From positions 635,217 through 699,216 of the forward strand of contig JBGUQC010000004.1 in NCBI GenBank assembly GCA_045130665.1: 64,000 nucleotides of DNA, written 5' to 3'. How positions within the stretch are numbered: position 1 is the first letter of the stretch; the number at the start of each line of letters is the position of its first letter. The stretch comes from Christensenellales bacterium (GTDB lineage Bacteria > Bacillota > Clostridia > Christensenellales > CAG-917). The notes under the pieces are model-generated. The model was not told the DNA's origin, did not search any database, and saw only the letters and a program-made list of their open reading frames with translations. Positions 1 through 64,000 of the stretch are shown one piece after another. Made by a program: the position numbers and the translations under genes.

Positions 1-943
1 CGCAGTCTGGATCAGTTCCGATAACAATATCGGATTTGATTTCATCTGCAAGCTTAACACCTAATGCTAATGCATCTGGTTCTTCTGGATTAGGAACTTT
101 AACTGTTGAGAACTCTGTATCTGGTTTTGCTTGTTCTTCAACTACGTTGAATGGAATGCCCATTCTCTTTAAAATTGTTGTTACTGGCATGTATCCGCTG
201 CCATGAATTGGGGTGTAAACTATCTTTAATGTTTTACCAACTTCTTTTACTGCATCTGGAGATAATGATAATTTTTCAATGGTATCAAAATAATCTGCAT
301 CTAAAGATGCACCAATAACTGTAATATTGTCATCTACCTTGAAATTATCCTTTCCATTAATAACAGAAGCATCTAAAACGATATCTGATTCGGCAATATT
401 GAAATATGGTGTCTTTGAAATATACTCTACGACCTTCTCAGTTGCCTCAGGAGACATTTGAGCACCATCCTCACCATATACCTTATATCCGTTGTATACC
501 TTTGGATTATGAGATGCGGTAATCATTATTCCTGCAATACATCCTAAATGCATAATTGCATATGAACAAAGTGGTACTGGACGAACATTTTCAAATAAGA
601 ATACCTTGATTCCGTTTTGAGATAAAACCCTTGCTGCATGACATGCAAATTCAGAACTCATCTTACGTGTATCATAGCTAATAATAACACCACGTTTTGC
701 TGCATCTGCACCTAATGAATTAATATAATCTGCAAGACCCTTTGTAGCACGTCTTACAGTAAACTTATTCATACGGTTGGTACCAGGAGCAATAACGCCT
801 CTCATACCTGCTGTACCAAATTCTAGTGACTTATAGAAAGCATCTTCTCTTTCTTTTTCATCATAACTATCCAACCATGCAGCACATTCTGCACTGATTT
901 CTTTGCTATTTCGCCATTCGGCATACATTTCTTTCCAGCTCAT
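1..943 (-). CDS. Phosphohexomutase (phosphoglucomutase/phosphomannomutase family), N-terminal ~314 codons; 3' end runs off the window
   Basis: Not in the supplied ORF track because it is truncated. My minus-strand translation from the ATG at 943-941 gives MSWKEMYAEWRNSKE...EFGTAGMRGVI...GIMITASHNPKVYNGYKVYGEDGAQ. This contains the TASHNP phosphoserine loop of alpha-D-phosphohexomutases. Confidence 0.8.
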   Translation of the reverse strand, partial: MSWKEMYAEWRNSKEISAECAAWLDSYDEKEREDAFYKSLEFGTAGMRGVIAPGTNRMNKFTVRRATKGLADYINSLGADAAKRGVIISYDTRKMSSEFACHAARVLSQNGIKVFLFENVRPVPLCSYAIMHLGCIAGIMITASHNPKVYNGYKVYGEDGAQMSPEATEKVVEYISKTPYFNIAESDIVLDASVINGKDNFKVDDNITVIGASLDADYFDTIEKLSLSPDAVKEVGKTLKIVYTPIHGSGYMPVTTILKRMGIPFNVVEEQAKPDTEFSTVKVPNPEEPDALALGVKLADEIKSDIVIGTDPDC

Positions 944-983
944 AGTTTACCTTCCCTTCGTTTTTTATAATAAAATTATAAAT

Positions 984-1802
984 CTAATTATTATTTATAT
1001 TCAACCCTAATTTGACCAATGTCTCTTCAGGAAGAATGCATGTTATATCTCTTTCATCTGGACCATGATAATCTGATCCACCCGTTGCAAGTAGATGATA
1101 TTTGGTAGCATATGTGGTAAATAATTGAACTTCACCTAAACTATGTCCAGGATAATAACATTCCAATCCTCCAAGGCCAACTGGATTTAATTCTTCAATT
1201 AAAGGCTCTAATTCACCAATCATAAAGATTTTCTTTGGATGAGCTATAACTGCAACACCACCATTATCTACGATAGTCTTTACTGCATCCTTTGGTGTTA
1301 ATCTATCTCCTTTAACATATGCGATACCATCTTTCCCAAGATATTTGTTAAACGCTTCATCTATTGATGAAACATATCCTTTTTGTATCATAAGCTTGGC
1401 GATTTTAACCCTTCCGAAGTTTTTAACTCCAAAGTCTATATCAGTTAAATCCACGCCAACTTCTTTTAGTCTCTTTTGTAATTGTAGATTTCTTTCAACC
1501 CTACACTCTTTGCTTCTTTCTAATGCTTTAGTAAACGCAGCATCTTTATATTTGATTCCATATCCAAGGATATGGATTTCATGTTCTGCATATGAACTAA
1601 GCTCTATTCCTGGAATAATCTTGATCCCCTTTTTGGTTGCTGTATCTATTAACTCATCTAAACCATCTACAGTATCATGGTCTGTTAGAGAAGTTACAGA
1701 ATACTTCTTTTCTACTGCTCTATTAATTAATTGAGTAGGAGTTAAGATGCCATCTGAGAAGGTAGAGTGTGTATGTAAATCTACATTGTACATCTTAGTC
1801 AT
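984..1802 (-). CDS. PHP-domain metal-dependent phosphoesterase (TrpH/YciV-like)
   Basis: Starts ..MYNVDLHTHSTFSDG and carries SLTDHDTV, IAHP and GGSDYHG, which are PHP His/Asp motifs. I moved the start to the ATG at 1802, which lies 6 nt after GGAGG; the track start is a GTG at 1820. Confidence 0.75.
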   Translation of the reverse strand: MTKMYNVDLHTHSTFSDGILTPTQLINRAVEKKYSVTSLTDHDTVDGLDELIDTATKKGIKIIPGIELSSYAEHEIHILGYGIKYKDAAFTKALERSKECRVERNLQLQKRLKEVGVDLTDIDFGVKNFGRVKIAKLMIQKGYVSSIDEAFNKYLGKDGIAYVKGDRLTPKDAVKTIVDNGGVAVIAHPKKIFMIGELEPLIEELNPVGLGGLECYYPGHSLGEVQLFTTYATKYHLLATGGSDYHGPDERDITCILPEETLVKLGLNINNN

Positions 1803-3066
1803 CATTATCCTCCAACACACCTAATTGTGGGATTTCTGGGTCTTCTGTATCTATAAATGGAGTTCCAGTTCCATCTAAAGATGAAACTTTGTTCAAAGTC
1901 TTTTGAATATGTGTATTCTTTTTTCTTGCATCTTCTAAAGATACTTGAAGTGTTGATATATTTTTGCTCATCTTGTCTAGGTATTCTTCAAACTTGCTGA
2001 AATCTTTTTGGAATTTAACCAAAACATCTGCTATTTCTTTACTTCTCTTCTCCATAGCCATAGTCTTAAATCCCACTCTAAGAGAGTTTAATAAAGCTGC
2101 TGTAGTAGATGGCCCACCAACAATAATTCTATATTGATTTTGAAGCGTTTCTAATAGTCCTGGCTGCTTTGCAATCTCTGCATATAAGCCTTCTGTTGGA
2201 AGATACATTACGGCAAAATCTGTTGTGATTGGAGGCTTGATGTATTTCTCTGAAATTGACTTAGCCTGGTTTTTTACAGATGAAATGAGTGCTTTAAGTG
2301 CCGATTCTGTCAAATCCTTGTCTCCGGACTCTGATGCGGAAATCAATCTTTCATAATCTGCAAGAGGGAATTTAGCATCCATTGGAAGGATTACATTACC
2401 ATTGTCTTTTCCTGGTAGAATAATAGCGAAGTCAACACCACCTTGCTCGCCAGTTTTCTTATCTATTGCATACTGTGCTCTATACTGTTCTGGTGACAAG
2501 ATTTGTGATAGTAAGCTTTCTAGGGATACTTCACCCCATGTACCTCTTGTCTTTACATTATTGAATATTCCGTTTAAATCTTTTACGGATGATTGAAGGG
2601 TTTGAAGTTCTGCTAAGCTTTGTCCAAGTTCAGCCATTCTATCTGTTACTTGCTTAAATGATGCATTAAATCTCTTTTCGATGTTTTCTGAGAGCTTTTG
2701 GTCTACAACTTCTCTCATCTTTTCCATCTCAATAGTATTTTCTTGACGCATTCTATTAATGGTCTCGTTATTATCCTTTCTTATAGCATCAATTTTGACG
2801 TCTATATTAGACATAAATGCATCAAAACGAGCTGTTAATTGGTTAAGACTACCAGTTAGCATCTCAATTCTTGTTGCATTGATGGCATTTATACTATTTA
2901 CTGAACTTATTATTTCATTTTTTTGCCTATCCATATCTCCAAGTAATAGTGAATCATTGTTATTTGCAGGTGCACTCTTCTTTTTTATGAGAATTACAAG
3001 CAATGCAATAACAACTAATACTAAAACTATTGATATAGCCAGCATTACATATTCAACTATGTTCAT
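1795..3066 (-). CDS. rmuC: DNA recombination protein RmuC
   Basis: 423 aa with an N-terminal TM helix, a long coiled coil, and a C-terminal VDFAIILPG...MDAKFPL..Y..L region typical of the RmuC family. Confidence 0.8.
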   Translation of the reverse strand: MNIVEYVMLAISIVLVLVVIALLVILIKKKSAPANNNDSLLLGDMDRQKNEIISSVNSINAINATRIEMLTGSLNQLTARFDAFMSNIDVKIDAIRKDNNETINRMRQENTIEMEKMREVVDQKLSENIEKRFNASFKQVTDRMAELGQSLAELQTLQSSVKDLNGIFNNVKTRGTWGEVSLESLLSQILSPEQYRAQYAIDKKTGEQGGVDFAIILPGKDNGNVILPMDAKFPLADYERLISASESGDKDLTESALKALISSVKNQAKSISEKYIKPPITTDFAVMYLPTEGLYAEIAKQPGLLETLQNQYRIIVGGPSTTAALLNSLRVGFKTMAMEKRSKEIADVLVKFQKDFSKFEEYLDKMSKNISTLQVSLEDARKKNTHIQKTLNKVSSLDGTGTPFIDTEDPEIPQLGVLEDNDD

Positions 3067-3076
3067 TTATATACCT

Positions 3077-4501
3077 CTACTTTTTTATTTTCTTTCTCAA
3101 ATACTCTAGAGCATGATCTCTGTCATTTAAAGTATTGTTCATAACAGTATCTCTCCAAAGTTCATACAAGGCCATTCCTCTTTCACATTCTGGGTATCCC
3201 ATAGCAATTAAGTCATCTCCATTTACTTTTAAGTCTTTAATACCCATTGGTACGCCCTCTTGCTTCATCTGTTCAAATAAAACAGCCCATCTTAGTTCTG
3301 GTCTTATTTTTTGTGAAGCAAAGGTGTCTGCGGCCTTTAAATCGATTAGCTGTGGCATTAGTTTTGATTTTTCTGCCATAAACCAACGAAGTTTGCTTTC
3401 ACTTGTCTCATCATCGATGTCATACATATGATTTCTAATCAAAGCACAGATATCTCTTGCTCTTATTTTTGGGAAACGTAATCTATTACAAATATCATCC
3501 ATCATATCTGCACCCATTATTGCATGCATATACATCTTCCCATATTTATCCATACTTGGCTTTTTACCGATATCATGGAATAATGCTGCCCATCTTATTT
3601 CTGGCACAGATACTCTATATGCTTCAAGCGAATGATCATATGCATCATATATATGCCACTTGGCAGATTGTTTAAGTCCTTTAAGCGCTGTTAGTTCTGG
3701 GAACAGTATTTCCAAAACGCCTAGTTCATCTAGCATTTTTATACCGATAAAGTGTGCGTTATGTAAAATGTCGGTTTCGTCCTTACCCTCAACACCAGGG
3801 CTTCCATCGTTCCCTTTTCCAGCATATGCTGAGATAAATCCATCCCTCTCAAACACTCTTCCATGTGCTGTATCAGCTACGAAAATCTTATCTAACTCAA
3901 CTAGTATTCTTTCTGGAGATAAGTCTTTTATTCTCCATACATTATCTTTTGCTACCTGCCATGTTTTTGGATCTATACTAAAACCTAACTCTGCTGCAAA
4001 ACGAACCATTCTTAAGATTCTAAGACCATCCGCCTCAAAGACTATATTTGGATCTGTGACTGTTTTAATAACTTTGTTATTAATATCATCAACACCACCA
4101 ACTAAATCAACTAGTTCATTCTTTAATATGTCCAAATACAAAGAGTTACATGTAAAATCTCTTCGTAGTGCATCTTCTTTAATATCATCTGTGAATTTTA
4201 CGGTATCTGGTCTATGCTTACCACTTCCTTCTTTGTATGAATCTACTCTAAACGTAGTGTATTCAGCCTTAAAGCCATGGGATGTAATTACTATTGTACC
4301 CATTCTTAAGTCCTTATTTTGTACCGTAAATTCTGTCCCTTTTAAAAACTCCCTAACTTTAGCTGCATCTAAAGATGCACATACATCTATATCACCAGAT
4401 TGTATGTTTAAAATATCATCTCTTACAAAACCACCTACAGCGTATAGTGGTGCATATGGAGCAAATTTTTCAGCTAAAGATAAAAGTTTGTTATTTTTCA
4501 T
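3077..4501 (-). CDS. cca: CCA-adding tRNA nucleotidyltransferase / poly(A) polymerase family with C-terminal HD domain
   Basis: GGFVRDDILN..SGDIDV is the GGxVRD...DxD head-domain motif. RDFTCNSL and LFHDIGK (HD) are also present. Confidence 0.75.
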   Translation of the reverse strand: MKNNKLLSLAEKFAPYAPLYAVGGFVRDDILNIQSGDIDVCASLDAAKVREFLKGTEFTVQNKDLRMGTIVITSHGFKAEYTTFRVDSYKEGSGKHRPDTVKFTDDIKEDALRRDFTCNSLYLDILKNELVDLVGGVDDINNKVIKTVTDPNIVFEADGLRILRMVRFAAELGFSIDPKTWQVAKDNVWRIKDLSPERILVELDKIFVADTAHGRVFERDGFISAYAGKGNDGSPGVEGKDETDILHNAHFIGIKMLDELGVLEILFPELTALKGLKQSAKWHIYDAYDHSLEAYRVSVPEIRWAALFHDIGKKPSMDKYGKMYMHAIMGADMMDDICNRLRFPKIRARDICALIRNHMYDIDDETSESKLRWFMAEKSKLMPQLIDLKAADTFASQKIRPELRWAVLFEQMKQEGVPMGIKDLKVNGDDLIAMGYPECERGMALYELWRDTVMNNTLNDRDHALEYLRKKIKK

Positions 4502-5036
4502 ATACCTCAGGTGCTAAAATACAGATATCTGGTAAATTTCTGTATCTCTCATTATAATCTAATCCATAACCAACTATGAATTCATTTGGTACTGTGAATC
4601 CGATATAATCGGATTTAATATCTGCAGTTCTTCTTTCTGGTTTATCAATACATGCACAAATCTTAATAGATTTTGGATTACGTGCAAGTAACATTTTCTT
4701 TAAATAGCTAAGTGTTACACCTGTATCCATAATATCTTCAACAATAATTACATTTTCACCATCTATTGTTGATGATAAATCTTTAACTAGTTTAACTTCA
4801 CCACTTGTAGTGGTGCCTGCGCCATAACTTGAAACAGCAATGAAGTCTATCTCACATGGAATAGTAATTTGTCTTAATAGATCTGCAAAGAATACGGATG
4901 CCCCTCTTAAAATACAGATAAGAGTGAGTTTTTCTCCCTTATAGTCTTCGCTAATTTGCTTTCCAAGCTCTTCAACTCTTTTTTGCAATTGTTCTTTTGT
5001 AATTAAAATCTTTGCTATATCTTTTGAATATTGCAT
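4491..5036 (-). CDS. hpt: Hypoxanthine-guanine phosphoribosyltransferase
   Basis: 181 aa. VIIVEDIMDTGVTL is the PRPP-binding loop, and GFTVPNEFIVGYGLDYNERYRNLP is the canonical Hpt C-terminus. Confidence 0.9.
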   Translation of the reverse strand: MQYSKDIAKILITKEQLQKRVEELGKQISEDYKGEKLTLICILRGASVFFADLLRQITIPCEIDFIAVSSYGAGTTTSGEVKLVKDLSSTIDGENVIIVEDIMDTGVTLSYLKKMLLARNPKSIKICACIDKPERRTADIKSDYIGFTVPNEFIVGYGLDYNERYRNLPDICILAPEVYEK

Positions 5037-5047
5037 TTTGCACCTCT

Positions 5048-6376
5048 CTATTTATTACTAATCTTTATAACCTGTTTTGTTTTGTCATCTATTGCTACTT
5101 TTGATGATATTTCTATGCCAAATACGCATAAGACATCATTATCTTTAGCACAGACTATGATTTTATCTCGTAATCTTAGTGGTATTTTCTTATCTGTTAA
5201 AAAATCTCCTAGAGATTTTGTTCCACCACCAAATTTGGAAATAAAATCGCCATCTTGTCTATTTCTAACAAGGGCATCTACTGGAATCTTATCCAAATCC
5301 ATATAAATTGTTTTACTTAAATTATTAAAATTGCCGTGTATAATTCTTAAAGAATTATCATCTGGAATTTCATTTAACTTTTCGACACTATAATTTAGTA
5401 TTTTCCCACCTAAAACATCTTTAAATGGAATGCATACATCTATTTTTTCTGTTCTTTTGGTAAATACAATCTTATCTTCTTCTTTATAAGCATCTGCACT
5501 ATGAGATAGTTCTCTTCTAGAGCCATTTTCTTTTGTTGTAAGATTTAATACTGCCTCAATATGCTTTTCTTCAACATCTTGAATAACACCAATACATCTC
5601 ATGGCCTTTTGTATTAGTCTAGAAGCGATTGCTCTATCTTTTAGGTCTACTATATTAATAGTAGCCGTATCTCCATCTACAATAGGTTCTGGAACGAATT
5701 TAGATATAAAGTCTTCTGCATCATTAGCATTACGAGCAAGCCTTAAGAAAGATTCTTCAATATTTGGATATTTTTCTTTTAACTTATTAATCTCTTGTCT
5801 TAAGAAGTTTCTTGTATATATATCCTCAGCGTTTGTAAGGTCTTCTACATATGGAATATCATTTGCAATGACATAGTCATTGATATCATCTCTAGTATAT
5901 TCTAGAAGAGGTCTAACATAGTATCTGTTTTGAATTTGCATACCTTCTAATCCCTTAATACCAGTTCCACGAAGAATACGCATTAAGATAGTTTCAGCTT
6001 GATCATTTGCATGATGAGCAAGGGCTATACAATCTACAACGCCATCTTTAATTAGGCTATCAAAGACCTCATATCTTGCTATTCTTGCTGCTTGTTCTAA
6101 TGATAATCCTTTCTCTTTTGCAATCTTTGGTGCATCTATTCTATATATTTTTAATTCTATATTATGCTTTAAAGCATAATCTTTTACAAAATTCATATCT
6201 GATATAGAATCATCTCCTCTAATTCCATGTTCAATATGAATTGCCAAAGGAGAAATACCTGCATCTACAAGTACAGATAATAAACACATAGAATCTCTTC
6301 CACCAGAAAGAGCTACGCCGACTTTTTTTCCTTCAAATAATGAAGTGTCTACAAGTATCTTTTTCATTAGAAACAA
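5048..6376 (-). CDS. tilS: tRNA(Ile)-lysidine synthase
   Basis: Contains the VALSGGRDSMCLL PP-loop (SGGxDS). Length and position immediately upstream of hpt match the conserved tilS-hpt pair. Confidence 0.85.
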   Translation of the reverse strand: MFLMKKILVDTSLFEGKKVGVALSGGRDSMCLLSVLVDAGISPLAIHIEHGIRGDDSISDMNFVKDYALKHNIELKIYRIDAPKIAKEKGLSLEQAARIARYEVFDSLIKDGVVDCIALAHHANDQAETILMRILRGTGIKGLEGMQIQNRYYVRPLLEYTRDDINDYVIANDIPYVEDLTNAEDIYTRNFLRQEINKLKEKYPNIEESFLRLARNANDAEDFISKFVPEPIVDGDTATINIVDLKDRAIASRLIQKAMRCIGVIQDVEEKHIEAVLNLTTKENGSRRELSHSADAYKEEDKIVFTKRTEKIDVCIPFKDVLGGKILNYSVEKLNEIPDDNSLRIIHGNFNNLSKTIYMDLDKIPVDALVRNRQDGDFISKFGGGTKSLGDFLTDKKIPLRLRDKIIVCAKDNDVLCVFGIEISSKVAIDDKTKQVIKISNK

Positions 6377-6446
6377 TTACCTATTATTAAAAATCTATCT
6401 TCGAAAAATATTATATCACAAAATACCACTTTTTGAGAAGATATTA

Positions 6447-6476
6447 TAAAAAAAGAGAGCAACAAATGTGCTCTCT
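6447..6476 (-). terminator. Rho-independent terminator after argF
   Basis: 8-bp stem AGAGAGCA (6454-6461) pairs with TGCTCTCT (6469-6476). On the minus strand it is followed by a T7 run (the A-run at 6447-6453). Confidence 0.6.
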
Positions 6477-6497
6477 TAGTATTTAATATAAATATAA

Positions 6498-7418
6498 TTA
6501 TGCTTTGACCTTATCTGGTGCCATTAAATGAACCATAACAGCCTTTTGAGCATGTAGTCTGTTTTCTGCCTCATCAAAGATTTCTGCTGCATGTGCTTCA
6601 AAGACATCATTTGTGATTTCTTCTTCTCTATGAGCTGGTAAACAATGTAAAACCATTGCATCTGGTTTAGCAACTGCCATAACATCAGCATTAATTTGGA
6701 ATCCTTTGAAAGCTTTTTCTCTAATTGCCTTCTCACTTTCTTGTCCCATACTTGCCCAAACATCTGTATAAAGAACATCTGCATCCTTGCAAGCTTCTAA
6801 AACGTTGTTAGTAATTGTGAGTTTGCCTAATTCAGTACCCCATTTGATAATATCTGCATCTGGCTTGTAGTCATCTGGGCATGCAATTGTTACAGACATA
6901 CCTGTTTTAATACCACCAACTATTAATGAGTTAGCCATATTATTACCATCTCCAACAAAAGTCATCTTTAATCCCTTTAAAGAACCCTTATATTCACGAA
7001 TAGTCATGATGTCTGCAAGAACTTGGCATGGATGACAATAATCTGTAAGACCATTAATAATAGGTATATCACCATATTTTGCTAAATTCTCAACATCTTC
7101 TTGAGCGAATGTTCTAATCATGATACAGTCTACCATTCTAGATAAAACTCTTGCTGTATCTTGAATTGGTTCACCTCTACCGATTTGAAGATCATGTGTT
7201 GATAAGAATAGTCCTTGTCCGCCTAATTGGAAAATACCTGTCTCAAAAGAAACACGTGTTCTTGTTGATGCTTTAGCGAATATCATTGCAAGAGTTTTGT
7301 TCTTACAATAATGGTGTTCAATACCATTCTTTAATTCAAACTTTAATTGGTCTGCAGTATTTAAAATTGCAGTAATTTCTTGTTCTGTTAAATCACCGAG
7401 TTTTAGCAAATTCTTCAT
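6498..7418 (-). CDS. argF: Ornithine carbamoyltransferase
   Basis: Carries the STRTRVSFE, HPCQ, DVWASMG and HCLPA motifs. Confidence 0.9.
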   Translation of the reverse strand: MKNLLKLGDLTEQEITAILNTADQLKFELKNGIEHHYCKNKTLAMIFAKASTRTRVSFETGIFQLGGQGLFLSTHDLQIGRGEPIQDTARVLSRMVDCIMIRTFAQEDVENLAKYGDIPIINGLTDYCHPCQVLADIMTIREYKGSLKGLKMTFVGDGNNMANSLIVGGIKTGMSVTIACPDDYKPDADIIKWGTELGKLTITNNVLEACKDADVLYTDVWASMGQESEKAIREKAFKGFQINADVMAVAKPDAMVLHCLPAHREEEITNDVFEAHAAEIFDEAENRLHAQKAVMVHLMAPDKVKA

Positions 7419-8569
7419 TTTAACACCTCACATAGTATAGATAAACCCTTTGTTAGGGAATTATCATCAATATTCAATGGTGGCAATAATCTTACTCTAT
7501 CGTGTGCTGTTAACACCACCAATTTCTTCTTTAAGCACTTTTGTAGAACCTTCTTTGCATCGTCTACTTCAATGCCTATCATAAGTCCCAAACCGGACAC
7601 GCTCTTTACTTTTGAGCACTTTAATAATGCCTCTTTTATTATCTCACTCTTTCTTTGAACATCCTTTAAAAGAGCATCATCTATTTGGTCTATTGTTGCA
7701 ATTGCACCTGCACATGCAAGTAAATTTGCACCAAATGTAGATCCATGTGTACCTGGTGTTAATACATTTTCTGTCTTTTCATTAAACATACAAGCACCAA
7801 TTGGTATACCATTAGCAAGACCCTTTGCTGTAGTCAAGATATCTGGTTTGATTCCGTATTGTTCATATGCAAAGAATGTGCCTGTTCTTCCATTTCCTGT
7901 TTGAACTTCATCAATAATAAGAAGAGTATCTTTGCTCTTTGCAAATTCTTCCACTTTCTTTACATAATCCTTATCTAAAGCAACAACACCGCCCTCACCT
8001 TGAACCAATTCAAACATGATTGCACAAGTATTGTCATCGCAAGCTTCCTTTAAGGCATCTATATTTCCTGCCTCAACGTATTTAAATCCATCTAAGAATG
8101 GATTAAAGAACTTATGAAGACTATCTTGACCTGTTGCAGTAAGAGTTGCCATAGTACGTCCATGGAACGAATTAACCAATGTTATGATATCTGTGCCCTT
8201 TCCTTTATCGGATGCATACTTTCTTGCTGTCTTTATTGCACATTCATTAGCTTCTGCACCAGAATTTCCAAAGAAAACTTTTTTCATTCCTGCTTTTTTA
8301 CATAATTTTTCAGCTAAAACTGCGCATGGCTCAGAATAATATAGATTAGATGTGTGTGCTATTGTTTTTACTTGTTTAGTTACAGCATCTACCCATGCTT
8401 TGTTATTATGTCCCAAACCATTAACTGCTATACCAGCACCGAAATCTATATATCTCTTGCCTTTATCGTCATACAAATAACTACCCTTACCTTTTACAAA
8501 GGTAACATCTTGACGTGCATATGTGTGAACGATATATTCACTATCTAATTGTTTTGTATTTTCTGCCAT
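7415..8569 (-). CDS. argD: Acetylornithine aminotransferase
   Basis: Class III aminotransferase with GSGAEANE, LIIDEVQTG.GRTG and TTAKGLANG (PLP lysine). I moved the start to MAENTK (ATG at 8569), 1 nt after the argB stop. Confidence 0.85.
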   Translation of the reverse strand: MAENTKQLDSEYIVHTYARQDVTFVKGKGSYLYDDKGKRYIDFGAGIAVNGLGHNNKAWVDAVTKQVKTIAHTSNLYYSEPCAVLAEKLCKKAGMKKVFFGNSGAEANECAIKTARKYASDKGKGTDIITLVNSFHGRTMATLTATGQDSLHKFFNPFLDGFKYVEAGNIDALKEACDDNTCAIMFELVQGEGGVVALDKDYVKKVEEFAKSKDTLLIIDEVQTGNGRTGTFFAYEQYGIKPDILTTAKGLANGIPIGACMFNEKTENVLTPGTHGSTFGANLLACAGAIATIDQIDDALLKDVQRKSEIIKEALLKCSKVKSVSGLGLMIGIEVDDAKKVLQKCLKKKLVVLTAHDRVRLLPPLNIDDNSLTKGLSILCEVLK

Positions 8570-8570
8570 A

Positions 8571-9425
8571 TTAATAGAACATTGTGCCCATACCTTCATT
8601 GGTGAGCATTTCAATAATGATTGCGTGTGGTTTGCGTCCGTCTATAATAAAGACGTGTTTTGCACCACGACGTATTGCTTCTTGACTTCCTAAAACCTTT
8701 GGAACCATACCGCCAGATACGATACCTTCTTTAATAAGTTCTGGAATCTCGCTTGCACTAACTGCAGATATTACAGATGTTTCATCATCCTTATCTTTCA
8801 GCAATCCTGGAGTATCTGTCATGCTAAATAAAGCCATTGCTTTTAATTCGCCTGCAATACGAGCTGCAGCTGTATCTGCATTAATATTATATGCATTACC
8901 ATCTGCATCTACACCGATTGTACTGATAATAGGAATGATGTCGTTATCTAATTCTTGATTAATCAATGTTGTATCTACAGATAAGATATCTCCAACATAT
9001 TCAAGATTTGGATCCTTTTGTTTAACTTTAATCATGCCACCATCGATACCACAAAGGCCTACGGCCTTTCCACCGAAGGATTGAACCAATCCAACCAAGT
9101 CTTTTCCGACCTTTCCAGCAAGAATCATTTGTACAACATCCATTGTGGCCTTATCTGTCTTTCTGAAACCATCAATAAATTCAGACTTGATGCCCAATTT
9201 ATCAAGCATATCATTAATTTCTGGTCCGCCACCATGAACCAATACAACCTTAACACCTACTTGATGAAGAAGAACTATATCTTGCATTACAGTTTTCTTA
9301 ATATCTTCATCTTTCATTGCGCTTCCGCCAAATTTAATAACAACTTTTTGACCATTATATTTTTGAATATGTGGTAAAGCTTCTACTAAAATTTGAGCCT
9401 TTTGTGAATTAGAAGTATTTTCCAT
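8571..9425 (-). CDS. argB: Acetylglutamate kinase
   Basis: VVIKFGGSAM, VLVHGGGP and YNINADTAA are amino-acid kinase family motifs. Confidence 0.9.
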   Translation of the reverse strand: MENTSNSQKAQILVEALPHIQKYNGQKVVIKFGGSAMKDEDIKKTVMQDIVLLHQVGVKVVLVHGGGPEINDMLDKLGIKSEFIDGFRKTDKATMDVVQMILAGKVGKDLVGLVQSFGGKAVGLCGIDGGMIKVKQKDPNLEYVGDILSVDTTLINQELDNDIIPIISTIGVDADGNAYNINADTAAARIAGELKAMALFSMTDTPGLLKDKDDETSVISAVSASEIPELIKEGIVSGGMVPKVLGSQEAIRRGAKHVFIIDGRKPHAIIIEMLTNEGMGTMFY

Positions 9426-9441
9426 ATCTATTTCTCCTTAA

Positions 9442-10656
9442 TTACGTACGATAATCTCCATTGATTTTAACATAATCATATGTTAAATCACATCCCCAAG
9501 CTGTTGCACTTGCATTTCCATCTCTTAAGATAACCTTAATTAAGATTTCATCCTCAAGAAGAACTACTTTTGCTGTATCTTCATCAAATGGAATGCCAGA
9601 TCCTTGTCTACAAACAGGAACGCTTCCTTTGGAAGAAACAAAATCTACATCCACTTTATTAATATCTACATCTGCACCAGAATAACCGATTGCACATAAA
9701 ACTCTTCCCCAGTTTGCATCTGATCCAAACATTGCAGCCTTAACTAAGTTAGACATAATAACGCTTTTTGCAATTATTTTTGCATTTTGAATGTCTTTTG
9801 CACCTGTTATTTCGCATTCTACTAGTTTTGTGGCACCTTCTCCATCTTTTGCCATCATCTTGCAAAGCTTTTGTGTACACATTGCTAGAGCATCTTTAAA
9901 GACTAAATAGTCTTTATTTTCCGAGTCTATCTCTTTATTTCCTGCTAAACCATTTGCAAGCAAGACCAACATATCATTTGTTGATGTGTCTCCATCTACA
10001 GAAACCATATTGAAAGAATCTTTTACATCTTCTTTAATAAGTTGTTCTAGCATTTTAGATGATATTGCGACATCTGATGTAAGGTATACAAGCATTGTAG
10101 CCATATTTGGACGAATCATACCAGAACCCTTAGCAATTCCACCAACATGGCAAATCTTTCCATCTAATTCAAACTCAACAGCAACACTCTTTTCCTTTGT
10201 ATCTGTTGTCATAATAGCTTGGTTAGCATCTGAAGATTTGTTATATGCAAGTCCTGCAACTAATTCATCTATACCATTTTCAAAAGGTTCCAAAGACATT
10301 TCCATGCCTATAACGCCAGTGCTTCCAACTATAACATCGTTAGCTGAAATACCCATCGCTTTTTCAACAAGATTGGCCATTCCTTCAGCAATCTCAATAC
10401 CATTTGCATTACAAGTATTAGCATTACCACTATTGCAAATAATTGCTTGAGCCTTGCCATTTTTTAGGTGCTCTTTAGACACAATAAGTGGTGCACCTTT
10501 AACTAAATTAGTTGTATAAACACCAGCAGCATTGCATAGTACATCTGAGACAATAAGTGCTACGTCTTTCTTATCTCTATTCTTTCTTACGCCACAATGT
10601 ATTCCGTTTGCTTTGAATCCATATGACGCACAAACTCCACCTTCTACAAATTTCAT
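9442..10656 (-). CDS. argJ: Bifunctional glutamate N-acetyltransferase / amino-acid acetyltransferase
   Basis: 404 aa. Contains the autoprocessing site ..PNMATMLVYLTSD and ends in YVKINGDYRT. Confidence 0.9.
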   Translation of the reverse strand: MKFVEGGVCASYGFKANGIHCGVRKNRDKKDVALIVSDVLCNAAGVYTTNLVKGAPLIVSKEHLKNGKAQAIICNSGNANTCNANGIEIAEGMANLVEKAMGISANDVIVGSTGVIGMEMSLEPFENGIDELVAGLAYNKSSDANQAIMTTDTKEKSVAVEFELDGKICHVGGIAKGSGMIRPNMATMLVYLTSDVAISSKMLEQLIKEDVKDSFNMVSVDGDTSTNDMLVLLANGLAGNKEIDSENKDYLVFKDALAMCTQKLCKMMAKDGEGATKLVECEITGAKDIQNAKIIAKSVIMSNLVKAAMFGSDANWGRVLCAIGYSGADVDINKVDVDFVSSKGSVPVCRQGSGIPFDEDTAKVVLLEDEILIKVILRDGNASATAWGCDLTYDYVKINGDYRT

Positions 10657-10689
10657 GTTATCGCAATACTCCTATTTTATATTCTCATT

Positions 10690-11613
10690 TTATATATTTA
10701 AACTCTTTGTTTCATCAAAACCGCACATTATATTCATACATTGTATTGCGGCTCCCGATGCACCTTTTCCTAGGTTATCAAAGAGTGATACTGCTATGAT
10801 TCTATCATCATTTCCACCAACATATATATTCATATTATCCTTCATCGAAAGCTCTGATGCTGACATGAAGTTTTGTTCAAGTGGTAATACTTTAATTAAC
10901 TTTGAACCATTGTAGTTTTTACTTAGACAATTAATAACATCGTCTTTATTTCCATTAATCATTTTACCAAATAAAGGAACACTTACTTCCATACCAGAAT
11001 AGAAATCCCCGACTATTGGTGCAAATATTGGTTCTTGATCAAGTCCAGCTATCTTTTTCATTTCTGGCAAGTGTTTATGCATTTGTGCAAAAGCATATTG
11101 TCTTGGTCCTTCATAGTCTTGAGGTCTATTTGCATCATTATATTCTGCAATCATTTTCTTACCACCACCAGAATATCCTGTTAATGAATAACAAACAAAA
11201 GGATAACTTGATGGTACTAATCCGTTTTTCACTAATGGATATACAATTGATAAGAATCCACTTGCATGACAACCTGGCACAGCAACTCTTTTTGCATTTT
11301 TAAGACTATTTTTGATTTCTTCATCTAATTCTGGGAAACCATATGTCCAATTTGGGTCTGTTCTATGTGCTGTTGATGTATCTATCACTTTGGTATTTGG
11401 ATTATCTATCATAGAAACCGCTTCAATTGCAGCAGCATCAGGAAGACATAAGAATGCAATATCTGCATTGTTTAGTGCATCCTTTCTAGCTGCTGAATCT
11501 TTGCGTATATCTTCAGGTAGTGTGAATAGCTCTATATCGTCTCTTTTGGACAATCTTTCTTCTATTCTTAATCCTGTAGTTCCAACATTACCATCTATAA
11601 ATACTTTTAACAT
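10690..11613 (-). CDS. argC: N-acetyl-gamma-glutamyl-phosphate reductase (short form)
   Basis: 307 aa with an N-terminal GNVGTTG Rossmann loop and the PGCHASG active-site cysteine context. It lies inside the arg operon. Confidence 0.85.
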   Translation of the reverse strand: MLKVFIDGNVGTTGLRIEERLSKRDDIELFTLPEDIRKDSAARKDALNNADIAFLCLPDAAAIEAVSMIDNPNTKVIDTSTAHRTDPNWTYGFPELDEEIKNSLKNAKRVAVPGCHASGFLSIVYPLVKNGLVPSSYPFVCYSLTGYSGGGKKMIAEYNDANRPQDYEGPRQYAFAQMHKHLPEMKKIAGLDQEPIFAPIVGDFYSGMEVSVPLFGKMINGNKDDVINCLSKNYNGSKLIKVLPLEQNFMSASELSMKDNMNIYVGGNDDRIIAVSLFDNLGKGASGAAIQCMNIMCGFDETKSLNI

Positions 11614-11622
11614 AGTTTTTCC

Positions 11623-12993
11623 CTATTTGATTATTTTCTTTATTTGTTCGATTTGTTTTTTGACTGATGATGGAGATGGACCACCTTGTGATGCCCTTTT
11701 CTCAACACAGTTCATTAAATCTATTACTTCATAGACATCCTTTTCAAACATTGGACTAATTTTTTTATATTCATCCAATGAAAGTGAATTCAATGTCTCG
11801 CCTTTTTGGATACATATTGCAACCAATTTACCGGAGCATTTATATGCATCCCTGAATGGCATACCTTTCTTTGCTAAATAGTCTGCCACATCTGTTGCAT
11901 TGATAAATCCTTTCTCAGCTGCCTTTTTCATGACATCTGCTTTAATTGTTGCGGTTGAAAGCATCTCTCCAAAGATTGGCAAACATGCTTTAACTGTATC
12001 TACAGAATCAAAGATAGCTTCCTTATCTTCTTGCATATCTTTATCATAAGCAAGAGGTAGTCCTTTCATAACTGTTAATAATGCCATAAGGTTACCATAA
12101 ACCCTACCTGTTTTACCCCTTACTAATTCAGCAACATCTGGATTTTTCTTTTGTGGCATGATGGATGAACCAGTTGCATAAGCATCGTCCAATTCTACAA
12201 ATCCATACTCTGAAGATGTCCAAAGTATTACTTCATCTGCCATTCTTGACAAATGCATCATAATTAAGGAAATATCTGATGCGAGTTCAATTACATAATC
12301 CCTATCGCTTACACCATCCATTGAATTTGCATATGGCGCATCAAAGCCAAGGCTCTTTGCAACCATTTCCCTATCTATTGGATATGTAGTTCCAGCAAGT
12401 GCAGCAGAACCTAAAGGTGACTTTAAATTCTTAGCTAAATTCTCGAGTCTTACGATATCCCTTGCAAACATATTTGCGTATGCCATCATATAATGTGCAA
12501 AAGTTACAGGTTGTGCCCTTTGTAGATGTGTATATCCTGGCATTATAGTATTTAGATTCTTTTCTGCGAGAGTTACTAATACTTTTATGAAATTGTTTAA
12601 ATCTAGGGTTATATCATCTACAACACCCTTAACATACAAGTTCATATCTAATGCAACTTGGTCATTTCTACTTCTTGCAGTATGTAATTTCTTTCCAGCA
12701 TCTCCAATTTTCTTTGTTAATTCAGCTTCAACAAACATATGAATGTCTTCAGCTTCTGGATCTATTACTAAAGTTCCGTTTTCTAATTCCTTTAAGATTT
12801 CTTCTAATCCATTTAAAATTTTGTCTACATCTTCTTGTGGAATAATAGAGCAAGCACCAAGCATTGTTGCATGTGCCATAGAACCCTTAATATCTTCCTT
12901 ATATAAGTTACAATCGAAAGATATAGATGAGTTGAAATCGTTTACTGCTTTGTTCTCTTCTTTTGAGAACCTTCCTGCCCACATTTTTGCCAT
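11623..12993 (-). CDS. argH: Argininosuccinate lyase
   Basis: MAKMWAGRFSKE start, the GSSIMPQKKNPD signature and HLQRAQP. Start taken at the ATG at 12993; the track extends to 13041 without an SD sequence. Confidence 0.9.
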   Translation of the reverse strand: MAKMWAGRFSKEENKAVNDFNSSISFDCNLYKEDIKGSMAHATMLGACSIIPQEDVDKILNGLEEILKELENGTLVIDPEAEDIHMFVEAELTKKIGDAGKKLHTARSRNDQVALDMNLYVKGVVDDITLDLNNFIKVLVTLAEKNLNTIMPGYTHLQRAQPVTFAHYMMAYANMFARDIVRLENLAKNLKSPLGSAALAGTTYPIDREMVAKSLGFDAPYANSMDGVSDRDYVIELASDISLIMMHLSRMADEVILWTSSEYGFVELDDAYATGSSIMPQKKNPDVAELVRGKTGRVYGNLMALLTVMKGLPLAYDKDMQEDKEAIFDSVDTVKACLPIFGEMLSTATIKADVMKKAAEKGFINATDVADYLAKKGMPFRDAYKCSGKLVAICIQKGETLNSLSLDEYKKISPMFEKDVYEVIDLMNCVEKRASQGGPSPSSVKKQIEQIKKIIK

Positions 12994-13068
12994 TTTTAAT
13001 ACCCCAAGAGGCTCTCTGTAACAGAAAGCCTCTATTTTCATTGTTATTTATCTAACGAACAAAGAATA

Positions 13069-14295
13069 CTATTTGTTATTCTTTTTGTCCATTAATGCTT
13101 TAACTTTAATGGATAATCCATATAAGTTAATGAATCCAGCGGAATCTGCTTGGTTGTATACTTGATCTTCATCAAATGTTGCGAAGTCTTCGTTGTATAA
13201 TGAATACTTACTTGTGATACCTGCTTTAATGATATTTCCTTTATAAAGCATGAGTTTTACTTCACCTGTTACATTTTCTTCAATCTTATCTACAAATGCT
13301 TGTAATCCTTCTCTTAATGGTGTAAACCACTTTCCGAAGTATACTAATTCTGCATATTGTTCTGAAATTAGTTGCTTATAATGTGCTGTATCTCTATCTA
13401 AGGTAAGTGTTTCAAGTGCAGCATGTGCTTTGTATAGGATTGTTCCACCAGGTGTTTCGTATACACCACGTGATTTCATACCAACTAATCTGTTTTCTAC
13501 GATGTCTAATAAACCGATACCATTTTCTCCACCGAGTTTATTTAATGCTTTAACCATTTCAACACCATCTAACTTCTTTCCATCTAATGTTGTTGGTACA
13601 CCTTTTTCAAAACCAATTGTGATAAATGTTGGTTTATCTGGAGCTTGCATTGGTGAAACACCCATTTCTAAGAAGCCTTTCTTATCATATTGTGGCATAT
13701 TTGCTGGATCTTCTAAATCCAAACCTTCATGTGATAAGTGCCAAATGTTCTTATCTTTTGAATAATTTGTCTCACGACTAATCTTAAGTGGTACGTTATG
13801 TGCTTCAGCATAATCTATTTCTTCGTCACGAGATTTGATGTTCCAGATTCTCCATGGAGCAATAATCTTCATTTCTGGAGCAAATGCTTTGATAGCTAAT
13901 TCGAAACGAACCTGGTCATTTCCTTTACCTGTACATCCATGACAAATTGCATCTGCTTTTTCTGCCAATGCAATTTCTGCTAATTTCTTACCAATTAATG
14001 GACGTGCAAAAGATGTTCCAAGTAAATACTCTTCATAAATTGCACCGGCTTTAAGTGTTGGATAAATGTAATCTTCAACGAATTCTTTCTTGAGATCTAA
14101 AACGATTAATTTGCTTGCACCTGTTTTTAAAGCTTTTTCTTCAAGACCATCTAATTCATCACCTTGACCAACGTCTGCAGAAACTGCGATGATTTCTGGA
14201 TTGTTATAATTTTCTTTGAGCCATGGGATAATGATAGACGTATCTAATCCACCTGAATAAGCTAAAACGATTTTCTTAATTTCTTTGTCTGCCAT
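13069..14295 (-). CDS. argG: Argininosuccinate synthase
   Basis: [11 protein letters not shown]-loop, [13 protein letters not shown] and [11 protein letters not shown]. Confidence 0.95.
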
Positions 14296-14334
14296 AATTA
14301 CTTACCTCTGTAATTTTAAATTTATTATAGGCAT

Positions 14335-14363
14335 ATAATAAGGGAGAATATGAGTAATGTCAA
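14335..14363 (-). promoter_or_regulatory. SigA-type promoter of the arg operon
   Basis: On the minus strand: TTGACA (14363-14358), a 17-nt spacer, then TATTAT (14340-14335). It lies about 40 nt upstream of the argG ATG. Confidence 0.55.
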
Positions 14364-14480
14364 CAAAAAATACATAAATTTTGAATATTTTTTAATAATT
14401 TTTACATTTTTATTGTATATTATGCAATTTTTATCTATTTTTGCATAAAAAATGAATATTTTATACATTTTGTTTTGGAT

Positions 14481-14510
14481 AAAATAAAAAACGGCCCGAA
14501 GGCCATTTTC
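14481..14510 (-). terminator. Weak terminator after the hydro-lyase beta gene
   Basis: GGCC/GGCC stem with a CGAA tetraloop (14493-14504). On the minus strand it is followed by TTTTTTATTTT. The stem is short. Confidence 0.4.
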
Positions 14511-14525
14511 TAAATATTTTTGTTC

Positions 14526-15053
14526 TTATTTTGAATAAAGGTTTGTACCTGATTGATCAAATACTACAACCGCAGGCAACCTATCTAATGTGAACTTATA
14601 AACAGCCTCTGCGCCAAATTCTTCAAATGCAAGTATCTCATATTTTGAAATACATTTTGCACTTAGAGCACCTGCGCCACCAATTGCTGCAAAATAAACT
14701 GCATTATTTCTTACCATTGCATCTTTAACGCTTTGAGCAACATCGCCCTTACCAATAATTGCAACAATACCATTATCTAATAAAGGTTCAATTATTCCAT
14801 CCATACGTTTAGATGTTGTAGGTCCTGCAGATGAAATCTTGCCAGTTTTGTCAAAAGTTGGACCAACATAGAAAATAGTTTCTCCAACAATATTAAATGG
14901 AAGCTTTTCGCCTCTTTCTAGCATTTCCTTTGTTCTTTTAACTGCTTTATCTCTTCCGGTAATTATTTCACCAGATAAATATACTGTATCTCCAGTTTTT
15001 AAAGACTTTGTTTGTTCTTTAGTAATAGGAAATTTAATTTCTAATTCGGCCAT
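14526..15053 (-). CDS. Fe-S type hydro-lyase beta subunit (class I fumarate hydratase / L-tartrate dehydratase family)
   Basis: 175 aa with YLSGEIITGRD.A, GPTTSKRMD and IGKG motifs of FumA C-terminal/TtdB proteins. Confidence 0.8.
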   Translation of the reverse strand: MAELEIKFPITKEQTKSLKTGDTVYLSGEIITGRDKAVKRTKEMLERGEKLPFNIVGETIFYVGPTFDKTGKISSAGPTTSKRMDGIIEPLLDNGIVAIIGKGDVAQSVKDAMVRNNAVYFAAIGGAGALSAKCISKYEILAFEEFGAEAVYKFTLDRLPAVVVFDQSGTNLYSK

Positions 15054-15886
15054 TAAAATACCACCTCCGTCTTTCTCATTGCATTACAACCAAAGTTAAT
15101 TGCAACTGGCAAACCTGCAATATGAGTTGGGTGTTTTTCAATATGAACAGCTAAAGCTGTTGTATTGCCACCAAATCCAGATGCTCCTATCTTTAATGCA
15201 TTAACTGCACCTAAGATTTGTTTTTCTAATTCAGCAAGTTCTGGGTCTGGATTTATTGAACCAATTTCCCTAAGCAAACCATGTTTTGCCATCTCTAATG
15301 CTTTTTCAGAAGTACCGCCAATACCAACACCAATTACATATGGTGGACATGGACAAGCTCCTGCATTCTTTGCAGCATCAACAACAGAATTAATAATACC
15401 CTGTTTTCCTGCAGATGGGAAAAGCATATAAAGTTTGGTCATGTTTTCAGCACCAAAACCTTTTGGCATAAATGATATTTTTAATCCATCACCCTCAACC
15501 AAATTAATATGAATAATAGCTGGTGTATTATCTTTTGTATTAATTCTGCTTAGAGGATCCAAAACACTTGATCTTAATCCACTTGAATATGCCTTAGATG
15601 TTGCATTATTTAATGCTTGTCTTAGACTTCCTTCAATATGGACATCTTGACCTAATTCAACGAAGAAAACAGCCATGCCTGTATCTTGGCAAAGTGGAAC
15701 AGCTTCTTTCTTTGCAACTTCTGCATTCTCTAATAAAACATTCATTGCAAATTGGGCTCTTTCTGAATCTTCAACAGCTAGTGCATTTTTAATACCACAA
15801 ACTGCATCTTGAGCAAGTGTTGTACTGGTATCATAAATAATCTTTGTTAATTTGTTTTCAATATCTTGTGCATTTATAGTTCTCAT
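15053..15886 (-). CDS. Fe-S type hydro-lyase alpha subunit (class I fumarate hydratase / L-tartrate dehydratase family)
   Basis: PLCQDTGMAVFF and GVGIGGT motifs. I moved the start to MRTINAQD (ATG at 15886). Its stop overlaps the beta subunit start. Confidence 0.8.
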   Translation of the reverse strand: MRTINAQDIENKLTKIIYDTSTTLAQDAVCGIKNALAVEDSERAQFAMNVLLENAEVAKKEAVPLCQDTGMAVFFVELGQDVHIEGSLRQALNNATSKAYSSGLRSSVLDPLSRINTKDNTPAIIHINLVEGDGLKISFMPKGFGAENMTKLYMLFPSAGKQGIINSVVDAAKNAGACPCPPYVIGVGIGGTSEKALEMAKHGLLREIGSINPDPELAELEKQILGAVNALKIGASGFGGNTTALAVHIEKHPTHIAGLPVAINFGCNAMRKTEVVF

Positions 15887-16001
15887 ACAAATAATGTTAA
15901 AACAAAATCCAAAATAAAACAACATTTTTATATGCGCACGCGAAAATAAATACTTGTTGACTAATCTTATTATTAGCAATATAATTCAATTCACGATTGA
16001 T

Positions 16002-16078
16002 GCGCCGTTAGCTCAATTGGATAGAGCGTTGGTCTACGGAACCAAAGGTTAGGGGTTCGACTCCCTTACGGCGCGCCA
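16002..16078 (+). tRNA. tRNA-Arg (anticodon ACG)
   Basis: Hand-folded cloverleaf. Acceptor stem is GCGCCGT/ACGGCGC and D arm is GCTC..GAGC. The anticodon stem TTGGT/ACCAA closes the loop CTACGGA, the T arm is AGGGG-TTCGACT-CCCTT, and the 3' CCA is encoded. Confidence 0.9.
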
Positions 16079-16112
16079 TTTTTTTATATAAAGAACTTTT
16101 TAAGGAGCAAAA

Positions 16113-16544
16113 ATGGAATACAAATTTTATGGTTCAAATACCCCATCTATTAAGCCTGTAAATCCAGATTTTACTAAAGTAAAAGATCAAAGACATTTAT
16201 ATGATTTGCTATCTGACATTTGGTGTGAATATTCATGTGCTCCTAGATATAGAAAGGATTGGTCCAAAGAGAATAAAACATTAGGACAATGCTCTATTTC
16301 TTCTTTCCTTATCCAAGATATTTTTGGCGGAAAAGTATATGGTGTTCCACTTAAAGAAGGTGGCTTCCATTGTTACAATGTTGTAGATGGAATTCACTTT
16401 GATTTAACTAGCGAGCAATTTGGCGATGAAAAGCTTATATATGATGATAAATATGAGCAAACTCGTGAAGAACATTTTGCAAGCAAAGAAAAGTATGAGC
16501 GCTATCTTTATCTAAAAAATACCCTATTAGATAAATTCAAATAA
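16113..16544 (+). CDS. Hypothetical cytoplasmic protein, 143 aa
   Basis: Clean ORF with AGGAGC 7 nt upstream of the ATG. I see no motif I can assign. Confidence 0.5.
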   Translation: MEYKFYGSNTPSIKPVNPDFTKVKDQRHLYDLLSDIWCEYSCAPRYRKDWSKENKTLGQCSISSFLIQDIFGGKVYGVPLKEGGFHCYNVVDGIHFDLTSEQFGDEKLIYDDKYEQTREEHFASKEKYERYLYLKNTLLDKFK

Positions 16545-16549
16545 TATAA

Positions 16550-16578
16550 TTGACATCATTCTGTTAGAATGCTATTAT
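16550..16578 (+). promoter_or_regulatory. SigA-type promoter of the T-box leader
   Basis: TTGACA (16550-16555), a 17-nt spacer, then TATTAT (16573-16578). Confidence 0.6.
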
Positions 16579-16589
16579 TCATGCAATAG

Positions 16590-16857
16590 CGCTTGACCAA
16601 GAACAAGTAGGAGCGAGGGGCCTTTTAGAGAGATGCCGGTTGCTGCAAGGCATTAAGGGAATCGTATCTGAATACATCTTGTTAGCTGCGTACGGAAAGG
16701 AAACGAGTATGCTACGCCGGGATTGCCCGTTACAGCAAGAGAGCAACTGCTCCATAAGGTTTAATTAGTAATAATTAAGCGAATAGAGGTGGTACCACGA
16801 ATAATTCGTCCTCTTAAACAAAAATCTAGAATTAGATTAATGTTGAGAGGATTTTTT
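16590..16857 (+). promoter_or_regulatory. T-box riboswitch leader with apparent Tyr (UAC) specifier
   Basis: Stem I shows the AGUA S-turn, an AGAGAG bulge and an AUGCC/GGCAU distal helix. The specifier loop reads GAA-UAC-A, with the codon at 16673-16675. The T-box sequence AAUAGAGGUGGUACCACG lies at 16782-16799. A terminator (GTCCTCTT 16808-16815 with TGAGAGGA 16844-16851) is followed by a T6 run. Confidence 0.8.
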
Positions 16858-16884
16858 ATTTTCTCAACAATATGAGGTGAGGTT

Positions 16885-18606
16885 ATGTTTAATTCTCTAA
16901 TTAGTGCAGAAAGATCAGCTGGTGGCATTGCTTTAATGTCCATCATGATTGTAGTTTTTGCCGCAGCAATGGTATTTGTTGGCATTTACACTAGAAGAAA
17001 AGCTAAGGACGTAAATGGCTTCGTTTTAGGCGGAAGAAGCATTGGCCCATGGCTTACTGCTTTTACATACGGAACATCATATTTTAGTGCAGTTATATTT
17101 ATTGGTTATGCTGGACAATTCGGTTATTTATTTGGCGTAGCAAGTACATGGATTGGAATTGGAAACGCTGTTTTAGGTTCACTTCTTGCATGGGTTGTTC
17201 TTGGAAGAAGAACAAGAATCATGTCTCAAAGCTTAGATTCTAAGACAATGTCTGATTTCTTTGGAAAGAGATATTTATCTAAAGGATTAAAACTTGCAGC
17301 TGCTATTATCATATTTATTTTCTTAATTCCATATACCGCTTCCTTATTCAATGGTTTATCTAGATTATTCACTATTGCATTTGGATTCAAAAATGAAAAT
17401 ATGGCATACATCATTATTGTTGCAGTAATGGCTGTATTGACAGGTATTTATGTATTATTTGGTGGATATAGAGCTACAGCAATTAATGACTTTATTCAAG
17501 GAATAATCATGCTAATTGGTATTATTGCAGTTATCGCTGTTGCATTAAATGCAAATGGTGGTTTAACAGGATCAATGACAGCTCTTGCAGAGCAAGCTGG
17601 TTGGAAATATACATCATTCTTCGGAGCAGCTCCAGTATTCTTAATCTTTGTTATTATCTTAACATCTCTAGGTACATGGGGATTACCACAAATGGTTAAT
17701 AAATTCTATGCAATTAAGAGTGAAAACGATATCAGAAAAGGAACTATCATTTCTACAATTTTCGCAATCATAGTTGCAGGTGGATGTTACTTCCTTGGTG
17801 GTTTCGGAAGATTATTTGCTGAACCAGGAACAGCATTTGATGCTGTTGTACCAACTATCTTAGACAAAACTGTTCATTCGGACTTCTTAATGGGCATTGT
17901 TGTTATTCTAGTATTAAGTGCATCTATGTCTACACTTTCTAGCTTAGTATTAACATCTTCAAGCACATTAACATTAGACATGATTAAGGGCTATGTTATT
18001 AAAGAAGAAAAGTTCACTGAAAGAAAGCAAATGGTTATTATGCGTATATTCCTTGCAATATTTATTGCAATAAGTGCAGTTATTGCTATCATTCAAAAGC
18101 TTTATAATGTTTCAACAATTGCTCAATTAATGGGTGTAAGTTGGGGCGCATTAGCTGGCGCATTCCTTGCTCCATTCTTATATGGTTTATATAGCAAGAA
18201 GATTACAAAATCTTCTGTATGGGCATCATTCATTATTGGTGTTACAATCTCAATCTTCTCACTCGTTATGTCTATTACAAAAGGAACATTCATGACAGTT
18301 ACATTCTCATCTGGAGAAACATTGAACTTTGCTAATGCTGTTGTTATGGGTGCTATAGCAATGATTGCTGGATTAATCATTGTTCCACTTGTAAGTCTTT
18401 GCACATACAAACTCGAAGTTAAGAAAGGCATCCTTGATGTTGAAGCTACCGAGAGAATGTTTGATTGCTTCAAGGGTAAAGTTGTTGTAAGCAGAAAGTC
18501 TTCACTTGGTGATGAAGTTATCGATGAGGTTGCAAACAACGAAGAGGTAAAAGAAGAAATCTTATCCGAGATGGTAGAAGAACAAGCAAACGAAAATAAA
18601 GAATAA
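16885..18606 (+). CDS. Sodium:solute symporter family (SSF) transporter
   Basis: 573 aa with about 13 TM segments and PutP/SSF-like blocks (GGRSIGPW, GTWGLPQMVNKFYA). It has an acidic C-terminal tail and a GAGGTGAGG RBS. Confidence 0.8.
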   Translation: MFNSLISAERSAGGIALMSIMIVVFAAAMVFVGIYTRRKAKDVNGFVLGGRSIGPWLTAFTYGTSYFSAVIFIGYAGQFGYLFGVASTWIGIGNAVLGSLLAWVVLGRRTRIMSQSLDSKTMSDFFGKRYLSKGLKLAAAIIIFIFLIPYTASLFNGLSRLFTIAFGFKNENMAYIIIVAVMAVLTGIYVLFGGYRATAINDFIQGIIMLIGIIAVIAVALNANGGLTGSMTALAEQAGWKYTSFFGAAPVFLIFVIILTSLGTWGLPQMVNKFYAIKSENDIRKGTIISTIFAIIVAGGCYFLGGFGRLFAEPGTAFDAVVPTILDKTVHSDFLMGIVVILVLSASMSTLSSLVLTSSSTLTLDMIKGYVIKEEKFTERKQMVIMRIFLAIFIAISAVIAIIQKLYNVSTIAQLMGVSWGALAGAFLAPFLYGLYSKKITKSSVWASFIIGVTISIFSLVMSITKGTFMTVTFSSGETLNFANAVVMGAIAMIAGLIIVPLVSLCTYKLEVKKGILDVEATERMFDCFKGKVVVSRKSSLGDEVIDEVANNEEVKEEILSEMVEEQANENKE

Positions 18607-18629
18607 AATTCTTTAAGTTAAAAAAAATA

Positions 18630-18663
18630 AAGCCGTATTCAGTAATGTTTACGGCTTTTTATT
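18630..18663. terminator. Bidirectional rho-independent terminator between convergent genes
   Basis: AAGCCGTA (18630-18637) pairs with TACGGCTT (18650-18657). An A-run lies upstream and a T-run downstream. Confidence 0.6.
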
Positions 18664-19603
18664 TTTCTATAAACTCATGTATGAAGTTATCAACTGCATC
18701 ATCATACTGTTGAGTATTATTTATTCGAATATGTGAATGAACTCCCTTATCAAACCACACCAATTGTTTTGGAGCATGGCAACTGTCATATAGCAATTGT
18801 GCTTGATCTGGTGTTGAATAAGCATCCATCTTAGAATACAAGAACAAGATTGGTTTCTTCATCTTCCCTATACAATTAATTGGTCCAAATTTAGTTGGAG
18901 ATTTATGTGAGAAGATTCTTATTAAAAGCATAACAAGATGATGTATTGGAAATAATGGTTTTCTTGCTTCTCTAATGTGGTTTGCAAAAGATTCAGCGAA
19001 GTTTACATACATTCCCTCTGCAACCATTGCCTTCATATAATCTGGACAAGAATCATCTGTTAAAGCATATAGAGACATTGATGAACCAATACAAATAGCA
19101 TGAATAATTACTTCCTTAATTCCAAGATTATCATGTAAATATCTACCCCATGCAAGAATATCCTTATATTCTTCAAAACCAATTCTGTTGATAACGCCAC
19201 TAGATAATCCGTGCGCTCTATTATCTATAGAAAGAATGTTGTAACCATTCTTTTTGTATATTTCTGAAAAATAGTATCCATATGACCCCGCTTCAGATCT
19301 TCCTGGAATAACAATTACGGCCTTATCTGAACCAAAGTCTACATAGTTGGCAAAGAGTTTATATCCTTCATTCTCTATTTGGACGATTCTAATATAATCT
19401 TTATTTTCTTCTCCAAAAACTTTACCCTCTTCCATCATTTGAGATTCTTCGGCATCTTTTCTTGGCCAATCTCTACGCCACTTTTTCTTTGAAGTACGAA
19501 CCAATAACGTTATATAAATAACTACTGGAGTAACAAAAATTGGGAAGCCTATTATAAATAAAGCTACCAACACAACTATTAGCGCTATTAATCCTGGTGC
19601 CAT
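18659..19603 (-). CDS. Membrane-anchored alpha/beta hydrolase
   Basis: N-terminal TM helix, an alpha/beta-fold pattern with a nucleophile-elbow-like HAICIGSS, and a late His (GVHSH). Confidence 0.65.
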   Translation of the reverse strand: MAPGLIALIVVLVALFIIGFPIFVTPVVIYITLLVRTSKKKWRRDWPRKDAEESQMMEEGKVFGEENKDYIRIVQIENEGYKLFANYVDFGSDKAVIVIPGRSEAGSYGYYFSEIYKKNGYNILSIDNRAHGLSSGVINRIGFEEYKDILAWGRYLHDNLGIKEVIIHAICIGSSMSLYALTDDSCPDYMKAMVAEGMYVNFAESFANHIREARKPLFPIHHLVMLLIRIFSHKSPTKFGPINCIGKMKKPILFLYSKMDAYSTPDQAQLLYDSCHAPKQLVWFDKGVHSHIRINNTQQYDDAVDNFIHEFIEK

Positions 19604-21240
19604 TAAATTACTCCAATTAAAATATTATAAATATTTTGTCCGCCATCTATAGTTTGTACATCTAAATAAGAATACTTATCACCGAGCATTGATTCCACCT
19701 GCTCTTTATCATCATCTGATATATCCTTTCCATAACAAACTATTAGACCAGACTTTTCATCTATATCATCTACTTTACCTAATGTATTATCTACTGCTTC
19801 AACGAGGCTATCTCCTCTTGCAACAAGTTTGTCATCTAAACACCCAATTTTCTCTCCAACTTCGCATGAAAATTTATCATCCTTATATGGCTTAACTGCT
19901 GTAGATATTGTAATAGTTGAAATACCCTCAGTTCCTTCTTTCATAGAATTAATTCTAAGTTCGATATCATCACTATCTTGGATATCCATTGCAAGAGCGT
20001 AATAACCCTCCATAACGGATTTTGTTGGGAATATTGTAACATTATCCAACTCGGCTTCTTTAACAGCGTGTGTGGCCGTTAAAAGTATGTTGGAATTATT
20101 TGGGAAAATAACTATATGATCTGCATTAATCTTCTTGAAAGCATTCATAAAATCTCCCATTGGTGGATTCATTGTTTGTCCGCCCTCAATAATTACATCC
20201 ACACCTAAATCCGTAAAGAGTTCTTTTAATCCATCTCCATCTACAACAGAAATAACACCCATTGCTTTGTGTGGAATTTGGCTCTTGGCATATTCTTGTT
20301 CATTATGTTGAATTTGCATGTTTTCAAGCTTGAATGTAATAAACTCACCAAACTCTTGTGCCTTGTTAATAATATAAGCAGGAGCAAATGTATGAACGTG
20401 AACTTTAACAATCTTATCTTCTTGGATGGCTACAATTGAATTACCTTTGGTATTTAGATAATTTCTAAATGCATCTATGTTAAAATCCTTATTCTTTGAA
20501 TTCATCAATTGAAGTAAGAATTCTAAGCAATATCCTTCTTCAAATTTAGAGTTCTCATTAAACAAACTTGAAGTATCTACCTTTAATGTCGATTCATCTA
20601 CTGGCTTTGAATATGATGTAGCTTCAAGTACTTCACCTTTTAGATATTTTGCCATACCTTCAATGAGTGCAATATATCCAGCAGCACCAGCATCTACAAC
20701 ACCTGCATCTTTTAATTGTTTTAATTTTTCAGGTGTTTTTTCTAGGCTCAATTTCATTGCATCTACATATAATGCAAATTCATTTTCTAATGTGATATCT
20801 CCAACTATTTTATCTTTAATAATCTCAATACCTTCTCTTGCAACAGTTAGCATTGTACCTTCAACTGGTTCAAAGACTGACTTATATGCTGTATGATATG
20901 CTCTTATAAGAGCATTTTTCATTTCTGTTGGATTTACAATACCATCTGATAATAATTCTTGAGACATACCCTTAAATAATTGAGAAAGTATGGCACCAGA
21001 GTTTCCTCTTGCACCTAATAGCATTCCCATACTAAGGTCTTTTAGATATAAGCCTAAATGTTTATTAGAAACTGTCTTATTTACGCCGTTTTCTAAAGTG
21101 CGGCGCATATTAGTACCTGTATCTCCATCTGCCACTGGAAATACATTCATATCATTTATTTCTTTTTCAACAAGGCATAAACTATTTAATCCATTACGGA
21201 TCATGCCCTCAAAAATTAGCCCGTCTAGATGGTTTTTCAT
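19603..21240 (-). CDS. DAK2 domain fusion protein (YloV family)
   Basis: The N-terminal FPVADGDTGTNM DAK2 motif, the 545-aa length and the adjacency to a DegV gene all fit YloV. Confidence 0.8.
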   Translation of the reverse strand: MKNHLDGLIFEGMIRNGLNSLCLVEKEINDMNVFPVADGDTGTNMRRTLENGVNKTVSNKHLGLYLKDLSMGMLLGARGNSGAILSQLFKGMSQELLSDGIVNPTEMKNALIRAYHTAYKSVFEPVEGTMLTVAREGIEIIKDKIVGDITLENEFALYVDAMKLSLEKTPEKLKQLKDAGVVDAGAAGYIALIEGMAKYLKGEVLEATSYSKPVDESTLKVDTSSLFNENSKFEEGYCLEFLLQLMNSKNKDFNIDAFRNYLNTKGNSIVAIQEDKIVKVHVHTFAPAYIINKAQEFGEFITFKLENMQIQHNEQEYAKSQIPHKAMGVISVVDGDGLKELFTDLGVDVIIEGGQTMNPPMGDFMNAFKKINADHIVIFPNNSNILLTATHAVKEAELDNVTIFPTKSVMEGYYALAMDIQDSDDIELRINSMKEGTEGISTITISTAVKPYKDDKFSCEVGEKIGCLDDKLVARGDSLVEAVDNTLGKVDDIDEKSGLIVCYGKDISDDDKEQVESMLGDKYSYLDVQTIDGGQNIYNILIGVI

Positions 21241-21247
21241 TTATATA

Positions 21248-22189
21248 TTAGCCTTTGTAATTTTCTGATAAACGTGCAACTAAAGCTTTTTCTTCTTCTA
21301 ATCCTTCAGAGATTGGTTTGCCATAATAATATGCAGCCATTAAACCTGGACCAATATTAATTCCACAGAATGGGAATACATCGCAAATCATAACCTTCTT
21401 TGGATGGAATCTTTCTTCGATTAATCTCTTATATTCTTCAGCATTCTTATGTCTATTTGTTGTTGCAATGATGATTGTTTGTTTGTCAGCATCAATAATT
21501 GTTTCAGCAATGAAATCTACCAATACTGAATAAGCCATCTTCTCGCCCTTGAGTTTACCAATAACTGTTGTTAATCCATTCTTATCGAATTCACCAATTG
21601 GTTTGATACCAACTAATGTTCCCATGAATGCTTTTGCTCTTGTTAAACGACCCTTCTTAGCAGTAAATGCTAAGTCATCCATCCAACCTGTTTGATGGAA
21701 GCGGTTCTTATTATCTTCTAACCATTTAGCAACTTCTTCAACATCCTTACCTTCTTTTCTCATTTCGGATGCAATAATTGCCATTAATCCATAACCTGGA
21801 CCAAAACGAAGTGTATCTATGATAAAGATTTTTGCATCTGGATATTCCTCTAATACTTGTTCTTTAGCTTTTTGCATAAAGCCAAATGAACCACTTAAAC
21901 CTGTTGAGATAGATAATGCTAAAACATCTATTCCTTGGGATGCATATTTCTTAAATGCTTCATAACTCTCTTCCATATTTGGAGGAGAAGTTTTATATCC
22001 GTTTGGATCTTTCTTTAATTCTGTATAGAAAGTTTCTCTGTCTATATTGTCCCAGTTGAGATGTGTTTGATGTTCTTCTCCATCTGGTGTTGAATAGTGT
22101 CCATGAATAACGTCAATATTGTATTCTTTTCTAATGCTATCTGCTAAATCACAACCCGCATCTGGTAATATTGCAAAATATTTTCCCAT
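21248..22189 (-). CDS. DegV family fatty-acid-binding protein
   Basis: 313 aa with a DegV-like layout (ILPDAGCDL..., SISTGLSGSF). Confidence 0.75.
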   Translation of the reverse strand: MGKYFAILPDAGCDLADSIRKEYNIDVIHGHYSTPDGEEHQTHLNWDNIDRETFYTELKKDPNGYKTSPPNMEESYEAFKKYASQGIDVLALSISTGLSGSFGFMQKAKEQVLEEYPDAKIFIIDTLRFGPGYGLMAIIASEMRKEGKDVEEVAKWLEDNKNRFHQTGWMDDLAFTAKKGRLTRAKAFMGTLVGIKPIGEFDKNGLTTVIGKLKGEKMAYSVLVDFIAETIIDADKQTIIIATTNRHKNAEEYKRLIEERFHPKKVMICDVFPFCGINIGPGLMAAYYYGKPISEGLEEEKALVARLSENYKG

Positions 22190-22256
22190 AATGTTCCTCG
22201 CTTTTTAAGTAATTTATATCATTATATACCATAAAAAAAATAATTAAAATATTTTT

Positions 22257-22784
22257 TTATACTGGCATACCTGTTTGTTCTTTTGCCCAACATGCAACCA
22301 TGTATTCTGAAATAACTGCTTTAGATCCTCTTATGGCTAATCCTGGAGCGATTTCAGCGCCTTTGCATATCTTTTTGATATCTTCTTCACTATTTCCTAA
22401 ACCGCTGCCTTCGTGCGTCATAAGAGGCAATACCTTTTTGCCTTCAAAGTTTAATCTTTCAATTAAGCTAAAGATGGCACATGGATATGTACCCCACCAG
22501 CATGGGCCACAAATAAAGATATTGTCATATACTGAAATATCATCTAAATATGCTTTAAGTTTTGGGCGCTCATTATTCTTTAATTCTTTTTTGGCCTCTT
22601 CAATACATTTCATGTATTTTTTGTTGTATGGACGTTTTGTCTCTACTTGAAACAAATCTCCGCCAACGGCTCTTTGGATATATTCGGCGCAGACTTCAGT
22701 ATTACCTTTGTCTATACTTTTTATCTCGCCACCGAAATAATTCTCACCTGTTCTAGAATAATAAATGATTAGGTTTTTGCTCAT
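22257..22784 (-). CDS. Flavodoxin-like protein
   Basis: The IIYYSRTGENY FMN-binding loop, at 175 aa. Confidence 0.7.
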   Translation of the reverse strand: MSKNLIIYYSRTGENYFGGEIKSIDKGNTEVCAEYIQRAVGGDLFQVETKRPYNKKYMKCIEEAKKELKNNERPKLKAYLDDISVYDNIFICGPCWWGTYPCAIFSLIERLNFEGKKVLPLMTHEGSGLGNSEEDIKKICKGAEIAPGLAIRGSKAVISEYMVACWAKEQTGMPV

Positions 22785-23710
22785 TATTTTAAGAATCCGT
22801 TTATGATTTGTTCTTCGGCTTCCTTTTCGGTTAAGCCTAGAGTCATTAATTTATCTAATTGTTCGCCTGCAATCTTACCAATAGCTGCCTCGTGGATTAA
22901 TCTTGCATATACATCATTTGCATTAATCTTTGGTATTGCACTTACTTGTCCGTTATCCATTAAGATAGCATCACACTCTGTGTGTCCGTTACATTTATTA
23001 TTTCCGTTTACACAAGAAATATATGTTTGATGCGAGTTATCTGTTGCAACTGAACGAGATATTACATGTGCTCCACTATCTACACCATCTAAATCTACCA
23101 AGAAGTCTGTTGTTGCAGTTTGGTTACCATGTGTTAATATCTTTTCTTTTATAACTAGGATTGCCTTATCTTTTAGTTTTGCAACTGTCTTTCTATATGT
23201 TGAATCTACTCCCTTAATTTGAGCAGTATTCATTTCCATATATCCGCCTTCTTCTATCTCAACTTCTGTTGTTGGATTAAGTACTCTTTCACCAGTTCCT
23301 TCGCCCTCTCCGTAATGGTTTTCAATGTATTTTACTTTTGCGTTTTTACCTACGTGGAAAGCATGAATTCCATCATGTTCGGACTTAAGTCCGCCAGCAT
23401 TATGAATACCACAACCTGCAACGATTAAAACATCTGCATTTTCACCGATATAAAAATCATTGTAGACTAAATCATTTAATCCAGTTTGAGTTAAAATAAC
23501 TGGAATATCTACTCTTTCGTTCTTTGTGTTTGGCTTAATAATAATATCTATTCCTGGCTTATCTTCTTTTGTTCTAATATCTATATTAGCTGTTACTCTA
23601 CGTCCTGCTAATTGTCCATCTGAACGAAGGTTATATGCACCCTCTGGGATGGACTCATAACCAGCTATTTCTTTAAGCATATTCTTTTGAATTCCATTTA
23701 ATTCGCCCAT
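22784..23710 (-). CDS. SufB/SufD family Fe-S cluster assembly protein
   Basis: C-terminal RLIHEAAIGKIAGEQLDKLMTLGLTEKEAEEQIINGFL is typical of SufB/D. I moved the start to MGELNG (ATG at 23710, GAGGTG RBS). Confidence 0.75.
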   Translation of the reverse strand: MGELNGIQKNMLKEIAGYESIPEGAYNLRSDGQLAGRRVTANIDIRTKEDKPGIDIIIKPNTKNERVDIPVILTQTGLNDLVYNDFYIGENADVLIVAGCGIHNAGGLKSEHDGIHAFHVGKNAKVKYIENHYGEGEGTGERVLNPTTEVEIEEGGYMEMNTAQIKGVDSTYRKTVAKLKDKAILVIKEKILTHGNQTATTDFLVDLDGVDSGAHVISRSVATDNSHQTYISCVNGNNKCNGHTECDAILMDNGQVSAIPKINANDVYARLIHEAAIGKIAGEQLDKLMTLGLTEKEAEEQIINGFLK

Positions 23711-23718
23711 AGTGCACC

Positions 23719-24438
23719 TCACATCTTATCTGCAAGAGTTCTGCAGATGTTTTGAGATAGTAATCCTGGAAGGATATCTTCCTTTGTACCATCGTTTGTT
23801 ATTTTGCCACTTGTAATAACTATTATTCTTTGAGCCATTTCTAAGATACGTTCTTGGTGAGAAATAATAAGTATTGAACCCTTTGTTTTTTCTTCCAACT
23901 TTTCAAAGACAGAAATAAGGTTATTAAAGCTCCATAAATCTATTCCTGCTTCTGGTTCATCAAAGAGTGTAAGTTTTGGAGATCTTGCCATTGCTGTTGC
24001 TATTTCTATTCTCTTTAATTCGCCACCAGATAAATCACCGTTTACTTCTCTATCTACATATTCTCTAGCACAGAGGCCAACCTCTGAAAGGTATGAACAG
24101 ATTTCTGTTATTCCAAGGTTTTTACCACTTGCTAAAGAGATTAAATCACTGACAGTAATTCCCTTAAATTTAACTGGTGCTTGGAAAGCATAACCGATAC
24201 CCATCTTAGCACGTTCTGTGATGGATAAATTTGTAATATCTTTACCATCAAAGAAGATTTGTCCTGAGGTAGGTTTATAAAGGCCCATAATTAATTTAGC
24301 AAGTGTAGACTTGCCTCCTCCATTTGGACCAGTGAATGCAATAAATTTCTCATTTATTTTGAGAGATATGTTATCAATGATTGTTTTTTCTCCAAGGTCT
24401 GTATCTACCTTAAAAGAAACATTTTTTAATTCTAACAT
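23719..24438 (-). CDS. sufC: SufC-type ABC ATPase
   Basis: Walker A GPNGGGKST, signature LSGGELKR and Walker B LTLFDEPEAGID. It is paired with SufBD. Confidence 0.8.
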   Translation of the reverse strand: MLELKNVSFKVDTDLGEKTIIDNISLKINEKFIAFTGPNGGGKSTLAKLIMGLYKPTSGQIFFDGKDITNLSITERAKMGIGYAFQAPVKFKGITVSDLISLASGKNLGITEICSYLSEVGLCAREYVDREVNGDLSGGELKRIEIATAMARSPKLTLFDEPEAGIDLWSFNNLISVFEKLEEKTKGSILIISHQERILEMAQRIIVITSGKITNDGTKEDILPGLLSQNICRTLADKM

Positions 24439-24500
24439 GGCTTTATTCTCCTATTGTGTTTGCAATTATATCACAAGCACAATTCAACCGCTATAAAAAA

Positions 24501-25445
24501 TTATATTTTTTCTAAATACCAAGAAACTGTCTTTTGTATGCCCTCGTCAAATGAGAATTTTGGGAACCAATTTAATTCGTTTCCAATTTTATCTTTCAGC
24601 ATAGGATATCTTAAATCATGTCCTTTTCTATCTTGGACAAACTTGATTTTAGCATCTTTATTCATAGTTTTAGATATAGCATTAATCAAGTCTAAATTGC
24701 TAAGATCTGTATCTGAACAAATATTATAAATATTTGCCTTCTCCCCCTTCCTTACAACTAAATCTATTGCTATACAATTATCCTCTACATAAATCCAGTT
24801 TCTTATATTACTTCCATCTCCATATACTGGAATGTCTTTCTTATTTTGAATTGCATCTATAACAACTGGAATAAACTTCTCGCTATGTTGATAAGGACCG
24901 AAATTATTTGAGGATCTTGTTATAGTTGCATCTAATCCATATGTCCTAACATATGCAAGAACCATTAAATCTGCAGAAGCTTTACTTGCGGCATATGGGC
25001 TAGATGGTTTTAGTGTGGATGATTCTGTAAAATATTCTTTTGTATCTAATGGCACATCTCCGTATACTTCGTCTGTAGATACTTGGTGGAATCTTTTAAC
25101 TCCATACTTTAAACAAGCATCCATAAGAACTTGTGTTCCAAGCACATTTGTCTTTGTGAATAAATCTGGATTTTGTATCGAATTATCTACATGACTTTCA
25201 GCTGCAAAATTAATAACAATATCTGGTTTATATTCTTTGAATATACTATCTATTGTTTCTTTATCTGTGATGTCTGCCTTTACAAATGTAAATTTAGGAT
25301 TATCCTTAACATCTTTTAGGTTATCTAGAGAGCCTGCATATGTTAAAGAGTCTATGCAAATAATGTCATCTGTATAATGACTTAATTCGTATCTTATGAA
25401 GTTGCAGCCTATGAAGCCGGCTCCGCCTGTTATTACTATTCTCAT
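24501..25445 (-). CDS. rfbB: dTDP-glucose 4,6-dehydratase (extended SDR)
   Basis: TGGAGFIG, the YAASKASAD catalytic YxxxK, and NIYNIC. Confidence 0.8.
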   Translation of the reverse strand: MRIVITGGAGFIGCNFIRYELSHYTDDIICIDSLTYAGSLDNLKDVKDNPKFTFVKADITDKETIDSIFKEYKPDIVINFAAESHVDNSIQNPDLFTKTNVLGTQVLMDACLKYGVKRFHQVSTDEVYGDVPLDTKEYFTESSTLKPSSPYAASKASADLMVLAYVRTYGLDATITRSSNNFGPYQHSEKFIPVVIDAIQNKKDIPVYGDGSNIRNWIYVEDNCIAIDLVVRKGEKANIYNICSDTDLSNLDLINAISKTMNKDAKIKFVQDRKGHDLRYPMLKDKIGNELNWFPKFSFDEGIQKTVSWYLEKI

Positions 25446-25549
25446 CGTCTTAATATAGTATATTAAAAAATGTTAGATAGTCAAGGTTCAATGAATTGCA
25501 AAACATATTATAATTGTTTTATACTATTCAACATAAAGGAAGGTATTTT

Positions 25550-26719
25550 ATGAACTATTTCGAAGAATCATTAAAGCTCCACTACAATCTTCAAGGCAAA
25601 ATTGAAGTAGTAGCAAGAGCAGAAGTTAGTAACAAAGAAGAATTATCTCTTGCATATACCCCAGGTGTTGCACAACCATGTTTAGAAATTCAAAAAGATT
25701 TATCTAAATCTTATGAGTTAACTAGAAGATGGAACCTAGTTGCTGTTGTAACAGATGGAACTGCAGTACTTGGACTTGGAGACATTGGTCCAGAAGCTGG
25801 TATGCCAGTTATGGAAGGTAAATGTGTTCTCTTTAAGAAATTCGGCAATGTAGATGCCTTCCCTATTTGTGTTAAAAGTAAAGATGTAGATGAAATAGTT
25901 AAAACTATTGCACTCATATCTGGATCCTTTGGTGGCATCAACTTAGAAGACATATCTGCTCCACGTTGTTTTGAAATTGAAGAAAAGCTCAAGGAATGTA
26001 CAGATATTCCTATCTTCCATGATGACCAACACGGAACAGCAGTTGTATGTACTGCAGCAATGATTAACTCACTTAAGTTAGTTAACAAGAAGTTTGAAGA
26101 CTGCACTATTGTTATTTCTGGTGCAGGTGCAGCTGGTGTTGCTATTTGTAATTTATTACAAAAGTTTGGCGCAAAGGATGTTATTGTTTGTGATAGAAAA
26201 GGTGCTATCAATGCAACAAACAGACCAACAGTTGAATACAAAGCACAACTTGGTGCAAGAACAAACAAGAGACAAATAGATGGTTCACTTGCAGATGCAA
26301 TGAAAGGTGCAGATATCTTTATTGGTGTTTCAGCTCCAGGAATTGTTTCCAAAGAAATGGTTGAGTCTATGAATAAAGACCCATTAATTTTTGCGATGTC
26401 CAACCCAACTCCAGAAATAGATCCAGATTTAGCAAAAGAAGCTGGTGCAAAAATAGTTGGAACAGGACGTAGTGATTATCCAAACCAAATAAATAACGTT
26501 CTCGCCTTCCCTGGCATCTTTAGAGGCGCTTTAGATGCTCATGCAACAACTATTAACGAAGAGATGAAAGTGGCCGCTGCAAAGGCTTTGGCGTCTTTAG
26601 TTTCAGATGACGAACTTAATGTAGACTACATCCTTCCAAAACCATTTGATCCAAGAGTTTGTGGTGTTGTATCCTCTGCTGTTAAACAAGCTGCTATAGA
26701 TACAAAAGTTTGTAGATAA
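25550..26719 (+). CDS. NAD(P)-dependent malic enzyme
   Basis: LAYTPGVA, TDGTAVLGLGDIG, FGGINLEDI, HDDQHGTA and GAGAAG motifs. Start is the ATG at 25550 after AAGGAAGG. Confidence 0.85.
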   Translation: MNYFEESLKLHYNLQGKIEVVARAEVSNKEELSLAYTPGVAQPCLEIQKDLSKSYELTRRWNLVAVVTDGTAVLGLGDIGPEAGMPVMEGKCVLFKKFGNVDAFPICVKSKDVDEIVKTIALISGSFGGINLEDISAPRCFEIEEKLKECTDIPIFHDDQHGTAVVCTAAMINSLKLVNKKFEDCTIVISGAGAAGVAICNLLQKFGAKDVIVCDRKGAINATNRPTVEYKAQLGARTNKRQIDGSLADAMKGADIFIGVSAPGIVSKEMVESMNKDPLIFAMSNPTPEIDPDLAKEAGAKIVGTGRSDYPNQINNVLAFPGIFRGALDAHATTINEEMKVAAAKALASLVSDDELNVDYILPKPFDPRVCGVVSSAVKQAAIDTKVCR

Positions 26720-26742
26720 TAATCTTAGTAATTAAAAAAATA

Positions 26743-26770
26743 ACTCCTTGCAAAACGCAGGGAGTTTTTT
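26743..26770 (+). terminator. Terminator after malic enzyme
   Basis: ACTCCTTGC/GCAGGGAGT stem with 1 mismatch, followed by T6. A second hairpin (ACACCCA 26783-26789 / TGGGTGT 26804-26810) serves the convergent lipoprotein gene. Confidence 0.55.
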
Positions 26771-26830
26771 ATTTATAATAAAACACCCACAGCATTTCTG
26801 CCATGGGTGTAGTTGTATTGACTTTAATTA

Positions 26831-29800
26831 TTATCCCGCATAATCAAAGAGACCTGTAAATATACCCAATGCTTCTCCACCAGAGCCAACATGGATACAA
26901 ATATAATTATGTGGTACACTAAATGCTTGAATAGTTGCATATCCTGCTTCTTGAGAAAGTTCAGTATATTCTGCATTTCTTAATACATATGTTTCATCTT
27001 GTGGAACTGCAATACACATTGCATTGCCGACAGAGAATGCTGGAGGACCGATTTGGTTCCAATATGCAATAGAATCATAAGTTGTTGCTGGTTCTTCGCC
27101 AACAGCGCTAATTCTATTTAGAGCATCACCTTGATATGAAACATAACATTGTCCTTGAGATGAAACGCAAATAAGATTAAATTTGTTATTCTGCAAGAAT
27201 GTCTTATGGAAATATCCGTTGAGTAATCCATCTAATGCTTTTAATGTTGGTACTTGTCCTGGAGCGAAAATATCAAACCAAACTTCTTCACCTGTAATAA
27301 AGTTTTCTAACTTACTATTAGAATCAATTATGACTCTTGGTATTTCAATATAATCACTAGTATTTAGTGCACCATCATTCTTAAGGTCATCTGTTTGTTG
27401 TGTAACAATCATAAGAGGACCACCAGCACGTTTAAAGTGACAATTCTTAACATTGACTTCTGTTTCTCCTAAAGCATAAATTGCGTTTAGATATGAATCA
27501 TAAGATTTTAGTTTCTCGTAATGACAAACTGTATAATCTCTACTGAAGAATGAAATGAAACAAGAGTTTGCATTTATATTGTATAAATTTGAATGACAGA
27601 AGTGTGTCTTAACGAAGATAATACCTCCGCCATATACTGGATTATCTGCCATACCTTCACTCATAGTAGTTGAACCATCTAACAATAATTGCTTTGGAGA
27701 TGCATTGCCTCTAACCATAAAGTTATCAAATGAGAATAGTTCATCATTTTCTTCGCTTTCTGTTGGTGTTTCGCCTAAATCTGTTAAATAACGCCATCCT
27801 TGGTTTACACCATTTTCATATCTAACATCCCAGCCTCTTACATCAAGGAATGAAATCTTAGACATATAATCCATATAGTATGCATCACGTCCATCTGGAT
27901 GTTCTATGCCTGATGGTTCAAATGAACAAACAAGTGGGAGTTTTGATAAATCAATATCAAAGAAATTACCATGGATTGAGAAGTCCTCACCATTTTGCAT
28001 ATCATATTGTAATAATCCCCATTCTTGATCCCATAAGAATGATCTTTCTAATGGCCCACCTAATTCGGTTGGAACATCTTCTGGTCTATATTTTGTATCA
28101 CCATATTTATAGTAAACATTATAGTTACTTGGAAGAGTAAACCAGAATTCTTGTGGGAGAGCATCTTTTGTTACAACGAGATTATCGTGTAATATAATTG
28201 ATGAATATCTCTTTCCAGTAAGACCTAATTCAGATTTGATAGAATCCCAGAATTTTCTTCCGTTTGGATATTTGGATGTAGTTTGGTTTCTTGTAGCGTC
28301 ACTTGGTTGTTCAAGTAAACAAATTTCACGGGAATCGTAAATGTTATATCCCTTTACAACTTTAACTGTCCACTCGACTGGGTTAATATCATCTGGATCA
28401 TATACAAATTCGTTTGGATCTGGAAGAACAGATAACTTAAATGATTTATTTTCAGCAGCTGTTGTAAATTGATATTTATTCTCGTTTGTTGTTTCTGTCA
28501 AATATTTAACTCCACCATGAGACCATTCTATTGTATAAGTACCAGTTTTAGTTGCGTCAAGAGGAGTTGCATTAGAACCATCTACAAGATAAATAGTACT
28601 TGATGCTGCAAATGATGTTAGTGTTGTTTTTGTAGCATTAATAATATCAATTTGGTTGAATGTTGGAACAAATCTATATGGATTATCATTTCCAACAATA
28701 TAATCTTCATGATCATTAACAAAGAGTGCACCCTCAAATGCTTGAGAATTTACATTATCTTGGTTTGCTCTTCCATAAGCAAGAGTTGCATTGTATTTTA
28801 CCAATGATTGTGGTAATGAGAATTCATCTACACCATTTCCACTAACAAGAACATTGATAACAAATTCTGCGGAACGAGTATAACCATTATATAAATAGTT
28901 AATCTTAACTTCTCTATTTCCAGATACTAAAGCAATATTATCAAGCTCCAATTGAGTAAGTGATTGATAATTTCCTTCAACTTTAAGTTCAAAACTTACA
29001 ACACCATATAAGAATGATTGTCCATCGTTTTGTAAAATATTGATTTCTTCTTGTCCCTTATATTCATAATTACCTAAAACTCTAAGTGCAATTAAGAATT
29101 TTTCAACTTCACCATTCTTAACAATCTTAGTAGGAATTGAGGTTGGATCAACTTGGATACTATTTAATATATCTTTTACAACGAGAGTAATACCGTTGTT
29201 TTCTACTCCTGCATAAGCAACTGTTACTGTCTTTGTTCCTGGAACTGTAATACTATTTCCAGAGAATGTATATCCACTTTCTACAAGTTGTGATGTACCT
29301 GATTTATAGTTTGCATAAACTTGAAGTCCGGCAAAATTTGTAAATACAGAACCTTCTGTCTTATTTACATTTGTTTCAAAGCTTGTTGTTCCTTGAAGTG
29401 ATAAGCTTAATACATAGTCTGTAACATTAATGTTAAATGAAATTTCTTTTCCTTCGAATTTAATTGTAACTGTCTTTTGTCCTGCAGTTGCTGTAAATGC
29501 ATTTAAATTTGTAGTGACATCAACTGAACCATTGTAGAATGCTAAAGCACCATATGCGATTTCTTCTTCACCGAAGTTCTTGATTGCTTTGACAACAAGT
29601 CCGTCAAAGTCAACATCTTCTTCAACCAAATATGCGACCTTGGTTGGTTCTGATACAACTTGAAGATCTGTTACATTATTTGTGATTGTAAGATTAAATG
29701 ATGTTGTTTTATTTAGATAATTAATATTAACTGCAACTGAATTTGCTCCAATAGGGGCTATCTTAGTAAGGTTATCAAGACTTGTGACTAATGCATCATT

Positions 29801-31186
29801 ATAATAAATTTTGACACCTTTTGTTTCAAAATCTGCATAAGAAATTACATCGTTTGGAGTTGTTCCATCTTTATAAACACCTGTTATGACAAGTCCATCA
29901 AGTGAAACACCTGTTGCACCAGCTGTATAAGAATTAGCAGTTGGTTGACTTGATACAGTTAATGATTCAAGAACACTTTCCTTTTCTGCTACTGTAACAG
30001 AGAATGTTGCTGTCTTGCCTTGATATTTTACTGTAATAACTTTTGTGCCGGCTGTTGTTGTTAATGCATCAAAATTAATTGCTGCATCATTTGCGTTTAC
30101 GCACTCAACACCGAATGCTGTTAATGATATTTCTTGAGGTGCACTTCCTGCATATGCTACATTAACCTTAACATCAGCAAAATCATCTATTGAAATCTCA
30201 TCATCAACAACATAGTTGAGTTGAACACCTGTTGTTACTAATGAAATAGATTCAACATATGTTGCAACTTGAATAGCTATATCCTTTTCACCATCAACAT
30301 TTTGATATGATGCTTTTGCGGTAACAATCTTTGTTCCAGAGGATGATGTTAAACTATTGGAATCAGTTAATTCTACAGAACCAAGATAGAAAGTTACAGC
30401 AATGTTGTTAACTTTTGTTCCACTTCTATAGATTGCAGATGCTGAAATTGTATTAAACGCAACTGGATCGCCAACTTTATAGTTTGTTTTGAAGTTATTT
30501 GGAACATTTATTGCAACTTCATCCAATACATCATTGACTGTTATTGTAAATGAATCAGTTGATTTAACAGTACCATAACGTACCTTAATTGCTTTTGAAC
30601 CAACTTCATCTGTGATTCTAGACAAGTTACTTAATGATATAATTTCTGCGTCATCAATTACGAATGAGAGGTTTGAATCTGTAAGAGCAATTACTCTCTT
30701 ATCATATCCATCATATACTGCTTTAATTACTAGGCCTTCGAATGATACGGCATCTTTAACATTGTATTGCGTTTTAAATGTTGATGATGGCGGATCGATT
30801 TCAACACCAGTTAAAACAGCAATATGTTTCTCATTGACTTTAATTGTGACACTTCTAACAATGTTAGAATACTTAATTTCAACAATTTTTGTTCCAATTG
30901 ATTCGGTAATTTTGGATAACTCGTCAAGAGAAATCTGCTCACCATCAACTTTAATTGTAACTTTATCAAGAGGAATTGCTTCTTGAGAGCCATCTGAGAA
31001 TGTGGCATACATTTTGATTTTTGTTAAATCAACTTGATCACCAACTTCATAAGTCTTTGCGAATTCTTCAAAGTCTACTACAAAATCTTGCATTTGATAT
31101 TTACCGCCATTACATGCTGTAAATGCGGTGGAACATACTAATACAAGTAGTAAGACAATAAACAATATACCTATTTTATGTCTCAT
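26831..31186 (-). CDS. Large surface lipoprotein: signal peptide/lipobox, ~8 tandem Ig-like repeats, ~670-aa C-terminal domain (beta-helix-like)
   Basis: MRHKIGILFIVLLLVLVCSTAFTAC|NGG is a lipobox. A repeated ~85-100-aa module carries Y.VGD...F.GL.V.A.Y.DG and ends in ..G.K.V.V.Y.....F.V.V. Confidence 0.7.
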   Translation of the reverse strand: MRHKIGILFIVLLLVLVCSTAFTACNGGKYQMQDFVVDFEEFAKTYEVGDQVDLTKIKMYATFSDGSQEAIPLDKVTIKVDGEQISLDELSKITESIGTKIVEIKYSNIVRSVTIKVNEKHIAVLTGVEIDPPSSTFKTQYNVKDAVSFEGLVIKAVYDGYDKRVIALTDSNLSFVIDDAEIISLSNLSRITDEVGSKAIKVRYGTVKSTDSFTITVNDVLDEVAINVPNNFKTNYKVGDPVAFNTISASAIYRSGTKVNNIAVTFYLGSVELTDSNSLTSSSGTKIVTAKASYQNVDGEKDIAIQVATYVESISLVTTGVQLNYVVDDEISIDDFADVKVNVAYAGSAPQEISLTAFGVECVNANDAAINFDALTTTAGTKVITVKYQGKTATFSVTVAEKESVLESLTVSSQPTANSYTAGATGVSLDGLVITGVYKDGTTPNDVISYADFETKGVKIYYNDALVTSLDNLTKIAPIGANSVAVNINYLNKTTSFNLTITNNVTDLQVVSEPTKVAYLVEEDVDFDGLVVKAIKNFGEEEIAYGALAFYNGSVDVTTNLNAFTATAGQKTVTIKFEGKEISFNINVTDYVLSLSLQGTTSFETNVNKTEGSVFTNFAGLQVYANYKSGTSQLVESGYTFSGNSITVPGTKTVTVAYAGVENNGITLVVKDILNSIQVDPTSIPTKIVKNGEVEKFLIALRVLGNYEYKGQEEINILQNDGQSFLYGVVSFELKVEGNYQSLTQLELDNIALVSGNREVKINYLYNGYTRSAEFVINVLVSGNGVDEFSLPQSLVKYNATLAYGRANQDNVNSQAFEGALFVNDHEDYIVGNDNPYRFVPTFNQIDIINATKTTLTSFAASSTIYLVDGSNATPLDATKTGTYTIEWSHGGVKYLTETTNENKYQFTTAAENKSFKLSVLPDPNEFVYDPDDINPVEWTVKVVKGYNIYDSREICLLEQPSDATRNQTTSKYPNGRKFWDSIKSELGLTGKRYSSIILHDNLVVTKDALPQEFWFTLPSNYNVYYKYGDTKYRPEDVPTELGGPLERSFLWDQEWGLLQYDMQNGEDFSIHGNFFDIDLSKLPLVCSFEPSGIEHPDGRDAYYMDYMSKISFLDVRGWDVRYENGVNQGWRYLTDLGETPTESEENDELFSFDNFMVRGNASPKQLLLDGSTTMSEGMADNPVYGGGIIFVKTHFCHSNLYNINANSCFISFFSRDYTVCHYEKLKSYDSYLNAIYALGETEVNVKNCHFKRAGGPLMIVTQQTDDLKNDGALNTSDYIEIPRVIIDSNSKLENFITGEEVWFDIFAPGQVPTLKALDGLLNGYFHKTFLQNNKFNLICVSSQGQCYVSYQGDALNRISAVGEEPATTYDSIAYWNQIGPPAFSVGNAMCIAVPQDETYVLRNAEYTELSQEAGYATIQAFSVPHNYICIHVGSGGEALGIFTGLFDYAG
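28847..31084 (-). repeat. Protein-level tandem repeat array (about 8 diverged Ig-like modules)
   Basis: Repeat boundaries read from the translation, at aa ~35-118, 122-217, 218-308, 309-398, 402-500, 503-590, 591-672 and 673-780. The repeats are diverged at the DNA level. Confidence 0.55.
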
Positions 31187-31210
31187 GGTTTAATCTCCTT
31201 TTTTTTTGTT

Positions 31211-31708
31211 TTATACTTTTAACGATATTCCAATATCTGCTCTTACGGTTGAACCATCGTGTGATGTGATGATAATTGAAATAGTTTTTGGCTTTAAAAA
31301 GACGAATTCATATGTTTCTTCGTCAAAATATACTGACCCTTCTACTGCATTTTTATCATATGCGAATGTTAACTCCTTATTTGAAGCATTGTAAGGGACT
31401 ATTGTATATAATATTTTTATTCTATTAGGGTTAGATTCTAGACTTTCTGGTGACATATCATATGTGCCTGGCATAAAATAGCCAGCATAGTGATCAGTTT
31501 CTTTACCAGAACCATCACTTAATCTAACTACTAATTTATATTTTGCATCAACAGATTCATCTCGATTTGTAAACTCAAATCCAGATACCTCTATTGAAGA
31601 AATGTAGATATTACCCTGCATTTCAACAACTCTAAGGCCAAAGAACTGGACTATTAAAATAGACGCAATATAAGCAACAAATATAGCAAGAATTACTGTC
31701 TTCTTCAT
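31211..31708 (-). CDS. Small membrane-anchored extracytoplasmic protein
   Basis: 165 aa with an N-terminal TM helix followed by a beta-rich domain. Its start lies 2 nt after the stop of the upstream permease gene. Confidence 0.5.
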   Translation of the reverse strand: MKKTVILAIFVAYIASILIVQFFGLRVVEMQGNIYISSIEVSGFEFTNRDESVDAKYKLVVRLSDGSGKETDHYAGYFMPGTYDMSPESLESNPNRIKILYTIVPYNASNKELTFAYDKNAVEGSVYFDEETYEFVFLKPKTISIIITSHDGSTVRADIGISLKV

Positions 31709-31709
31709 A

Positions 31710-33389
31710 TTACGTCTCCTTGTAATATACTTTTATTCGTAAGAAATAGAAGTAAATTTTTATAACCATATACACAAATGCAACAGCAATAATTTTATAC
31801 CAAGCTGTTCTAGAATTTTCCATTGCAAGGAACATCCAAAATCCTGCAAATACCAATGATAAAACGAATGTCATTATAATTGATTTGTTTTCATTTGGAT
31901 TATTGGCTTGCGAAGCAAATGTAGCATATTGTTGAGCTTGTGAATTCATAATGTCATATTGTGCACTTCCAAATAAATGTGCCACAAATAAGAAGAATAT
32001 GATAAATGTAAATAATGTGTATTCCCCTGCACTTACTGCGTGATAGAACGAATAAACAACAGTACTTGTTATTAATCCAATAATACCAATCACTAAATTA
32101 ACTGTAAGTTTTGCAAATAACAATTTACCATAATTTGATGGTTGTAATTTATTTAGATATGCTGATGATCCATCCTTACTATATGCACTTGCCATACGAA
32201 TATTAGCAGATAGCATAAATAGCAACACAATAAACATATTAAAGCAAACTGTCAATTGTGTTCCCAAGAACTTGGTATTCATTGCATTATACAAACTATT
32301 TAATAATGCTACAGCAAGTGGCATAACTATTAACAATTCGACAACCAGTGTCGTAATAGTGTTATCTCTTAGTGCAAGTACCCATTCTTTTTTAGTAACA
32401 GCAAGGAATGGTGAAAGTTTCTTTTCCTTTCTTATCTTTGCATTCATGTTCTTTTTATATTCAAATGGTTTGGATGCCATATCATAGAATAATGGTTTAG
32501 ATAAAACAAAGCACAATACTCCCAATAATCCAATTGAACCAAATAATCCAAGAAGAATAAATATCGTACTTACGCTAAACATATTGGTTGCCATATATTT
32601 ACCAACCATTAATTCAACCAACCATTTAAATGGCAACATGATATTTTGGAAATCACTTAAGAAACCTTTAATTTGGAAGAATGTTGTTCCCCATGTTTCT
32701 TTAAAGTTAATATCTGGTGGAATAATAGAAATTAAATATGCTGCAAGAGCTATAATACCAGCAACTCCGATAATAACCAATGCATACATTACAAACTTGA
32801 CTTTCTTTAGGGCTTGATAAATATACATAGCTGGAATCGAAATCAAAGCACCTAAAAGTACTGGTAATGTAACAATAAACAAGAACATTATTATCATCCA
32901 AAGATAATAATAAATTGGCATATTAACATTTATTCCATATCCTATAAACAATGGAATTAAGAATAAAGCGTTTTTCTTAAGTTCATTAACATAGTGCACT
33001 AATAATTTAGACGTAAAGACAATCGATGGTGTTGTTGGAAGTGTTAGTAGTACAAAATTATCTCTTGAGAAATATAAAGACTTTACAAGACTAATGGTTG
33101 TAAATATTAGAGACAATAAGAACATTAAAGTAAAAATCACAACCAATACTGAGGTTGGGAATTTACCACTTAAATCAAATATTTTTAATCTCATTGCTAT
33201 GTTGATAAGGAAATAACATGCAACAACTACAAGTGCAAACCCAATTAAGAAGAATGATAATGATAATAACGACTTCTTTGGATGAGCCTTAAAAGAGAAA
33301 TTCATTTTCTCTTTCAATTGCATTATTGTCAAATTCATCAACGATGAGAATGATTTTTTTATAGATGTTTTGATTTGTTCTTTTTCCAT
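31710..33389 (-). CDS. Polytopic membrane protein, putative ABC exporter permease
   Basis: 559 aa with at least 10 hydrophobic segments. It starts 4 nt after the ABC ATPase fusion gene. Confidence 0.6.
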   Translation of the reverse strand: MEKEQIKTSIKKSFSSLMNLTIMQLKEKMNFSFKAHPKKSLLSLSFFLIGFALVVVACYFLINIAMRLKIFDLSGKFPTSVLVVIFTLMFLLSLIFTTISLVKSLYFSRDNFVLLTLPTTPSIVFTSKLLVHYVNELKKNALFLIPLFIGYGINVNMPIYYYLWMIIMFLFIVTLPVLLGALISIPAMYIYQALKKVKFVMYALVIIGVAGIIALAAYLISIIPPDINFKETWGTTFFQIKGFLSDFQNIMLPFKWLVELMVGKYMATNMFSVSTIFILLGLFGSIGLLGVLCFVLSKPLFYDMASKPFEYKKNMNAKIRKEKKLSPFLAVTKKEWVLALRDNTITTLVVELLIVMPLAVALLNSLYNAMNTKFLGTQLTVCFNMFIVLLFMLSANIRMASAYSKDGSSAYLNKLQPSNYGKLLFAKLTVNLVIGIIGLITSTVVYSFYHAVSAGEYTLFTFIIFFLFVAHLFGSAQYDIMNSQAQQYATFASQANNPNENKSIIMTFVLSLVFAGFWMFLAMENSRTAWYKIIAVAFVYMVIKIYFYFLRIKVYYKET

Positions 33390-33392
33390 CTT

Positions 33393-35798
33393 TTATTCTT
33401 TTTCTTTTTGATCATCATCTGTGTCAACGTTTTGAAGTTGATCACTTTCATTGTTCTCAGTAACACCTACCATCTCAGATTCATCTTTTACTGAATCTTC
33501 TTCGACGATTTCGCCTTTGGCTTTCTTTTTATTTTTTCTATGCTCTTTTTTTGCTTCCATGAAAGATACATCCACTTCCCTTTCGACTGTAGAACTCTCA
33601 ATAGTTGTTCTATAGAATTCTTCAAGAGGTGTTCCACTTTCTTCTATTTCTTTAACATCTGCTGTACATATAATATGTCCATTTTTGATGATTGCAATCT
33701 TGTCACAAATCTTTTCTACAACATCAATAATGTGTGATGAGAAGAAAACGATATTACCTGCTGCAGCATGTTGTTTCATTGTTTCCTTTACTTGGAAGAT
33801 ACTATCTGGATCCAAACCTGTTAAAGGTTCATCAAGAATCCATACTTTTGGATTGTGAACTAATGCAGACATAATGGTTATTTTTTGTTTCATACCATGA
33901 GAGTAAGTCTTAATAGGATTTTCAAATGAACCATGAAGTTGGAATCTTTCTACAAACTCATCAATTCTCTTATTTCTTTCTTCAATATCTACGCCATAAA
34001 GGTTAGCAATATAGTTGATATATTCTCTACCAGATAAATTCTCATATAAGGCGTAATGATCTGGAACAAAACCAATTTGTAATTTTGCTTGTACAGATTG
34101 TTTTTCGACATCAAAACCACACACTTCAATAGTTCCTGATGTAATTGTTTGTATTCCTACAACACTCTTAATAATTGTGGACTTACCTGCACCATTTGGT
34201 CCAAGGAATCCAAAAATTTGTCCGCCATCTATTTCAAGATTTGCATCTTTAACGGCATAAACATTACTTGTGGAATACTTTTTACTAAAATTATTTAATA
34301 TTAGTTTATTTACTCCTGCTTCGTTCATAGGTTCGTTTTTATTCCTTCCTTTTAAACTTTCTTCCAAAATCTGCATGTCTGATTTATATTTTTTATTACG
34401 TTTAAATACATCTGCAATATTATCTTCTATTTGGAACATAACCAAATAGACATACCACATTAAGAAACTAACACCAACATATACGCTAAAGAATATTGCT
34501 TGATATGCTGGATAGAACACCATCGGTGTTCCCCATTTTGTAGGAATTTCTATTGTGATTAATCTTAATTCTTTTGCTCCAGCGCCAAACTTACTTGCAA
34601 TAAAGTCACTATTTATAAAGAAGAAGTCTGTTGGATTCAATGGTGTTTTTGACGTGAAATATGCATTAACAATCAATACTAATGCAAAGTATCCCGCAAA
34701 TCCCGCAATTGAATATCCCATTTCCTTCATTTTTGGTCTATCATAAAGATGGAATACCATTATCAAAATTGGCATAAAGAATGCATCATAATGGTTAATC
34801 CAGAATCTAACGTTACCATAAGTAAATAGGAACTCATCACTTCCAAGGTTTGGCAATAAAATAGCCATTAATGCACCAAATACATTGATAAAGAATGTAA
34901 AGTAATAGAAATGCTTAACTTTAAATATCAAGCAAATAGGCACCATATAAACAGCTAAGTTACATAAATGGAATGGATATGATCTTAAATTTATTAAATC
35001 CGGGAATTCATAGCTCGCACTATACGAAATACAAATTGCTAGACTCATAAATAACAAAACATAGCGCTTATGTTCATAATCTTTGTCATAGAACATAAAG
35101 GCCATAATAATAGGAACTATAAATGCACCATATATAATCATTCTATGAGCAAAGTTAAAATCTTCAACAATAAAGTGTCCTGGACCTTTGCCAAATAATA
35201 CTTGGAATGTAAACATTGGTATGGCCACTAGGAACATTCCTAATAAACAAGCGAAATATATTCCTGCACCCTTCCATGAGAAGAATGTTCTATATTCTTT
35301 CATCCAAACTGCACAACAAAGTGTTAATGCAAGAGCAACTTCTAGAGCAAAGAATATACCGCCCATATGGAATGTGTTTAAAGCTTCTGCAGTAAATGAT
35401 GCTTGTATTTGCATATTTATTGTTGCGAAGTTGATTAAATATATAGGAGTTGCAGCAAACTTTACCAAATGCTTTAAAATAATAATATGATTTTTAAAGA
35501 ATGGATATGTTTGTAATAAAACAATGGACATACATGTAAGCCAGAACATAAACAATGTAAACACTGTTTGTGTTTGACCATATATACCAAATGGCGAGAA
35601 TATATTTATTCCGATTGTCTTCTTAATAGCAATTGTGTCACTTAAATATCTACATACAAACATGAGTGTAAATAAAAGTGCCAATCCTTTTAATATCCAT
35701 GACTTTGCTTTCTCATTCTTAACAAACTTATCTAGCACGATATACAATCCGATAAAGAAGACTGTAGCACATGCAGCTATAATGTAATAATATGGCAT
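33393..35798 (-). CDS. Fusion of a ~480-aa polytopic membrane domain with an ABC-2-type ATPase and an acidic tail
   Basis: The C-terminal half has Walker A GPNGAGKST, signature YSHGMKQK and Walker B VWILDEPLTGLD. The N-terminal half is about 12 TM segments. Start is the ATG at 35798, 9 nt after AAGGAGG. Confidence 0.75.
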   Translation of the reverse strand: MPYYYIIAACATVFFIGLYIVLDKFVKNEKAKSWILKGLALLFTLMFVCRYLSDTIAIKKTIGINIFSPFGIYGQTQTVFTLFMFWLTCMSIVLLQTYPFFKNHIIILKHLVKFAATPIYLINFATINMQIQASFTAEALNTFHMGGIFFALEVALALTLCCAVWMKEYRTFFSWKGAGIYFACLLGMFLVAIPMFTFQVLFGKGPGHFIVEDFNFAHRMIIYGAFIVPIIMAFMFYDKDYEHKRYVLLFMSLAICISYSASYEFPDLINLRSYPFHLCNLAVYMVPICLIFKVKHFYYFTFFINVFGALMAILLPNLGSDEFLFTYGNVRFWINHYDAFFMPILIMVFHLYDRPKMKEMGYSIAGFAGYFALVLIVNAYFTSKTPLNPTDFFFINSDFIASKFGAGAKELRLITIEIPTKWGTPMVFYPAYQAIFFSVYVGVSFLMWYVYLVMFQIEDNIADVFKRNKKYKSDMQILEESLKGRNKNEPMNEAGVNKLILNNFSKKYSTSNVYAVKDANLEIDGGQIFGFLGPNGAGKSTIIKSVVGIQTITSGTIEVCGFDVEKQSVQAKLQIGFVPDHYALYENLSGREYINYIANLYGVDIEERNKRIDEFVERFQLHGSFENPIKTYSHGMKQKITIMSALVHNPKVWILDEPLTGLDPDSIFQVKETMKQHAAAGNIVFFSSHIIDVVEKICDKIAIIKNGHIICTADVKEIEESGTPLEEFYRTTIESSTVEREVDVSFMEAKKEHRKNKKKAKGEIVEEDSVKDESEMVGVTENNESDQLQNVDTDDDQKEKE

Positions 35799-35996
35799 GT
35801 TATATATCCTCCTTATCTTTTGAAGACATAGCAAAAGAACAGAATGTATTTTCTGTGTTTATCTTGTTACTATTTAGTTCTTCTTTGATTGTGTTGAACA
35901 ACCTGTTTGTTGTTCTAACGTGTAAATTTGCTTCACTCATTTTTTTCTATATAAAAAAATCTCCTATTTTAATTTTTAATTAAAAATGGAGAAATT

Positions 35997-36464
35997 CTAT
36001 ATATTTAAACGAGTTACACCTGTAAAATTATCAAATATAATATTTGTTGAATCTTGATATGAATCAAAACTATATTGAATGTTTTCTGAATTTGAGTCCT
36101 TTCTTGCAATTCTTATTAACAATAAGAAACTCATTGCAATAACAATAGTAAATACAAATGAGGATGTAAATGTTAATGTAGAAAGAACACCAAGTGCATT
36201 AACAATAGCTGCGTTTGGTCCAACCATTTGAATTAGCATCTCTTTTGGTATTGCTCTTTCAAGAGTTAAAACACTTCCTACTGAACTTACTGAATTGCCT
36301 TCAGATAAAATGACTAACATAAATACGAAGGAGATTGGTGAAATGATACCAACAATAGATAAAAGCCATCTATTCTTAATGGTTTTTCTACTGCATAAAA
36401 CTATCGCTGTTAATACAACTATTACTGCGATAACTAGTGTGCAGATCAAAAATGTTGATACCAT
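35997..36464 (-). CDS. Small integral membrane protein (hypothetical)
   Basis: About 4 TM segments. I moved the start to MVSTF (ATG at 36464), which has AAGGAG upstream. Confidence 0.5.
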   Translation of the reverse strand: MVSTFLICTLVIAVIVVLTAIVLCSRKTIKNRWLLSIVGIISPISFVFMLVILSEGNSVSSVGSVLTLERAIPKEMLIQMVGPNAAIVNALGVLSTLTFTSSFVFTIVIAMSFLLLIRIARKDSNSENIQYSFDSYQDSTNIIFDNFTGVTRLNI

Positions 36465-36564
36465 ATATTGTGTTTTCTCCTTATTCAAGTTTGTGTAATT
36501 ATATCTTATATATAATATACGTGTCAAACTAATTTACACATTCTATGAATATATCACTTTATTA

Positions 36565-36590
36565 GAATGTTTTTTTGTGGATAATTGACC
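36565..36590. repeat. attL-like junction (left island boundary)
   Basis: GAATGTTTTTTTGTGGATAATTGACC is an imperfect direct repeat of 54969-54991. The shared core TTTTGTGG lies at 36573-36580. Confidence 0.55.
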
Positions 36591-36606
36591 AAAAAGTATC
36601 TACAAA

Positions 36607-38280
36607 TTATTTTCTATTTAATACAACAACTGTCTCAAAGCTCGAATCTTTTTCCCACAACACTTTGTTCACCTCTTCATTGTTTACATAGACGGGGAAA
36701 TTGAACTCGATGGACTTCAATGGTATCTTTGCTTCCTCGTCATTTGGATAGATTTGAACCTCTTTTATGAGATATGACACCAAATCCCGTCGTTCTTCCT
36801 CTGTCATTATATCATAGAATGCTCCGAAAGTCTTTAACATTTCATAGATATTTTCCACCGTCACCCGTTCTTTTTCGATAGACTCCTTACGCAAATTGGC
36901 ATCGTCAAGACAAGATTCGATTTCACTGATTGTATCATACAATGAATCAAGCCGTTTCGTCATATCTGCGATCTTTCTTTCGCGATGAGTTGCGTCCATC
37001 GGCATCGTGTCGATTTCGTGTTCCAACCGAGTTTTGTTAGCAATCACCTCTTTCAGCTTTTTCTCGTAATTGGCAATCTCAGTATCAATCTGCGTAGTGT
37101 CAATCTCCTGCGATATTCTGCGTTGCACTTCTTTTGCAAAAGTCTCGTTTGCAACAAGCAATTTGATTGCCTCGATAACCAGCGGCTCGATATCTGTCTT
37201 GCGGAGTTTGGCTTTATAATCGCACATCTTGCCGCGCTTCCCTCCGCTATGTCCGCAATAGTAATAGTAAACGTCTTTGTATGTCCCATCCCGATTCGTC
37301 CACTCGTGTCGATTACAATACATAATGCCGCCACATTTCGGACAGCGCAGTATTCCCGTTAAAAGATGGGAGCGTTCGCGCCCTTGCTTACACTCCCACT
37401 TTACTCCGGTAGCTATTCGTTTTTCACGAGCCTTGTTCCACATCTCTTCGCTGACGATCCCTTCGTGTTTGCCGTCACTCAAGATATAATCGTCGGTTTC
37501 AACTCTTCTGTATTCGGCTTTCGTGCCTTTCACTTTTTCTTTTGTCCGTCGTCCGAAGGCAATTTTTCCGCAATAAACCGGATTGTCCAAAATGATCTTA
37601 ATGAAATGCCCCGACCAGTCTTCTATCGAGTGCCTTTGATGCGGTCTCTTTTTAAAACCTTGCAAGTTCAGATATTTGGCTATTCCGCCGTAACCCGCTT
37701 TTGTATTTACAAAGCGGTCGTAAATCAAACGGACGATTTCCGCCTCTTTTTCGTCTATTACAAGTTCGTTATTGACAAGTTGGTAACCGAACGGCGGCGG
37801 ACCGCCGTTCCATTTACCTTGTCTTGCTTTTTCTTTACGTCCGTTCATCGTCTGTTCGAGAATATTCTCTCTTTCGATTTCAGCCACAGCCGAAAGAATC
37901 GAAATTAGCAATTTACCGCTCGTTTGAGATGAATCGATTCCTTCTTCTACGCATATCAGTTCTACGCCATACGACTGTATCAATTCCAAAGAGTTCAGAA
38001 TATCAGCGGCGTTTCTGCCAAATCGAGACAGTTTATAAACGATGACGTAATCAACGCCCAATCCGTTTTTAATATCGTTCAGCATCCTTTTGAATTCCGG
38101 ACGCCCTTCGATAGATTTACCGGATTTTCCTGCGTCTTCATATGCACCGACGTGTACCATTTCTTCCCGTTCGGCGTATCTCGTAATGCAATTGGCTTGT
38201 CCTTCCAAACTGTATCCATCTACCTGCATTTCGGTACTTACACGAAGATACATTACATACTTCTTGCCTTCTCTTCTCAT
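36607..38280 (-). CDS. Large serine recombinase (TnpX/TndX-like)
   Basis: N-terminal resolvase catalytic domain YLRVSTEMQ..GYSLEGQ...YKLSRFGRN. This is followed by a recombinase domain, the zinc-ribbon cysteines CPKCGG...C..C, and a C-terminal coiled coil. Confidence 0.9.
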   Translation of the reverse strand: MRREGKKYVMYLRVSTEMQVDGYSLEGQANCITRYAEREEMVHVGAYEDAGKSGKSIEGRPEFKRMLNDIKNGLGVDYVIVYKLSRFGRNAADILNSLELIQSYGVELICVEEGIDSSQTSGKLLISILSAVAEIERENILEQTMNGRKEKARQGKWNGGPPPFGYQLVNNELVIDEKEAEIVRLIYDRFVNTKAGYGGIAKYLNLQGFKKRPHQRHSIEDWSGHFIKIILDNPVYCGKIAFGRRTKEKVKGTKAEYRRVETDDYILSDGKHEGIVSEEMWNKAREKRIATGVKWECKQGRERSHLLTGILRCPKCGGIMYCNRHEWTNRDGTYKDVYYYYCGHSGGKRGKMCDYKAKLRKTDIEPLVIEAIKLLVANETFAKEVQRRISQEIDTTQIDTEIANYEKKLKEVIANKTRLEHEIDTMPMDATHRERKIADMTKRLDSLYDTISEIESCLDDANLRKESIEKERVTVENIYEMLKTFGAFYDIMTEEERRDLVSYLIKEVQIYPNDEEAKIPLKSIEFNFPVYVNNEEVNKVLWEKDSSFETVVVLNRK

Positions 38281-38525
38281 TCTTCCTCCTTGCGACTATC
38301 CGCACCTTGCATTACTTGTTTTCCATACTTTGAAACAATCCCTGCCAAAAACTGATAAAACGCATTTTCATATTCTTTTTGAATTTCTAATTCTGTCTTG
38401 TTCCCTTCCTGTTTTGTATCCAATATCCTTATTCGGACTTACTGCGAAACACTTATTTCGCGTCCTTATTGCTTTGAATACTATGTTCTCTCTTCATTGC
38501 TTTTCCTCCTTATTTTGAAAAGATT

Positions 38526-38822
38526 TTAAGTATTCGGTTTTTTCTTTTCGACATCCTCTAAACCGACAAAGTCTGTTTTTGCGGATTGTTTCTTATTCTT
38601 CGCGTCTGCGCCTGCCGCCATTTCTTTTAACTTCTCATATCCTGCGACAATCAACTGTACTTTGGTAAATCCGCTCGTTTTCAAGAAAGCGTTGATTTCT
38701 TCAAAAAGCGACCTCGGTATCATCGTTCCGAAATTTCCGCTCGTCTGCTTTCTCTTTTCTTTGTTTACTTCTTCGTACTTCCGTCTTGCCGTTCTCTGCG
38801 GTGTGTTCTCTTTCTTTTCCAT
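38526..38822 (-). CDS. Small basic protein with a ribbon-helix-helix-like core
   Basis: 98 aa. FGTMIPRSLFEEINAFLKTSGFTKVQLIVAGYEKLKE fits a strand-helix-helix pattern. AAGGAG RBS. The fold assignment is inference only. Confidence 0.4.
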   Translation of the reverse strand: MEKKENTPQRTARRKYEEVNKEKRKQTSGNFGTMIPRSLFEEINAFLKTSGFTKVQLIVAGYEKLKEMAAGADAKNKKQSAKTDFVGLEDVEKKKPNT

Positions 38823-38836
38823 CGGTCAATTCTCCT

Positions 38837-39199
38837 TTATTTAACGTATACAATCTCGTTTAAGATCTCTTCTTCGATAATCCGTCTTTTCTCTTCCTCT
38901 ACCTGCAAATCGTGCAGGAAGTTACCGTTCCTTTTATACTTCTCTTCTTGGGACAATTTTTCATACATTGCAGTCCACATTCTGTCTGCCGCGGCGTCTA
39001 CACCATGTAAGTATTCCGGTAAATCAACTATCGACCAATATTTTGCAACGTTATGTTCTTCGAGATACTTCTTCGCAAGCGTTCCGTACTTCCCGTAAAC
39101 GTGCTTAACCGGCTTGACAAGTCTTTGATATACCTGTATTTCTTCCACAGTCAAACCCATTCCGGCTTCGGCTTTTCTCATAATTTCTTGTTCGTTCAT
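38837..39199 (-). CDS. TnpV-like transposon protein
   Basis: YGKYGTLAKKYLEEHN...LPEYLHGVD.AA.....M...L....EEILNEIVY matches my recollection of the TnpV family (LGKYG...YL.EH...L...L..ID..A......M...EIVL.ELIY). Start is the ATG at 39199 after GGGAGG. Confidence 0.65.
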   Translation of the reverse strand: MNEQEIMRKAEAGMGLTVEEIQVYQRLVKPVKHVYGKYGTLAKKYLEEHNVAKYWSIVDLPEYLHGVDAAADRMWTAMYEKLSQEEKYKRNGNFLHDLQVEEEKRRIIEEEILNEIVYVK

Positions 39200-39285
39200 C
39201 GTCAACCTCCCATAAATGTTTAGTCGTATCAATACGATACAGTATATCTCTCGCTTTGTCAAGCTCTTTTTTCAACTTTCTTCAG

Positions 39286-40593
39286 CTATTTCGTCCAATT
39301 ATACTTGGTGTTCGGTTTTACTTCCTCATTTGCTTTTACCTCCTCTTGTTTTCTCTTTTCTTCGATTTCCTGTTCGATCTCCTTTAATCGGTTATGACAC
39401 GCGCTCGTGTGCGGATTGAATAGGTCGAACACCGAGGCGAATAGCCCATCGGTGATTCCTCGTATCTTCCGCGCCGAGATGGTCAAGTTGCGTTTTAACG
39501 CCTTGTCGTTGGTCTTGTACTGCCGTTTCGGGTTTCTTTGATATGTTTCCCTTTGAATGTCCCTGACGTGGCGGAGAACGATGTTCCCGAGTCTTCTTCT
39601 GTAATCCCATTCGACCGCTTCTATCGTGTGTAGCGTTTTCAGTCCGTCGCCCAACTCGGTAAAGCCTTCCATATTCTGAACACAGTGAAGTTCGCCATCA
39701 GCTTGATTCTTATACCATCCGCCCATCTTGTCCTGTAGCTTTTCTTTCGTGGCTCGTAGTTCCTTTTTGAAAGCGTCGTCGGCGCGTTGCGCTTCGGAAT
39801 CCATATCAATGAGATAATCGGCGATCATATCAATAAGCGGTCGGTGCGGCTTCATCTCTTTGCTCGCATACCATAACGGTTTGTCCCGTGGCAGTTCGTC
39901 GGCGAGTTCCTTCATCCACTTGCGAACGACGTCGTTGACGTGCGCCCGTCCGTATTCTTCGTTCTTTTGAAGAGCGTCGATCACGGCGTCCCTGCGCTTG
40001 TCCAACTCATCGTCGATGGTGTAGGCGTTCAGCCGTTCCGTCATCTTCTCGATGGCGTCCATCTGTATTTTACCTTTCTTGCGGTAGGTGTAGCCGGCGG
40101 CGCGTTTGTTCTTCACTTTCGGCTCTTTCTCAAAGAACAGGTAGTGGATATGTAGGTGAGTCACTTTGTCCAAGTGCAAGGCGCACATCAAGTCCATATT
40201 GTCGGGATCGAAGCCGGCGTCCTTGAAGAATTGATTGAACGTCTTTTTGACAAGCGCGATACACTTTTCGGGCGTGTCGATGAGGCGAGAGTCTTCCTCG
40301 TTAAAGGAGATAAACCCGTGCCACAAGTTCTTTTCGCCTTCTCTCGCACGTTTCTTGATTTCCTTGACCTCTTCCTTTGACAGCATACCGTTCTGATTGA
40401 ACACGCCCGTGCTCTTTTGCAGATATTCGAGCATCGTGAACTTCGTCGCTTCTTCGCCATATATCTTTCCTTCCGTGGTCATATACTTGTAGATATTGTT
40501 CTCGCCCGACATATCGTAGAAGGCGCGATTCTTGGCGTGTTTCTCTATCTCTTCTTGCGTTGCGTTCTTCGGCAACCGATACGGCGTGTACAA
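39286..40593 (-). CDS. Putative relaxase / mobilisation protein (MOBV-like His motif)
   Basis: ALHLDKVTHLHIHYLF resembles the HxDE..(P)HxH metal-binding motif of Mob/Pre relaxases such as MobM (VHLDESTPHMHM). The start is uncertain: the track uses a TTG with no SD sequence. Confidence 0.55.
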   Translation of the reverse strand: MYTPYRLPKNATQEEIEKHAKNRAFYDMSGENNIYKYMTTEGKIYGEEATKFTMLEYLQKSTGVFNQNGMLSKEEVKEIKKRAREGEKNLWHGFISFNEEDSRLIDTPEKCIALVKKTFNQFFKDAGFDPDNMDLMCALHLDKVTHLHIHYLFFEKEPKVKNKRAAGYTYRKKGKIQMDAIEKMTERLNAYTIDDELDKRRDAVIDALQKNEEYGRAHVNDVVRKWMKELADELPRDKPLWYASKEMKPHRPLIDMIADYLIDMDSEAQRADDAFKKELRATKEKLQDKMGGWYKNQADGELHCVQNMEGFTELGDGLKTLHTIEAVEWDYRRRLGNIVLRHVRDIQRETYQRNPKRQYKTNDKALKRNLTISARKIRGITDGLFASVFDLFNPHTSACHNRLKEIEQEIEEKRKQEEVKANEEVKPNTKYNWTK

Positions 40594-40639
40594 TATATCA
40601 AAGATAACCGGTGATTTGTTTTGTTCTATAATGATTTCC

Positions 40640-40730
40640 TCCTTTTGTTAGTGTGTTTTCCCGTTGTCAAAACGGTTGTCGGGTATCCCGAAACCGTAAA
40701 TCCTTTTGCGGTGAAACTGCAAAAGCTTAG
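40640..40730. other. Candidate oriT region upstream of the relaxase gene
   Basis: TAGTGTGTT lies at 40648-40656. GTTGTC direct repeats sit inside a CCCG...CGGG bracket at 40660-40683. A 7-bp inverted repeat CTTTTGC/GCAAAAG lies at 40703-40725. Confidence 0.3.
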
Positions 40731-40788
40731 CCTGCTTACTTTTTCCTCTTTTTTGCTTCACTTTTGCTTGCAACTTTGCTTTCACGTT

Positions 40789-41493
40789 TTAACCGATAAT
40801 TTCTTTGTAATGCGTCAGGATCTGATACAGGCTCTTGCAATCCGCGTACGCCGTATGTGGCAATACGTAATCCAACATCCACCAGTCAACGTCCGCCGTC
40901 AGGTGTATACTTGACTTGTATATATCGTTCCTTATTTGCGGGTGACGTTGCAAAAATCCGTCCATATCAAGCCGCCCTTGTCGTTCGTCGCTTACTTCTC
41001 TGACTTGATCGGCGGTAACGGGGATACGCTCGGTTCTGCCGCCTTTACTGCCAACTCTGCGCCGGACTTTCGATAGGTCTAACTTCCGCTTTGCGAGCGC
41101 AAAGAACCCGTCGAGCGGCGGTTTCAACGTAGGCGTTTTGTCCTCGAACATATACCCGCAGATGGCTTTGACGTACTGTCCGCTTTGCTTGTCGTCAAGT
41201 AAGGTAAGCGCGTCGTAAAAGTTCTCTTGAAAGGTAAAGTGTTTCATCCGTCTATTCAGTCCCGCGCTCTGCTTGCCGCACTTCACGGCGTCTTTGCTCT
41301 CTTCCAATACGTCCACGAGATTGTCCCAATAGAAACGCTCTTTGCCGTCCGTGATTTCAGTCACAGGCTCATCGGTGAACATGAAGGCGCACATCCGCTT
41401 TGCCATTCGTCCCGCTTCTTCGTCTGTTAAGCCGTTCAGTATCTCGGCGTAAAAGTCGTAGAAGGGGAATTGATTGATTTGTCTTTCTTCCAT
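40789..41493 (-). CDS. Conserved MGE protein with an internally duplicated helical module, function unknown
   Basis: Module A is FPFYDFYAEILNGLTDEEAGRMAKRMCAFMFTDEP and module B is FTFQENFYDALTLLDDKQSGQYVKAICGYMFEDKTP. Strong AAGGAGG RBS. Confidence 0.45.
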   Translation of the reverse strand: MEERQINQFPFYDFYAEILNGLTDEEAGRMAKRMCAFMFTDEPVTEITDGKERFYWDNLVDVLEESKDAVKCGKQSAGLNRRMKHFTFQENFYDALTLLDDKQSGQYVKAICGYMFEDKTPTLKPPLDGFFALAKRKLDLSKVRRRVGSKGGRTERIPVTADQVREVSDERQGRLDMDGFLQRHPQIRNDIYKSSIHLTADVDWWMLDYVLPHTAYADCKSLYQILTHYKEIIG

Positions 41494-41849
41494 TTACTTC
41501 CTCCTTATTTGTGTTTTTGTTTGCCGCCGTTTAACGACCGTCGGCACGTCATTCAGTTGTGCATACGCATCACCTCCCGTTTGATTGATTCGCCCACAAA
41601 AGGGCATAAAAAAGCCGCCGATATGTCCTACCGCCGACTTTGATATTTGTTGTTCAGTTGTGGTTGTCGCTTTCTTTATTACGTCATCAATTACATCTCC
41701 TTGTCAGATTCATAGCATACGAAAACGGAAGTCTTGTGCAGACTCCCGCCTTTGTTGCGTTATTCAGTTTGTCGAGCGAAACGTTTATTCCCCTCTATAA
41801 TATAGCCAGGAGAGCGTTGAAAAATCGTACCCCCTGTTAAAAATTCCGA

Positions 41850-42434
41850 TTATTTGCCGAAAAGTACCTTTAATAAACGCAGTTGTGCTAATTCTTCTTC
41901 AGTTTGTTTTAAGGCGCGCTCGCGCTCTCTCTTACGCTTTCGCGCTTCCTTTCTCTTCTGCCGTTTCTTCCCTTTCTTGGCTTCGATGGCTTGCAAACGG
42001 AGTTTTTCGAGGTTCTCTTCCGCTTTCAGAATGAGTTTGCGGACGGCGCCTTCCGTCACGCCCATCTCTTTGGCAATATCGACTTTCTTCATTTCAAGAT
42101 ACTTGAACTTGAAGTAAGCTTGCGCCTGCCGCGCCGTGAGCCGCGACTCCAACCATTTCTGTTTCCGCTCCAGTCGCTCGTCTTCCATCTGAGCCAATTC
42201 TTCTTCGAGTTCTTCTTCTTCGCGTTTCTCCCACACGGTCTCAATATCCGAATTAGGATCGGCGAACTCAAAACCCGCTTCTTCGAGCATATCCAAAGAA
42301 ACGTGCCGCCGCGTTTCTTTCCGGTTCACTTTCTGCTCGTATTTCTCAAGCTCGTAGAACACTTCCGCGACTTCGTCCGTTACTTCCAATTCTTCTTTAT
42401 GCCCATCGGCAAAGGTGTATAAAATCGTTTTCAT
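41850..42434 (-). CDS. Sigma-70 region-4-like HTH protein
   Basis: LTARQAQAYFKFKYLEMKKVDIAKEMGVTEGAVRKLILKAEENL is a region-4/LuxR-type HTH. It is followed by a Lys/Arg/Glu-rich tail. Confidence 0.55.
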   Translation of the reverse strand: MKTILYTFADGHKEELEVTDEVAEVFYELEKYEQKVNRKETRRHVSLDMLEEAGFEFADPNSDIETVWEKREEEELEEELAQMEDERLERKQKWLESRLTARQAQAYFKFKYLEMKKVDIAKEMGVTEGAVRKLILKAEENLEKLRLQAIEAKKGKKRQKRKEARKRKRERERALKQTEEELAQLRLLKVLFGK

Positions 42435-42450
42435 TTTATCGATTATTCAG

Positions 42451-44781
42451 CTATTTTATCATTATAATTGCGCCAGTATATGTATCTATTTTGTATTTAA
42501 TTTCTATATTTAAGATGACATACTCTTTATGTAATGCTCTTGCAACATCTTCCCTTGACATAAAAATGCTTTTATAGACATATTGACCATCAGGACGTTT
42601 ATACTTTTCAACTTCTTGTTCTAGATTTTCTCCGTCCAAATCATCGGCCTCAAACTTTACGATGTTACAATTAAAAGAGAATCCATCTTTTAAAATGAAT
42701 ACCGGCTTAAAGAAAATGTGGCTCTTAATCTTTTCTGCTTTTTCCATTTTCTTTTGATAAGATTGTTTTATCTCCTCATCTTTAATAGCATACCAATGAC
42801 GAATAGCTCCGCCATTAACGTACTGAATGTTCTTTGTCAGTAGATCTTTTGCATGTTCATCAAAAAGGTTTTCTCTTTCTATAATTTCTACATAATCATT
42901 TTCAATTTTAGTCCCTATTTCATGCAGAATTCCCCGAACGAATGAATCAATGATAACTTCGTCAAAATTGATCGCATCTGATGCTCTTTCGCACAAAACG
43001 GAAAGATATCTTGATTGTTCGTTTTTAATGTCTATAGCTTTATTAAAGCCCCATTCTTCCTCAACTTTACTTTCTATAGCAGGACCATATTTGTTTTCTA
43101 TATCCCTATTGCTGACTTTAGATGCTTGTTTAATCGTTTCCTCCAACTCATCCTTTTTCAACTCATCTAAATACGATTTAAAAGTATGTTCTCTTTCTTC
43201 CAAATTAATAAAAGCATCAAATACCGTTTGGTCTAATGAATAAAAGCCTACCATTTTTATCATTTTTTCAGAAGGGTGAAAACTCATGCCATCAAAGCAC
43301 TGTTTTTCAAACTCTTTTAGGTGAAAACTTATTTTCTCAAACAAACTCTTGTAATCATAATCATATATCTTCTCACTCAAAAACAGAGTTGTCAAGAACC
43401 AATCTGAAGCAAAATTCTCATCCAAAACAACGCTGTGCATAAATCCACTATAAAGCATAAATTCTAAAATAGAACTGTTTTCATTGAAAATTGTCATAAA
43501 GTCATTATAATTAGCGGCACAATTTTGCACATAGAACTTGAACATATTATTCCAAGAAACTATCGCTGTATTATCGGTAACCCCTGAATAAGCCATGAAG
43601 TCCTTAATATGCTCTTTTACAGTCTCAGTGGTATCTATCTCGCATTCTGCCAAATAGTATAAATACATACTTATAAGAGCAAACATTGTGGTTGATAACG
43701 AATCACTCCCTAGCATAAAATAGTTGACTGAATAATGCTTCCTAATTGTTTCCAGCAGATAAAAATCATTATATTTGATAGTAGTAGACAGGATTGATAG
43801 AATAACAGCTTCCGTAAAACAATCTTTTGTGCTTAAAGTCTCCTCATGTTTATTATAAAAAGACAATAAACCAGCAATAAATTCGGCTGTTTTTTCTCGA
43901 GATTGCGTATTCATCAACAATCTATAGATTGTCCTAGAAACATAATGTTTGCAGTTTGTTATTTCATCACCAATTATTGTGTAGATGTCAAAGTTCCACC
44001 ACAGAATATCCGAAACCGAATCGGTTAAAGCACGAGCAACCGTCTTAAATTCCTTATGATCGTTTATTGTATCAAGATCGAATGATGTTTTTTGTAGGTA
44101 ATCTAAAAGAGAATACAATACCTTTTTGTTATATTCGGGATAATCATCCTCTTTTAGCGCATCATATACAACACTAATATTCTTATCTTTTAACTGAAAA
44201 GAAACAGCTTTGTCAAAATCTATAGACAAAGGATCTGTTGCCTTTAAGGGAACGATGAATCTATTTTTGATGATTTTTTGCATGGCTTTTTCACTTGCCA
44301 TCATATATGGAATTTCCATATACAAAATATAAATACAAAAAATAAAAATCGCCAATGTAATACCCATGCACAATACCATTTGAGAGCATAAGTAAAAAAT
44401 GACATCCAAGAATAATGTGCTAAACGATATTATAGCACAAGCCCTCAGTGAGAAATGCTTGTCTACACGCATAGAGTATAGTTTACTTACTGTAATTCCG
44501 AATTGCTCATTATGTTGCAAAGAAACAGAAATACCCAAGATCGATACTATACAACAGACTATAGCCGCTATAACTTGACAAGAAATGCCTATTGCATTAA
44601 CAATAGATTCGCAACCATTCAACCAACGAAAGTGTTGCTCTATTATATCTAACACTATTGAAACAACGAGCAATATAACTGTAATTGAAATAATGAAATA
44701 GAATGAACCATTCTTTATTGCAGGAAACAACAGTTCGCTGCCTTTATTGTTTGAGTTTTTCTTTTCTTCCGTATCTCCCAT
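42451..44781 (-). CDS. 776-aa protein: four N-terminal TM helices plus a ~600-aa cytoplasmic domain with no recognisable motif
   Basis: Long uninterrupted ORF that starts 4 nt after the helicase-MTase stop. I found no Walker, PLD, HD, TIR or SIR2 motif. Composition is AT-rich, unlike its neighbours. Confidence 0.6.
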   Translation of the reverse strand: MGDTEEKKNSNNKGSELLFPAIKNGSFYFIISITVILLVVSIVLDIIEQHFRWLNGCESIVNAIGISCQVIAAIVCCIVSILGISVSLQHNEQFGITVSKLYSMRVDKHFSLRACAIISFSTLFLDVIFYLCSQMVLCMGITLAIFIFCIYILYMEIPYMMASEKAMQKIIKNRFIVPLKATDPLSIDFDKAVSFQLKDKNISVVYDALKEDDYPEYNKKVLYSLLDYLQKTSFDLDTINDHKEFKTVARALTDSVSDILWWNFDIYTIIGDEITNCKHYVSRTIYRLLMNTQSREKTAEFIAGLLSFYNKHEETLSTKDCFTEAVILSILSTTIKYNDFYLLETIRKHYSVNYFMLGSDSLSTTMFALISMYLYYLAECEIDTTETVKEHIKDFMAYSGVTDNTAIVSWNNMFKFYVQNCAANYNDFMTIFNENSSILEFMLYSGFMHSVVLDENFASDWFLTTLFLSEKIYDYDYKSLFEKISFHLKEFEKQCFDGMSFHPSEKMIKMVGFYSLDQTVFDAFINLEEREHTFKSYLDELKKDELEETIKQASKVSNRDIENKYGPAIESKVEEEWGFNKAIDIKNEQSRYLSVLCERASDAINFDEVIIDSFVRGILHEIGTKIENDYVEIIERENLFDEHAKDLLTKNIQYVNGGAIRHWYAIKDEEIKQSYQKKMEKAEKIKSHIFFKPVFILKDGFSFNCNIVKFEADDLDGENLEQEVEKYKRPDGQYVYKSIFMSREDVARALHKEYVILNIEIKYKIDTYTGAIIMIK

Positions 44782-44785
44782 ATAT

Positions 44786-47700
44786 TTACTCCATAGGTTT
44801 GATCATCGCCTCGATGAAAGCGATTTCGGATTCATCGAGGTTGTATATAGCGTATAATTGCTTGTCGATCTCGGGAACAGACTTCGACCAATCAATATCG
44901 GACTTGGCGGTAAAGTCTTGCATGGGAACAAACTTCCAGACTTTTTTTGTATTGTCTTGGGTGACTTTTAATATGCCCAACAATGTCCTTGCAAATTTCG
45001 ACTTAATATATTTCAAAACAGCTTCGGCTTCTGATTTCGAAGATGTTTCTCCCGCAGAAATATAGGTTTCGGTATAGCCGATCAACGGCGAGCCGATCAA
45101 CGGCGTAGATAACACTTCTCCAATTGCGCCCGATCCATTTGCTTTAGGAAACATAACTTTATACTTGTATAGATTATCTATTGGCGCCAAGTAGTCTTTC
45201 CTAAACCACCTATACACTCTATTGCTCCCAATATTCCCAAGCAATTGAATGTAGTCTTTACCATCATTAGGCTTATCCACTGTAAACAAAGCCGGCATAC
45301 GCTCAAATGCACTGGTTGAGATTCTTCTATCGGATGTTTTCTTCATCTCTTCAGGATGTTCTTCGTAAACTAAATCAGAAAACCTATATTGACCTCTGTT
45401 CAAAATAGTATCCGCGAAACTCTCGGTTGTTATAGCCCAAACTTTATTCTTGATGCTGTTTAACTCTTCATAGGAACAATACATTCCTATTGCGCCAAAG
45501 TTTGTCTTTGAATCTCTGTATGTAATTGCCACGCCACCCTTGATATCTACGTTGGGAAATACCTCGGAACTATCAGAAGTATAATACAAAACTTTGAAGT
45601 GTTCGTCCGAAAGAACTTTTTCATTCCAACTTGAAGGCGTTGCACCGGCATTGAATAAGAAACGAGCAGGCGTTATAAAACTAACTTTTTCTGACAACCT
45701 AAACGCAACATCCATGAACAGGTGATATATCGGTTTATCATTAACCGAACTTGCAACCGCTTCTTGATACGGCGGGTTTCCTACTACTGCGTCGAATTTC
45801 ATTTCTGCTACTCCTTTATTCCAATAACTGCCTCTCGTGACTTTTGCGCGGAATTGTTCCGGTTTCTCTTTTAGTTGGTTGATTAAGTCCTCAAAATAGT
45901 GGGCGTTTGCCTTTGTGCCGGAATATCCACAAAGGGTACGAATGGTGATATATTTTGCCATTTCCGTCTTGCAAATAACGAAGACGTTTTCTTTTACGGT
46001 CAAGTTCCATAGTTCGCGTTGTTTTTCGAGCGTCAATTCCTCTTGGCACTCCTCGCAACGCTTACGGTATATGCTGTAGGTGACGTACAACGGATACAAG
46101 CCTGTTTTGGAATTGATCTCCAATATCCGCGCGGAGGTATTGGCGAGCGTATCCGACGTCACTTTGCCGCGATCGACAAAACGAGGTTCTTCTATCGTTT
46201 CCTCGTGGTTTTCGTCGTAGAAATCATACCCGCCCAAACAATCGCTAATGTGCATATTGACGACGCGCCACGGCGTAAGCACCGTTTCTTTGTCGGGATT
46301 CTTGAAAGTAGCAAACAAAGCGGATATCTTTTGCACTCTTTCGGTGGGAGAGAGTAAGTCGGCGGCTTTTGCCAATTGACGGATACGACGACCGGCGGCA
46401 ATGAAGATATCGGCGTCATAATATTTTGCAAACTTTTTGAAAAGTTCTTTGGTGACGCCTTGCCCCTTGTTCTCCTTATCCTTCGACTCGTTCTTGGGCA
46501 TAAACTCTTTCCAAGATGCGTCGTCGATCAGATCGGTGAAGTTGTCGATGGTAATATCCTTATCAATAGGAATGTTCGCGCCGTAAATCAAAAGCGGTAT
46601 GCGTACGGATATGCCGCGCAAAATGGAAATGGCTTTTTGTTTATTATCTTGTTTCTTCTTTTTCTCCTCAAGGAAAGCGATCTCTTCGGGTGTGCGCTCT
46701 TTTTTCGGTTTACGCTCGATTCGTTCCAACTCCTCGTATTCTTCATCGGTAAACCCTTGATTGTTGACGTCAACGGTTTCCACTTTTTTGGATTGTTTAC
46801 TTGCGCCGATGATCTTTTTCAAGTCTTCAAAGTCTTTGAGTTCCAGTCCATCCAACTTCATCAGGTTGTCGTTGTAAATATGGATATCGTCGAAGCCGTT
46901 GCGGACAACCCTATCGGTATAGACGCGCTTGAGTTGTTGCAACAATCCGTCCACGTTATAGGGGAGCATATTGGAGCCTTCCACTGCAATAACGGGGCAG
47001 AAGTTGAGGAACTCGCCCATGATCACTTTATCACTGGATGTATCGCCGGCTCGTGTGGAAAGCCGTCCGGCTTCGGCAACGACTTTCAATGTCCTATCCG
47101 GCGCAAAGTCAAAGACATAGCATTCTTCTTTGATCTTACCGTTGATATTGGCGGGCGACTGCACACGGAAAATGGTCTGCATATAACTGGATGCAGACGT
47201 TGAAAACGTACCCGCAAGCATAAAGACCGCCGTCCATTCGGGAACGGTCACACCTGTAGTCAATCGACCACAAGAAAGAGTGATCGAATACGTTTCGGCG
47301 GGATTATCTCCGAAGGCGTCCTGCACCTTCTTCAACGCTTCGGCAGACTTTTCTTCCTCGTCGCCGCTTCCCGCGACGTTTGCGATATTAAAGTGTTTGA
47401 AAACAGGGTGCTGTTTGAGAAGCGCCGACAAAGCGCGGGCTTCTTTTACGCCCGGAACCATCCACAAAGAGTGACGGAAATAATTGCGATACTCTTCGGT
47501 AGAGTACGGGTAGTTGCTGTTTTCATCCGTCTTGCAAAGGAGATTGAGAAAACTCTCCACGTCGGCTTTGTGTACAAAGTCGCCGACTTTTGCATTCGAC
47601 GGAATCGCTTTGAAGTCCTTCTCGGGTTTTCCCGTCCAAGTGCGGAAGAACTCGTGGAAGTTGAAAGCGGAGTCCTCGGCGTCAATATATCCGGGGATCA

Positions 47701-48823
47701 ATTTATCAAGATTATAGGTGAAGATTTGCAGTTTGGGCAACGTCGCATAAGGATTACTGTCGCCAAAGTGATATTTGTCCCACTCGGCTTTCGCTTTCTG
47801 CTCCATCACATAATCCCACGTATAAATCTCTTGCTCGCTGAACTTGCTGACGATATTGAAGGGCGTACCCGACAATTCAAGAAGTTTCGGCTTCTTGGGG
47901 TGGTCGTTCAAAAGTTCTATAACCGTTTGACCGAGTTTCGTTTGCGTCCCTTCGTGCGCCTCGTCAATGATGACGAAATCCCATTCAATCAAAAACTCCA
48001 GTATGTTTTTATCGAATTTGCCGCCGACCGCTTCACTACCACGCAAATCTTGTATGGAAGCGAAATAAACGAACTTATTGTCGTCCTTTTCTATGAGTTT
48101 TTCAATTGTTTCGCCCTGCGTTTTCGAGCCGAATTGATAATCGGTATCGTAAAAGATCTTTTCAAAATCCTCGAACCAACCTTTACTGACAACGGGGCGG
48201 TGGGTAATAATGATCGTCTTTTGGAAGCCGCATTCCTTGGCGACTTGCAAGGCGGTCAAAGTTTTGCCGAAACGCATTTTTGCGTTCCAAAGCATATGGT
48301 CGTTGGTCTTAAATCTTGCGACCGTTTCTTTAATTGCTTTCTTTTGTTCGGGACGGAACAAAATAGGCGTTCTTCCTGTGGACACTTCCGTTGCCGTTAA
48401 AGATTTTCGACCTTCTTTAACTGCTTTGATCGCATTCTTTGCCGTTTCCAAATCAACGGGGAACCATTCGACGCCTTTCTTTTCATCCTTAAACTCATGG
48501 CGCGTAATGCCTGAGCGGATCAACACGGAATGAACCGCTTTATCAGAGAAAGAACGTAGTTTCTTTTTGCCATTGACCATTTCTTCGCGCACGGCAAGTT
48601 CCGTATACAGCAAATCGTAGGAGATCGCCGCCGTTTGCGTGTATTGGTCAATACGTTTCTTGGCGGCAACGTTTAATTCTCTGCAATTCGGGAAAAGCAA
48701 GTTGGGCGTTTTGTCCGAGCGTAAAGTGGCTTCGCCGATTTTCAGCAAGCCTTTATGTTCTTTGTCGTTTATGCCGAAGACATAAATCAACGTATATGTA
48801 AAGGTTGACGTAAACTGACTCAT
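44786..48823 (-). CDS. Single-polypeptide T5orf172(GIY-YIG-like) / SF2 helicase / gamma-class N6-adenine MTase / C-terminal specificity-like region
   Basis: N-terminus reads LIYVFGIND..GLLKIGEATL...VEWF. Helicase motifs are Walker A RFGKTLTA (GKT 48260-48268), DEAH IIDEAHEG (47954-47965) and LSGTPF. MTase motifs are ETVLTPWRVVNMH, ILEINSKTGLYPLY and VVGNPPYQ (NPPY 45767-45778). The tail is LYAIYNLDESEIAFIE. Confidence 0.8.
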   Translation of the reverse strand: MSQFTSTFTYTLIYVFGINDKEHKGLLKIGEATLRSDKTPNLLFPNCRELNVAAKKRIDQYTQTAAISYDLLYTELAVREEMVNGKKKLRSFSDKAVHSVLIRSGITRHEFKDEKKGVEWFPVDLETAKNAIKAVKEGRKSLTATEVSTGRTPILFRPEQKKAIKETVARFKTNDHMLWNAKMRFGKTLTALQVAKECGFQKTIIITHRPVVSKGWFEDFEKIFYDTDYQFGSKTQGETIEKLIEKDDNKFVYFASIQDLRGSEAVGGKFDKNILEFLIEWDFVIIDEAHEGTQTKLGQTVIELLNDHPKKPKLLELSGTPFNIVSKFSEQEIYTWDYVMEQKAKAEWDKYHFGDSNPYATLPKLQIFTYNLDKLIPGYIDAEDSAFNFHEFFRTWTGKPEKDFKAIPSNAKVGDFVHKADVESFLNLLCKTDENSNYPYSTEEYRNYFRHSLWMVPGVKEARALSALLKQHPVFKHFNIANVAGSGDEEEKSAEALKKVQDAFGDNPAETYSITLSCGRLTTGVTVPEWTAVFMLAGTFSTSASSYMQTIFRVQSPANINGKIKEECYVFDFAPDRTLKVVAEAGRLSTRAGDTSSDKVIMGEFLNFCPVIAVEGSNMLPYNVDGLLQQLKRVYTDRVVRNGFDDIHIYNDNLMKLDGLELKDFEDLKKIIGASKQSKKVETVDVNNQGFTDEEYEELERIERKPKKERTPEEIAFLEEKKKKQDNKQKAISILRGISVRIPLLIYGANIPIDKDITIDNFTDLIDDASWKEFMPKNESKDKENKGQGVTKELFKKFAKYYDADIFIAAGRRIRQLAKAADLLSPTERVQKISALFATFKNPDKETVLTPWRVVNMHISDCLGGYDFYDENHEETIEEPRFVDRGKVTSDTLANTSARILEINSKTGLYPLYVTYSIYRKRCEECQEELTLEKQRELWNLTVKENVFVICKTEMAKYITIRTLCGYSGTKANAHYFEDLINQLKEKPEQFRAKVTRGSYWNKGVAEMKFDAVVGNPPYQEAVASSVNDKPIYHLFMDVAFRLSEKVSFITPARFLFNAGATPSSWNEKVLSDEHFKVLYYTSDSSEVFPNVDIKGGVAITYRDSKTNFGAIGMYCSYEELNSIKNKVWAITTESFADTILNRGQYRFSDLVYEEHPEEMKKTSDRRISTSAFERMPALFTVDKPNDGKDYIQLLGNIGSNRVYRWFRKDYLAPIDNLYKYKVMFPKANGSGAIGEVLSTPLIGSPLIGYTETYISAGETSSKSEAEAVLKYIKSKFARTLLGILKVTQDNTKKVWKFVPMQDFTAKSDIDWSKSVPEIDKQLYAIYNLDESEIAFIEAMIKPME

Positions 48824-49797
48824 CTGTGCCTCCCGTCAAGCAAAGTGACGAACTTTACTTTCTTTCCCTTTTCCCAATCCATAACGTAACAATAAATGCC
48901 GTTATGACGGTTTCTGTTGTTTTTCAAACAGCCTTCGCATTCTTCGATTTTCGGCTCGTCGAATAAAGATAACTGCATTGATTCCATCTTGTGGCAACTG
49001 TTGGGAATGACGAATTTCAGTCCGTCCATCTGCCATATATTCCACGCAAGTATCTCGGCGATCTCGCGCAGGTATTCTCTTATCGGATACACACCGAACT
49101 TGTCTTCGTAGTAGTCGCAGAATGTAAAGAGTAGGTTTTCACGAGCGAGAAGGACGTTATCCCCCTGCCAGTCATAGCCGTAAATGCTCTTATATGCTTC
49201 TTTCGCCCACGCGTACCACTCTTGCTCGCCGTCGGTATTTTCGGAAACAATACGGAGTTTTCTGTCCAATAGCCCGATGCGGTTTTTAACGGGTATCACT
49301 TCGCCCGTAACGGTATCGTAGCGACTGGCAAGATAGGGCGCTTCGCCGCAGGTAATCTCAAGGCGTTGCGCCTTAACGTAGTCTTGCCACGTTTTGCCGT
49401 CGGGGAAGGTCAATTTTTCTTCATTTGTCATCCAACCTTTTTCCGTTTCGGTATTAAAGACGTTTTCATGCCCAAACCAAGCATTGTCGATGAGATTGTT
49501 TTGTTTATTGCATATCCACGATGGCGTGAATACTTCGGCTTTGTCACGGACACGAGAGAGTTGCTCTTGTTTGGTCTTCTCGGTGCGCGGCTTGATGAGA
49601 TTGCCGTTCGCTCCGGTGATGGCATAGACGTCGATATGGTCGTTTTTGCCGTAGCCGAAACCTTTTTGAGAATAGTTATCCGTAGCCCAAATGAGATTCT
49701 TACCCGAAGAATTGTCTTTGAGCAGAAAAGACAAAAGAGATGCGTCCATCTCCAGTATCTTATTCTCTTTTACATCAACTCTAATCTCTTTTGCCAT
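48820..49797 (-). CDS. MTase-fold-like protein lacking a catalytic (D/N)PP(Y/F) motif
   Basis: KAEVFTPSWICNKQNNLID is motif-X-like and RLEITCGEAPYL is motif-I-like (compare M.TaqI LEPACAHGPFL). YGYDWQGDNVLLARENLL is also present, with no NPPY anywhere. The stop overlaps the next start as ATGA. Confidence 0.5.
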   Translation of the reverse strand: MAKEIRVDVKENKILEMDASLLSFLLKDNSSGKNLIWATDNYSQKGFGYGKNDHIDVYAITGANGNLIKPRTEKTKQEQLSRVRDKAEVFTPSWICNKQNNLIDNAWFGHENVFNTETEKGWMTNEEKLTFPDGKTWQDYVKAQRLEITCGEAPYLASRYDTVTGEVIPVKNRIGLLDRKLRIVSENTDGEQEWYAWAKEAYKSIYGYDWQGDNVLLARENLLFTFCDYYEDKFGVYPIREYLREIAEILAWNIWQMDGLKFVIPNSCHKMESMQLSLFDEPKIEECEGCLKNNRNRHNGIYCYVMDWEKGKKVKFVTLLDGRHR

Positions 49798-49877
49798 TCG
49801 TTTTTTATCCTTATTTCTCCTGTCCTATTTTACCACTTTTCGTCGTAAAAATCAATGCCGCCGTAGCCCTACTATGA

Positions 49878-49906
49878 ATAATATCGTATCCATTTTACTT
49901 TGTAAA
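49878..49906 (-). promoter_or_regulatory. Promoter of the RM-like operon
   Basis: On the minus strand: TTTACA (49906-49901), a 17-nt spacer, then TATTAT (49883-49878). It lies about 80 nt upstream of the ATG at 49797. Confidence 0.5.
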
Positions 49907-49993
49907 CCGCCATCTGTCCCAATATGGGTACTCCTTGACTTATTCGTTTCGGAGCATATCAGCTTTCCTATTCCATACAAAGCACTCCCAACT

Positions 49994-50698
49994 CTAAATG
50001 CGTATTGTTAAGCTGTCTAACAAAACCCACTGTGTTTGATTTGAGTAATCAATTGTGCCTTCGTTTGCACAGTCGTTTATATCCATTGCGAATTTCATTC
50101 TGAACGGTTCAGACAAACAGTTTTTTAAGTTTATGATATTCGTCCACAAAGAACCGTTACCGTCGCCGAAACTACATTTCTTCAAATTCTTGTTGTCCAA
50201 CAAAAAACGATTATGGCTTACTTCGTTTCGCAATGCGATAACAGCGTCAAGGTCGCGAGATAGTTTATCAATTTTATTAAGATAAAGAGGGAATAACTCT
50301 TGCTTATCTGTTTCAGGCAACTTTTTCGCTTGCGATATCAATTGCCCGAACGTTAGGGAAGATAACGCGCTGAAAAAGCCATCGCCTGAATCCAAGTAAC
50401 GTTGTAACTGTAAAGTATGTATTATTGCTCCACTATTATCGCTATATTTGTTTGAAATAAACGCGCGAATGCTTTCTTCCAAAAGACCAATATATTTATA
50501 AAGAACACGACGTATCCGTTTATCGTAGCGGAAAGCGGTGGCAATTTCGGCATAAGAAACTTTTTCACCGGAAAGGCTTTCCAGGTGTTGGCGAACGTGA
50601 TCGTGTTCGTCAATGCCACGGTATTGAAGATAATGAACCGACTTCTTTTTCTCTTCTTCGGTTATTATTATTTTTTCCCAAAACTCTTCGTACGTCAT
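49994..50698 (-). CDS. Abi_2 (AbiD/AbiF-like) HEPN-domain protein
   Basis: FRYDKRIRRVLYKYIGLLEESIRAFI plus IALRNEVSHNRFLL. The latter contains the R-x4-H HEPN motif, R157..H162, at 50213-50230. Confidence 0.7.
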   Translation of the reverse strand: MTYEEFWEKIIITEEEKKKSVHYLQYRGIDEHDHVRQHLESLSGEKVSYAEIATAFRYDKRIRRVLYKYIGLLEESIRAFISNKYSDNSGAIIHTLQLQRYLDSGDGFFSALSSLTFGQLISQAKKLPETDKQELFPLYLNKIDKLSRDLDAVIALRNEVSHNRFLLDNKNLKKCSFGDGNGSLWTNIINLKNCLSEPFRMKFAMDINDCANEGTIDYSNQTQWVLLDSLTIRI

Positions 50699-50705
50699 AA
50701 TAAGG

Positions 50706-51326
50706 CTAATCGCAAATCTCGTTGATTGCTTGGATCAATATCGAAAACGAAGCAATATCATCTTGCTTGGACAAGTGCTGATTCTTCAACTTAAGATATC
50801 TCGCGCGCAAATCATTCCACTTTCCGGCGTCCTTTATCGCTTTGATTTTTGTTTGGTAATTACGCGAATTACGAACTTCATTCCAGTAATACTGTCCGGT
50901 CGCTTTATTGTGTACGATCTTCAGATAGTTGCCGTTGTTTCCTTCGCACATAATGGCAACGTCGAAAGAAAAGTGTAAGCGGTTCCCGAAAATCAACTTC
51001 GACGTTATCACCGAAGTAGAGTTTTCCGCAGGTTTAAAGCCCAAATCGGGATTCGTTTCGTTAAACGCTTGAATGAACAGTTCCTTTATCTTTTTGGGAT
51101 TGTTTATCAGCCCTTGCTTGTCCTTTTGTAGAATAAAATTGTAGTCCAGATCAAACTCGCCATTCTCTCCGTTTTGGGTGATAAGGTTATTGCTTCCACT
51201 ACCGATCAGAACGAATTGAAAAGTAAAGTAATCTTTAAGCCAACTCTGTTGAACGTTCTTAATAATGGTTTCGCAAGCGTTTTTTAATTCTCTTAATTCC
51301 TGTTTATCGTATACGTAATCAAACAT
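50706..51326 (-). CDS. Minimal Pol-beta-superfamily nucleotidyltransferase with a helical C-terminal region
   Basis: VLIGSGS-x13-DLD, with DLD at 51144-51152, gives the GS...DxD signature. A third acidic strand reads HFSFDVAIM. AGGAGA RBS. Confidence 0.65.
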   Translation of the reverse strand: MFDYVYDKQELRELKNACETIIKNVQQSWLKDYFTFQFVLIGSGSNNLITQNGENGEFDLDYNFILQKDKQGLINNPKKIKELFIQAFNETNPDLGFKPAENSTSVITSKLIFGNRLHFSFDVAIMCEGNNGNYLKIVHNKATGQYYWNEVRNSRNYQTKIKAIKDAGKWNDLRARYLKLKNQHLSKQDDIASFSILIQAINEICD

Positions 51327-51349
51327 TATTATTCTCCTAAAACATTTTT

Positions 51350-53224
51350 CTACCTTTTATCTTCTTTATAGCAAATTTCAGATTGTTTTCTGTAGAAAGC
51401 AATCCCAAGTTTCAAAATGCTATAGCCCTGCGCTTCAAGCGGATAGGCATATTCTTTTTCGTCGATTTGATTGAGCGCTTCTTGCGACAACGCGCAGAGT
51501 TCGTTCGTAATCGTATCGGCATTTTTACTTGTCGTAGACAGCACCTTAACTTCGATGATGATGGCGGGCATATTTTTATTGAATGGAACCATTTGGATAT
51601 CGAAACGACCATTGCCGGATTCCCGATTAGACGAAACAGAATACAAATCATTCATCACTGCGTACAGTCCCAACATCAAGCCGTGATAAAAGCCTTCGTT
51701 CGACGTATCGAAGAAACTTACCGTTTGTTTGAGATAGCGTTCGAGATGTTGTTTCATTCCGTTTATATCGTTATCGATAATCGCTTGTTGAACAGACGAC
51801 GCCGTAGATTGAGCGCGTGAGTCGCCGATCGCCGAAAGAATCTCTTTTCCATAGATCCGTTGGATCTCTTTGTTGGGAATGGAAACATAATAGAATGACG
51901 TTCCCGCGACGTTCGGACTCTTGTTTAGTTTCAAATAGCCGGCGATGAGCAGAAAACTGAATATCGTTTGAGGATTGTCCTTGATCTCGGGATAGATCAC
52001 CGAAGTGTCCACGTCGGCAAGAACCGACTTCCCTTCCAACAAGGCTTGTAACTTTTCTTTCGTTTCTACGGGCGATTCCAAAACGATCTGACGAATGATA
52101 TCATTGCTACCCGTGTTTTGCCAATAGGCTTGCGGTATACATTCGTTTTTGATATAACTGATGACTGACCACGGATTAAACATCTCGTTGGAGCCGAAGC
52201 GATACCCGTCGTACCATTCGCACACTTCGCCGAACTTGCTTTTCTTGCCATAAGCGGCGAGAAGCGTTTTGACTTCTTCCTTCGTAAAACCGAAGTACGT
52301 GCTATAACGCTCTTTCAGTACCGAATTATCGATGAGATTATTCATGCCGCTGAAAATGCTTTCTTTTGCGACGCGCAAAATACCCGTCATAAAACCGAAT
52401 GAAAGATGTGAATTATCTTTGAATCCGCCCGAAAACAAATTGCGCATAAACACAATGATTTTCTCATAATACTTTTTCGTATATCCTTGTTGAATCGGAG
52501 TATCGTATTCGTCGATGATAATGACAGGTGCTATATCGTAATAGTCATGCAACATCTTCGACAACCTTGCAAGTGCTTCGGTCAATTCTACTTCCGTTTC
52601 ATTGCCGGACAATAGTTTGTTGTAATAAACGATCTCGTTTTTATCCGCTTTCGCATTCTCGCCGATAATTTCTTTATGGCGAATAAACTCTGTTTGAAAC
52701 AGCGACTTTATTTTAGCAAAGGTATCTTCCCATGTATCGAACTTAACGTCCTTAAAAGAAAGGTAGATCACGGGATATTTCCCTTGATAAGAGGTGTATT
52801 TCTCTCCGTATGCCCATATTCTTTTATCGGCAAAATAACGAGACGTATCCTCATCGCTCTTCTCAAAAAACACGCGAAGCATATCCATCGTCAATGTTTT
52901 TCCGAAGCGACGGGGGCGCGTAAACAAGCTGACCTTGGGGAGATCGTCCAATATGTCTTTGATTAGATCGGTCTTATCCACGTAATAATAATGACTAACA
53001 GCTTCTTTGAAATCTGACACGCCGATAGGAAGCGGCTTCCGTAAATTTATCAAAGCTCCTCTTTTCGTTCTCCCGTCTACCGGCTTTTCCGCATTCACAG
53101 GTATTAACCACATTCCATTCTCTTTTTTCGCTCCAATGATTTTACCATCACGACAAAGCATTGTGATTCTGCGTTCTTCTAATTCCCATTTTTCAGCAGC
53201 TTCTTGCACATTAATGAAATCCAT
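51350..53224 (-). CDS. HTH + AAA-ATPase_like + PD-(D/E)XK (PDDEXK_9-like) protein
   Basis: N-terminal excisionase/MerR-like HTH (INVQEAAEKWELEERRITMLCRDGKI). Then PIGVSDFKE....YYYVDKT...TRPRRFGKTLTMDML (Walker A). The C-terminal GNGRFDIQM....AIIIEVKV is a D...ExK nuclease motif. Confidence 0.75.
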   Translation of the reverse strand: MDFINVQEAAEKWELEERRITMLCRDGKIIGAKKENGMWLIPVNAEKPVDGRTKRGALINLRKPLPIGVSDFKEAVSHYYYVDKTDLIKDILDDLPKVSLFTRPRRFGKTLTMDMLRVFFEKSDEDTSRYFADKRIWAYGEKYTSYQGKYPVIYLSFKDVKFDTWEDTFAKIKSLFQTEFIRHKEIIGENAKADKNEIVYYNKLLSGNETEVELTEALARLSKMLHDYYDIAPVIIIDEYDTPIQQGYTKKYYEKIIVFMRNLFSGGFKDNSHLSFGFMTGILRVAKESIFSGMNNLIDNSVLKERYSTYFGFTKEEVKTLLAAYGKKSKFGEVCEWYDGYRFGSNEMFNPWSVISYIKNECIPQAYWQNTGSNDIIRQIVLESPVETKEKLQALLEGKSVLADVDTSVIYPEIKDNPQTIFSFLLIAGYLKLNKSPNVAGTSFYYVSIPNKEIQRIYGKEILSAIGDSRAQSTASSVQQAIIDNDINGMKQHLERYLKQTVSFFDTSNEGFYHGLMLGLYAVMNDLYSVSSNRESGNGRFDIQMVPFNKNMPAIIIEVKVLSTTSKNADTITNELCALSQEALNQIDEKEYAYPLEAQGYSILKLGIAFYRKQSEICYKEDKR

Positions 53225-53254
53225 TTGCTTGGCTCCTATATGTTAATCATCTAT

Positions 53255-53283
53255 ATTATATACATTCGCAGGTGGCATGTCAA
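53255..53283 (-). promoter_or_regulatory. Consensus SigA promoter of the AAA/NTase/HEPN operon
   Basis: On the minus strand: TTGACA (53283-53278), exactly 17 nt, then TATAAT (53260-53255). The ATG at 53224 is preceded by TAGGAG. Confidence 0.65.
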
Positions 53284-53333
53284 GATAGATGTCAAGTTAT
53301 TTTCGCCAAATGTTAAGTTATATGTCGAGATAT
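53277..53333. repeat. Four copies of a 12-bp motif ATGTYRAGWTAK arranged as two tandem dimers
   Basis: ATGTCAAGATAG (53277-88), ATGTCAAGTTAT (53289-300), a 9-bp gap, ATGTTAAGTTAT (53310-21) and ATGTCGAGATAT (53322-33). The first copy contains the -35 hexamer. Confidence 0.6.
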
Positions 53334-53417
53334 GCCGATAAAATATTTAAATATATATTAAAAAAACCAGAAACCCTATCAAAAGCCTATTGTAAAATCA
53401 TATAAAAAACATTTTTC

Positions 53418-54551
53418 CTATTCAGCTTTTATTACGGCTACATACTTTGATCCAAACATATGATCTGAATAAAAATCAGTCCACGTGTTAATAGATGCTA
53501 CCGCATTGACATGTCTGATTAATATTCCGTCCATCTCAAGTTCTTTTCGTTTGTTAATTATGTAAGAATGTAAATCATTAAAGTCTAATACAATTCCATT
53601 TCCTAACACGTTAATGCTTGTTCTTTTCAAAACTGTTTTTTCTTGCAAATACGCTTTCGGATTCTCTCTTTCTGAAAACCTCTTTGTGCATTCGATGGTA
53701 TCTACAAGCGACATAAGCATTAATAGTTTATTCTCTATTGTTACTCTTTTAGGCGAAGTCGAAAGCAAATTAAATAAAGAATATCTCCTATAAATAGCAT
53801 CTTTTTCTGCACTGTCAGATTTAAATATATTATGTGTTGCTGCAATAAAACAAGCTATCTTTTGTTCTTTCATAATAGCAGGACTAGGATAAATACCAGT
53901 CATGCCATTTTTCAATTTCGTTTTCAAGTCTCGCTCAACTTTTTTGCAATAATTGGAAAAAACGAGTGCACCTCCAATAATACCATGATCATTCTTTTCG
54001 TTCTTATCATTTTTTAATTGCTCTTTCCTATATTGGAAATAATTTAAAACCTCGTCATAAGTATATGAGAAAAAACACTTTGTTTCTTCGATTATGGACA
54101 TATTGTTTAAATATCTGAACTCTCCGCTTCCATAATCATCCATAAATAGATTATGCTCTTTAATAAGGTTTTCTATCTGTAAATCTTCATCTTTGACTTC
54201 CTTCCTAAAATAACCGTAATCATGCGTTATTGCTGTTTGTAGCCATATTCTTCCAAAATATAGCGATCCTACGCCAGCGGGATATTTGTTCAATTGAAAA
54301 GTATCAGCTAACGCAACACCCAACAACCAAGTTACCATAATATGTGTTGCCCGTTGTTTGTTAAAAATAATCGCATTCGGATCATCGTCCAAAATACATT
54401 TAATAAAATCCACACAAAGGTTACAATCGTTAATAACTTTTTCAAAGGAATTGAACTTTATTATCTTGTACTCTTCTTCATCAAGACCTATATGCAAGTT
54501 CAACAGATTATTGTATGTTTGTTCTATAAACTTATATAAAGACAATTTCAT
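53418..54551 (-). CDS. Hypothetical protein with an HD-domain-like His/Asp pattern
   Basis: 377 aa with ..RATHIMVTWLLG...LQTAITHDYGYF...NDHGIIGGALVF...AATHNIFKSD, which fits an H..HD..H..H..D layout. AT-rich gene at the island edge. The assignment is tentative. Confidence 0.4.
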   Translation of the reverse strand: MKLSLYKFIEQTYNNLLNLHIGLDEEEYKIIKFNSFEKVINDCNLCVDFIKCILDDDPNAIIFNKQRATHIMVTWLLGVALADTFQLNKYPAGVGSLYFGRIWLQTAITHDYGYFRKEVKDEDLQIENLIKEHNLFMDDYGSGEFRYLNNMSIIEETKCFFSYTYDEVLNYFQYRKEQLKNDKNEKNDHGIIGGALVFSNYCKKVERDLKTKLKNGMTGIYPSPAIMKEQKIACFIAATHNIFKSDSAEKDAIYRRYSLFNLLSTSPKRVTIENKLLMLMSLVDTIECTKRFSERENPKAYLQEKTVLKRTSINVLGNGIVLDFNDLHSYIINKRKELEMDGILIRHVNAVASINTWTDFYSDHMFGSKYVAVIKAE

Positions 54552-54657
54552 AGGTTCACTTCATGGATAGTATTTTTCTTGCTTTTTTAAAACAGCTACT
54601 CAAGCACTTGAGTATGCGATGCCAATCATATGATCATCACGTTTTGTTTTGGAATGT

Positions 54658-56310
54658 TTATATTATCTCAAAATGTTTCAACGCATCCTTGATCACTTCT
54701 ATCATCTTTTCCGATGGATGTTGACGAGGACGTTTGAGTTCTTCGACGGCGTTAGGGGCGTCGTACATAGGCAAGCCGTAACTACGTTTGACCTCGGCGA
54801 TATAAGCGGTGTGGACTTTGAAACCGTAGTTCTCTTCCACATAAGCTTGTATCATTTTGTAGGTAACCCGCTCCGCTGGTTTATAGACTTGTGCATTCTT
54901 TAATAGGGTATCCGTTTGAATACTGTTGTCCTTGTCGAAATCCACTTTAACTACGATATGACTGTCCGGAATTTTGTGGGAAAGTTGAACCAGCGTTTCA
55001 ACATGAGTCGTTTGTGGGAACATATCAAAAGGTTGAATATATGCTATCTCATACTTATCACTAAGCATTTTTATATCTCTACTTAATGTCGCAGGATTAC
55101 ATGAAATGTAAACTATCTTATCAAACTCAACTTCTTTTGCCTTTAAAACAACTTTTTCATCAATTCCTTTTCTTGGCGGATCAATAAGTAATGCTTTTAT
55201 GTTTCTATCATCAACGAGTTCATCCATAAATTTTCCAGCATCGTCACAAATACAACGAACTCTATTAGACACATTTGTACTTTCCATTAATTTCCTAGCA
55301 TCTTGAACAGCTTCTGGAACTATTTCAACAGCATCAAATTTGGACTTTGGCATACGTTTTGCTAAGTTTGCTGTTAAAATTCCAATTCCTGAATAAAGTT
55401 CTACTATATTTCCATCAAAGTTTGAAAGCTTTTCGGCAACCTTGTTGTAAAGAGCACTCATAACATCTAAATTTACCTGTAAAAATGAAAATGGGTCAAT
55501 TTTGACATTTATTCCATCTATTTGATGTAATGTTTCTTCACCATACACAAGTTGCTTAGTATCTCCTAAAATTACATTACCTGTCTTTTTGTTTGGCGAG
55601 AAATACAAACTAAAGGTTGAAAATGCCTCTTTAATTTTAGCAACTAAAGAGTCTACAAAAGGAATCTTGTCTCCAGCACCTACCAAAACAATATCTGGAG
55701 TATCTATAAACCTAACTACCAAATGTCTTAGGAAACCTTTTTTGGTTATCTCATCGTATACACTAACATTATTCTCATTAGCCCACTCTGAAAAAATCTT
55801 GATGATATCTGCTGCCCATTCTTTATGTAACGGACAAAATTTCATGGAAACTACTTTGTGGGTTTGTTTCTCATAAAAACCTAAAATTACTCTTTCTCCT
55901 CTCTTGCCAAAAGGTAATGCAAGTTTGTTTCTATATTCCCATTCATTTACAGAAACAGGGGTAGGAACATCTACCTCTATTCCAGCATTTTTCTTGAGTG
56001 TTCTTTGGATATTTAGTCTCTTAATATCTAACTGTTCTGAATAAGCAATGTGTTGCATATCACAGCCACCACATTTGCCATAATACGGACATTTTGGTTT
56101 TACTCTAAAATCGGAACTTTTAATAACTTCAACGATATCACCAAAGGCATAGTCTTTCTTTACATATGAAAGTTTGATTTTAACCTTCTCACCTTTGATT
56201 GCACCTTGTATAAAAATAGGGTAATTATCTATCTTTGCGATACCTTCTCCACCCATTCCAAAGTCTAAAATATCAACTATGAGTTCTTCGCCGATTTTAC
56301 AATATCCCAT
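54658..56310 (-). CDS. rlmD: 23S rRNA (uracil-C5)-methyltransferase RlmD/RumA, chimeric: native body plus ~100-aa island-encoded C-terminal tail
   Basis: TRAM-like N-terminus, Fe-S cysteines CPYYGKCGGCDMQH, ELYSGIG, the YISCNPATLSRD nucleophile motif and DMFPQTTHVET. The frame then continues across the att core into GC-richer island DNA. Confidence 0.85.
   Translation of the reverse strand: MGYCKIGEELIVDILDFGMGGEGIAKIDNYPIFIQGAIKGEKVKIKLSYVKKDYAFGDIVEVIKSSDFRVKPKCPYYGKCGGCDMQHIAYSEQLDIKRLNIQRTLKKNAGIEVDVPTPVSVNEWEYRNKLALPFGKRGERVILGFYEKQTHKVVSMKFCPLHKEWAADIIKIFSEWANENNVSVYDEITKKGFLRHLVVRFIDTPDIVLVGAGDKIPFVDSLVAKIKEAFSTFSLYFSPNKKTGNVILGDTKQLVYGEETLHQIDGINVKIDPFSFLQVNLDVMSALYNKVAEKLSNFDGNIVELYSGIGILTANLAKRMPKSKFDAVEIVPEAVQDARKLMESTNVSNRVRCICDDAGKFMDELVDDRNIKALLIDPPRKGIDEKVVLKAKEVEFDKIVYISCNPATLSRDIKMLSDKYEIAYIQPFDMFPQTTHVETLVQLSHKIPDSHIVVKVDFDKDNSIQTDTLLKNAQVYKPAERVTYKMIQAYVEENYGFKVHTAYIAEVKRSYGLPMYDAPNAVEELKRPRQHPSEKMIEVIKDALKHFEII
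54969..54991. repeat. attR-like junction (right island boundary, inside the rlmD reading frame)
   Basis: GAATTTTGTGGGAAAGTTGAACC is an imperfect direct repeat of 36565-36590. The core TTTTGTGG lies at 54972-54979. Confidence 0.55.
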
Positions 56311-56313
56311 GTT

Positions 56314-57462
56314 TTAGCATTCAATTTGACCATTTAAACTGGCTTTATAGTTATTTAAGAACTTTTCTATTCTTGCATAATTTGCAGACATATCTACGCC
56401 ATTTTCAGCCATTCTATCCATATACCACTTTAGATACAACTTAGTATCTTTTCTTGGTGATGGGAATGGTGTGCGAAGTACATAACAGTGTGCTCCTCTG
56501 CCTACTTTATACTCATTTTTAACGCCCTTTTCGGTCAATAATTTAGCACATCTTTTTGCCTCTCCAAAACATAATAAATCGGCAATTCCACCATTGTTGT
56601 ATGTCTCTGGGAAGTCCTTATTGAAGTAATTATATGGGGTTAATTCTTTGTAATAATCCCACTCTCTACACTTCTTTCTAGTGCTCTTTAAAGTACAATA
56701 TCTAACCATCAATAAATTGGTGCAAGGTATACGATACATTACATCAACTGAAAATGCTCCTGAGATAAAAATATTGTATTTTGGCTTTGCTTTTAACTCT
56801 GGCAAATTGAGCTTAAGTCTGTACATTTCATCTGTTGCTGCACAACTTAAACATGCTGCCATATGTCCACCACTTGAATCACCTGTGACAGTAATTAAGC
56901 TGGTATCAAAGTTATATTTCTCTGCATTATCTACAACATAGTTTAATGCATCAATACAGTCTTCAAGGTTTTGAGGGAAAACATATTCTGGACATAATCT
57001 ATGATCTATAACAACTACGGCTGCACCCATTACAGCATATAATCTTGCATATCCATCTCTTCTATTTCTATTGTGGATAACCCAACCACCACCAGGAATA
57101 TCAAGAACTACTGGTAGTTTTTCACTAACAGGTCTAGATGGAAGATAAATATCCATATAAAGAATGGTATCTCCTACCTTCTTATACTCAATATCTTTAA
57201 TTACTTTGATTTCATCTACAAAAGGTGATTTACCGTTAGGTCTGGCTCTACTTTCTTCAACCACATCAAAGATGTGAGCCATTAGTGGATCATGATTTCT
57301 AATCTTGTTTTCTATTCTTTCTTCTTTAACTAGATACTTGCAACGCTTAAGATTATTCTTTTCTAATTGCTTATCATACTTTTTAGCATGCTCTGCATCC
57401 GGGTGTTCTTCTCTCCTGCGTTGTATCTTTTCTTCACGTCTATCGAACTTTGAATAAGACAT
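56314..57462 (-). CDS. Alpha/beta hydrolase fold-3 esterase/lipase
   Basis: The DIPGGGWVIH oxyanion motif and the GDSSGGHMA nucleophile elbow. Start is the ATG at 57462 after GGGGGAG. Confidence 0.7.
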   Translation of the reverse strand: MSYSKFDRREEKIQRRREEHPDAEHAKKYDKQLEKNNLKRCKYLVKEERIENKIRNHDPLMAHIFDVVEESRARPNGKSPFVDEIKVIKDIEYKKVGDTILYMDIYLPSRPVSEKLPVVLDIPGGGWVIHNRNRRDGYARLYAVMGAAVVVIDHRLCPEYVFPQNLEDCIDALNYVVDNAEKYNFDTSLITVTGDSSGGHMAACLSCAATDEMYRLKLNLPELKAKPKYNIFISGAFSVDVMYRIPCTNLLMVRYCTLKSTRKKCREWDYYKELTPYNYFNKDFPETYNNGGIADLLCFGEAKRCAKLLTEKGVKNEYKVGRGAHCYVLRTPFPSPRKDTKLYLKWYMDRMAENGVDMSANYARIEKFLNNYKASLNGQIEC

Positions 57463-57477
57463 TATTCTCCCCCTTAA

Positions 57478-57513
57478 AAAATAAAAATGCAGCAACTAAT
57501 TGTCACTGCATTT
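57478..57513 (-). terminator. Terminator after pfkA
   Basis: AAATGCAG (57485-92) pairs with CTGCATTT (57506-13). On the minus strand the stem is followed by TTTTTATTTTTT. Confidence 0.6.
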
Positions 57514-57528
57514 ATTTTTATAAAATAA

Positions 57529-58515
57529 TTATTTAGAAATGATGTTTGCGATTTTGTAGAGTTGATGGTTGAATTCCTTATCTTCACCATATAGTGAATC
57601 TGCTATAGGAACGTCAATAATCTTTCTACCATCGATACCAACTGCTCTTCCGCCTTTACCTTCTTCGATAAGGTCTACAGCTCTAATTGCAAATCTTGCA
57701 GCAAGAACTCTGTCTAACATTGTTGGGCTACCACCACGTTGTACATAGCTTAAGTTAACAAAGTTAACTGTTCTTCCTGTAACTTGTCTTAATCTTTCCA
57801 TTAATGGTTGCTCAATTTCTTTACAACCTTCTGCAACTACTACTAAAGCAGATTCTCTATGTCTTGAAACAATTATATTGTTTACTTCATCTGCAAGCTT
57901 GTTAACATCACTTGTTTCTTCTGGACAAACGATAGTTTGTGCACCACCTGCAAGTCCTGACCATAATGCTATATCTCCACAGTTTCTTCCCATAACTTCT
58001 AGAACCATGATTCTATCATGAGATGCAATTGTATCTCTTAATGAAAGGATTGCACTTAAAACTGTATTACATGCTGTATCAAAACCAATTGTGTAGTCTG
58101 TGTATCCCATATCGTTGTCAATTGTTCCTGGAATACCAACTGCATTATATCCGAAATGATCATACATTCTTTGTACACCATGGAATGATCCGTCTCCACC
58201 AATAACGATTAGGTTTTCAATTCCACGTTTTTTAAGGTTTTCTAATGCTTTGCCTGTTCCTTCAACACAAGCAAACTCTTTTGATCTACCTGTTCTAATG
58301 ATTGTTCCACCTAATTGAACAATGTTTGTAACACTTGCATGGTCCATTGGGAAAATATCATCTTCTAAGAGACCTACATAACCACGTCCTACACCATAAA
58401 CCTCGTATCCCTTACTTAATGCATATCTTACACATGCACGAATACATGCGTTCATTCCTGGTGCATCTCCACCAGATGTTAAGATTGCTAAACGTTTTAC
58501 ATTGTGATCTGACAT
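57529..58515 (-). CDS. pfkA: ATP-dependent 6-phosphofructokinase
   Basis: ILTSGGDAPGMNA, IGGDGS, PGTIDND and MGR motifs. Confidence 0.9.
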   Translation of the reverse strand: MSDHNVKRLAILTSGGDAPGMNACIRACVRYALSKGYEVYGVGRGYVGLLEDDIFPMDHASVTNIVQLGGTIIRTGRSKEFACVEGTGKALENLKKRGIENLIVIGGDGSFHGVQRMYDHFGYNAVGIPGTIDNDMGYTDYTIGFDTACNTVLSAILSLRDTIASHDRIMVLEVMGRNCGDIALWSGLAGGAQTIVCPEETSDVNKLADEVNNIIVSRHRESALVVVAEGCKEIEQPLMERLRQVTGRTVNFVNLSYVQRGGSPTMLDRVLAARFAIRAVDLIEEGKGGRAVGIDGRKIIDVPIADSLYGEDKEFNHQLYKIANIISK

Positions 58516-58618
58516 ATTGTCCTCCTGTATGGAGTGTATCTATACACTCTCTTAAAAATCGTATGAATTATAAACTATATTTGTATATCGGTCAAATAAA
58601 ATATCTATTTTATGTTAC

Positions 58619-61600
58619 CTAGCTAATTCTTATTCTTGCTTCTCCTACTATATTCTTTAATTGATTGAGTACTTCATCTGTTGGATTTACTTTTCCTCTA
58701 TATGCTTTTCTATCTTCTTGTTTCTTTCCAACAATAATTCTAATAATGCTATCTCCTGGATTTGCTAAGCATACAGATTGAACCAAATCTTTTTCAGACT
58801 CTGTATAACAGAGTACCTTTACAAATTTACCATCCGAATCTGGTATTTTTGGCATATCTTCTTTGCCTGTTTTACCAATATCCCAAATTTCCATACTATC
58901 TACGATAATCTTTGGTTCGGCACCTTTCATGTCTATCTTACCAGTGACAACAACTGGATTTTCAGATGTAAGAGCATTGTAATCTCTTTCGTAAACCTGT
59001 GGAAACATAGTAAATTCTATATCTCCAGATAATTCTTCTAACCTACCCGCTGCAAAGACCTGGTTCTTCTTTGTCTTTTTCTTTTCCCATTTTTCTACAA
59101 CACATCCAAATTTAACTGTTTGTCCATCATATGAGTTATCATATTGATCTTCAGTAGTTTCCTCTTCTTCTGTATTGTTTGATAATAATAAATTATCAAT
59201 AGTGAATTTGAAATTGTTAAATGGAGCATAGTCATCCAAAGGATGTCCAGAAATATACATACCAAGATTTGCTTTTTCATCTCTTAGTAATTCCTGCTTT
59301 GTATATTCCTCTCTTTCAATATATGTTATAGGTTCAATATCATTTGTTACTCCAAATGCATCATCGTCAAAGAAACTTATTTGTCCGCTTTCTTTATTCT
59401 TCCTATCTTTATTTACTGCATCGAGTATAGATTTATATGATGCAATCAATGTTGCTCTATTCTTTCCAAATGAATCAAGAGCACCACTTTTAATTAAAGA
59501 CTCAATCATACGAGAATTAAGCTCATTTCCACATCTATCAAAGAAGTCTCTAATGTCTTTATAAAGGCCATTTTGCTCTCTTTCGCTTAATACTTTTTCA
59601 ATAGCTGCTTCACCAACATTTTTTATACCCATCAAGCCGAAACGAACGTTATTTCCTTCAATAGAAAACTTCTTTTTAGACTTATTTATATCTGGTTTTA
59701 GGATGTTAATTCCGATACGTTTCATGTAGCTGATATAATGGCTTTGTTCCTTCGCATCACCTATTCTATTATTGATGATTGCTGTGAGGAAGTGTACCGG
59801 GAAGTAGCACTTTAAGTATGCAGTTTGATATGATAAAACTGCGTATGCGGTAGCATGAGACTTATTAAAGCAGTAATCGGCGAAGTCATATAATTGTTGG
59901 AAAAGTGTGTTTACAACATCCTCTGGAACACCTCTTACAAGTGCACCATCAACTGTTTTTCCAGTGCCATCGCCTTGGATTTTACCACCATGGATGAATG
60001 TCTCTTTCTGTGCCATCAAAACATCAGCCTTTTTCTTGGAAATTGCTCTTCTTAAGATGTCTGCACCACCAAATGAATAGCCTGCAATTTCACGTGCTAT
60101 TTGCATAACTTGTTCTTGGTAAATAATACAGCCATAAGTAACCTCTAAAATAGGCTTAAGTTTTGGATGTAAATAAGTAACCTTTTCTGGATTTTTCTTT
60201 CCTTCAATAAATTTATCCATGAACTGCATTGGACCTGGTCTAAAAATAGAAATACCAGCTATAACGTCTTCCAATGATGTTGGTTTTAATCTAGACATGA
60301 AGTCTGTCATACCACCAGATTCTAATTGAAATACAGCCATACAGTCTCCAGAAGAAATTAATTCGTAGATCTTTGGATCATCATATCCTAACTTGTGGAA
60401 ATTAATTTCCACACCTTTATCTTCCATAATATATTTCTGGGCTTCTTTAATATCTGTTAATGTCTTTAATCCTAAGAAGTCCATCTTGAGCATTCCTAAT
60501 GGCTCAATCTGTGTCTTATCAAATTGTGTAATGACAAAGTCATTATTTTTGGCAAGTGGTATATGATTATCTACTGGATCTGAACAGATGATAACACCTG
60601 CAGCATGCATGGATGTTTGTCTAGGCATACCTTCAATCATAATAGCCTTATCTATAATTTTCTTTGCTTCAGGATTTTCATCGTATAATTTCTTAAACTC
60701 TGGTGCAAAAAGCTTACTGTTTTCATCTAAACATCCTTTGATGTTTACTTTTGGATCATTTGGTATGGTTTTTGCCCAAATGTTAGCTTCTTCATATGGA
60801 ATATTGTAGATTCTTGCTACGTCTTTTATGGCTTGTTTTGCCTTCATTGTGCCATAAGCAATAATCTGTGTAACCCTATCTGAACCATATTTCTTTGTGA
60901 CATAGTCTATTATTTCGTTTCTTCTTACATAACAGAAGTCTATATCAAAGTCTGGCATAGAAACTCTTTCTTTAGATAAGAATCTTTCGAAAATAAGTTG
61001 GAATCTTAAAGGATCTACGTCTGTTATTCCTATGGAATAAGCAACAATAGAACCAACACCAGATCCTCTTCCTGGTCCAACAGGTATATCCATCTTTCTT
61101 GCAGCATTTACATAATCCCAAACAATTAAGAAGTAAGTTGCATAGCCGCATTCGCATATAACATCCAATTCGTAGTTTAGTCTCTTTTTAATTTCTGGAG
61201 TTATATTGTCATATCTGTGTTGGATGCCTCCCCATGCTAAATCTCTTAAGTATTGTTCTGCTGTTCTTCCGTTTAAGTCTTCAGCATCAAATGGAGGTAT
61301 TAAATAATGTCCAAGATTGAGTTTGAATTCAAACTCTATCTTATTTGCAATTTCTACGGTACTCTCAAGAGCTTCTGGACACCAACCAAATAGTTCTTCC
61401 ATTTCCTCTGCAGTTTTAAGATAAAACTCTTGTTTTTCAAAACGAACATTATTAGGCTCGTTCTTTCTGCATCCTAATTGGATGCACATCATATCATCTT
61501 GTATTTCTGCATCTTCTTTCTCTATATAGTGAACGTCATTGGTTGCAACAACCTTAACACCAATCTCTTTCGCTATGCGAACTAGGTCATTTCTTACTCT

Positions 61601-62167
61601 TAATTCTTCTTCAATACCATGATCTTGGAGTTCAATATAGAAATCTCCTGGTGCAAACATATCTCTTAGTCTTATTGCATAAGCCTTAGCGTCTTCATAG
61701 CGACCTTCTAACAATAATCTAGGAATTGCACCAACAATACATGCAGATAAGCATATAAGGCCTTCTGAGTGCTTTTCAAGCACATCTAAATCAATTCTTG
61801 GCTTCATATAGAAACCATCTATGAATGCAAGTGAACTTAATTTAATTAAATTTCTATAACCAACATCATTCTTTGCAAGTAAAATTAAGTGATATCTTTT
61901 ACTATCTTTGTTTCTTTCGTACATGTTGTCACAGATATAGAACTCTTCACCAATGATTGGCTTAATACCTGTACCTTTTAAAGACTCAACAAAGGAATAT
62001 ACGCCATACATGTTGCCATGATCTGTTATTGCAACAGCATCCATATCTCTAGCTTTTAGGGCATCAGCTAAAGGATGGACGTCATGCTTGGCACCCGTTG
62101 TAAGTCTTACGCATCCATCTAATAAAGAATACTCAGTATGTAAATGTAAATGTACAAACTTCCCCAT
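58619..62167 (-). CDS. dnaE: DNA polymerase III alpha subunit (DnaE type)
   Basis: N-terminal PHP domain (FVHLHLHTEYSLLDG), palm PDFDIDF, fingers, and an OB fold near the C-terminus. 1182 aa. Confidence 0.95.
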   Translation of the reverse strand: MGKFVHLHLHTEYSLLDGCVRLTTGAKHDVHPLADALKARDMDAVAITDHGNMYGVYSFVESLKGTGIKPIIGEEFYICDNMYERNKDSKRYHLILLAKNDVGYRNLIKLSSLAFIDGFYMKPRIDLDVLEKHSEGLICLSACIVGAIPRLLLEGRYEDAKAYAIRLRDMFAPGDFYIELQDHGIEEELRVRNDLVRIAKEIGVKVVATNDVHYIEKEDAEIQDDMMCIQLGCRKNEPNNVRFEKQEFYLKTAEEMEELFGWCPEALESTVEIANKIEFEFKLNLGHYLIPPFDAEDLNGRTAEQYLRDLAWGGIQHRYDNITPEIKKRLNYELDVICECGYATYFLIVWDYVNAARKMDIPVGPGRGSGVGSIVAYSIGITDVDPLRFQLIFERFLSKERVSMPDFDIDFCYVRRNEIIDYVTKKYGSDRVTQIIAYGTMKAKQAIKDVARIYNIPYEEANIWAKTIPNDPKVNIKGCLDENSKLFAPEFKKLYDENPEAKKIIDKAIMIEGMPRQTSMHAAGVIICSDPVDNHIPLAKNNDFVITQFDKTQIEPLGMLKMDFLGLKTLTDIKEAQKYIMEDKGVEINFHKLGYDDPKIYELISSGDCMAVFQLESGGMTDFMSRLKPTSLEDVIAGISIFRPGPMQFMDKFIEGKKNPEKVTYLHPKLKPILEVTYGCIIYQEQVMQIAREIAGYSFGGADILRRAISKKKADVLMAQKETFIHGGKIQGDGTGKTVDGALVRGVPEDVVNTLFQQLYDFADYCFNKSHATAYAVLSYQTAYLKCYFPVHFLTAIINNRIGDAKEQSHYISYMKRIGINILKPDINKSKKKFSIEGNNVRFGLMGIKNVGEAAIEKVLSEREQNGLYKDIRDFFDRCGNELNSRMIESLIKSGALDSFGKNRATLIASYKSILDAVNKDRKNKESGQISFFDDDAFGVTNDIEPITYIEREEYTKQELLRDEKANLGMYISGHPLDDYAPFNNFKFTIDNLLLSNNTEEEETTEDQYDNSYDGQTVKFGCVVEKWEKKKTKKNQVFAAGRLEELSGDIEFTMFPQVYERDYNALTSENPVVVTGKIDMKGAEPKIIVDSMEIWDIGKTGKEDMPKIPDSDGKFVKVLCYTESEKDLVQSVCLANPGDSIIRIIVGKKQEDRKAYRGKVNPTDEVLNQLKNIVGEARIRIS

Positions 62168-62194
62168 CTTTCTCCTATGATTTATATCTCTTTT

Positions 62195-63175
62195 TTATTT
62201 ATCTGTGTACTGTGCTGCAATTTCTACAATTTTACGTAATCGATGGTTTAAACAGCTCTTTGATATACCTAAAACCTCTGATAGTTCATTTAGCGATGCT
62301 TGAGGCATATCCATTCTTGCCTGTGCTGTATCATACAAATCTTTAGGTAAAGTCTCTAGACCAACCCTCTCTTCAATAGTGCCAATGGCTAGTAAATGTT
62401 TGGATGCAGCAACGAAAGTTTTATCTAAATTATGAGCCTCACAAATAGCTGAACGGTTAATAATATTAGATGTCATTCTTTCGTTAATAATTATCTTTAA
62501 TTCTGCAGCACTTTCTACTGCACCTAATATACCAAGCATACCTAATATCTCATCTTTATCTTTGAGATAAACTAAGATATTTTGGTTTCTTTCACTTGTC
62601 TTTGGATGAATTCCATGTATGTTGAGTAATTGCACTATGGATTCAGATAAATCCTCTGAAGGTTGAGCAAACTCAAAATGATATCCATCCTTTTTATCTT
62701 CTTCACTTAGTGAAGGAACAAATACTGAACCACAAGCAACAAATAGACCATCAAAGTATGCTTCAGCATTCTTTTGGTTTTTGTAAACCAACTCTGGCAT
62801 TGTAGAGACAAAAGCTATAACTTGGTCGTCCTTCATCTTAATAAGTCCCAAATCTCTCATAACATCTAATGTTATAATGGCCGGAACAGATACTGCATAA
62901 TGCTTTCCACCGGATCCTTTGTTATTCTTTGTCTTTGGCATTAAGAGTTCAAATACTGTTTGGTAATCAACCTTTAGAATATCTATGATATTCATAGCTA
63001 TATCTACGGTTGGAACGCTAAATACAAAATTCATACGTCCATTGGTGTATTCAATAGACCCTGCAACCTTTCCTAAAGCAGATAGGTAAGAAAACCTCTC
63101 TTCCTTTTTCATAAAATGAGAGGCTCTTTTTAGTATTTCCTTTACCAAATTATCGCTGAATTCAGATCTTGCCAT
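62195..63175 (-). CDS. whiA: DNA-binding protein WhiA
   Basis: Degenerate LAGLIDADG-like core (FDGLFVACGSV...GYHFEF), ILVYLKDKDEILGML, and the C-terminal HTH LNELSEVLGISKSCLNHRLRKIVEIA. Confidence 0.8.
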   Translation of the reverse strand: MARSEFSDNLVKEILKRASHFMKKEERFSYLSALGKVAGSIEYTNGRMNFVFSVPTVDIAMNIIDILKVDYQTVFELLMPKTKNNKGSGGKHYAVSVPAIITLDVMRDLGLIKMKDDQVIAFVSTMPELVYKNQKNAEAYFDGLFVACGSVFVPSLSEEDKKDGYHFEFAQPSEDLSESIVQLLNIHGIHPKTSERNQNILVYLKDKDEILGMLGILGAVESAAELKIIINERMTSNIINRSAICEAHNLDKTFVAASKHLLAIGTIEERVGLETLPKDLYDTAQARMDMPQASLNELSEVLGISKSCLNHRLRKIVEIAAQYTDK

Positions 63176-63945
63176 TATTTCTTCTCTACGTATCCTGATT
63201 TATCTTTGAATACTGGTGCAAAACCAATACCTGCTATTCTATCTAATGGAATATTGTGTGCTTCAATGAAGTCTATGACTTTATTGAACTTTCCAGTATT
63301 CCTTGGTGAATGAGCATCACTACCCATGATGAAATATACATTTGTTGCAAGTATATCATCTATACATGGTGCTATTTCGTCTATATGCTTTTCGTTGAGT
63401 TCAATGAATATATCTTTCTTTGCGGCTGCTTCGCATACAGCTACGGCATCTACAAGAGTTCTAGATTGAAGATGTACAAGTACATCTATTGGATATCTTT
63501 CTATTGCACTTAGATATGCCCATGTATTAGTTGTTCTTAACTTTTCACGAGAGCGGTCTGAACCAAAACCATTGGTAATAATATATTTCATATTATTTGT
63601 CCAAACAGGTGGTTCTAGCCATCTATGGAATCCCATAGATAATAGTTCTATTCTTGGCATAACATCTGCTGGTATATCCATATCACCATTTTTGTTAATT
63701 AAATTGCCCTCAACGCCATGATAAATTTTGATTTCAAAATCATCTACAGTATGTAACATACTGATTTCTTCAGTTTGGTTGTCAAACTTGTGATGTGACA
63801 TTGATGTAAAAAGTGTACGGAATGAATGATCCGTAATAGCAATTTCTTTTAATCCAGCTTTAATAGCTGCACGAGCTTGCTCTGTAATTGATGAAGTCCC
63901 GTCAGATGCTGTAGTATGTAAATGATAATCTCCAAATATTTCCAT
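63175..63945 (-). CDS. PHP-domain phosphatase (histidinol-phosphatase-like family)
   Basis: GDYHLHTTASDG, ITDHS, HLQ and GSDAHS metal-ligand motifs. Confidence 0.7.
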   Translation of the reverse strand: MEIFGDYHLHTTASDGTSSITEQARAAIKAGLKEIAITDHSFRTLFTSMSHHKFDNQTEEISMLHTVDDFEIKIYHGVEGNLINKNGDMDIPADVMPRIELLSMGFHRWLEPPVWTNNMKYIITNGFGSDRSREKLRTTNTWAYLSAIERYPIDVLVHLQSRTLVDAVAVCEAAAKKDIFIELNEKHIDEIAPCIDDILATNVYFIMGSDAHSPRNTGKFNKVIDFIEAHNIPLDRIAGIGFAPVFKDKSGYVEKK

Positions 63946-64000
63946 TTCCCCTCTCTAAAATTTCATAAAATCATGAAATAGTATAGTTTTCAATAAGTAA

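What the first reader, a model, noticed from the sequence alone, without database searches (positions are those of the whole stretch)
36565..54991. 18.4-kb serine-recombinase mobilisable island with defence-type cargo inserted in rlmD
Seen in sequence: base composition changes abruptly at both ends. The host flanks are very AT-rich, while most island genes look about 45-50% GC against about 30% by eye (not computed). The island is bounded by the imperfect direct repeats GAATGTTTTTTTGTGGATAATTGACC (36565-36590) and GAATTTTGTGGGAAAGTTGAACC (54969-54991). A 557-aa large serine recombinase gene ends about 27 nt inside the left core. The backbone is recombinase, RHH-like protein, TnpV-like protein, MOBV-like relaxase and a sigma-region-4 HTH. 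No coupling protein, T4SS, capsid or terminase gene is present. Established knowledge: Tn4451/Tn4453-type mobilisable transposons combine a TnpX large serine recombinase, TnpV and a Mob/Pre relaxase. The 3' end of rumA/rlmD is a recurrent target of such recombinases in clostridia. Inference: this is a mobilisable, non-self-transmissible element that carries defence-like genes instead of the resistance gene usually found on Tn4451-type elements.
Basis: partly seen in the sequence, partly recalled or inferred. Interest (0 to 1): 0.6.

Follow-up and report, generated by a model that had tools for sequence, protein, structure and literature searches.

The report
Mobilisable island inserted in rlmD gene
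This is a genuine 18.4-kb mobile island that a large serine recombinase inserted into the end of the host rRNA-methyltransferase gene rlmD; it carries defence genes, but it belongs to a kind of element already described in streptococci, enterococci and clostridia, so it is a new example rather than a new mechanism.

Summary
The island is real. Four independent metagenome contigs, 99% identical to both flanks, carry the uninterrupted site: a 446-aa rlmD followed directly by the downstream host gene. They place the crossover at a GA dinucleotide, at 36635-36636 and 54998-54999 (element 18,363 bp; GC 0.414 against 0.334/0.342).

The left one is host DNA that is also present in the empty sites. 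The right one is one arm of attP.

The crossover lies inside the recombinase ORF. The element encodes 548 codons with no stop codon. The last 9 codons of the integrated gene are the host rlmD 3' end. RlmD in turn gains a 112-codon tail with no start codon of its own, from the other end of the element. An excised circle would encode a 661-aa recombinase.

This reciprocal swap of 3' ends at rumA/rlmD was described for vanG elements and ICE-r (Srinivasan 2014) and for streptococcal ICEs and IMEs (Ambroset 2016; Coluzzi 2017).

The relaxase is MobL-type, not MOBV, and the recombinase is not TnpX-type, so this is not a Tn4451-family element. No T4SS or coupling protein is present. The 5.8-kb backbone recurs at 89% identity with different cargo. 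The same recombinase lineage is fused to five different rlmD-type tails.

Verdict: new member of a known kind.

The parts
36635..54997 (-). The integrated element, 18,363 bp counting one copy of the GA crossover dinucleotide. All genes are on the minus strand.
   Evidence: The empty-site contigs L001-L004 align to the window up to 54995 and resume at 36638, at 99% identity. GC is 0.414 against 0.334/0.342 in the flanks.
54998..55001 (-). Upstream junction (host rlmD 5' part | element). The sequence shared with attB is TTGA in minus-strand sense; the GA is at 54999-54998.
   Evidence: Host identity ends after CATGTTGA. The element continues AACGCTGG where attB has GACAGTTG.
36635..36638 (-). 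Downstream junction (element recombinase core | host rlmD 3' end). Shared TTGA; the GA is at 36636-36635.
   Evidence: Host identity starts at TTGAGACAGTTG. The 89% backbone similarity to L005/L006 stops at 36634.
36637..36666 (-). P arm of the reconstructed attP, inside the recombinase ORF. It contains TTGTGGGAAA at 36660-36651.
   Evidence: The reconstructed attP shows 18/30 dyad symmetry, with a perfect 10-bp inverted repeat 14 nt either side of GA.
54968..54997 (-). P' arm of the reconstructed attP, inside the tail ORF.
36607..38280 (-). Large serine recombinase ORF in its integrated form (557 aa). Codons 1-548 and the GA of codon 549 are element-encoded. The last 9 codons (ETVVVLNRK) and the stop codon are the host rlmD 3' end.
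   Evidence: Pfam Resolvase 7e-42, Recombinase 4e-20, Zn_ribbon_recom 1e-9. PDB relatives are 3guv and SPbeta SprA 9dxh. The 3' end is identical to the empty-site rlmD end.
54661..54996 (-). 112-codon element-encoded 'tail' with no start codon of its own. In the integrated state it is fused in frame to RlmD residue 438. In an excised circle it would be the C-terminus of a 661-aa recombinase.
   Evidence: Frame reconstruction. Homologues of 647-661 aa cover 100% of the reconstructed protein. Purifying selection: pN 0.14-0.25 against pS 0.70-0.78. None of 43 RlmD homologues has such a tail.
54658..56310 (-). The rlmD::tail fusion ORF (550 aa): 437 host codons, codon E438 that spans the junction, and the 112-codon tail.
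   Evidence: Pfam TRAM and tRNA_U5-meth_tr end at residue 445. The native gene in the empty site is 446 aa.
38526..38822 (-). 98-aa backbone protein next to the recombinase gene. It has no family hit. It may be an RHH-like regulator or accessory protein.
   Evidence: No Pfam, NCBIfam or PHROG hit. It is conserved next to the recombinase in L005/L006. The single-sequence AF2 model is low confidence: an unstructured stretch at 27-36 followed by two helices.
38837..39199 (-). TnpV-like protein (120 aa from the ATG start).
   Evidence: PF14198 TnpV, 1.6e-7, 31.7 bits against a cut-off of 27. The gene is 120 aa in L005/L006.
39286..40632 (-). MobL-family relaxase. The start is probably ATT (40632) or ATA (40629), 5 nt after a GGAGG. 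The listed TTG start is at 40593.
   Evidence: Homologues of 60-90% identity hit PF18555 MobL (23/30, best 4e-21) and PF03432 (20/30). NCBI names two of them 'relaxase MobL'. The profile matches PDB 9qq7 'Relaxase' at E 0.0013. The window copy itself scores below threshold.
40594..40788 (-). Intergenic region upstream of the relaxase gene, a candidate oriT. It holds an inverted repeat at 40703-40725, the palindrome CGGGATACCCG at 40680-40690, and a hairpin at 40661-40675.
   Evidence: The hairpin is kept in L005 through changed stem sequence (CCGTT/AACGG becomes CCTC/GAGG). The oriT function is inferred, not shown.
40789..41493 (-). DUF6291 protein (234 aa), part of the backbone.
   Evidence: PF19808, 3e-15. 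Conserved in L005/L006.
41850..42434 (-). Sigma-70 region-4 HTH protein (194 aa), the last gene of the conserved backbone.
   Evidence: PF08281, 3.5e-6. The 89% backbone similarity to L005 spans 42435-36634.
42451..44781 (-). Cargo: 776-aa protein with a hydrophobic N-terminal region that looks membrane-spanning by eye (not tested), function unknown, GC 0.32.
   Evidence: No hit in Pfam, NCBIfam, PADLOC or PHROGs.
44786..48823 (-). Cargo: 1345-aa single-chain restriction-modification-type enzyme. It has a weak T5orf172-like N-terminus, a ResIII/DEAD helicase, an Eco57I-type methylase with an NPPY motif, and a C-terminal region that matches PADLOC type IIG and type II methyltransferase models (probably target recognition).
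   Evidence: Pfam Eco57I 1e-25 and ResIII 4e-17. PADLOC REase_MTase_IIG 2e-44. T5orf172 at 0.0019, just below the cut-off.
48820..49797 (-). Cargo: 325-aa protein that overlaps the 1345-aa gene by 4 nt. It matches a PADLOC type II methyltransferase model end to end.
   Evidence: PDLC03390, 2e-125. No Pfam, NCBIfam or PDB hit.
49994..51326 (-). Cargo: an Abi_2/AbiD-like protein (234 aa, with the Rx4H motif RNEVSH) and an adjacent 206-aa protein with GS...DxD motifs. This is a likely HEPN-nucleotidyltransferase pair.
   Evidence: PF07751, 3.5e-8. PADLOC AbiD, 2.8e-9. The motifs were read from the translation. The pairing is inferred.
51350..53224 (-). Cargo: 624-aa protein with an N-terminal HTH, an AAA-ATPase_like domain and a PDDEXK_9 nuclease domain.
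   Evidence: PF09820 3e-40 and PF08011 8e-18. PHROG excisionase-like HTH at residues 2-55. No PADLOC hit.
53418..54551 (-). Cargo: 377-aa protein of unknown function, GC 0.315.
   Evidence: No hit in any library.

Best explanation
This is an integrative mobilisable element (IME). It belongs to the group of elements whose single large serine recombinase targets the 3' end of rumA/rlmD.

Shown. The element sits between GA dinucleotides in the codon about 9 codons before the rlmD stop. Related genomes carry the uninterrupted site. attP lies inside the recombinase ORF, so integration swaps 3' ends reciprocally. The recombinase keeps 548 of its own codons and borrows the last 9 codons and the stop from rlmD. 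RlmD loses 8 residues and gains a similar stretch (TLVQLSHK) followed by about 100 more element-encoded residues.

Inferred. The 557-aa recombinase excises the element at the two GA sites. This restores the 446-aa rlmD and yields a circle in which the recombinase ORF reads through attP into the tail (661 aa). The MobL relaxase nicks an oriT, probably in the 195-bp region upstream of its gene. The single strand is then transferred through the T4SS and coupling protein of a co-resident conjugative element. In the recipient, the recombinase integrates the element at the conserved ...CAYGTNGA... (HVE) codons of rlmD.

Between the tail and the 5.8-kb mobility backbone lies a variable cargo bay. Here it holds a single-chain helicase-methylase restriction-type enzyme with a partner protein, an Abi_2/HEPN protein with a putative nucleotidyltransferase, an ATPase-nuclease, and two unknown proteins.
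For: Empty sites: L001-L004, from four samples, are 99.0-99.7% identical to both flanks and join them at TTGA.

Junction anatomy and reading frames.

Recombinase: the three large-serine-recombinase domains are present, with PDB relatives. The YLRVSTEMQ motif reads as intact.

Breakpoint: in about 115 of 120 homologues the common sequence ends right after a V/F-E/D codon at position about 548-549. Top hits in the representative library also stop matching at profile positions 549-567.

Target specificity and recent mobility: the same recombinase lineage (96% identity for the two full-length homologues; near-identical 3' ends in L090/L093) is fused to five different rlmD-type C-termini. These are ETVVVLNRK, ECVVLMSKANT, EVMCVMQRNCK, EVLSVLTIK and EVLCVLRRR.

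Modularity: backbone 42435-36634 is 89% identical to L005/L006 and the similarity stops at the crossover, while the cargo there is different. The tail alone is shared with L088/L089.

Relaxase: MobL by homology. MOB_L is an experimentally founded relaxase family (PMC5313138).

No T4SS or coupling-protein family was hit in any island ORF.

Literature: the same architecture is described in PMC4120198 and PMC4701971. IMEs with serine integrases in rumA are described in PMC5357655 and PMC5704250.
Against: No excised (attP-form) contig of this sub-lineage was found in JGI metagenomes. The exact recombinase sequence is not on record elsewhere. Current activity is therefore unproven.

The window's own relaxase copy does not reach the Pfam MobL threshold. 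Its start codon is non-canonical or uncertain.

oriT is only a candidate. No helper conjugative element is visible in the 64-kb window.

Direct similarity to the published vanG and ICE-r recombinases was not measured. The nearest named streptococcal 'rum' prophage recombinase is only 41% identical.
Confidence: 0.8

Rival explanations
1. It is a Tn4451/Tn4453-type mobilisable transposon, with a TnpX-like recombinase, TnpV and a Mob/Pre (MOBV) relaxase, in which defence cargo replaces the resistance gene.
For: It has a large serine recombinase with a GA crossover, a TnpV-like gene that passes the Pfam threshold, a relaxase and no T4SS. It falls in the same broad category of serine-recombinase IMEs from Clostridia.
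Against: The recombinase has no DUF4368; treating that domain as the TnpX/TndX hallmark rests on my own recall, not on a comparison with TnpX. The relaxase is MobL, not Mob_Pre/MOBV. Tn4451 integrates with low specificity and has a MobV relaxase (PMC5704250). This lineage is rlmD-specific and places attP inside the recombinase ORF.
Confidence: 0.04
2. It is an immobile remnant: a decayed conjugative element that has lost its T4SS, or an element whose recombinase is crippled by the loss of its own C-terminus. On this reading it is now simply a fixed genomic island.
For: No circular form was found. The integrated recombinase lacks the 112-aa tail that is under purifying selection. Related recombinases do occur in T4SS-bearing ICEs (L007).
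Against: All backbone ORFs are intact. The same backbone without a T4SS recurs at 89% identity with other cargo (L005/L006), so the small form is a stable lineage and not a single decay event. The tail-less 547-549-codon state is the normal integrated state of this family (PMC4120198, PMC4701971). CTn5, an ICE with a serine integrase, excised from an adhesin gene and inserted in rumA in C. difficile 630Δerm (PMC4701971). The four most similar genomes lack the insertion, so it is recent.
Confidence: 0.12
3. It is a prophage remnant or a phage satellite that integrates at rlmD.
For: Streptococcal 'rum' prophages use related recombinases. The DUF6291 protein and the tail have weak PHROG matches.
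Against: No capsid, terminase, portal, primase or packaging-related family was found in any ORF. A relaxase is present.
Confidence: 0.03

Closest known systems
vanG elements and ICE-r of streptococci and enterococci (Srinivasan et al. 2014, mBio, PMC4120198)
   Same: They insert at a GA dinucleotide about 10-11 codons before the rumA stop. A 547-549-codon serine recombinase gene lies at the element end and lacks a stop codon, so it is fused to the rumA 3' codons. A 101-115-codon segment without a start codon lies at the other end and is fused in frame to the rumA 5' part. The first tail residues resemble the RumA C-terminus. All of this is seen here: 548 codons, a 112-codon tail, and ETLVQLSHK against ETVVVLNRK.
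   Different: Those elements are 45-kb conjugative-type elements with resistance cargo, found in cultured pathogens. This one is 18.4 kb, has no T4SS, has a MobL relaxase and defence-type cargo, and sits in an uncultured rumen-type Clostridia genome. Sequence identity to those recombinases was not measured here.
Streptococcal ICEs and IMEs with a single serine integrase targeting rumA, such as IME_SpnAP200_rumA, family Ser_4 (Ambroset 2016, PMC4701971; Coluzzi 2017, PMC5357655; Guedon 2017, PMC5704250)
   Same: The att site lies inside the integrase gene. The 3' parts of rumA and the integrase gene are exchanged reciprocally. Both ICE and IME versions share related integrases, and integration modules are exchanged between them.
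   Different: Only a few rumA IMEs are described (two in PMC5357655, three in PMC5704250); their relaxase types were not checked here, and MOB_L does not appear among the relaxase superfamilies listed there. Ambroset et al. state that the replacement changes the reading frame. Here, as in Srinivasan et al., both fusions are in frame.
CTn5 of Clostridioides difficile
   Same: It is a clostridial element with a serine integrase that uses rumA as its primary site, and it can sit in secondary sites within other genes (PMC4701971). This matches the many fusions of related recombinases to genes other than rlmD.
   Different: CTn5 is a Tn1549-family ICE with its own conjugation module.
Tn4451/Tn4453 (TnpX, TnpV, TnpZ)
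   Same: It is a clostridial IME moved by a large serine recombinase acting at GA dinucleotides. It has a TnpV-like gene and is mobilisable in trans.
   Different: It uses the TnpX-clade recombinase, a MOBV relaxase (TnpZ) and low target specificity, and it carries catP/catD cargo. attP is not reported to split the recombinase gene.
SSV1-type archaeal viruses and Myxococcus phage Mx8 (attP within the integrase gene)
   Same: Integration partitions or alters the element's own integrase gene. PMC4701971 draws this parallel for Mx8.
   Different: Those are tyrosine recombinases and viruses. Here the recombinase is a serine recombinase and the exchanged partner is a host protein-coding gene, in frame.

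Membership tests
rumA/rlmD-targeting single large-serine-recombinase elements (vanG / ICE-r / CTn5 / Ser_4 IME group) | Large serine recombinase with Resolvase, Recombinase and Zn-ribbon domains | tested here: met
   PF00239 7e-42, PF07508 4e-20, PF13408 1e-9
rumA/rlmD-targeting single large-serine-recombinase elements (vanG / ICE-r / CTn5 / Ser_4 IME group) | Insertion at a GA dinucleotide about 10-11 codons from the rumA/rlmD stop, with an intact site in relatives | tested here: met
   The empty sites L001-L004 place the crossover in the HVE codon, 9 codons before the stop.
rumA/rlmD-targeting single large-serine-recombinase elements (vanG / ICE-r / CTn5 / Ser_4 IME group) | The att site lies inside the recombinase ORF; the element-encoded part (547-549 codons) lacks a stop codon and is completed by the rumA 3' codons | tested here: met
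   There are 548 element codons. The last 9 codons and the stop are identical to the rlmD end in the empty site.
rumA/rlmD-targeting single large-serine-recombinase elements (vanG / ICE-r / CTn5 / Ser_4 IME group) | A conserved segment of 101-115 codons without a start codon at the opposite end, fused in frame to the rumA 5' part | tested here: met
   The 112-codon tail has 2426 homologues, many of them joined to PF05958 fragments.
rumA/rlmD-targeting single large-serine-recombinase elements (vanG / ICE-r / CTn5 / Ser_4 IME group) | Phylogenetic clustering with the published vanG, ICE-r and Ser_4 integrases | not tested
Indirect evidence only: 41-47% identity to recombinases in streptococcal phage records (Javan; phi-Ssu..._rum) and 61% to copies on Enterococcus plasmids.
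Integrative mobilisable element (IME, as defined in PMC5704250) | Own integration/excision module plus relaxase/oriT, without a T4SS | tested here: met
   A recombinase and a MobL-type relaxase are present. No VirB4, VirD4, TcpA or other T4SS family was hit in any ORF.
Integrative mobilisable element (IME, as defined in PMC5704250) | Excision as a circle and mobilisation in trans by a conjugative element | not testable with these tools
   No attP-form contig was found. This needs PCR and mating assays.
MOB_L relaxases (RelLS20 type, PF18555) | Match to the MobL relaxase domain | tested here: inconclusive
   The window copy scores below threshold. Of 30 homologues at 60-90% identity, 23 hit PF18555 (best 4e-21, 75.9 bits against a cut-off of 28.5). 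The profile matches PDB 9qq7 'Relaxase' at E 0.0013. Membership is by transitivity.
Tn4451/Tn4453 family | TnpX/TndX-clade recombinase (with the DUF4368 C-terminal region) | tested here: not met
   No PF14287 hit. The best NCBIfam models are CcrB/CcrC-like, far below their cut-offs. That DUF4368 marks this clade is recalled from memory, not tested.
Tn4451/Tn4453 family | TnpZ-type Mob/Pre (MOBV, PF01076) relaxase | tested here: not met
   No PF01076 hit in the protein or in 30 homologues. They hit MobL instead.
Tn4451/Tn4453 family | TnpV gene | tested here: met
   PF14198, 31.7 bits against a cut-off of 27
Tn4451/Tn4453 family | Low target-site specificity | tested here: not met
   Five insertions of this lineage all lie in rlmD-type 3' ends. 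Only L088 shows a secondary site that mimics CAYGTYGA.

The most novel reading that the evidence does not exclude
The 112-residue tail may be more than a by-product of where attP lies. It could be a functional domain that moves between two proteins with the integration state. On the excised circle it is the C-terminus of a 661-aa recombinase. In the chromosome it is expressed as an RlmD-tail fusion from the host promoter. That arrangement could act as a built-in directionality or state switch for a serine recombinase with no identified RDF. For example, the full-length enzyme might favour attP x attB, while the truncated enzyme (with or without the RlmD-tail fusion acting in trans) permits attL x attR.

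The evidence does not exclude this. The tail is under purifying selection as strong as on the core. Its C-half folds as a small helical domain. It matches a family of standalone phage proteins (PHROG 27283). The in-frame arrangement is conserved across a very large family. The literature calls its significance unknown (PMC4120198).
Probability: 0.2. Interest if true: 0.65.

Novelty: new member of a known kind. Interest (0 to 1): 0.3.

Why it matters
The finding itself is ordinary for the field. rumA/rlmD is an established hot spot for serine-recombinase elements, and the reciprocal swap of 3' ends has been in print since 2014-2016.

The window adds three things. It extends the group to an uncultured rumen-type Clostridia lineage. 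It shows an IME version with a MobL relaxase. It also shows that the bay between the tail and the backbone is used to carry defence genes, with a different restriction/toxin set in the nearest relative. This fits the view of IMEs as carriers of defence islands.

Two practical lessons follow. First, annotation pipelines will call such loci a 550-aa 'RlmD' and a 557-aa recombinase, and both are chimeras. Second, direct repeats picked by eye can miss the real 2-bp crossover by tens of bases.

The one open question worth an experiment is what the conserved tail does.

Tried and rejected
Rejected, because the left one is present unchanged in four empty sites.

(2) The exact recombinase sequence in public assemblies. 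None is on record.

(3) An attP-form junction of this sub-lineage in JGI metagenome contigs, searched with a degenerate SFETLVQLSHK pattern. No matches.

(4) MOBV assignment of the 435-aa protein. No Mob_Pre hit in it or in its homologues.

(5) Fold of the tail. The AF2 model has pLDDT 72, and Foldseek against the PDB gave nothing below E = 2.6. There was no NCBIfam hit, and the Pfam scan of the rlmD::tail ORF gave no match beyond residue 445.

(6) A tail-specific search of the representative library. The profile kept all 661 positions, so the recombinase core dominated the result. It only confirmed that matches stop at positions 549-567.

(7) Host identification through RlmD in GTDB representatives. 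The nearest hits are only 62-64% identical (uncultured Clostridia MAGs, rumen), so the species is not represented.

(8) RHH status of the 98-aa protein. There are no family hits and only a low-confidence single-sequence model. It is plausible but unproven.

(9) The 1345-aa and 325-aa cargo proteins against PDB sequences. Nothing useful.

(10) Promoter and terminator scan of the backbone. Counts were close to those of shuffled sequence.

(11) 'Full-length' 647-661-aa recombinases as proof of free circles. Rejected as proof, because L011/L012 show they can arise where elements or remnants sit in tandem at the site.

Full report
OBSERVATION

The composition shift is real. The island has GC 0.414, against 0.334 and 0.342 in the flanks. 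Backbone genes are 0.41-0.50. Two cargo genes (776 aa, 377 aa) are host-like at about 0.32, so the island is a mosaic. Fourteen minus-strand ORFs fill it.

EMPTY SITE AND TRUE JUNCTIONS

I looked up the downstream host protein (155 aa, window 35997-36464, minus strand) by exact sequence. This returned four contigs from four samples. In each, a 446-aa rlmD is followed 143 nt later by that gene.

BLASTN shows that these contigs match the window at 99.0-99.7% on both sides. The match runs up to 54995 and resumes at 36638. Reading the three sequences side by side gives, in gene sense:
- attB: …ACTCATGTTGA|GACAGTTGTTGTATTAAATAGAAAATAA
- upstream junction: …ACTCATGTTGA|AACGCTGGTTCAAC…
- downstream junction: …GATTCGAGCTTTGA|GACAGTTGTTG…

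The sequence common to all three is TTGA. The crossover is most likely its GA (36635-36636 and 54998-54999). The element is 18,363 bp.

The right repeat overlaps the P' arm of attP.

The reconstructed attP has a perfect 10-bp inverted repeat (TTGTGGGAAA / TTTCCCACAA), 14 nt on either side of GA. This is typical of a large-serine-recombinase attP.

THE RECOMBINASE GENE CROSSES THE JUNCTION

The recombinase ORF (36607-38280) has the Resolvase, Recombinase and Zn-ribbon domains. It has clear PDB relatives, including SPbeta SprA.

Its last 9 codons (ETVVVLNRK) and its stop codon are the host rlmD 3' end. The element encodes only 548 codons plus the GA of codon 549.

Conversely, the rlmD ORF (54658-56310, 550 aa) consists of 437 host codons, a junction codon (E438) and 112 element codons. 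Both junctions are in the same codon phase. An excised circle would therefore encode a 661-aa recombinase, and excision would restore a 446-aa RlmD.

FAMILY EVIDENCE

I searched with the 661-aa reconstruction. About 25 of the top 120 homologues are 647-661 aa and cover the tail. Most of the others cover only the core. They carry unrelated C-termini of very different lengths, including FtsX, ABC transporter, MMPL, beta-galactosidase, RsmF and histidine-kinase domains.

In every readable case the common sequence ends just after a V/F-E/D codon at about position 548-549. This is what a GA crossover in a GAN codon predicts. The exhaustive representative search likewise stops matching at profile positions 549-567.

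The tail alone has 2426 homologues. Many are short ORFs joined to rlmD (PF05958) fragments, and NCBI names some of them 'RNA methyltransferase'.

None of 43 RlmD homologues from GTDB representative genomes has a tail. They end 8-20 residues after HVE.

The tail is under purifying selection. Between elements, pN is 0.14-0.25 against pS 0.70-0.78, which is comparable to the core. For L007 against L012, dN/dS is about 0.07.

The tail's C-half is predicted to be a small helical domain (pLDDT 80-92 locally). It has no PDB fold match. It has a weak match to a standalone phage family of unknown function (PHROG 27283).

Full-length recombinases in chromosomal contigs can arise where elements or remnants lie in tandem at rlmD (L011/L012). 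A 5.9-kb faecal-virome scaffold carries the core and tail contiguously, followed by cargo.

BACKBONE AND MOBILITY

The nearest recombinase (P0001, 96% identity) lies in an element whose 5.8-kb backbone is 89% identical to window 42435-36634. That backbone holds the sigma-r4 HTH, DUF6291, a relaxase-like protein, TnpV, the 98-aa protein and the recombinase. The similarity stops exactly at the crossover. The cargo there is different (RES, P4_cII-like, two DNA methylases) and the host is different too.

Counting the window, P0001, P0002, L090 and L093, this lineage is fused to five different rlmD-type C-termini. This shows site specificity and recent horizontal movement.

The 435-aa protein gave no significant relaxase-family hit in Pfam or NCBIfam on its own. 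However, 23 of 30 homologues at 60-90% identity hit PF18555 MobL (best 4e-21). NCBI names two of them 'relaxase MobL'. A profile of the family matches PDB 9qq7 'Relaxase'. MOB_L is the RelLS20 family (PMC5313138). It is therefore not MOBV.

The relaxase's likely start is ATT or ATA at 40632/40629, after a GGAGG. The listed TTG start would cut off the conserved PVIFDI-YTPY N-terminus.

The 195-bp upstream region has inverted repeats. One is a hairpin that is kept in L005 through changed stem sequence. This region is a candidate oriT, by inference only.

No T4SS or coupling-protein family was hit anywhere in the island.

CARGO

- A 1345-aa enzyme with a weak T5orf172-like N-terminus, a ResIII helicase, an Eco57I methylase and a C-terminal region matching type IIG/type II methyltransferase models (PADLOC type IIG, 2e-44). 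An overlapping 325-aa partner matches PADLOC MTase_II at 2e-125.
- An Abi_2/AbiD protein with an Rx4H motif, next to a 206-aa protein with GS/DxD motifs. This is a likely HEPN-nucleotidyltransferase pair.
- A 624-aa protein with an HTH, an AAA-ATPase_like domain and a PDDEXK_9 domain.
- Two proteins of unknown function (776 aa and 377 aa).

'Defence-type cargo' is a fair description for about half of the bay.

COMPARISON WITH THE LITERATURE

Srinivasan et al. 2014 (PMC4120198) describe the following for vanG elements and ICE-r:
- a GA target in rumA;
- a 547-549-codon serine recombinase gene at the element end that lacks a stop codon and is fused to the rumA 3' 11 codons;
- a 101-115-codon left-end segment without a start codon, fused in frame to the rumA 5' part;
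- its significance is stated to be unknown.

Ambroset et al. 2016 (PMC4701971) state that in all streptococcal ICEs in rumA the att site lies within the serine integrase gene. They also state that integration exchanges the 3' parts of both genes reciprocally. They cite the move of CTn5 into rumA in C. difficile.

Coluzzi 2017 and Guedon 2017 list IMEs with serine integrases in rumA. They describe Tn4451 as having low specificity and a MobV relaxase.

The architecture is therefore known. The Tn4451 label is wrong. The element is a new member of the rumA-targeting group, namely a MobL-type IME with defence cargo in an uncultured rumen-type Clostridia host. The nearest GTDB RlmD is 62-64% identical.

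VERDICT

Novelty: new member of a known kind. Interest: 0.3.

The only open thread is the function of the conserved tail that is swapped between the recombinase and RlmD.

Noticed in passing
Related proteins P0025-P0120; no window coordinates: One nearly invariant recombinase sub-family (…LWEKGNTV-E/D|) is about 67% identical to the window's. It is fused at the same codon to dozens of unrelated host gene 3' parts, including FtsX, ABC transporter, MMPL, beta-galactosidase, RsmF, histidine kinase and response regulator. Some clusters hold thousands of member sequences. It looks like a very abundant gut element with many secondary sites. Cluster sampling inflates long fusions, so no in-frame preference can be claimed.
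   Followed up: partly
L012 1824-3248 and 10001-11971; L011: rlmD is fused to a tail truncated after about 25 residues. About 6.7 kb further on, a recombinase carries a near-complete tail and is followed by the same downstream genes as in L011, which has a different element upstream. This suggests that elements or remnants accrete in tandem at the rlmD site.
   Followed up: partly
L087 (MT839491.1) 1152-3019: A 5.9-kb human faecal virome scaffold carries a related recombinase with the core and tail contiguous, followed by a 589-aa cargo gene. The recombinase is split by a frameshift. It could be an excised circle, but the record is linear and unverified.
   Followed up: partly
window 40593-40650: The relaxase ORF has an in-frame TAA at 40650-40648. 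There is no ATG, GTG or TTG before the TTG at 40593. A GGAGG at 40642-40638 sits 5 nt before ATT (40632) / ATA (40629). The conserved N-terminal PVIFDI-YTPY motif of homologues lies between them, so a non-canonical ATT or ATA start is likely. The same arrangement is seen in L005 and L006.
   Followed up: partly
window 44786-49797: The 1345-aa helicase-methylase carries a borderline T5orf172 (GIY-YIG-related) N-terminal domain where Type ISP enzymes have an Mrr-type nuclease. Its 325-aa partner matches a PADLOC 'type II methyltransferase' model end to end (2e-125). However, that partner has no Pfam hit, and no NPPY-type motif is visible in its translation.
   Followed up: partly
window 36565-36590 against 54969-54991: The host sequence downstream of rlmD (GGTCAATTATCCACAAAAAAACATTC in gene sense) resembles the element's P' arm (GGTTCAACTTTCCCACAAAATTCC), although it lies outside attB and is present in the empty sites. 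The rlmD codons MFPQT also contain TTCCCACAA, 11 nt before the GA. Whether this is chance or a trace of past insertions was not resolved.
   Followed up: no
L088 7600-8070: A tail 94% identical to the window's is preceded not by rlmD but by an ATG-CAC-GTC-GA sequence in a region with phage-like and reverse-transcriptase genes. Only 7 nt before the GA resemble the rlmD target. This is a secondary site that mimics CAYGTYGA.
   Followed up: partly
window 42451-44781 and 53418-54551: The two cargo genes with no family hit have host-like GC (0.32), unlike the rest of the island (0.38-0.50). This suggests they were acquired from a low-GC source separately from the backbone.
   Followed up: no
window 16002-16078 and 16585-16816: In the host flank there is a tRNA-Arg(ACG) gene and a T-box leader (111 bits). 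Neither is related to the island.
   Followed up: no
Enterococcus plasmids, e.g. NZ_CP072882.1 138038-141086: A recombinase 61% identical to the window's occurs on many large Enterococcus faecium, E. faecalis and E. lactis plasmids. The match is split into two pieces over about 3 kb with an IS3-family transposase annotated under it, so it looks interrupted.
   Followed up: no

What the first reader, a model, noticed from the sequence alone, without database searches (positions are those of the whole stretch)
42451..49906. Tightly coupled three-gene operon: MTase-like protein, nuclease-helicase-MTase fusion, and an unknown four-TM protein
Seen: the 325-aa ORF stop and the 1345-aa ORF start overlap as ATGA (48820-48823). 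The 776-aa ORF starts 4 nt after the 1345-aa stop (44781 versus 44786). A TTTACA-17-TATTAT promoter (49906-49878, minus strand) precedes the first gene, and I saw no internal terminator. Established: restriction-modification and related defence modules are co-transcribed in this way, and single-chain nuclease-helicase-MTase enzymes exist (Type ISP, e.g. LlaGI). Inference: the trio is one functional unit in which an RM-like translocating enzyme is combined with a half-MTase-like partner and a large membrane protein of unknown fold. I cannot match this composition to classical Type I/III/ISP, BREX, DISARM or other named systems known to me.
Basis: partly seen in the sequence, partly recalled or inferred. 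Interest (0 to 1): 0.8.

Follow-up and report, generated by a model that had tools for sequence, protein, structure and literature searches.

The report
Two-gene restriction-like module plus swappable cargo gene
The first two genes are a widespread but uncharacterised restriction-modification-like pair (a half-methyltransferase plus a nuclease-helicase-methyltransferase fusion), and the third, membrane-anchored gene is exchangeable cargo sitting in a slot where close relatives carry other anti-phage genes.

Summary
The three minus-strand ORFs, the ATGA overlap, the 4-nt gap, the promoter-like site and the four hydrophobic helices are all present.

The "one three-gene unit" reading is not supported.
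- A (325 aa) and B (1345 aa) form a conserved pair. A lies directly upstream of B in 76 of 80 genomes from several phyla.
- C (776 aa) is absent from all 80.
- In islands whose B is 92-97% identical, homology stops at B's stop codon and resumes at the next backbone gene. The slot then holds a RES protein, a bSEFIR defence gene or a 171-aa gene instead of C.

B reads as a T5orf172 (GIY-YIG-clan) domain, an SF2 helicase, a gamma-class adenine methyltransferase (NPPY), a hypervariable target-recognition region and a conserved tail. This is Type ISP-like in logic, but it is not a sequence relative of LlaGI.

A is the N-terminal half of such a methyltransferase. In two phages an A-like protein is fused to, or encoded beside, a B-like C-terminal half.

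C belongs to an unannotated family of about 300 clusters. Its model is confident (pLDDT 92.7) and has no significant fold match. It is often found near restriction systems and is probably a stand-alone defence gene.

The parts
49878..49906 (-). Promoter-like site TTTACA-17-TATTAT upstream of gene A
   Evidence: Both hexamers are invariant in L092, L094 and L096 while the spacer varies. The site lies inside the block conserved with related islands, which begins at 49931-49966.
49827..49855 (-). Second conserved promoter-like site TTGATT-17-TAAAAT with TG (extended -10)
   Evidence: Invariant in the four-island alignment.
48820..49797 (-). Gene A (325 aa): N-terminal half of a gamma-class N6-adenine MTase. 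Motif X is AEVFTPSW (aa 87-94), motif I LEITCGEAPY (146-155), motif II YGYD (206-209), motif III WNIWQMDG (252-259). There is no (D/N)PPY motif.
   Evidence: PADLOC MTase_II PDLC03390 matches at full length, E 2e-125. hhalign against the lactococcal 230-aa 'N-6 DNA methylase' partners gives probability 98.6%, E 1e-15; that partner hits Pfam N6_Mtase positions 20-105 of 311. In phage FNU4 an A-like sequence is fused to a B-like C-terminal half; in phage PTm1 the two are encoded side by side. A is upstream of B in 76 of 80 genomes.
44786..48823 (-). Gene B (1345 aa): T5orf172 - SF2 helicase - linker - gamma-class MTase - TRD - conserved tail
   Evidence: Pfam ResIII/DEAD at residues 156-322 and Eco57I at 945-1089. 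More than 8000 homologues, and at least 569 species genomes. Conservation profile.
48419..48796 (-). B residues about 10-135: T5orf172 (GIY-YIG clan) putative nuclease domain
   Evidence: Pfam T5orf172 scores 19.0 bits, E 0.002, just under the 20-bit cut-off. Homologue P0047 carries a PF10544 hit. The 30%-identical phage protein NatCom_974 hits T5orf172 at 2e-9 and MUG113 at 2e-6. Y14, G30, R57, H98 and E119 are invariant in the 13-sequence alignment A1.
46964..48358 (-). B residues about 156-620: SF2 helicase-like motor (GKT 186-188, DEAH 287-290, SGTP 318-321)
   Evidence: Pfam ResIII E 3.6e-17. The motifs are invariant.
45524..46291 (-). B residues about 845-1100: complete gamma-class MTase core (motif X ETVLTPWRVVN, motif I LEINSKTGLY, NPPY 1016-1019)
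   Evidence: The Pfam Eco57I model is covered from position 1 to 171. hhalign of the N-half against the full MTase of phage NatCom gives E 3.5e-5 and a co-linear alignment of the motifs. Conservation.
45074..45523 (-). B residues about 1101-1250: hypervariable region, putative target-recognition domain
   Evidence: The mean frequency of the commonest residue falls to 0.10-0.43 here, against 0.5-0.8 elsewhere in 73 family members.
44789..44792 (-). GGAG Shine-Dalgarno-like sequence for the downstream slot, embedded in B's last codons (ATG GAG TAA)
   Evidence: Sequence read. The ...PME terminus is conserved in the closer relatives (alignment A1). The same 4-nt gap precedes different cargo genes in L092 and L096.
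42440..44785 (-). Exchangeable cargo cassette: homology with related islands breaks at B's stop codon and resumes at the start of the 194-aa backbone gene
   Evidence: blastn breakpoints at 44767-44786 and 42434-42439. The slot holds a RES protein, bSEFIR plus a 379-aa gene, or a 171-aa gene in relatives.
42451..44781 (-). Gene C (776 aa): four TM helices (aa 25-160), an all-alpha solenoid (164-575) and a C-terminal alpha/beta domain (590-776). Member of an unannotated family.
   Evidence: No Pfam, NCBIfam, PADLOC or PDB hits. The exhaustive profile search finds 304 cluster representatives, about 100 of them full length. AlphaFold2 model pLDDT 92.7, pTM 0.83. No fold match at E<=1e-3. Hydropathy.

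Best explanation
The region holds two separable things in one probable transcript.

(1) A-B is a conserved two-protein, ATP-dependent restriction-modification-like module.
- Inferred from domains: B recognises a DNA site through its hypervariable region and methylates adenine with its own complete gamma-class MTase (NPPY). On unmodified DNA it would use its SF2 motor and N-terminal T5orf172 (GIY-YIG-clan) domain to cut. This is Type ISP logic with a different nuclease.
- Shown by comparison: A is the N-terminal, SAM-binding half of a related MTase. Phage genes show that an A-like half can be fused to, or encoded beside, a B-like C-terminal half that starts at motif IV.
- Inferred: A docks on B's MTase/TRD module as an obligatory accessory. 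It could be a second-strand lobe or an activating lobe; which one is open.

(2) C is not part of that module.
- Shown: C occupies a hot-swappable slot bounded by B's stop codon and the island backbone. B's last codons supply a GGAG for whatever sits in the slot.
- Shown: in other genomes the slot holds unrelated genes, mostly defence-type (bSEFIR, TIR, SIR2, RES, Mrr, GmrSD, Abi families, Schlafen, PADLOC candidate families).
- Inferred by association: C is a stand-alone, membrane-anchored anti-phage or abortive-infection protein that hitch-hikes on the A-B operon.
For: The A-B pair:
- A is directly upstream of B in 76 of 80 genome loci across Bacillota, Bacteroidota, Spirochaetota and others. 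The other four have less than 300 nt of upstream sequence.
- B's domains and motifs.
- The variable stretch at 1101-1250 lies between conserved flanks, as in RM specificity domains.
- A is an MTase N-half.
- Gene-fusion and gene-fission evidence: Fusobacterium phage FNU4 carries A residues 22-320 in frame with B residues 1008-1342, and Pfam Eco57I positions 9-171 span the junction. Tenacibaculum phage PTm1 gp279 is 51% identical to A, and gp277 starts at MKFDIIVGNPPYQ.

C as cargo:
- 0 of 80 B loci contain a C homologue.
- 42 loci have a co-directional gene within 200 nt of B's end. These fall into 37 unrelated clusters that carry defence-type Pfam and PADLOC families.
- Islands with 92-97% identical B and the same TRD carry RES, bSEFIR (E 1e-50) or a 171-aa gene in the slot, two of them with the same 4-nt gap.
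- The DNA homology breakpoints are exact.
- C homologues occur without A-B, next to other RM systems or unrelated genes.
Against: - No experiment supports any of this. Restriction activity, the methylated motif and the A-B interaction are all inferred.
- T5orf172 has no demonstrated nuclease activity that I could cite, and B's direct Pfam hit falls just under the cut-off.
- B seems to have its own complete MTase core, so why a second N-half (A) is conserved is unexplained.
- The AlphaFold2 model of A failed (pLDDT 48).
- The related DnmA-YeeB-YeeC cluster of B. subtilis showed no restriction or anti-phage activity (PMC9973331).
- Coupling of the slot to B is very tight: a 4-nt gap, the SD inside B, and about 29 of roughly 70 loci with a gap of 30 nt or less. 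Several slot genes look like bare effector domains (RES, TIR). Functional coupling to A-B is therefore not excluded.
- C homologues also sit next to two other helicase-containing RM systems.
Confidence: 0.6

Rival explanations
1. The trio is one functional system with a modular third component. A-B would be the sensor or first line. The gene in the slot (here the 4-TM protein C; elsewhere RES, TIR, SIR2, Schlafen and others) would be an effector held in check or triggered by A-B. The analogy is the anticodon nuclease PrrC, which is embedded in and guarded by the EcoprrI Type I enzyme (recalled from my own knowledge, not checked here).
For: - The 4-nt gap and the SD lie inside B's conserved last codons, and the same spacing precedes different cargo genes.
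- About 29 loci have a gap of 30 nt or less.
- Many slot genes are effector-type domains: TIR, SIR2, RES, Mrr, Schlafen, membrane proteins.
- C homologues recur next to other helicase-plus-MTase systems (L097, L100, L101).
Against: - Roughly 40% of loci with enough downstream sequence have no co-directional gene within 200 nt.
- The slot also holds systems I know as autonomous, such as bSEFIR, GmrSD and AbiH/AbiJ/Abi_alpha (their autonomy is from my own knowledge), and two-gene cassettes (L096).
- C homologues occur with their own upstream spacers of 184-290 nt and without any RM neighbour (L001-L003, L102, L103).
- No co-variation between B and the slot gene: the same TRD goes with different cargo.
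Confidence: 0.17
2. A-B does not restrict. It is an orphan or element-protective methylation machine, or a decayed relic, carried by the mobile island. It might pre-methylate the element or host DNA, or regulate genes. The helicase and T5orf172 parts would serve loading rather than cleavage.
For: - DnmA-YeeB-YeeC, which has the same domain set, showed no restriction or anti-phage effect in B. subtilis (PMC9973331).
- A-like and B-like parts occur in phage genomes, where MTases often serve self-protection.
- The module sits on a serine-recombinase island.
Against: - The helicase motifs (GKT, DEAH, SGTP) and the candidate GIY-YIG-type residues are invariant across phyla, which argues for selection on those activities.
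- The hypervariable TRD is typical of systems in an arms race.
- The module is embedded among defence genes.
- dnmA and yeeB homologues affected phage sensitivity in Vibrio crassostreae, as reported in PMC9973331.
Confidence: 0.15
3. C is ordinary non-defence cargo, for example a membrane protein of the mobile element with a role in transfer, exclusion or envelope biology. It would be only incidentally adjacent to A-B.
For: No defence-family hit in PADLOC. No fold match. Some homologues sit beside non-defence genes such as TfoX_N, GyrI-like, a sigma factor and a transposase.
Against: C occupies the same slot as bSEFIR, RES, TIR and other defence genes. At least 5 of about 11 contexts examined are next to RM systems. 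C is absent from sister islands with the same backbone, so it is not needed for the element's mobility.
Confidence: 0.08

Closest known systems
[quoted passage not shown]
   Same: A single chain with the order nuclease - SF2 helicase-like ATPase - gamma-class adenine MTase - target-recognition domain. Plasmid- or MGE-borne. A variable TRD.
   Different: - The N-terminal domain is T5orf172/GIY-YIG-clan, not Mrr/PD-(D/E)XK.
- There is no detectable sequence similarity to any PDB chain, which should include LlaGI and LlaBIII, even with a family profile.
- A small half-MTase partner gene is conserved, whereas Type ISP enzymes work as one polypeptide (PMC3553950, PMC4666363).
DnmA(YeeA)-YeeB-YeeC cluster (MmeI-like MTase + SF2 helicase + T5orf172/GIY-YIG protein)
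   Same: The same three activities are predicted to act together. Morgan et al. 2009 (PMC2731913) proposed specificity and one-strand methylation by the MTase, with cleavage by the helicase plus the GIY-YIG subunit. They also noted uncharacterised 'large single polypeptides' that combine endonuclease, helicase, MTase and TRD.
   Different: Here the parts are fused in one ORF in the order T5orf172-helicase-MTase, and there is an extra half-MTase protein. The phage NatCom_35866 locus (L091) shows an intermediate arrangement: a small partner, a full MTase and a T5orf172-helicase as three separate genes.
Type IIG/IIL enzymes of the Eco57I/MmeI kind
   Same: An Eco57I-type gamma-class MTase core with NPPY, followed by a TRD. 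PADLOC REase_MTase_IIG and MTase_II models hit B's C-terminal third. The Eco57I system, as I recall it, also pairs the fusion enzyme with a separate MTase.
   Different: B has an ATP-dependent helicase module and no PD-ExK domain. A is only half an MTase, with no catalytic motif IV and no TRD.
Defence genes embedded in or appended to RM operons (for example PrrC within EcoprrI) and defence-island hotspots
   Same: A conserved RM core with a variable, tightly linked gene of defence type. Cassette exchange occurs at fixed boundaries.
   Different: No evidence here of functional coupling. The slot content is far more diverse (37 clusters among 42 loci), and the downstream ribosome-binding site is built into B's conserved C-terminal codons.

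Membership tests
Type ISP RM (LlaGI/LlaBIII) | One polypeptide with nuclease, SF2 helicase-like ATPase, adenine MTase and TRD in that order | tested here: met
   T5orf172 (about residues 10-135), ResIII/DEAD (156-322 and onward), Eco57I MTase (945-1089, NPPY at 1016) and a variable region at 1101-1250.
Type ISP RM (LlaGI/LlaBIII) | Mrr-family PD-(D/E)XK nuclease domain | tested here: not met
   No Mrr_cat or PD-(D/E)XK hit. The N-terminus matches T5orf172 weakly, and clearly so through homologues.
Type ISP RM (LlaGI/LlaBIII) | Sequence homology to the characterised enzymes | tested here: not met
   phmmer and a 13-sequence family profile against all PDB chain sequences gave 0 hits at E<=1.
Type ISP RM (LlaGI/LlaBIII) | Acts without any additional subunit | tested here: not met
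   An A homologue lies immediately upstream in 76 of 80 loci.
Type ISP RM (LlaGI/LlaBIII) | ATP-driven translocation with cleavage on collision of two enzymes; one-strand methylation | not testable with these tools
   Needs biochemistry and methylome data.
Type IIG/IIL (Eco57I, MmeI, BpuSI) | Gamma-class N6A MTase core of the Eco57I/MmeI type followed by a TRD | tested here: met
   Pfam Eco57I E 1e-25, model covered 1-171. PADLOC REase_MTase_IIG PDLC03626 E 2e-44, best stretch over B 1004-1344.
Type IIG/IIL (Eco57I, MmeI, BpuSI) | PD-ExK nuclease fused to the MTase, with no NTPase motor | tested here: not met
   A ResIII/DEAD helicase with GKT and DEAH is present, and no PD-ExK domain is detected.
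DnmA-YeeB-YeeC | Co-occurrence of an MmeI/Eco57I-like MTase, an SF2 helicase and a T5orf172/GIY-YIG domain | tested here: met
   All three are present as domains of B. The description of the cluster comes from PMC2731913 and PMC9973331.
DnmA-YeeB-YeeC | Three separate genes in the order MTase, helicase, T5orf172 protein | tested here: not met
   A single ORF in the reverse domain order, plus a separate half-MTase gene.
DnmA-YeeB-YeeC | Sequence homology to YeeA, YeeB and YeeC | not tested
BREX / DISARM | Signature genes: PglZ, BrxC and BrxL (BREX), or DrmA, DrmB (DUF1998) and DrmC (DISARM) | tested here: not met
   PADLOC found no BREX or DISARM model for A, B or C. The neighbouring genes are Abi_2/AbiD-like, AAA-ATPase_like/PDDEXK_9, and sigma-70 r4-like, DUF6291 and recombinase proteins.
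Classical Type I / Type III RM | Separate HsdR/HsdM/HsdS subunits, or a Mod (beta-class N6_N4_Mtase) plus Res pair | tested here: not met
   No HsdS, HsdM or N6_N4_Mtase hits. The MTase and the helicase are in one chain.
Split gamma-class MTase (N-half protein plus C-half protein), as in phage PTm1 gp279/gp277 | The N-half carries motifs X and I-III, the C-half starts at motif IV, and the two are found fused in a relative | tested here: inconclusive
   A meets the N-half criteria, and a fusion exists in phage FNU4. However, B also has its own N-half (Eco57I model positions 1-72; hhalign E 3.5e-5). A is therefore not simply the missing half of B.
Any known protein or defence family, for C | A significant profile or fold match | tested here: not met

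The most novel reading that the evidence does not exclude
A-B would represent an unrecognised, phylum-spanning class of ATP-dependent RM enzymes with two unusual properties. First, a trans-acting half-methyltransferase subunit would gate or complete methylation. Second, B's conserved C-terminal codons would form a built-in expression socket for interchangeable abortive-infection effectors (TIR, SIR2, RES, Schlafen, and the new 4-TM/solenoid protein C) that are functionally wired to the RM enzyme as a second line of defence. C would then be a new membrane effector family with a capsid-like C-terminal domain.
Probability: 0.15. Interest if true: 0.85.

Novelty: new variant of a known kind. Interest (0 to 1): 0.55.

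Why it matters
- A-B relatives occur in at least 569 species-level genomes and thousands of metagenomic clusters, yet I found no biochemical study. Morgan et al. flagged such single-chain nuclease-helicase-MTase proteins in 2009 as neglected.
- A conserved half-methyltransferase partner is unusual. It is linked to the catalytic half by natural fusion and fission in phages. It could reveal a new way of controlling self-methylation in motor-driven RM enzymes.
- The exact cassette slot at B's stop codon gives a practical handle for finding new defence genes by guilt by association. C is one such candidate, with about 300 clusters and a confident model that has no fold match.
- For annotation, the result warns against reading tight operon packing on mobile islands as proof of a single system.

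Tried and rejected
- AlphaFold2 on A with 22 homologues (71-100% identical) gave pLDDT 48, so I ran no fold search on it.
- hhalign of the A family against B's MTase region found nothing. A and B's own N-half are not detectably related at profile level beyond the shared 'TP' motif X.
- PDB sequence and profile searches for A, B and C were empty.
- The word-index homologue search found only 4 relatives of C, which first suggested an orphan. The exhaustive profile search corrected this to 304 clusters.
- The metagenome locus scan with the 82-sequence C alignment failed for lack of a conserved stretch. A closer 8-sequence alignment gave 9 loci.
- Literature searches for a named system matching T5orf172-helicase-Eco57I plus a half-MTase found none. 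MANTIS/Gao_RL is a four-gene system and differs. The supplement of the lactococcal methylome paper was not held.
- Rejected: Type I, Type III, BREX, DISARM and Hma. No signature proteins or PADLOC hits support them.
- Rejected: A simply being the missing half of B's MTase, because B's own N-half appears to be present.

Full report
OBSERVATION. A and B overlap as ATGA. B's TAA is followed by ATAT and then C's ATG. TTTACA-17-TATTAT lies at 49906..49878. As a bare pattern it is not significant: 26 promoter-like sites were found against 17.5 +/- 4.5 in shuffles. However, both hexamers are invariant in three related islands while the spacer varies. A second conserved site, TTGATT-17-(TG)TAAAAT, lies at 49855..49827. 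Terminator-like hits are at chance level (10 against 8.3 +/- 3.0) and none sits at a gene junction. The next gene starts only 16 nt after C's stop, so transcription may continue past C.

CONTEXT. The genes lie in a G+C-richer stretch (0.38-0.47 against 0.30-0.36 in the flanks) spanning about 36.5-54.7 kb. One end carries a large serine recombinase (36607..38280; Resolvase, Recombinase and Zn_ribbon_recom domains) with DUF6291 and sigma-70-r4-like genes. The other end abuts the 3' end of a gene (54658..56310) whose homologue in sister islands carries TRAM and tRNA_U5-meth_tr domains. This is a small mobile island. Its other cargo includes an Abi_2/AbiD-like gene and an AAA-ATPase_like/PDDEXK_9 gene.

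WHAT B IS.
- Pfam finds ResIII/DEAD (residues 156-322) and Eco57I (945-1089, whole model).
- The N-terminus scores 19.0 bits on T5orf172, where the cut-off is 20. A 68%-identical homologue carries a precomputed PF10544 hit. A 30%-identical phage protein (NatCom_974) hits T5orf172 at 2e-9 and MUG113 at 2e-6.
- Across 73 family members GKT, DEAH, SGTP, ETVLTPWRVVN (motif X), LEINSKxGLYPLY (motif I) and GNPPYQ are conserved. Residues 1101-1250 are hypervariable and the C-terminal tail is conserved again. That is the signature of an RM enzyme with a swappable target-recognition domain.
- B's own N-terminal MTase half aligns co-linearly with the N-half of a full phage MTase (hhalign E 3.5e-5).
- The family is very large: all 8000 scored candidates in the protein search were significant, and at least 569 species genomes from several phyla carry a relative. 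Relatives also occur on Lactococcus, Enterococcus and Lactobacillus plasmids.
- No PDB chain matches by sequence or by family profile.

WHAT A IS.
- A has no Pfam or NCBIfam hit. It matches the REBASE-derived PADLOC model MTase_II PDLC03390 end to end (E 2e-125).
- Its conserved motifs are AEVFTPSW, LExxCGEAPY, YGyE and WNxWQMDG. There is no (D/N)PPY.
- Profile-profile comparison links A to the 226-230-aa 'N-6 DNA methylase' partners that accompany B homologues on three lactic-acid-bacterial plasmids (directly upstream in two of them; probability 98.6%, E 1e-15). Motifs X, I, II and III align. The 230-aa lactococcal partner hits Pfam N6_Mtase positions 20-105 of 311. A is therefore the N-terminal, cofactor-binding half of a gamma-class MTase.
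- Two phage loci tie it to the catalytic half. In Fusobacterium phage FNU4, A residues 22-320 continue in frame into B residues 1008-1342, and Pfam Eco57I positions 9-171 span the junction. In Tenacibaculum phage PTm1, gp279 is 51% identical to A, and nearby gp277 starts at MKFDIIVGNPPYQ, matching only Eco57I positions 73-171.
- In phage NatCom_35866 a small partner, a full MTase and a T5orf172-helicase are three separate genes.

SYNTENY.
- In 80 genome loci chosen through B (50-77% identical), an A homologue lies directly upstream in 76. The other four have less than 300 nt of upstream sequence. No locus has a C homologue.
- 42 loci have a co-directional ORF within 200 nt of B's end, about 29 of them within 30 nt. 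These 42 proteins fall into 37 unrelated clusters, none containing C.
- Their families are those of defence islands: Schlafen/AlbA_2, DUF3644, Mrr, GmrSD, DUF488, DUF4357, DUF2971, Abi_alpha, AbiH, AbiJ, AAA_15/AbiEii-like, KAP NTPase, TIR, SIR2, Hypoth_Ymh and several PADLOC candidate families.
- The clearest evidence comes from islands whose B is 92-97% identical, with the same TRD and, in L094/L095, the same backbone. Directly after B they carry a 312-aa RES protein (L092, L093; 4-nt gap), a 360-aa bSEFIR/TIR protein plus a 379-aa gene (L096; 4-nt gap; PADLOC bSEFIR E 1e-50), or a 171-aa gene (L094, L095).
- DNA homology to these islands runs from just upstream of the promoter (49931-49966) to B's stop codon (44767-44786). 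In L094/L095 it resumes at the start of the 194-aa backbone gene and runs on through the backbone (window 42439 onward); L092/L093 share a 130-nt match starting at 42434. C is thus a cassette occupying 42440..44785.
- B's last codons (ATG GAG TAA) place a GGAG 7 nt before the slot's start codon.

WHAT C IS.
- C has no hit in Pfam, NCBIfam, PADLOC or the PDB.
- The word-index search found only 3 relatives. An exhaustive profile search found 304 cluster representatives, about 100 of them full length at around 780 aa.
- With 82 of these as an alignment, AlphaFold2 gave a confident model (pLDDT 92.7, pTM 0.83). It shows four TM helices (25-160), an all-alpha solenoid (164-575) and an alpha/beta domain (590-776).
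- Foldseek found no match at E<=1e-3 in the PDB or in BFVD. The solenoid gives generic ARM/HEAT-like hits. The C-terminal domain weakly resembles encapsulin and HK97-type capsid proteins (TM-score about 0.3). I treat that as a lead, not a result.
- Contexts of homologues:
  - the same island slot (L005, with both flanks conserved and C only 35% identical);
  - 14 nt after a SNF2-like helicase plus Eco57I-type MTase pair (L097);
  - 286 nt after a Type III-like Mod/Res pair with GmrSD nearby (L100, L101);
  - beside TfoX_N, GyrI-like, DUF1848, a transposase or a sigma factor.

INTERPRETATION.
- A-B is a conserved two-protein RM-like module. Its logic is that of Type ISP enzymes (PMC3553950, PMC4666363), but it has a T5orf172/GIY-YIG-clan domain instead of Mrr, no detectable homology to LlaGI or LlaBIII, and an obligatory half-MTase partner.
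- Its domain set equals that of the DnmA(YeeA)-YeeB-YeeC cluster. Morgan et al. proposed that cluster works as an MTase-directed helicase plus GIY-YIG nuclease, and they also mentioned uncharacterised single-chain versions (PMC2731913). The B. subtilis cluster itself showed no restriction (PMC9973331).
- Cleavage, the recognition motif and A's role are inferred, not shown.
- C is best read as independent cargo, probably a defence gene, expressed from the A-B operon. A functional link of slot genes to A-B, in the manner of PrrC, is not excluded. I give it about 0.15-0.2.

VERDICT. The three-gene-unit interpretation is only partly supported. The finding is a new variant of a known kind (a motor-driven single-chain RM with a half-MTase partner) joined to a defence-gene cassette slot that here holds a member of an undescribed protein family. 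Interest 0.55.

Noticed in passing
window 36500-54700: A mobile island richer in G+C (0.38-0.47 against 0.30-0.36 in the flanks). It has a large serine recombinase (36607..38280) and DUF6291 and sigma-70-r4-like genes. It abuts the 3' end of a methyltransferase gene (54658..56310) whose homologue in sister islands has TRAM and tRNA_U5-meth_tr domains. The same backbone and insertion site are seen in L094/L095.
   Followed up: partly
window 49966-54658: A second variable cargo region lies between the methyltransferase gene (54658..56310) and the A promoter. It holds an Abi_2/AbiD-like gene (49994..50698), a 206-aa gene without hits, an AAA-ATPase_like + PDDEXK_9 gene (51350..53224) and a 377-aa gene without hits. 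Sister islands carry DUF4365 and AAA_14/DUF4143 genes there instead.
   Followed up: partly
window 49827-49855 (minus strand): A second promoter-like site, TTGATT-17-TAAAAT with an extended -10 TG, lies between the reported promoter and gene A. It is invariant in four related islands.
   Followed up: partly
L089 (Fusobacterium phage vB_FnuS_FNU4) 2682-4553: Gene FNU4_28 is annotated from an internal ATG. The A-like N-terminal part (including AEVFTP) continues upstream in frame but has no ATG, GTG or TTG start. It lies next to the integrase gene, so the gene may be truncated or rebuilt by integration.
   Followed up: partly
L087 (Lactobacillus amylolyticus plasmid pL6-1) 4479-10288: The B homologue is broken into 1297-aa and 190-aa ORFs, the second annotated as 'restriction endonuclease'. 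The small half-MTase partner lies downstream rather than upstream. This is probably a decayed or rearranged copy.
   Followed up: no
L094 8001-12017 compared with window B residues 621-840: B of L094 is 95-99% identical to the window's B everywhere except the linker at residues 621-840, where identity is 69.5%. This suggests a recombinational mosaic within the gene.
   Followed up: no
window 42454-43014 (C residues 590-776): The C-terminal alpha/beta domain of the confident C model gives repeated weak Foldseek hits to encapsulin and HK97-type major capsid proteins (8dnl: probability 1.0, TM-score 0.36; BFVD F6LQD0: E 1.1e-3). All are above the E<=1e-3 cut-off I applied.
   Followed up: partly
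L097 2512-8068; L100 and L101 about 3700-10400: C-family genes also follow other helicase-containing RM systems: a SNF2-like helicase plus Eco57I-type MTase pair, and a Type III-like Mod plus Res pair with GmrSD nearby. This association may be more than chance.
   Followed up: partly
L086 and L088 (Lactococcus and Enterococcus plasmids): The plasmid variant of the system has a shorter 230-aa half-MTase partner. Its large protein is 1452 aa with an extra N-terminal DUF4145 domain ahead of the part homologous to B.
   Followed up: partly

What the first reader, a model, noticed from the sequence alone, without database searches (positions are those of the whole stretch)
42451..44781. 776-aa four-TM protein of unknown fold welded to the end of the RM-like operon
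Seen: aa ~25-165 contain four hydrophobic helices. The remaining ~600 aa are helix-rich with many Tyr/Phe/Asp/Glu residues. I found no Walker A, PLD HxK, HD, TIR, SIR2 or protease motif. The gene starts 4 nt after the helicase-MTase stop and ends 16 nt before the sigma-like gene. Its composition is strikingly AT-rich compared with both neighbours. Inference: large membrane proteins attached to nucleic-acid-sensing modules often act as abortive-infection effectors. This could be such an effector, or a sensor coupling envelope events to the RM-like motor. The composition suggests modular acquisition from an AT-rich donor.
Basis: inference. Interest (0 to 1): 0.7.

Follow-up and report, generated by a model that had tools for sequence, protein, structure and literature searches.

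The report
Swappable membrane-protein cassette behind restriction genes
The 776-residue membrane protein is a real gene from a rare, unnamed family. It sits in a swappable cargo slot just after a restriction-modification-like gene pair on a mobile element, a slot that holds known or suspected cell-suicide defence genes in sister elements, so it is a good untested candidate for a new anti-phage gene.

Summary
Window 42451-44781 (-) encodes a 776-aa protein with four N-terminal TM helices. It starts 4 nt after the helicase-methyltransferase stop and ends 16 nt before the sigma-like gene. Its GC is 0.32, against 0.45 and 0.48 for the neighbours.

It has no Pfam, NCBIfam or PADLOC hit and no significant PDB or BFVD fold match. 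An exhaustive profile search still finds about 205 clusters, mostly about 780 aa. All recovered loci with an organism title are uncultured Clostridia. A 58-sequence AF2 model (pLDDT 90.5) shows an N-in/C-in 4-TM bundle, a cytoplasmic all-alpha solenoid and a C-terminal alpha/beta domain.

The decisive result is comparative. In copies of the same mobile element (helicase-MTase 92-97% identical), homology breaks exactly at the ORF's edges. The same slot then holds bSEFIR (a validated single-gene defence), a RES-domain protein, a 171-aa unknown, DndB-like genes, or nothing plus a terminator. All cargos are AT-rich.

Family members also occur without any RM gene, in ICEs, integrase islets and beside a retron-type RT. 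About 6 of 15 lineages do lie directly after helicase-type RM genes.

Best reading: a self-contained membrane abortive-infection or defence cassette, co-expressed with the RM pair but not dependent on it. The function is untested.

The parts
42451..44781 (-). Target gene. It encodes a 776-aa member of an unannotated family of about 780-aa proteins.
   Evidence: ORF. Family of about 205 clusters at 50% identity, mostly full-length. dN/dS 0.15-0.27. AF2 pLDDT 90.5, pTM 0.77.
44302..44709 (-). N-terminal 4-TM bundle (aa 25-160), N-in/C-in. It contains the most conserved polar residues: Q69, S80, S87, Q89, G95, R105, E156 and P158.
   Evidence: Hydropathy. AF2 helices. Family-wide K+R counts are 5.3, 1.3, 4.2, 0.2 and 5.2 for the N-terminus, loop 1, loop 2, loop 3 and the post-TM4 segment.
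43042..44292 (-). Cytoplasmic all-alpha solenoid-like region (aa 164-580), with invariant W410 and W461.
   Evidence: AF2 secondary structure. The only Foldseek similarities are weak ARM/HEAT-type hits, TM-score 0.1-0.18. Invariant columns.
42454..43029 (-). C-terminal alpha/beta domain (aa 585-776) carrying the family signature Y[KR]RxDGQYVYEGxFxxREE (D731, G732, Y734).
   Evidence: A 172-aa fragment of this domain alone occurs in L016 and L017.
44789..44792 (-). GGAG Shine-Dalgarno-like motif inside the last codons (ATG GAG TAA) of the helicase-MTase gene, 7 nt before the target ATG. The 4-nt spacer is 44782-44785.
   Evidence: Junction alignment. The bSEFIR, RES and L021 cargos all start 2-4 nt after the same ...CCTATGGAGTAA/G end.
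42440..44784 (-). The exchangeable cassette, defined as the interval lacking homology to the sister element L029.
   Evidence: blastn: window 49953..44785 and 42439..36632 match L029 at about 89% identity, and nothing matches between them.
44786..48823 (-). Conserved upstream gene, 1345 aa. Domains: probable T5orf172 N-terminus, ResIII/DEAD helicase, and Eco57I-type N6-adenine MTase (Type IIG/ISP-like).
   Evidence: Pfam and PADLOC. T5orf172 scores 19.0 bits against a cutoff of 20 on the isolated N-terminus, and is annotated on the 68%-identical P0196.
48820..49797 (-). Companion 325-aa DNA methyltransferase. Its stop overlaps the helicase-MTase start. It is always found with that gene.
   Evidence: PADLOC MTase_II, E 2e-125. 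It is 64-93% identical in every related locus.
41850..42434 (-). Sigma-70 region-4-like 194-aa gene. It is the first backbone gene of the mobile element and forms the right flank of the slot.
   Evidence: Pfam Sigma70_r4_2. 89% identical in L029/L030. A 43-codon remnant follows the RES cassette in L026/L027.
36607..54658 (-). Integrative mobilisable element of about 18 kb that carries the slot. It encodes a large serine recombinase, TnpV, a MobL-like relaxase and DUF6291, and lies next to a rumA-like tRNA-U5 methyltransferase gene.
   Evidence: Pfam. MobL similarity. GC 0.45 against a host GC of 0.34. The same element sits at the same gene in L029/L030.

Best explanation
The ORF is a functional gene of a rare, uncharacterised protein family. 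The family has a 4-TM bundle (N-in/C-in), a cytoplasmic alpha-solenoid and a C-terminal alpha/beta domain.

In this genome it is the current occupant of an exchangeable, AT-rich cargo slot. The slot lies between a conserved two-gene RM-like module (a 325-aa MTase plus a T5orf172?-helicase-MTase) and the backbone of a serine-recombinase integrative mobilisable element. The gene is co-transcribed with the helicase-MTase gene. It is probably also translationally coupled to it, through a GGAG motif in that gene's last codons.

Most likely it is a self-contained anti-phage or anti-MGE protein of the abortive-infection type. In this model the cytoplasmic solenoid and C-terminal domain sense an infection cue, and the conserved polar 4-TM bundle then permeabilises or depolarises the membrane. 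It would act as a second defence layer beside the RM pair and would not depend on it.

Shown: gene reality, architecture, topology, cassette boundaries, slot polymorphism, and contexts in mobile elements and defence islands.

Inferred: the defence role, the sensing, the membrane killing, and independence from the RM pair.
For: 1. Real, constrained family. 205 clusters, 80 of them with E<1e-30, mostly full-length. dN/dS is 0.15-0.27. AF2 pLDDT is 90.5.

2. Exact cassette. Homology to L029 stops at 44785 and resumes at 42439.

3. Polymorphic slot. At the same junction, 92-97%-identical backbones carry bSEFIR plus a 379-aa protein (L028), a RES-domain protein (L026/L027) or a 171-aa unknown (L029/L030). 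More distant backbones (69-73% identical) carry DndB/DpdB-like plus a 267-aa protein, or nothing plus a terminator hairpin.

4. bSEFIR is an experimentally validated single-gene defence (preprint 10.1101/2022.05.11.491447). RES domains are NAD-targeting toxins (my own knowledge).

5. All slot cargos are AT-rich: GC 0.31-0.36 against 0.44-0.45 for the backbone.

6. Autonomy. Family members occur without RM genes. Examples are an ICE with ArdA, PcfJ and PcfK (L013, L022-24), an integrase-DUF6291 islet (L004), a site next to a retron-type RT_VI and an AbiO/Nhi-like SLFN helicase (L002), one after a transposase near Abi_2 (L012), and one near DUF3846 and an integrase (L005/L008).

7. The RM pair is self-sufficient. 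It is found without a third gene in metagenomes and on Lactococcus, Enterococcus and Lysinibacillus plasmids.

8. Conserved residues give no enzyme-like motif. The conserved polar positions cluster in TM2, cytoplasmic loop 2 and the end of TM4. This fits a pore or gating role better than catalysis.
Against: - There is no experimental evidence, and no homology or significant fold similarity to any known defence or pore protein.
- The context sample is small (about 15 lineages) and was not compared with a statistical background.
- In about 6 of 15 lineages the gene lies directly after a helicase-type RM gene (window, L021, L025, L019, L009-11, L016/17). In window, L021 and L019 the gap is only 2-14 nt. 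This hints at more than co-location.
- Slot neighbours being defence genes is guilt by association.
Confidence: 0.5

Rival explanations
1. RM-dependent effector or accessory. The membrane protein works with ATP-dependent helicase-type restriction enzymes. It could be a back-up suicide effector released when the RM enzyme is inhibited or stalled (PrrC/EcoprrI-like guarding). Alternatively it could be a membrane anchor or sensor that places the RM motor at the DNA entry site.
For: The gene lies directly downstream of, and co-directional with, SF2-helicase RM-type genes of at least four different kinds:
- window and L021 (2-4 nt gap) and L025, after a ResIII-Eco57I fusion;
- L019, after an SNF2 helicase plus a Type IIG MTase (14 nt gap);
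- L009-11, after an N6_N4 MTase plus ResIII;
- L016/17, where a fragment lies 30 nt after a Res-like fragment.
L006 sits beside a divergent Type III-like cluster.

The gene shares an SD motif embedded in the RM gene. Two other slot occupants are short toxin-domain proteins, bSEFIR and RES, and the RES protein has no antitoxin-like ORF next to it in the called genes.
Against: - The RM pair is found with no third gene and with unrelated third genes at 69-97% identity.
- The family occurs in at least 7 lineages with no RM gene in the flanks seen.
- bSEFIR, which occupies the same slot, works alone.
- The upstream partners belong to different RM families, which argues against a specific protein-protein interface.
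Confidence: 0.2
2. Non-defence accessory membrane protein of mobile elements. Examples would be a transporter, a channel, an envelope-adaptation factor, an entry-exclusion factor or an addiction factor. In this reading it merely hitch-hikes in variable cargo regions.
For: The family is carried by ICEs and IMEs, next to LRR surface proteins, sigma factors and conjugation genes in L003, L013 and L022-24. No known defence model hits it. Cargo hotspots also carry non-defence genes (my own knowledge).
Against: - The same slot holds defence or toxin genes.
- Neighbours elsewhere include a retron-type RT, an AbiO/Nhi-like helicase, Abi_2, Type IIG and Type III RM genes, and Macro plus AAA plus S8.
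- A 600-aa cytoplasmic domain on only 4 TM helices is not a typical transporter layout.
- There is no hit to any Pfam or NCBIfam transporter family.
Confidence: 0.2
3. Superinfection-exclusion-type protein that blocks phage DNA injection at the membrane without killing the cell.
For: It is membrane-anchored, encoded on a mobile element and needs no enzymatic motif.
Against: Known Sie proteins are small and prophage-encoded (my own knowledge). This family gave no hit in 50,697 phage genomes or in IMG/VR. Almost all of its mass is cytoplasmic.
Confidence: 0.07

Closest known systems
bSEFIR (bacterial SEFIR-domain single-gene defence system; Millman et al. 2022 preprint 10.1101/2022.05.11.491447)
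   Same: It occupies the identical slot, 4 nt after the stop of a 97%-identical helicase-MTase (L028). It is a single AT-rich ORF using the same embedded GGAG motif.
   Different: bSEFIR is a soluble SEFIR/TIR-type protein. The target has no SEFIR or TIR domain and no sequence similarity to it, and it has a 4-TM bundle instead.
Membrane-acting abortive-infection effectors (lambda RexB 4-TM channel, Kiwa KwaA, CBASS/Pycsar TM effectors, retron 2TM effectors). This comparison is from my own knowledge.
   Same: A multi-TM domain is joined to, or partnered with, a cytoplasmic sensing part. They occur in defence-island and mobile-element contexts. They have no catalytic motif.
   Different: No PADLOC model of these families hits the target. 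The target is far larger. The solenoid plus DGQY-motif domain is not known in any of them. Membrane damage has not been shown.
PrrC-EcoprrI type RM-guarding abortive-infection genes (from my own knowledge)
   Same: A suicide-type gene embedded in, and co-transcribed with, an ATP-dependent RM operon.
   Different: PrrC is an ABC-ATPase anticodon nuclease and is strictly linked to its RM system. Here the RM pair and the TM family each occur without the other.
DnmA-YeeB-YeeC cluster, and Type ISP/IIG single-chain RM enzymes (relevant to the upstream gene, not the target)
   Same: The same three activities are present: an Eco57I/MmeI-type MTase, an SF2 helicase and a T5orf172 nuclease-like domain (PMC9973331).
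   Different: Here the three are fused in one 1345-aa chain and paired with a separate 325-aa MTase. Restriction activity is untested. The B. subtilis cluster gave no phage protection.
Defence hotspots in mobile elements, such as P2/P4 hotspots, SXT hotspot 5 and the 'Hma-embedded candidate' (HEC) systems listed in PADLOC (concept from my own knowledge; HEC model names appear)
   Same: Conserved flanks bracket a slot where unrelated defence genes replace each other.
   Different: This slot is a single-gene-scale position, fixed 2-4 nt after an RM gene in a Clostridial serine-recombinase IME. I found no description of it.

Membership tests
Any curated protein family (Pfam-A, NCBIfam) | Significant profile match | tested here: not met
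   0 families, even at E<=5, for the whole protein and for the isolated C-terminal domain. The only hit was Spa1_C at E 1.5.
Known or candidate defence proteins in PADLOC-DB v2 | Match to one of 5027 defence models | tested here: not met
   0 families at E<=0.01.
Known folds (PDB, BFVD) | Foldseek E<=1e-3 with a meaningful TM-score | tested here: not met
Defence-hotspot cargo (functional class) | Conserved flanks with unrelated genes, including validated defence genes, alternating at the same site | tested here: met
   Breakpoints at 44785 and 42439. Alternative cargos are bSEFIR, RES, a 171-aa protein, DndB-like genes, or none.
Membrane abortive-infection effector (functional class) | Integral membrane domain | tested here: met
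   Four TM helices, N-in/C-in.
Membrane abortive-infection effector (functional class) | Infection-triggered membrane permeabilisation or growth arrest that protects the population | not testable with these tools
   This needs phage challenge and membrane-potential assays.
Obligate RM accessory subunit | Consistent co-occurrence with one RM family in both directions | tested here: not met
   About 6 of 15 TM-family lineages follow a helicase-type RM gene, and these RM genes are of four different kinds. The RM pair occurs without the TM gene in every other related locus examined: L026-L030, L032-L043 and the plasmids.
Prophage superinfection-exclusion proteins | Encoded by phages or prophages | tested here: not met
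   No tblastn hit in 50,697 phage records. No confirmed hit in IMG/VR.

The most novel reading that the evidence does not exclude
The protein founds a new class of single-chain defence proteins. In this reading the C-terminal alpha/beta domain has an HK97/encapsulin-like capsid-protein topology. It would act as a decoy or sensor that engages phage capsid-assembly components and triggers the conserved polar 4-TM bundle to collapse the membrane.

The only support is recurring weak Foldseek hits:
- encapsulin 8dnl and 8dn9, prob 0.98-1.0, TM-score (target-normalised) 0.33-0.35;
- several phage major capsid proteins and unnamed phage proteins, prob 0.57-1.0;
- each alignment covers about 235-300 columns.

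I could not check which residues are aligned.
Probability: 0.07. Interest if true: 0.85.

Novelty: new variant of a known kind. Interest (0 to 1): 0.58.

Why it matters
If the protein is a defence gene, it adds a family with no detectable relatives among known systems. The family is confined so far to uncultured gut Clostridia, where defence repertoires are poorly charted.

The finding also defines a precise, easily searchable hotspot: the position 2-4 nt after the ...ATGGAGTAA end of a very common MTase plus helicase-MTase pair. This could be mined across thousands of loci for further single-gene defence candidates.

Finally, it offers a natural set of near-isogenic elements that differ only in slot cargo (TM protein, bSEFIR, RES or empty). 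These could be used to test whether RM systems and abortive-infection cargos cooperate.

Tried and rejected
- Word-indexed homology search with the single protein, and with a 58-sequence profile, gave only 2-3 hits. The exhaustive profile search was needed.
- The first AF2 run, with 2 sequences, was useless: pLDDT 38.
- Pattern search with the 58-sequence alignment failed. A 20-sequence subset worked.
- IMG/VR, phage-genome and plasmid searches found no family member.
- megablast of the whole island against phages and plasmids found nothing.
- A profile hit to PBP2a residues 150-318 (E 6.5e-5, 24 bits, bias 4.5) covers a mostly helical stretch of the model. The alignment is rich in K, E, D and N. 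I treat it as compositional.
- ARM/HEAT-type Foldseek hits have TM-scores of 0.1-0.18. They only say 'alpha-solenoid'.
- The idea that the 172-aa protein in L016/L017 is a free-standing version of the C-terminal domain was rejected. It starts with a non-ATG codon, 30 nt after a truncated Res-like gene, and looks like a deletion remnant. The upstream 559-aa ORF does not match the family HMM.
- The idea that the AT-richness marks this gene as unusual for the genome was rejected. The host is equally AT-rich, and it is the element backbone that is GC-rich.
Full report
**Observation.**
- It starts 4 nt after the stop of a 1345-aa ORF (44786..48823). It ends 16 nt before a 194-aa ORF (41850..42434).
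- Hydropathy and a confident AF2 model both give four TM helices: 25-51, 58-88, 112-131 and 135-160.
- Regex searches confirm the absence of Walker A, PLD, HD, HExxH, GxSxG and CxxC motifs.
- GC is 0.321, against 0.447 and 0.479 for the two neighbours.
- Two corrections apply. The last ~190 residues are an alpha/beta domain, not helical. The host background in the window is itself 0.335-0.345 GC, so the GC-rich stretch 36.6-54.7 kb is the foreign DNA and the target gene sits at host-like GC.

**The gene is real and belongs to an unnamed family.**
- Pfam, NCBIfam and PADLOC give nothing, even at E<=5.
- The word-indexed search of 5.8 billion proteins found only the protein itself and one 36%-identical relative.
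- The exhaustive HMMER search of 1.84 billion representatives found 205 clusters with E<=1e-3 and 80 with E<=1e-30. Nearly all full-length hits are 760-810 aa and align end to end.
- dN/dS between moderately diverged pairs is 0.15-0.27.
- All recovered loci that carry an organism title are uncultured Clostridia MAGs.
- tblastn finds no member in 72,556 plasmids or 50,697 phage genomes, and none was confirmed in IMG/VR.

**Architecture.**
With a 58-sequence alignment, AF2 gives pLDDT 90.5 and pTM 0.77. The model has three parts:
- a 4-TM bundle;
- an all-alpha solenoid (aa 164-580);
- an alpha/beta domain (aa 585-776).

Family-wide K+R counts are 5.3 for the N-terminus, 1.3 for loop 1, 4.2 for loop 2, 0.2 for loop 3 and 5.2 after TM4. 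This puts both termini and the 600-aa soluble part in the cytoplasm.

The best-conserved positions fall in three groups:
- polar residues of TM2 and cytoplasmic loop 2 (Q69, S80, S87, Q89, G95, R105), plus E156-x-P158 at the end of TM4;
- W410 and W461, which are invariant;
- the C-terminal signature Y[KR]RxDGQYVYEGxF.

Nothing resembles a catalytic motif.

**Surroundings in the window.**
- The GC-rich block is an integrative mobilisable element of about 18 kb. It encodes a large serine recombinase (36607-38280), TnpV, a MobL-like 435-aa protein, DUF6291 and the sigma-r4-like 194-aa gene. It lies next to a rumA-like tRNA-U5 methyltransferase gene.
- Upstream of the target are a 325-aa DNA MTase (PADLOC MTase_II, E 2e-125) and the 1345-aa protein.
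- The 1345-aa protein carries ResIII/DEAD and Eco57I domains and matches Type IIG REase-MTase models.
- Its N-terminus is probably a T5orf172 domain: 19.0 bits against a cutoff of 20 when scanned alone, and the domain is annotated on a 68%-identical homologue.
- This is a fused analogue of the DnmA-YeeB-YeeC cluster (PMC9973331).
- The MTase overlaps the helicase-MTase start. No terminator-like site separates the four genes.

**The decisive comparison.**
The helicase-MTase family is huge: at least 8000 hits with E<1e-20. I looked at what follows near-identical copies.
- In L029/L030 (92% identical protein) the whole element is the same, at about 89% nucleotide identity. Homology runs 49953..44785, stops, and resumes at 42439..36632. 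The non-homologous interval is exactly the target ORF. L029 has a 683-bp segment with a 171-aa ORF instead.
- In L028 (97%) the gene starting 4 nt after the stop is a 360-aa SEFIR/TIR protein. It matches the PADLOC bSEFIR model at E 1e-50. A bacterial SEFIR protein alone protected B. subtilis from phi29 (preprint 10.1101/2022.05.11.491447).
- In L026/L027 (97%) the gene at +4 nt is a 312-aa RES-domain protein. It is followed by a 43-codon remnant of the sigma-like gene.
- At 69% identity the slot holds a DndB/DpdB-like gene plus a 267-aa ORF.
- At 73% identity the slot is empty, and a terminator hairpin follows the stop directly.
- On Lactococcus, Enterococcus and Lysinibacillus plasmids the MTase plus Eco57I-domain pair has no tightly linked third gene.
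- The 325-aa MTase is present with the helicase-MTase in all metagenomic loci that include the upstream region.
- All cargos start 2-4 nt after a conserved ...CCT ATG GAG TAA/G end. That end supplies a GGAG 7-8 nt before their ATG.
- All cargos are AT-rich: GC 0.31-0.36 against 0.44-0.45.

So the RM-like pair is a self-sufficient two-gene core, and the target is one of at least six alternative states of a cargo slot.

**The family seen from its own side.**
I recovered about 15 independent lineages with usable flanks. I annotated them by ORF clustering, Pfam and PADLOC.

Six lineages lie directly after, and co-directional with, SF2-helicase RM-type genes:
- the window itself;
- L021, which has the same three-gene unit (MTase 64% identical, 2-nt gap) followed by MobL;
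- L025, where the helicase-MTase is 49% identical;
- L019, with an SNF2 helicase plus a Type IIG MTase and a 14-nt gap;
- L009-11, with a tyrosine integrase, an N6_N4 MTase and ResIII;
- L016/17, where a C-terminal fragment follows a Res-like fragment.

L006 sits between a divergent ResIII-TnsA / N6_N4 MTase / UvrD-PD-(D/E)XK cluster and Macro plus AAA plus subtilase genes.

The remaining lineages have no RM gene in view:
- L002/L015: after an AbiO/Nhi-like SLFN helicase and a MazG-like gene, and before an integrase fragment and a retron-type RT_VI;
- L004: between a tyrosine integrase and a DUF6291 gene 50% identical to the window's;
- L005/L008: near DUF3846 and an integrase;
- L012: after an rve transposase, with an Abi_2 gene related to the window's;
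- L013/L022-24: an ICE with ArdA, PcfJ and PcfK, found on 18 contigs;
- L014: after DUF2971;
- L003 and L001: unknown neighbours.

No neighbour is conserved across the family. Family genes are AT-rich everywhere: GC 0.24-0.36 regardless of flank.

That condition is not met.

**Interpretation.**
What is shown: the gene, its architecture and topology, the exact cassette, the slot polymorphism, and the contexts in mobile elements and defence islands.

What is inferred:
- The protein is a defence gene. This is guilt by location with bSEFIR, RES and other defence neighbours.
- It acts autonomously. The family and the RM pair each occur without the other, and the upstream partners are heterogeneous.
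- The cytoplasmic solenoid and C-terminal domain sense a cue, and the conserved polar 4-TM bundle damages the membrane. The absence of a catalytic motif and the location of conserved polar residues at the membrane-cytosol interface point this way.

I put this reading at about 0.5. A genuine functional link to helicase-type RM enzymes, as guard or anchor, keeps about 0.2 because of the recurrent immediate-downstream position. A non-defence accessory membrane function keeps about 0.2. An injection-blocking exclusion role is unlikely.

**Novelty.**
Hotspot cargo and membrane abortive-infection effectors are known kinds. This family has no detectable sequence or fold relative among them, and I found no description of this particular slot in the literature searched. 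I rate it a new variant of a known kind. Interest is moderate to good, and the claim is readily testable.

Noticed in passing
window 36607-54658: An ~18-kb serine-recombinase integrative mobilisable element (TnpV, MobL-like relaxase, DUF6291, sigma-like gene) at GC 0.45 in a host of GC 0.34. It is inserted beside a rumA-like tRNA-U5 methyltransferase gene (54658-56310). The same element, at about 89% nucleotide identity, sits at the same gene in L029/L030.
   Followed up: partly
window 49954-54658: A second variable cargo region of the element. Here it holds Abi_2 (49994-50698), a 206-aa unknown, AAA-ATPase_like plus PDDEXK_9 (51350-53224) and a 377-aa unknown. L028/L029 carry DUF4365, two unknowns and AAA_14 plus DUF4143 at the same place.
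   Followed up: partly
window 44786-48823 (aa 1-160): The N-terminus of the helicase-MTase looks like a T5orf172 (GIY-YIG-like) domain (KIGxT...EWF). It scores 19.0 bits against the Pfam cutoff of 20. This would make the protein a fused YeeC-YeeB-DnmA-like single-chain enzyme. No Mrr or PD-(D/E)XK nuclease domain was seen.
   Followed up: partly
window 31710-35834: A very AT-rich block (GC 0.29-0.31). It holds an 813-aa TMEM164 plus ABC-ATPase fusion, with weak PADLOC hits to mad3, mad8 and AbiLi-type ATPases. It also holds a 559-aa ABC_tran_2 protein. The block lies just outside the recombinase end of the element.
   Followed up: no
model of window 42451-44781: Recurring weak Foldseek matches to HK97-fold proteins: encapsulin 8dnl and 8dn9, and phage major capsid proteins. 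They cover about 235-300 columns, with prob up to 1.0 but TM-score (target-normalised) only 0.2-0.4. I could not see which residues align.
   Followed up: no
window 42451-44781, profile positions 462-621: The family profile hits PBP2a/MecA residues 150-318 at E 6.5e-5 (24 bits). This is probably compositional (K/E/D/N-rich), but it was not formally excluded.
   Followed up: partly
L016 3545-4063 and L017 10055-10573: A 172-aa fragment equal to the family's C-terminal domain (49% identical to aa 597-772). It lies 30 nt after a truncated Type III Res-like ORF and before a Schlafen AlbA_2 / HATPase_c_4 / HTH gene. It is apparently a deletion remnant of an RM plus TM-protein pair.
   Followed up: partly
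L021 6874-7022 vs window 44933-44786: The last ~150 nt of the helicase-MTase gene are 71% identical at DNA level between the window and L021. The proteins as a whole are only 24-31% identical. The 3' end of the RM gene may therefore travel with, or act as a recombination arm for, the cargo cassette.
   Followed up: no
L006 12296-16785: Downstream of a family member lies a Macro-domain protein followed by an AAA ATPase and a Peptidase_S8 subtilase. The set looks like another defence-type module.
   Followed up: no
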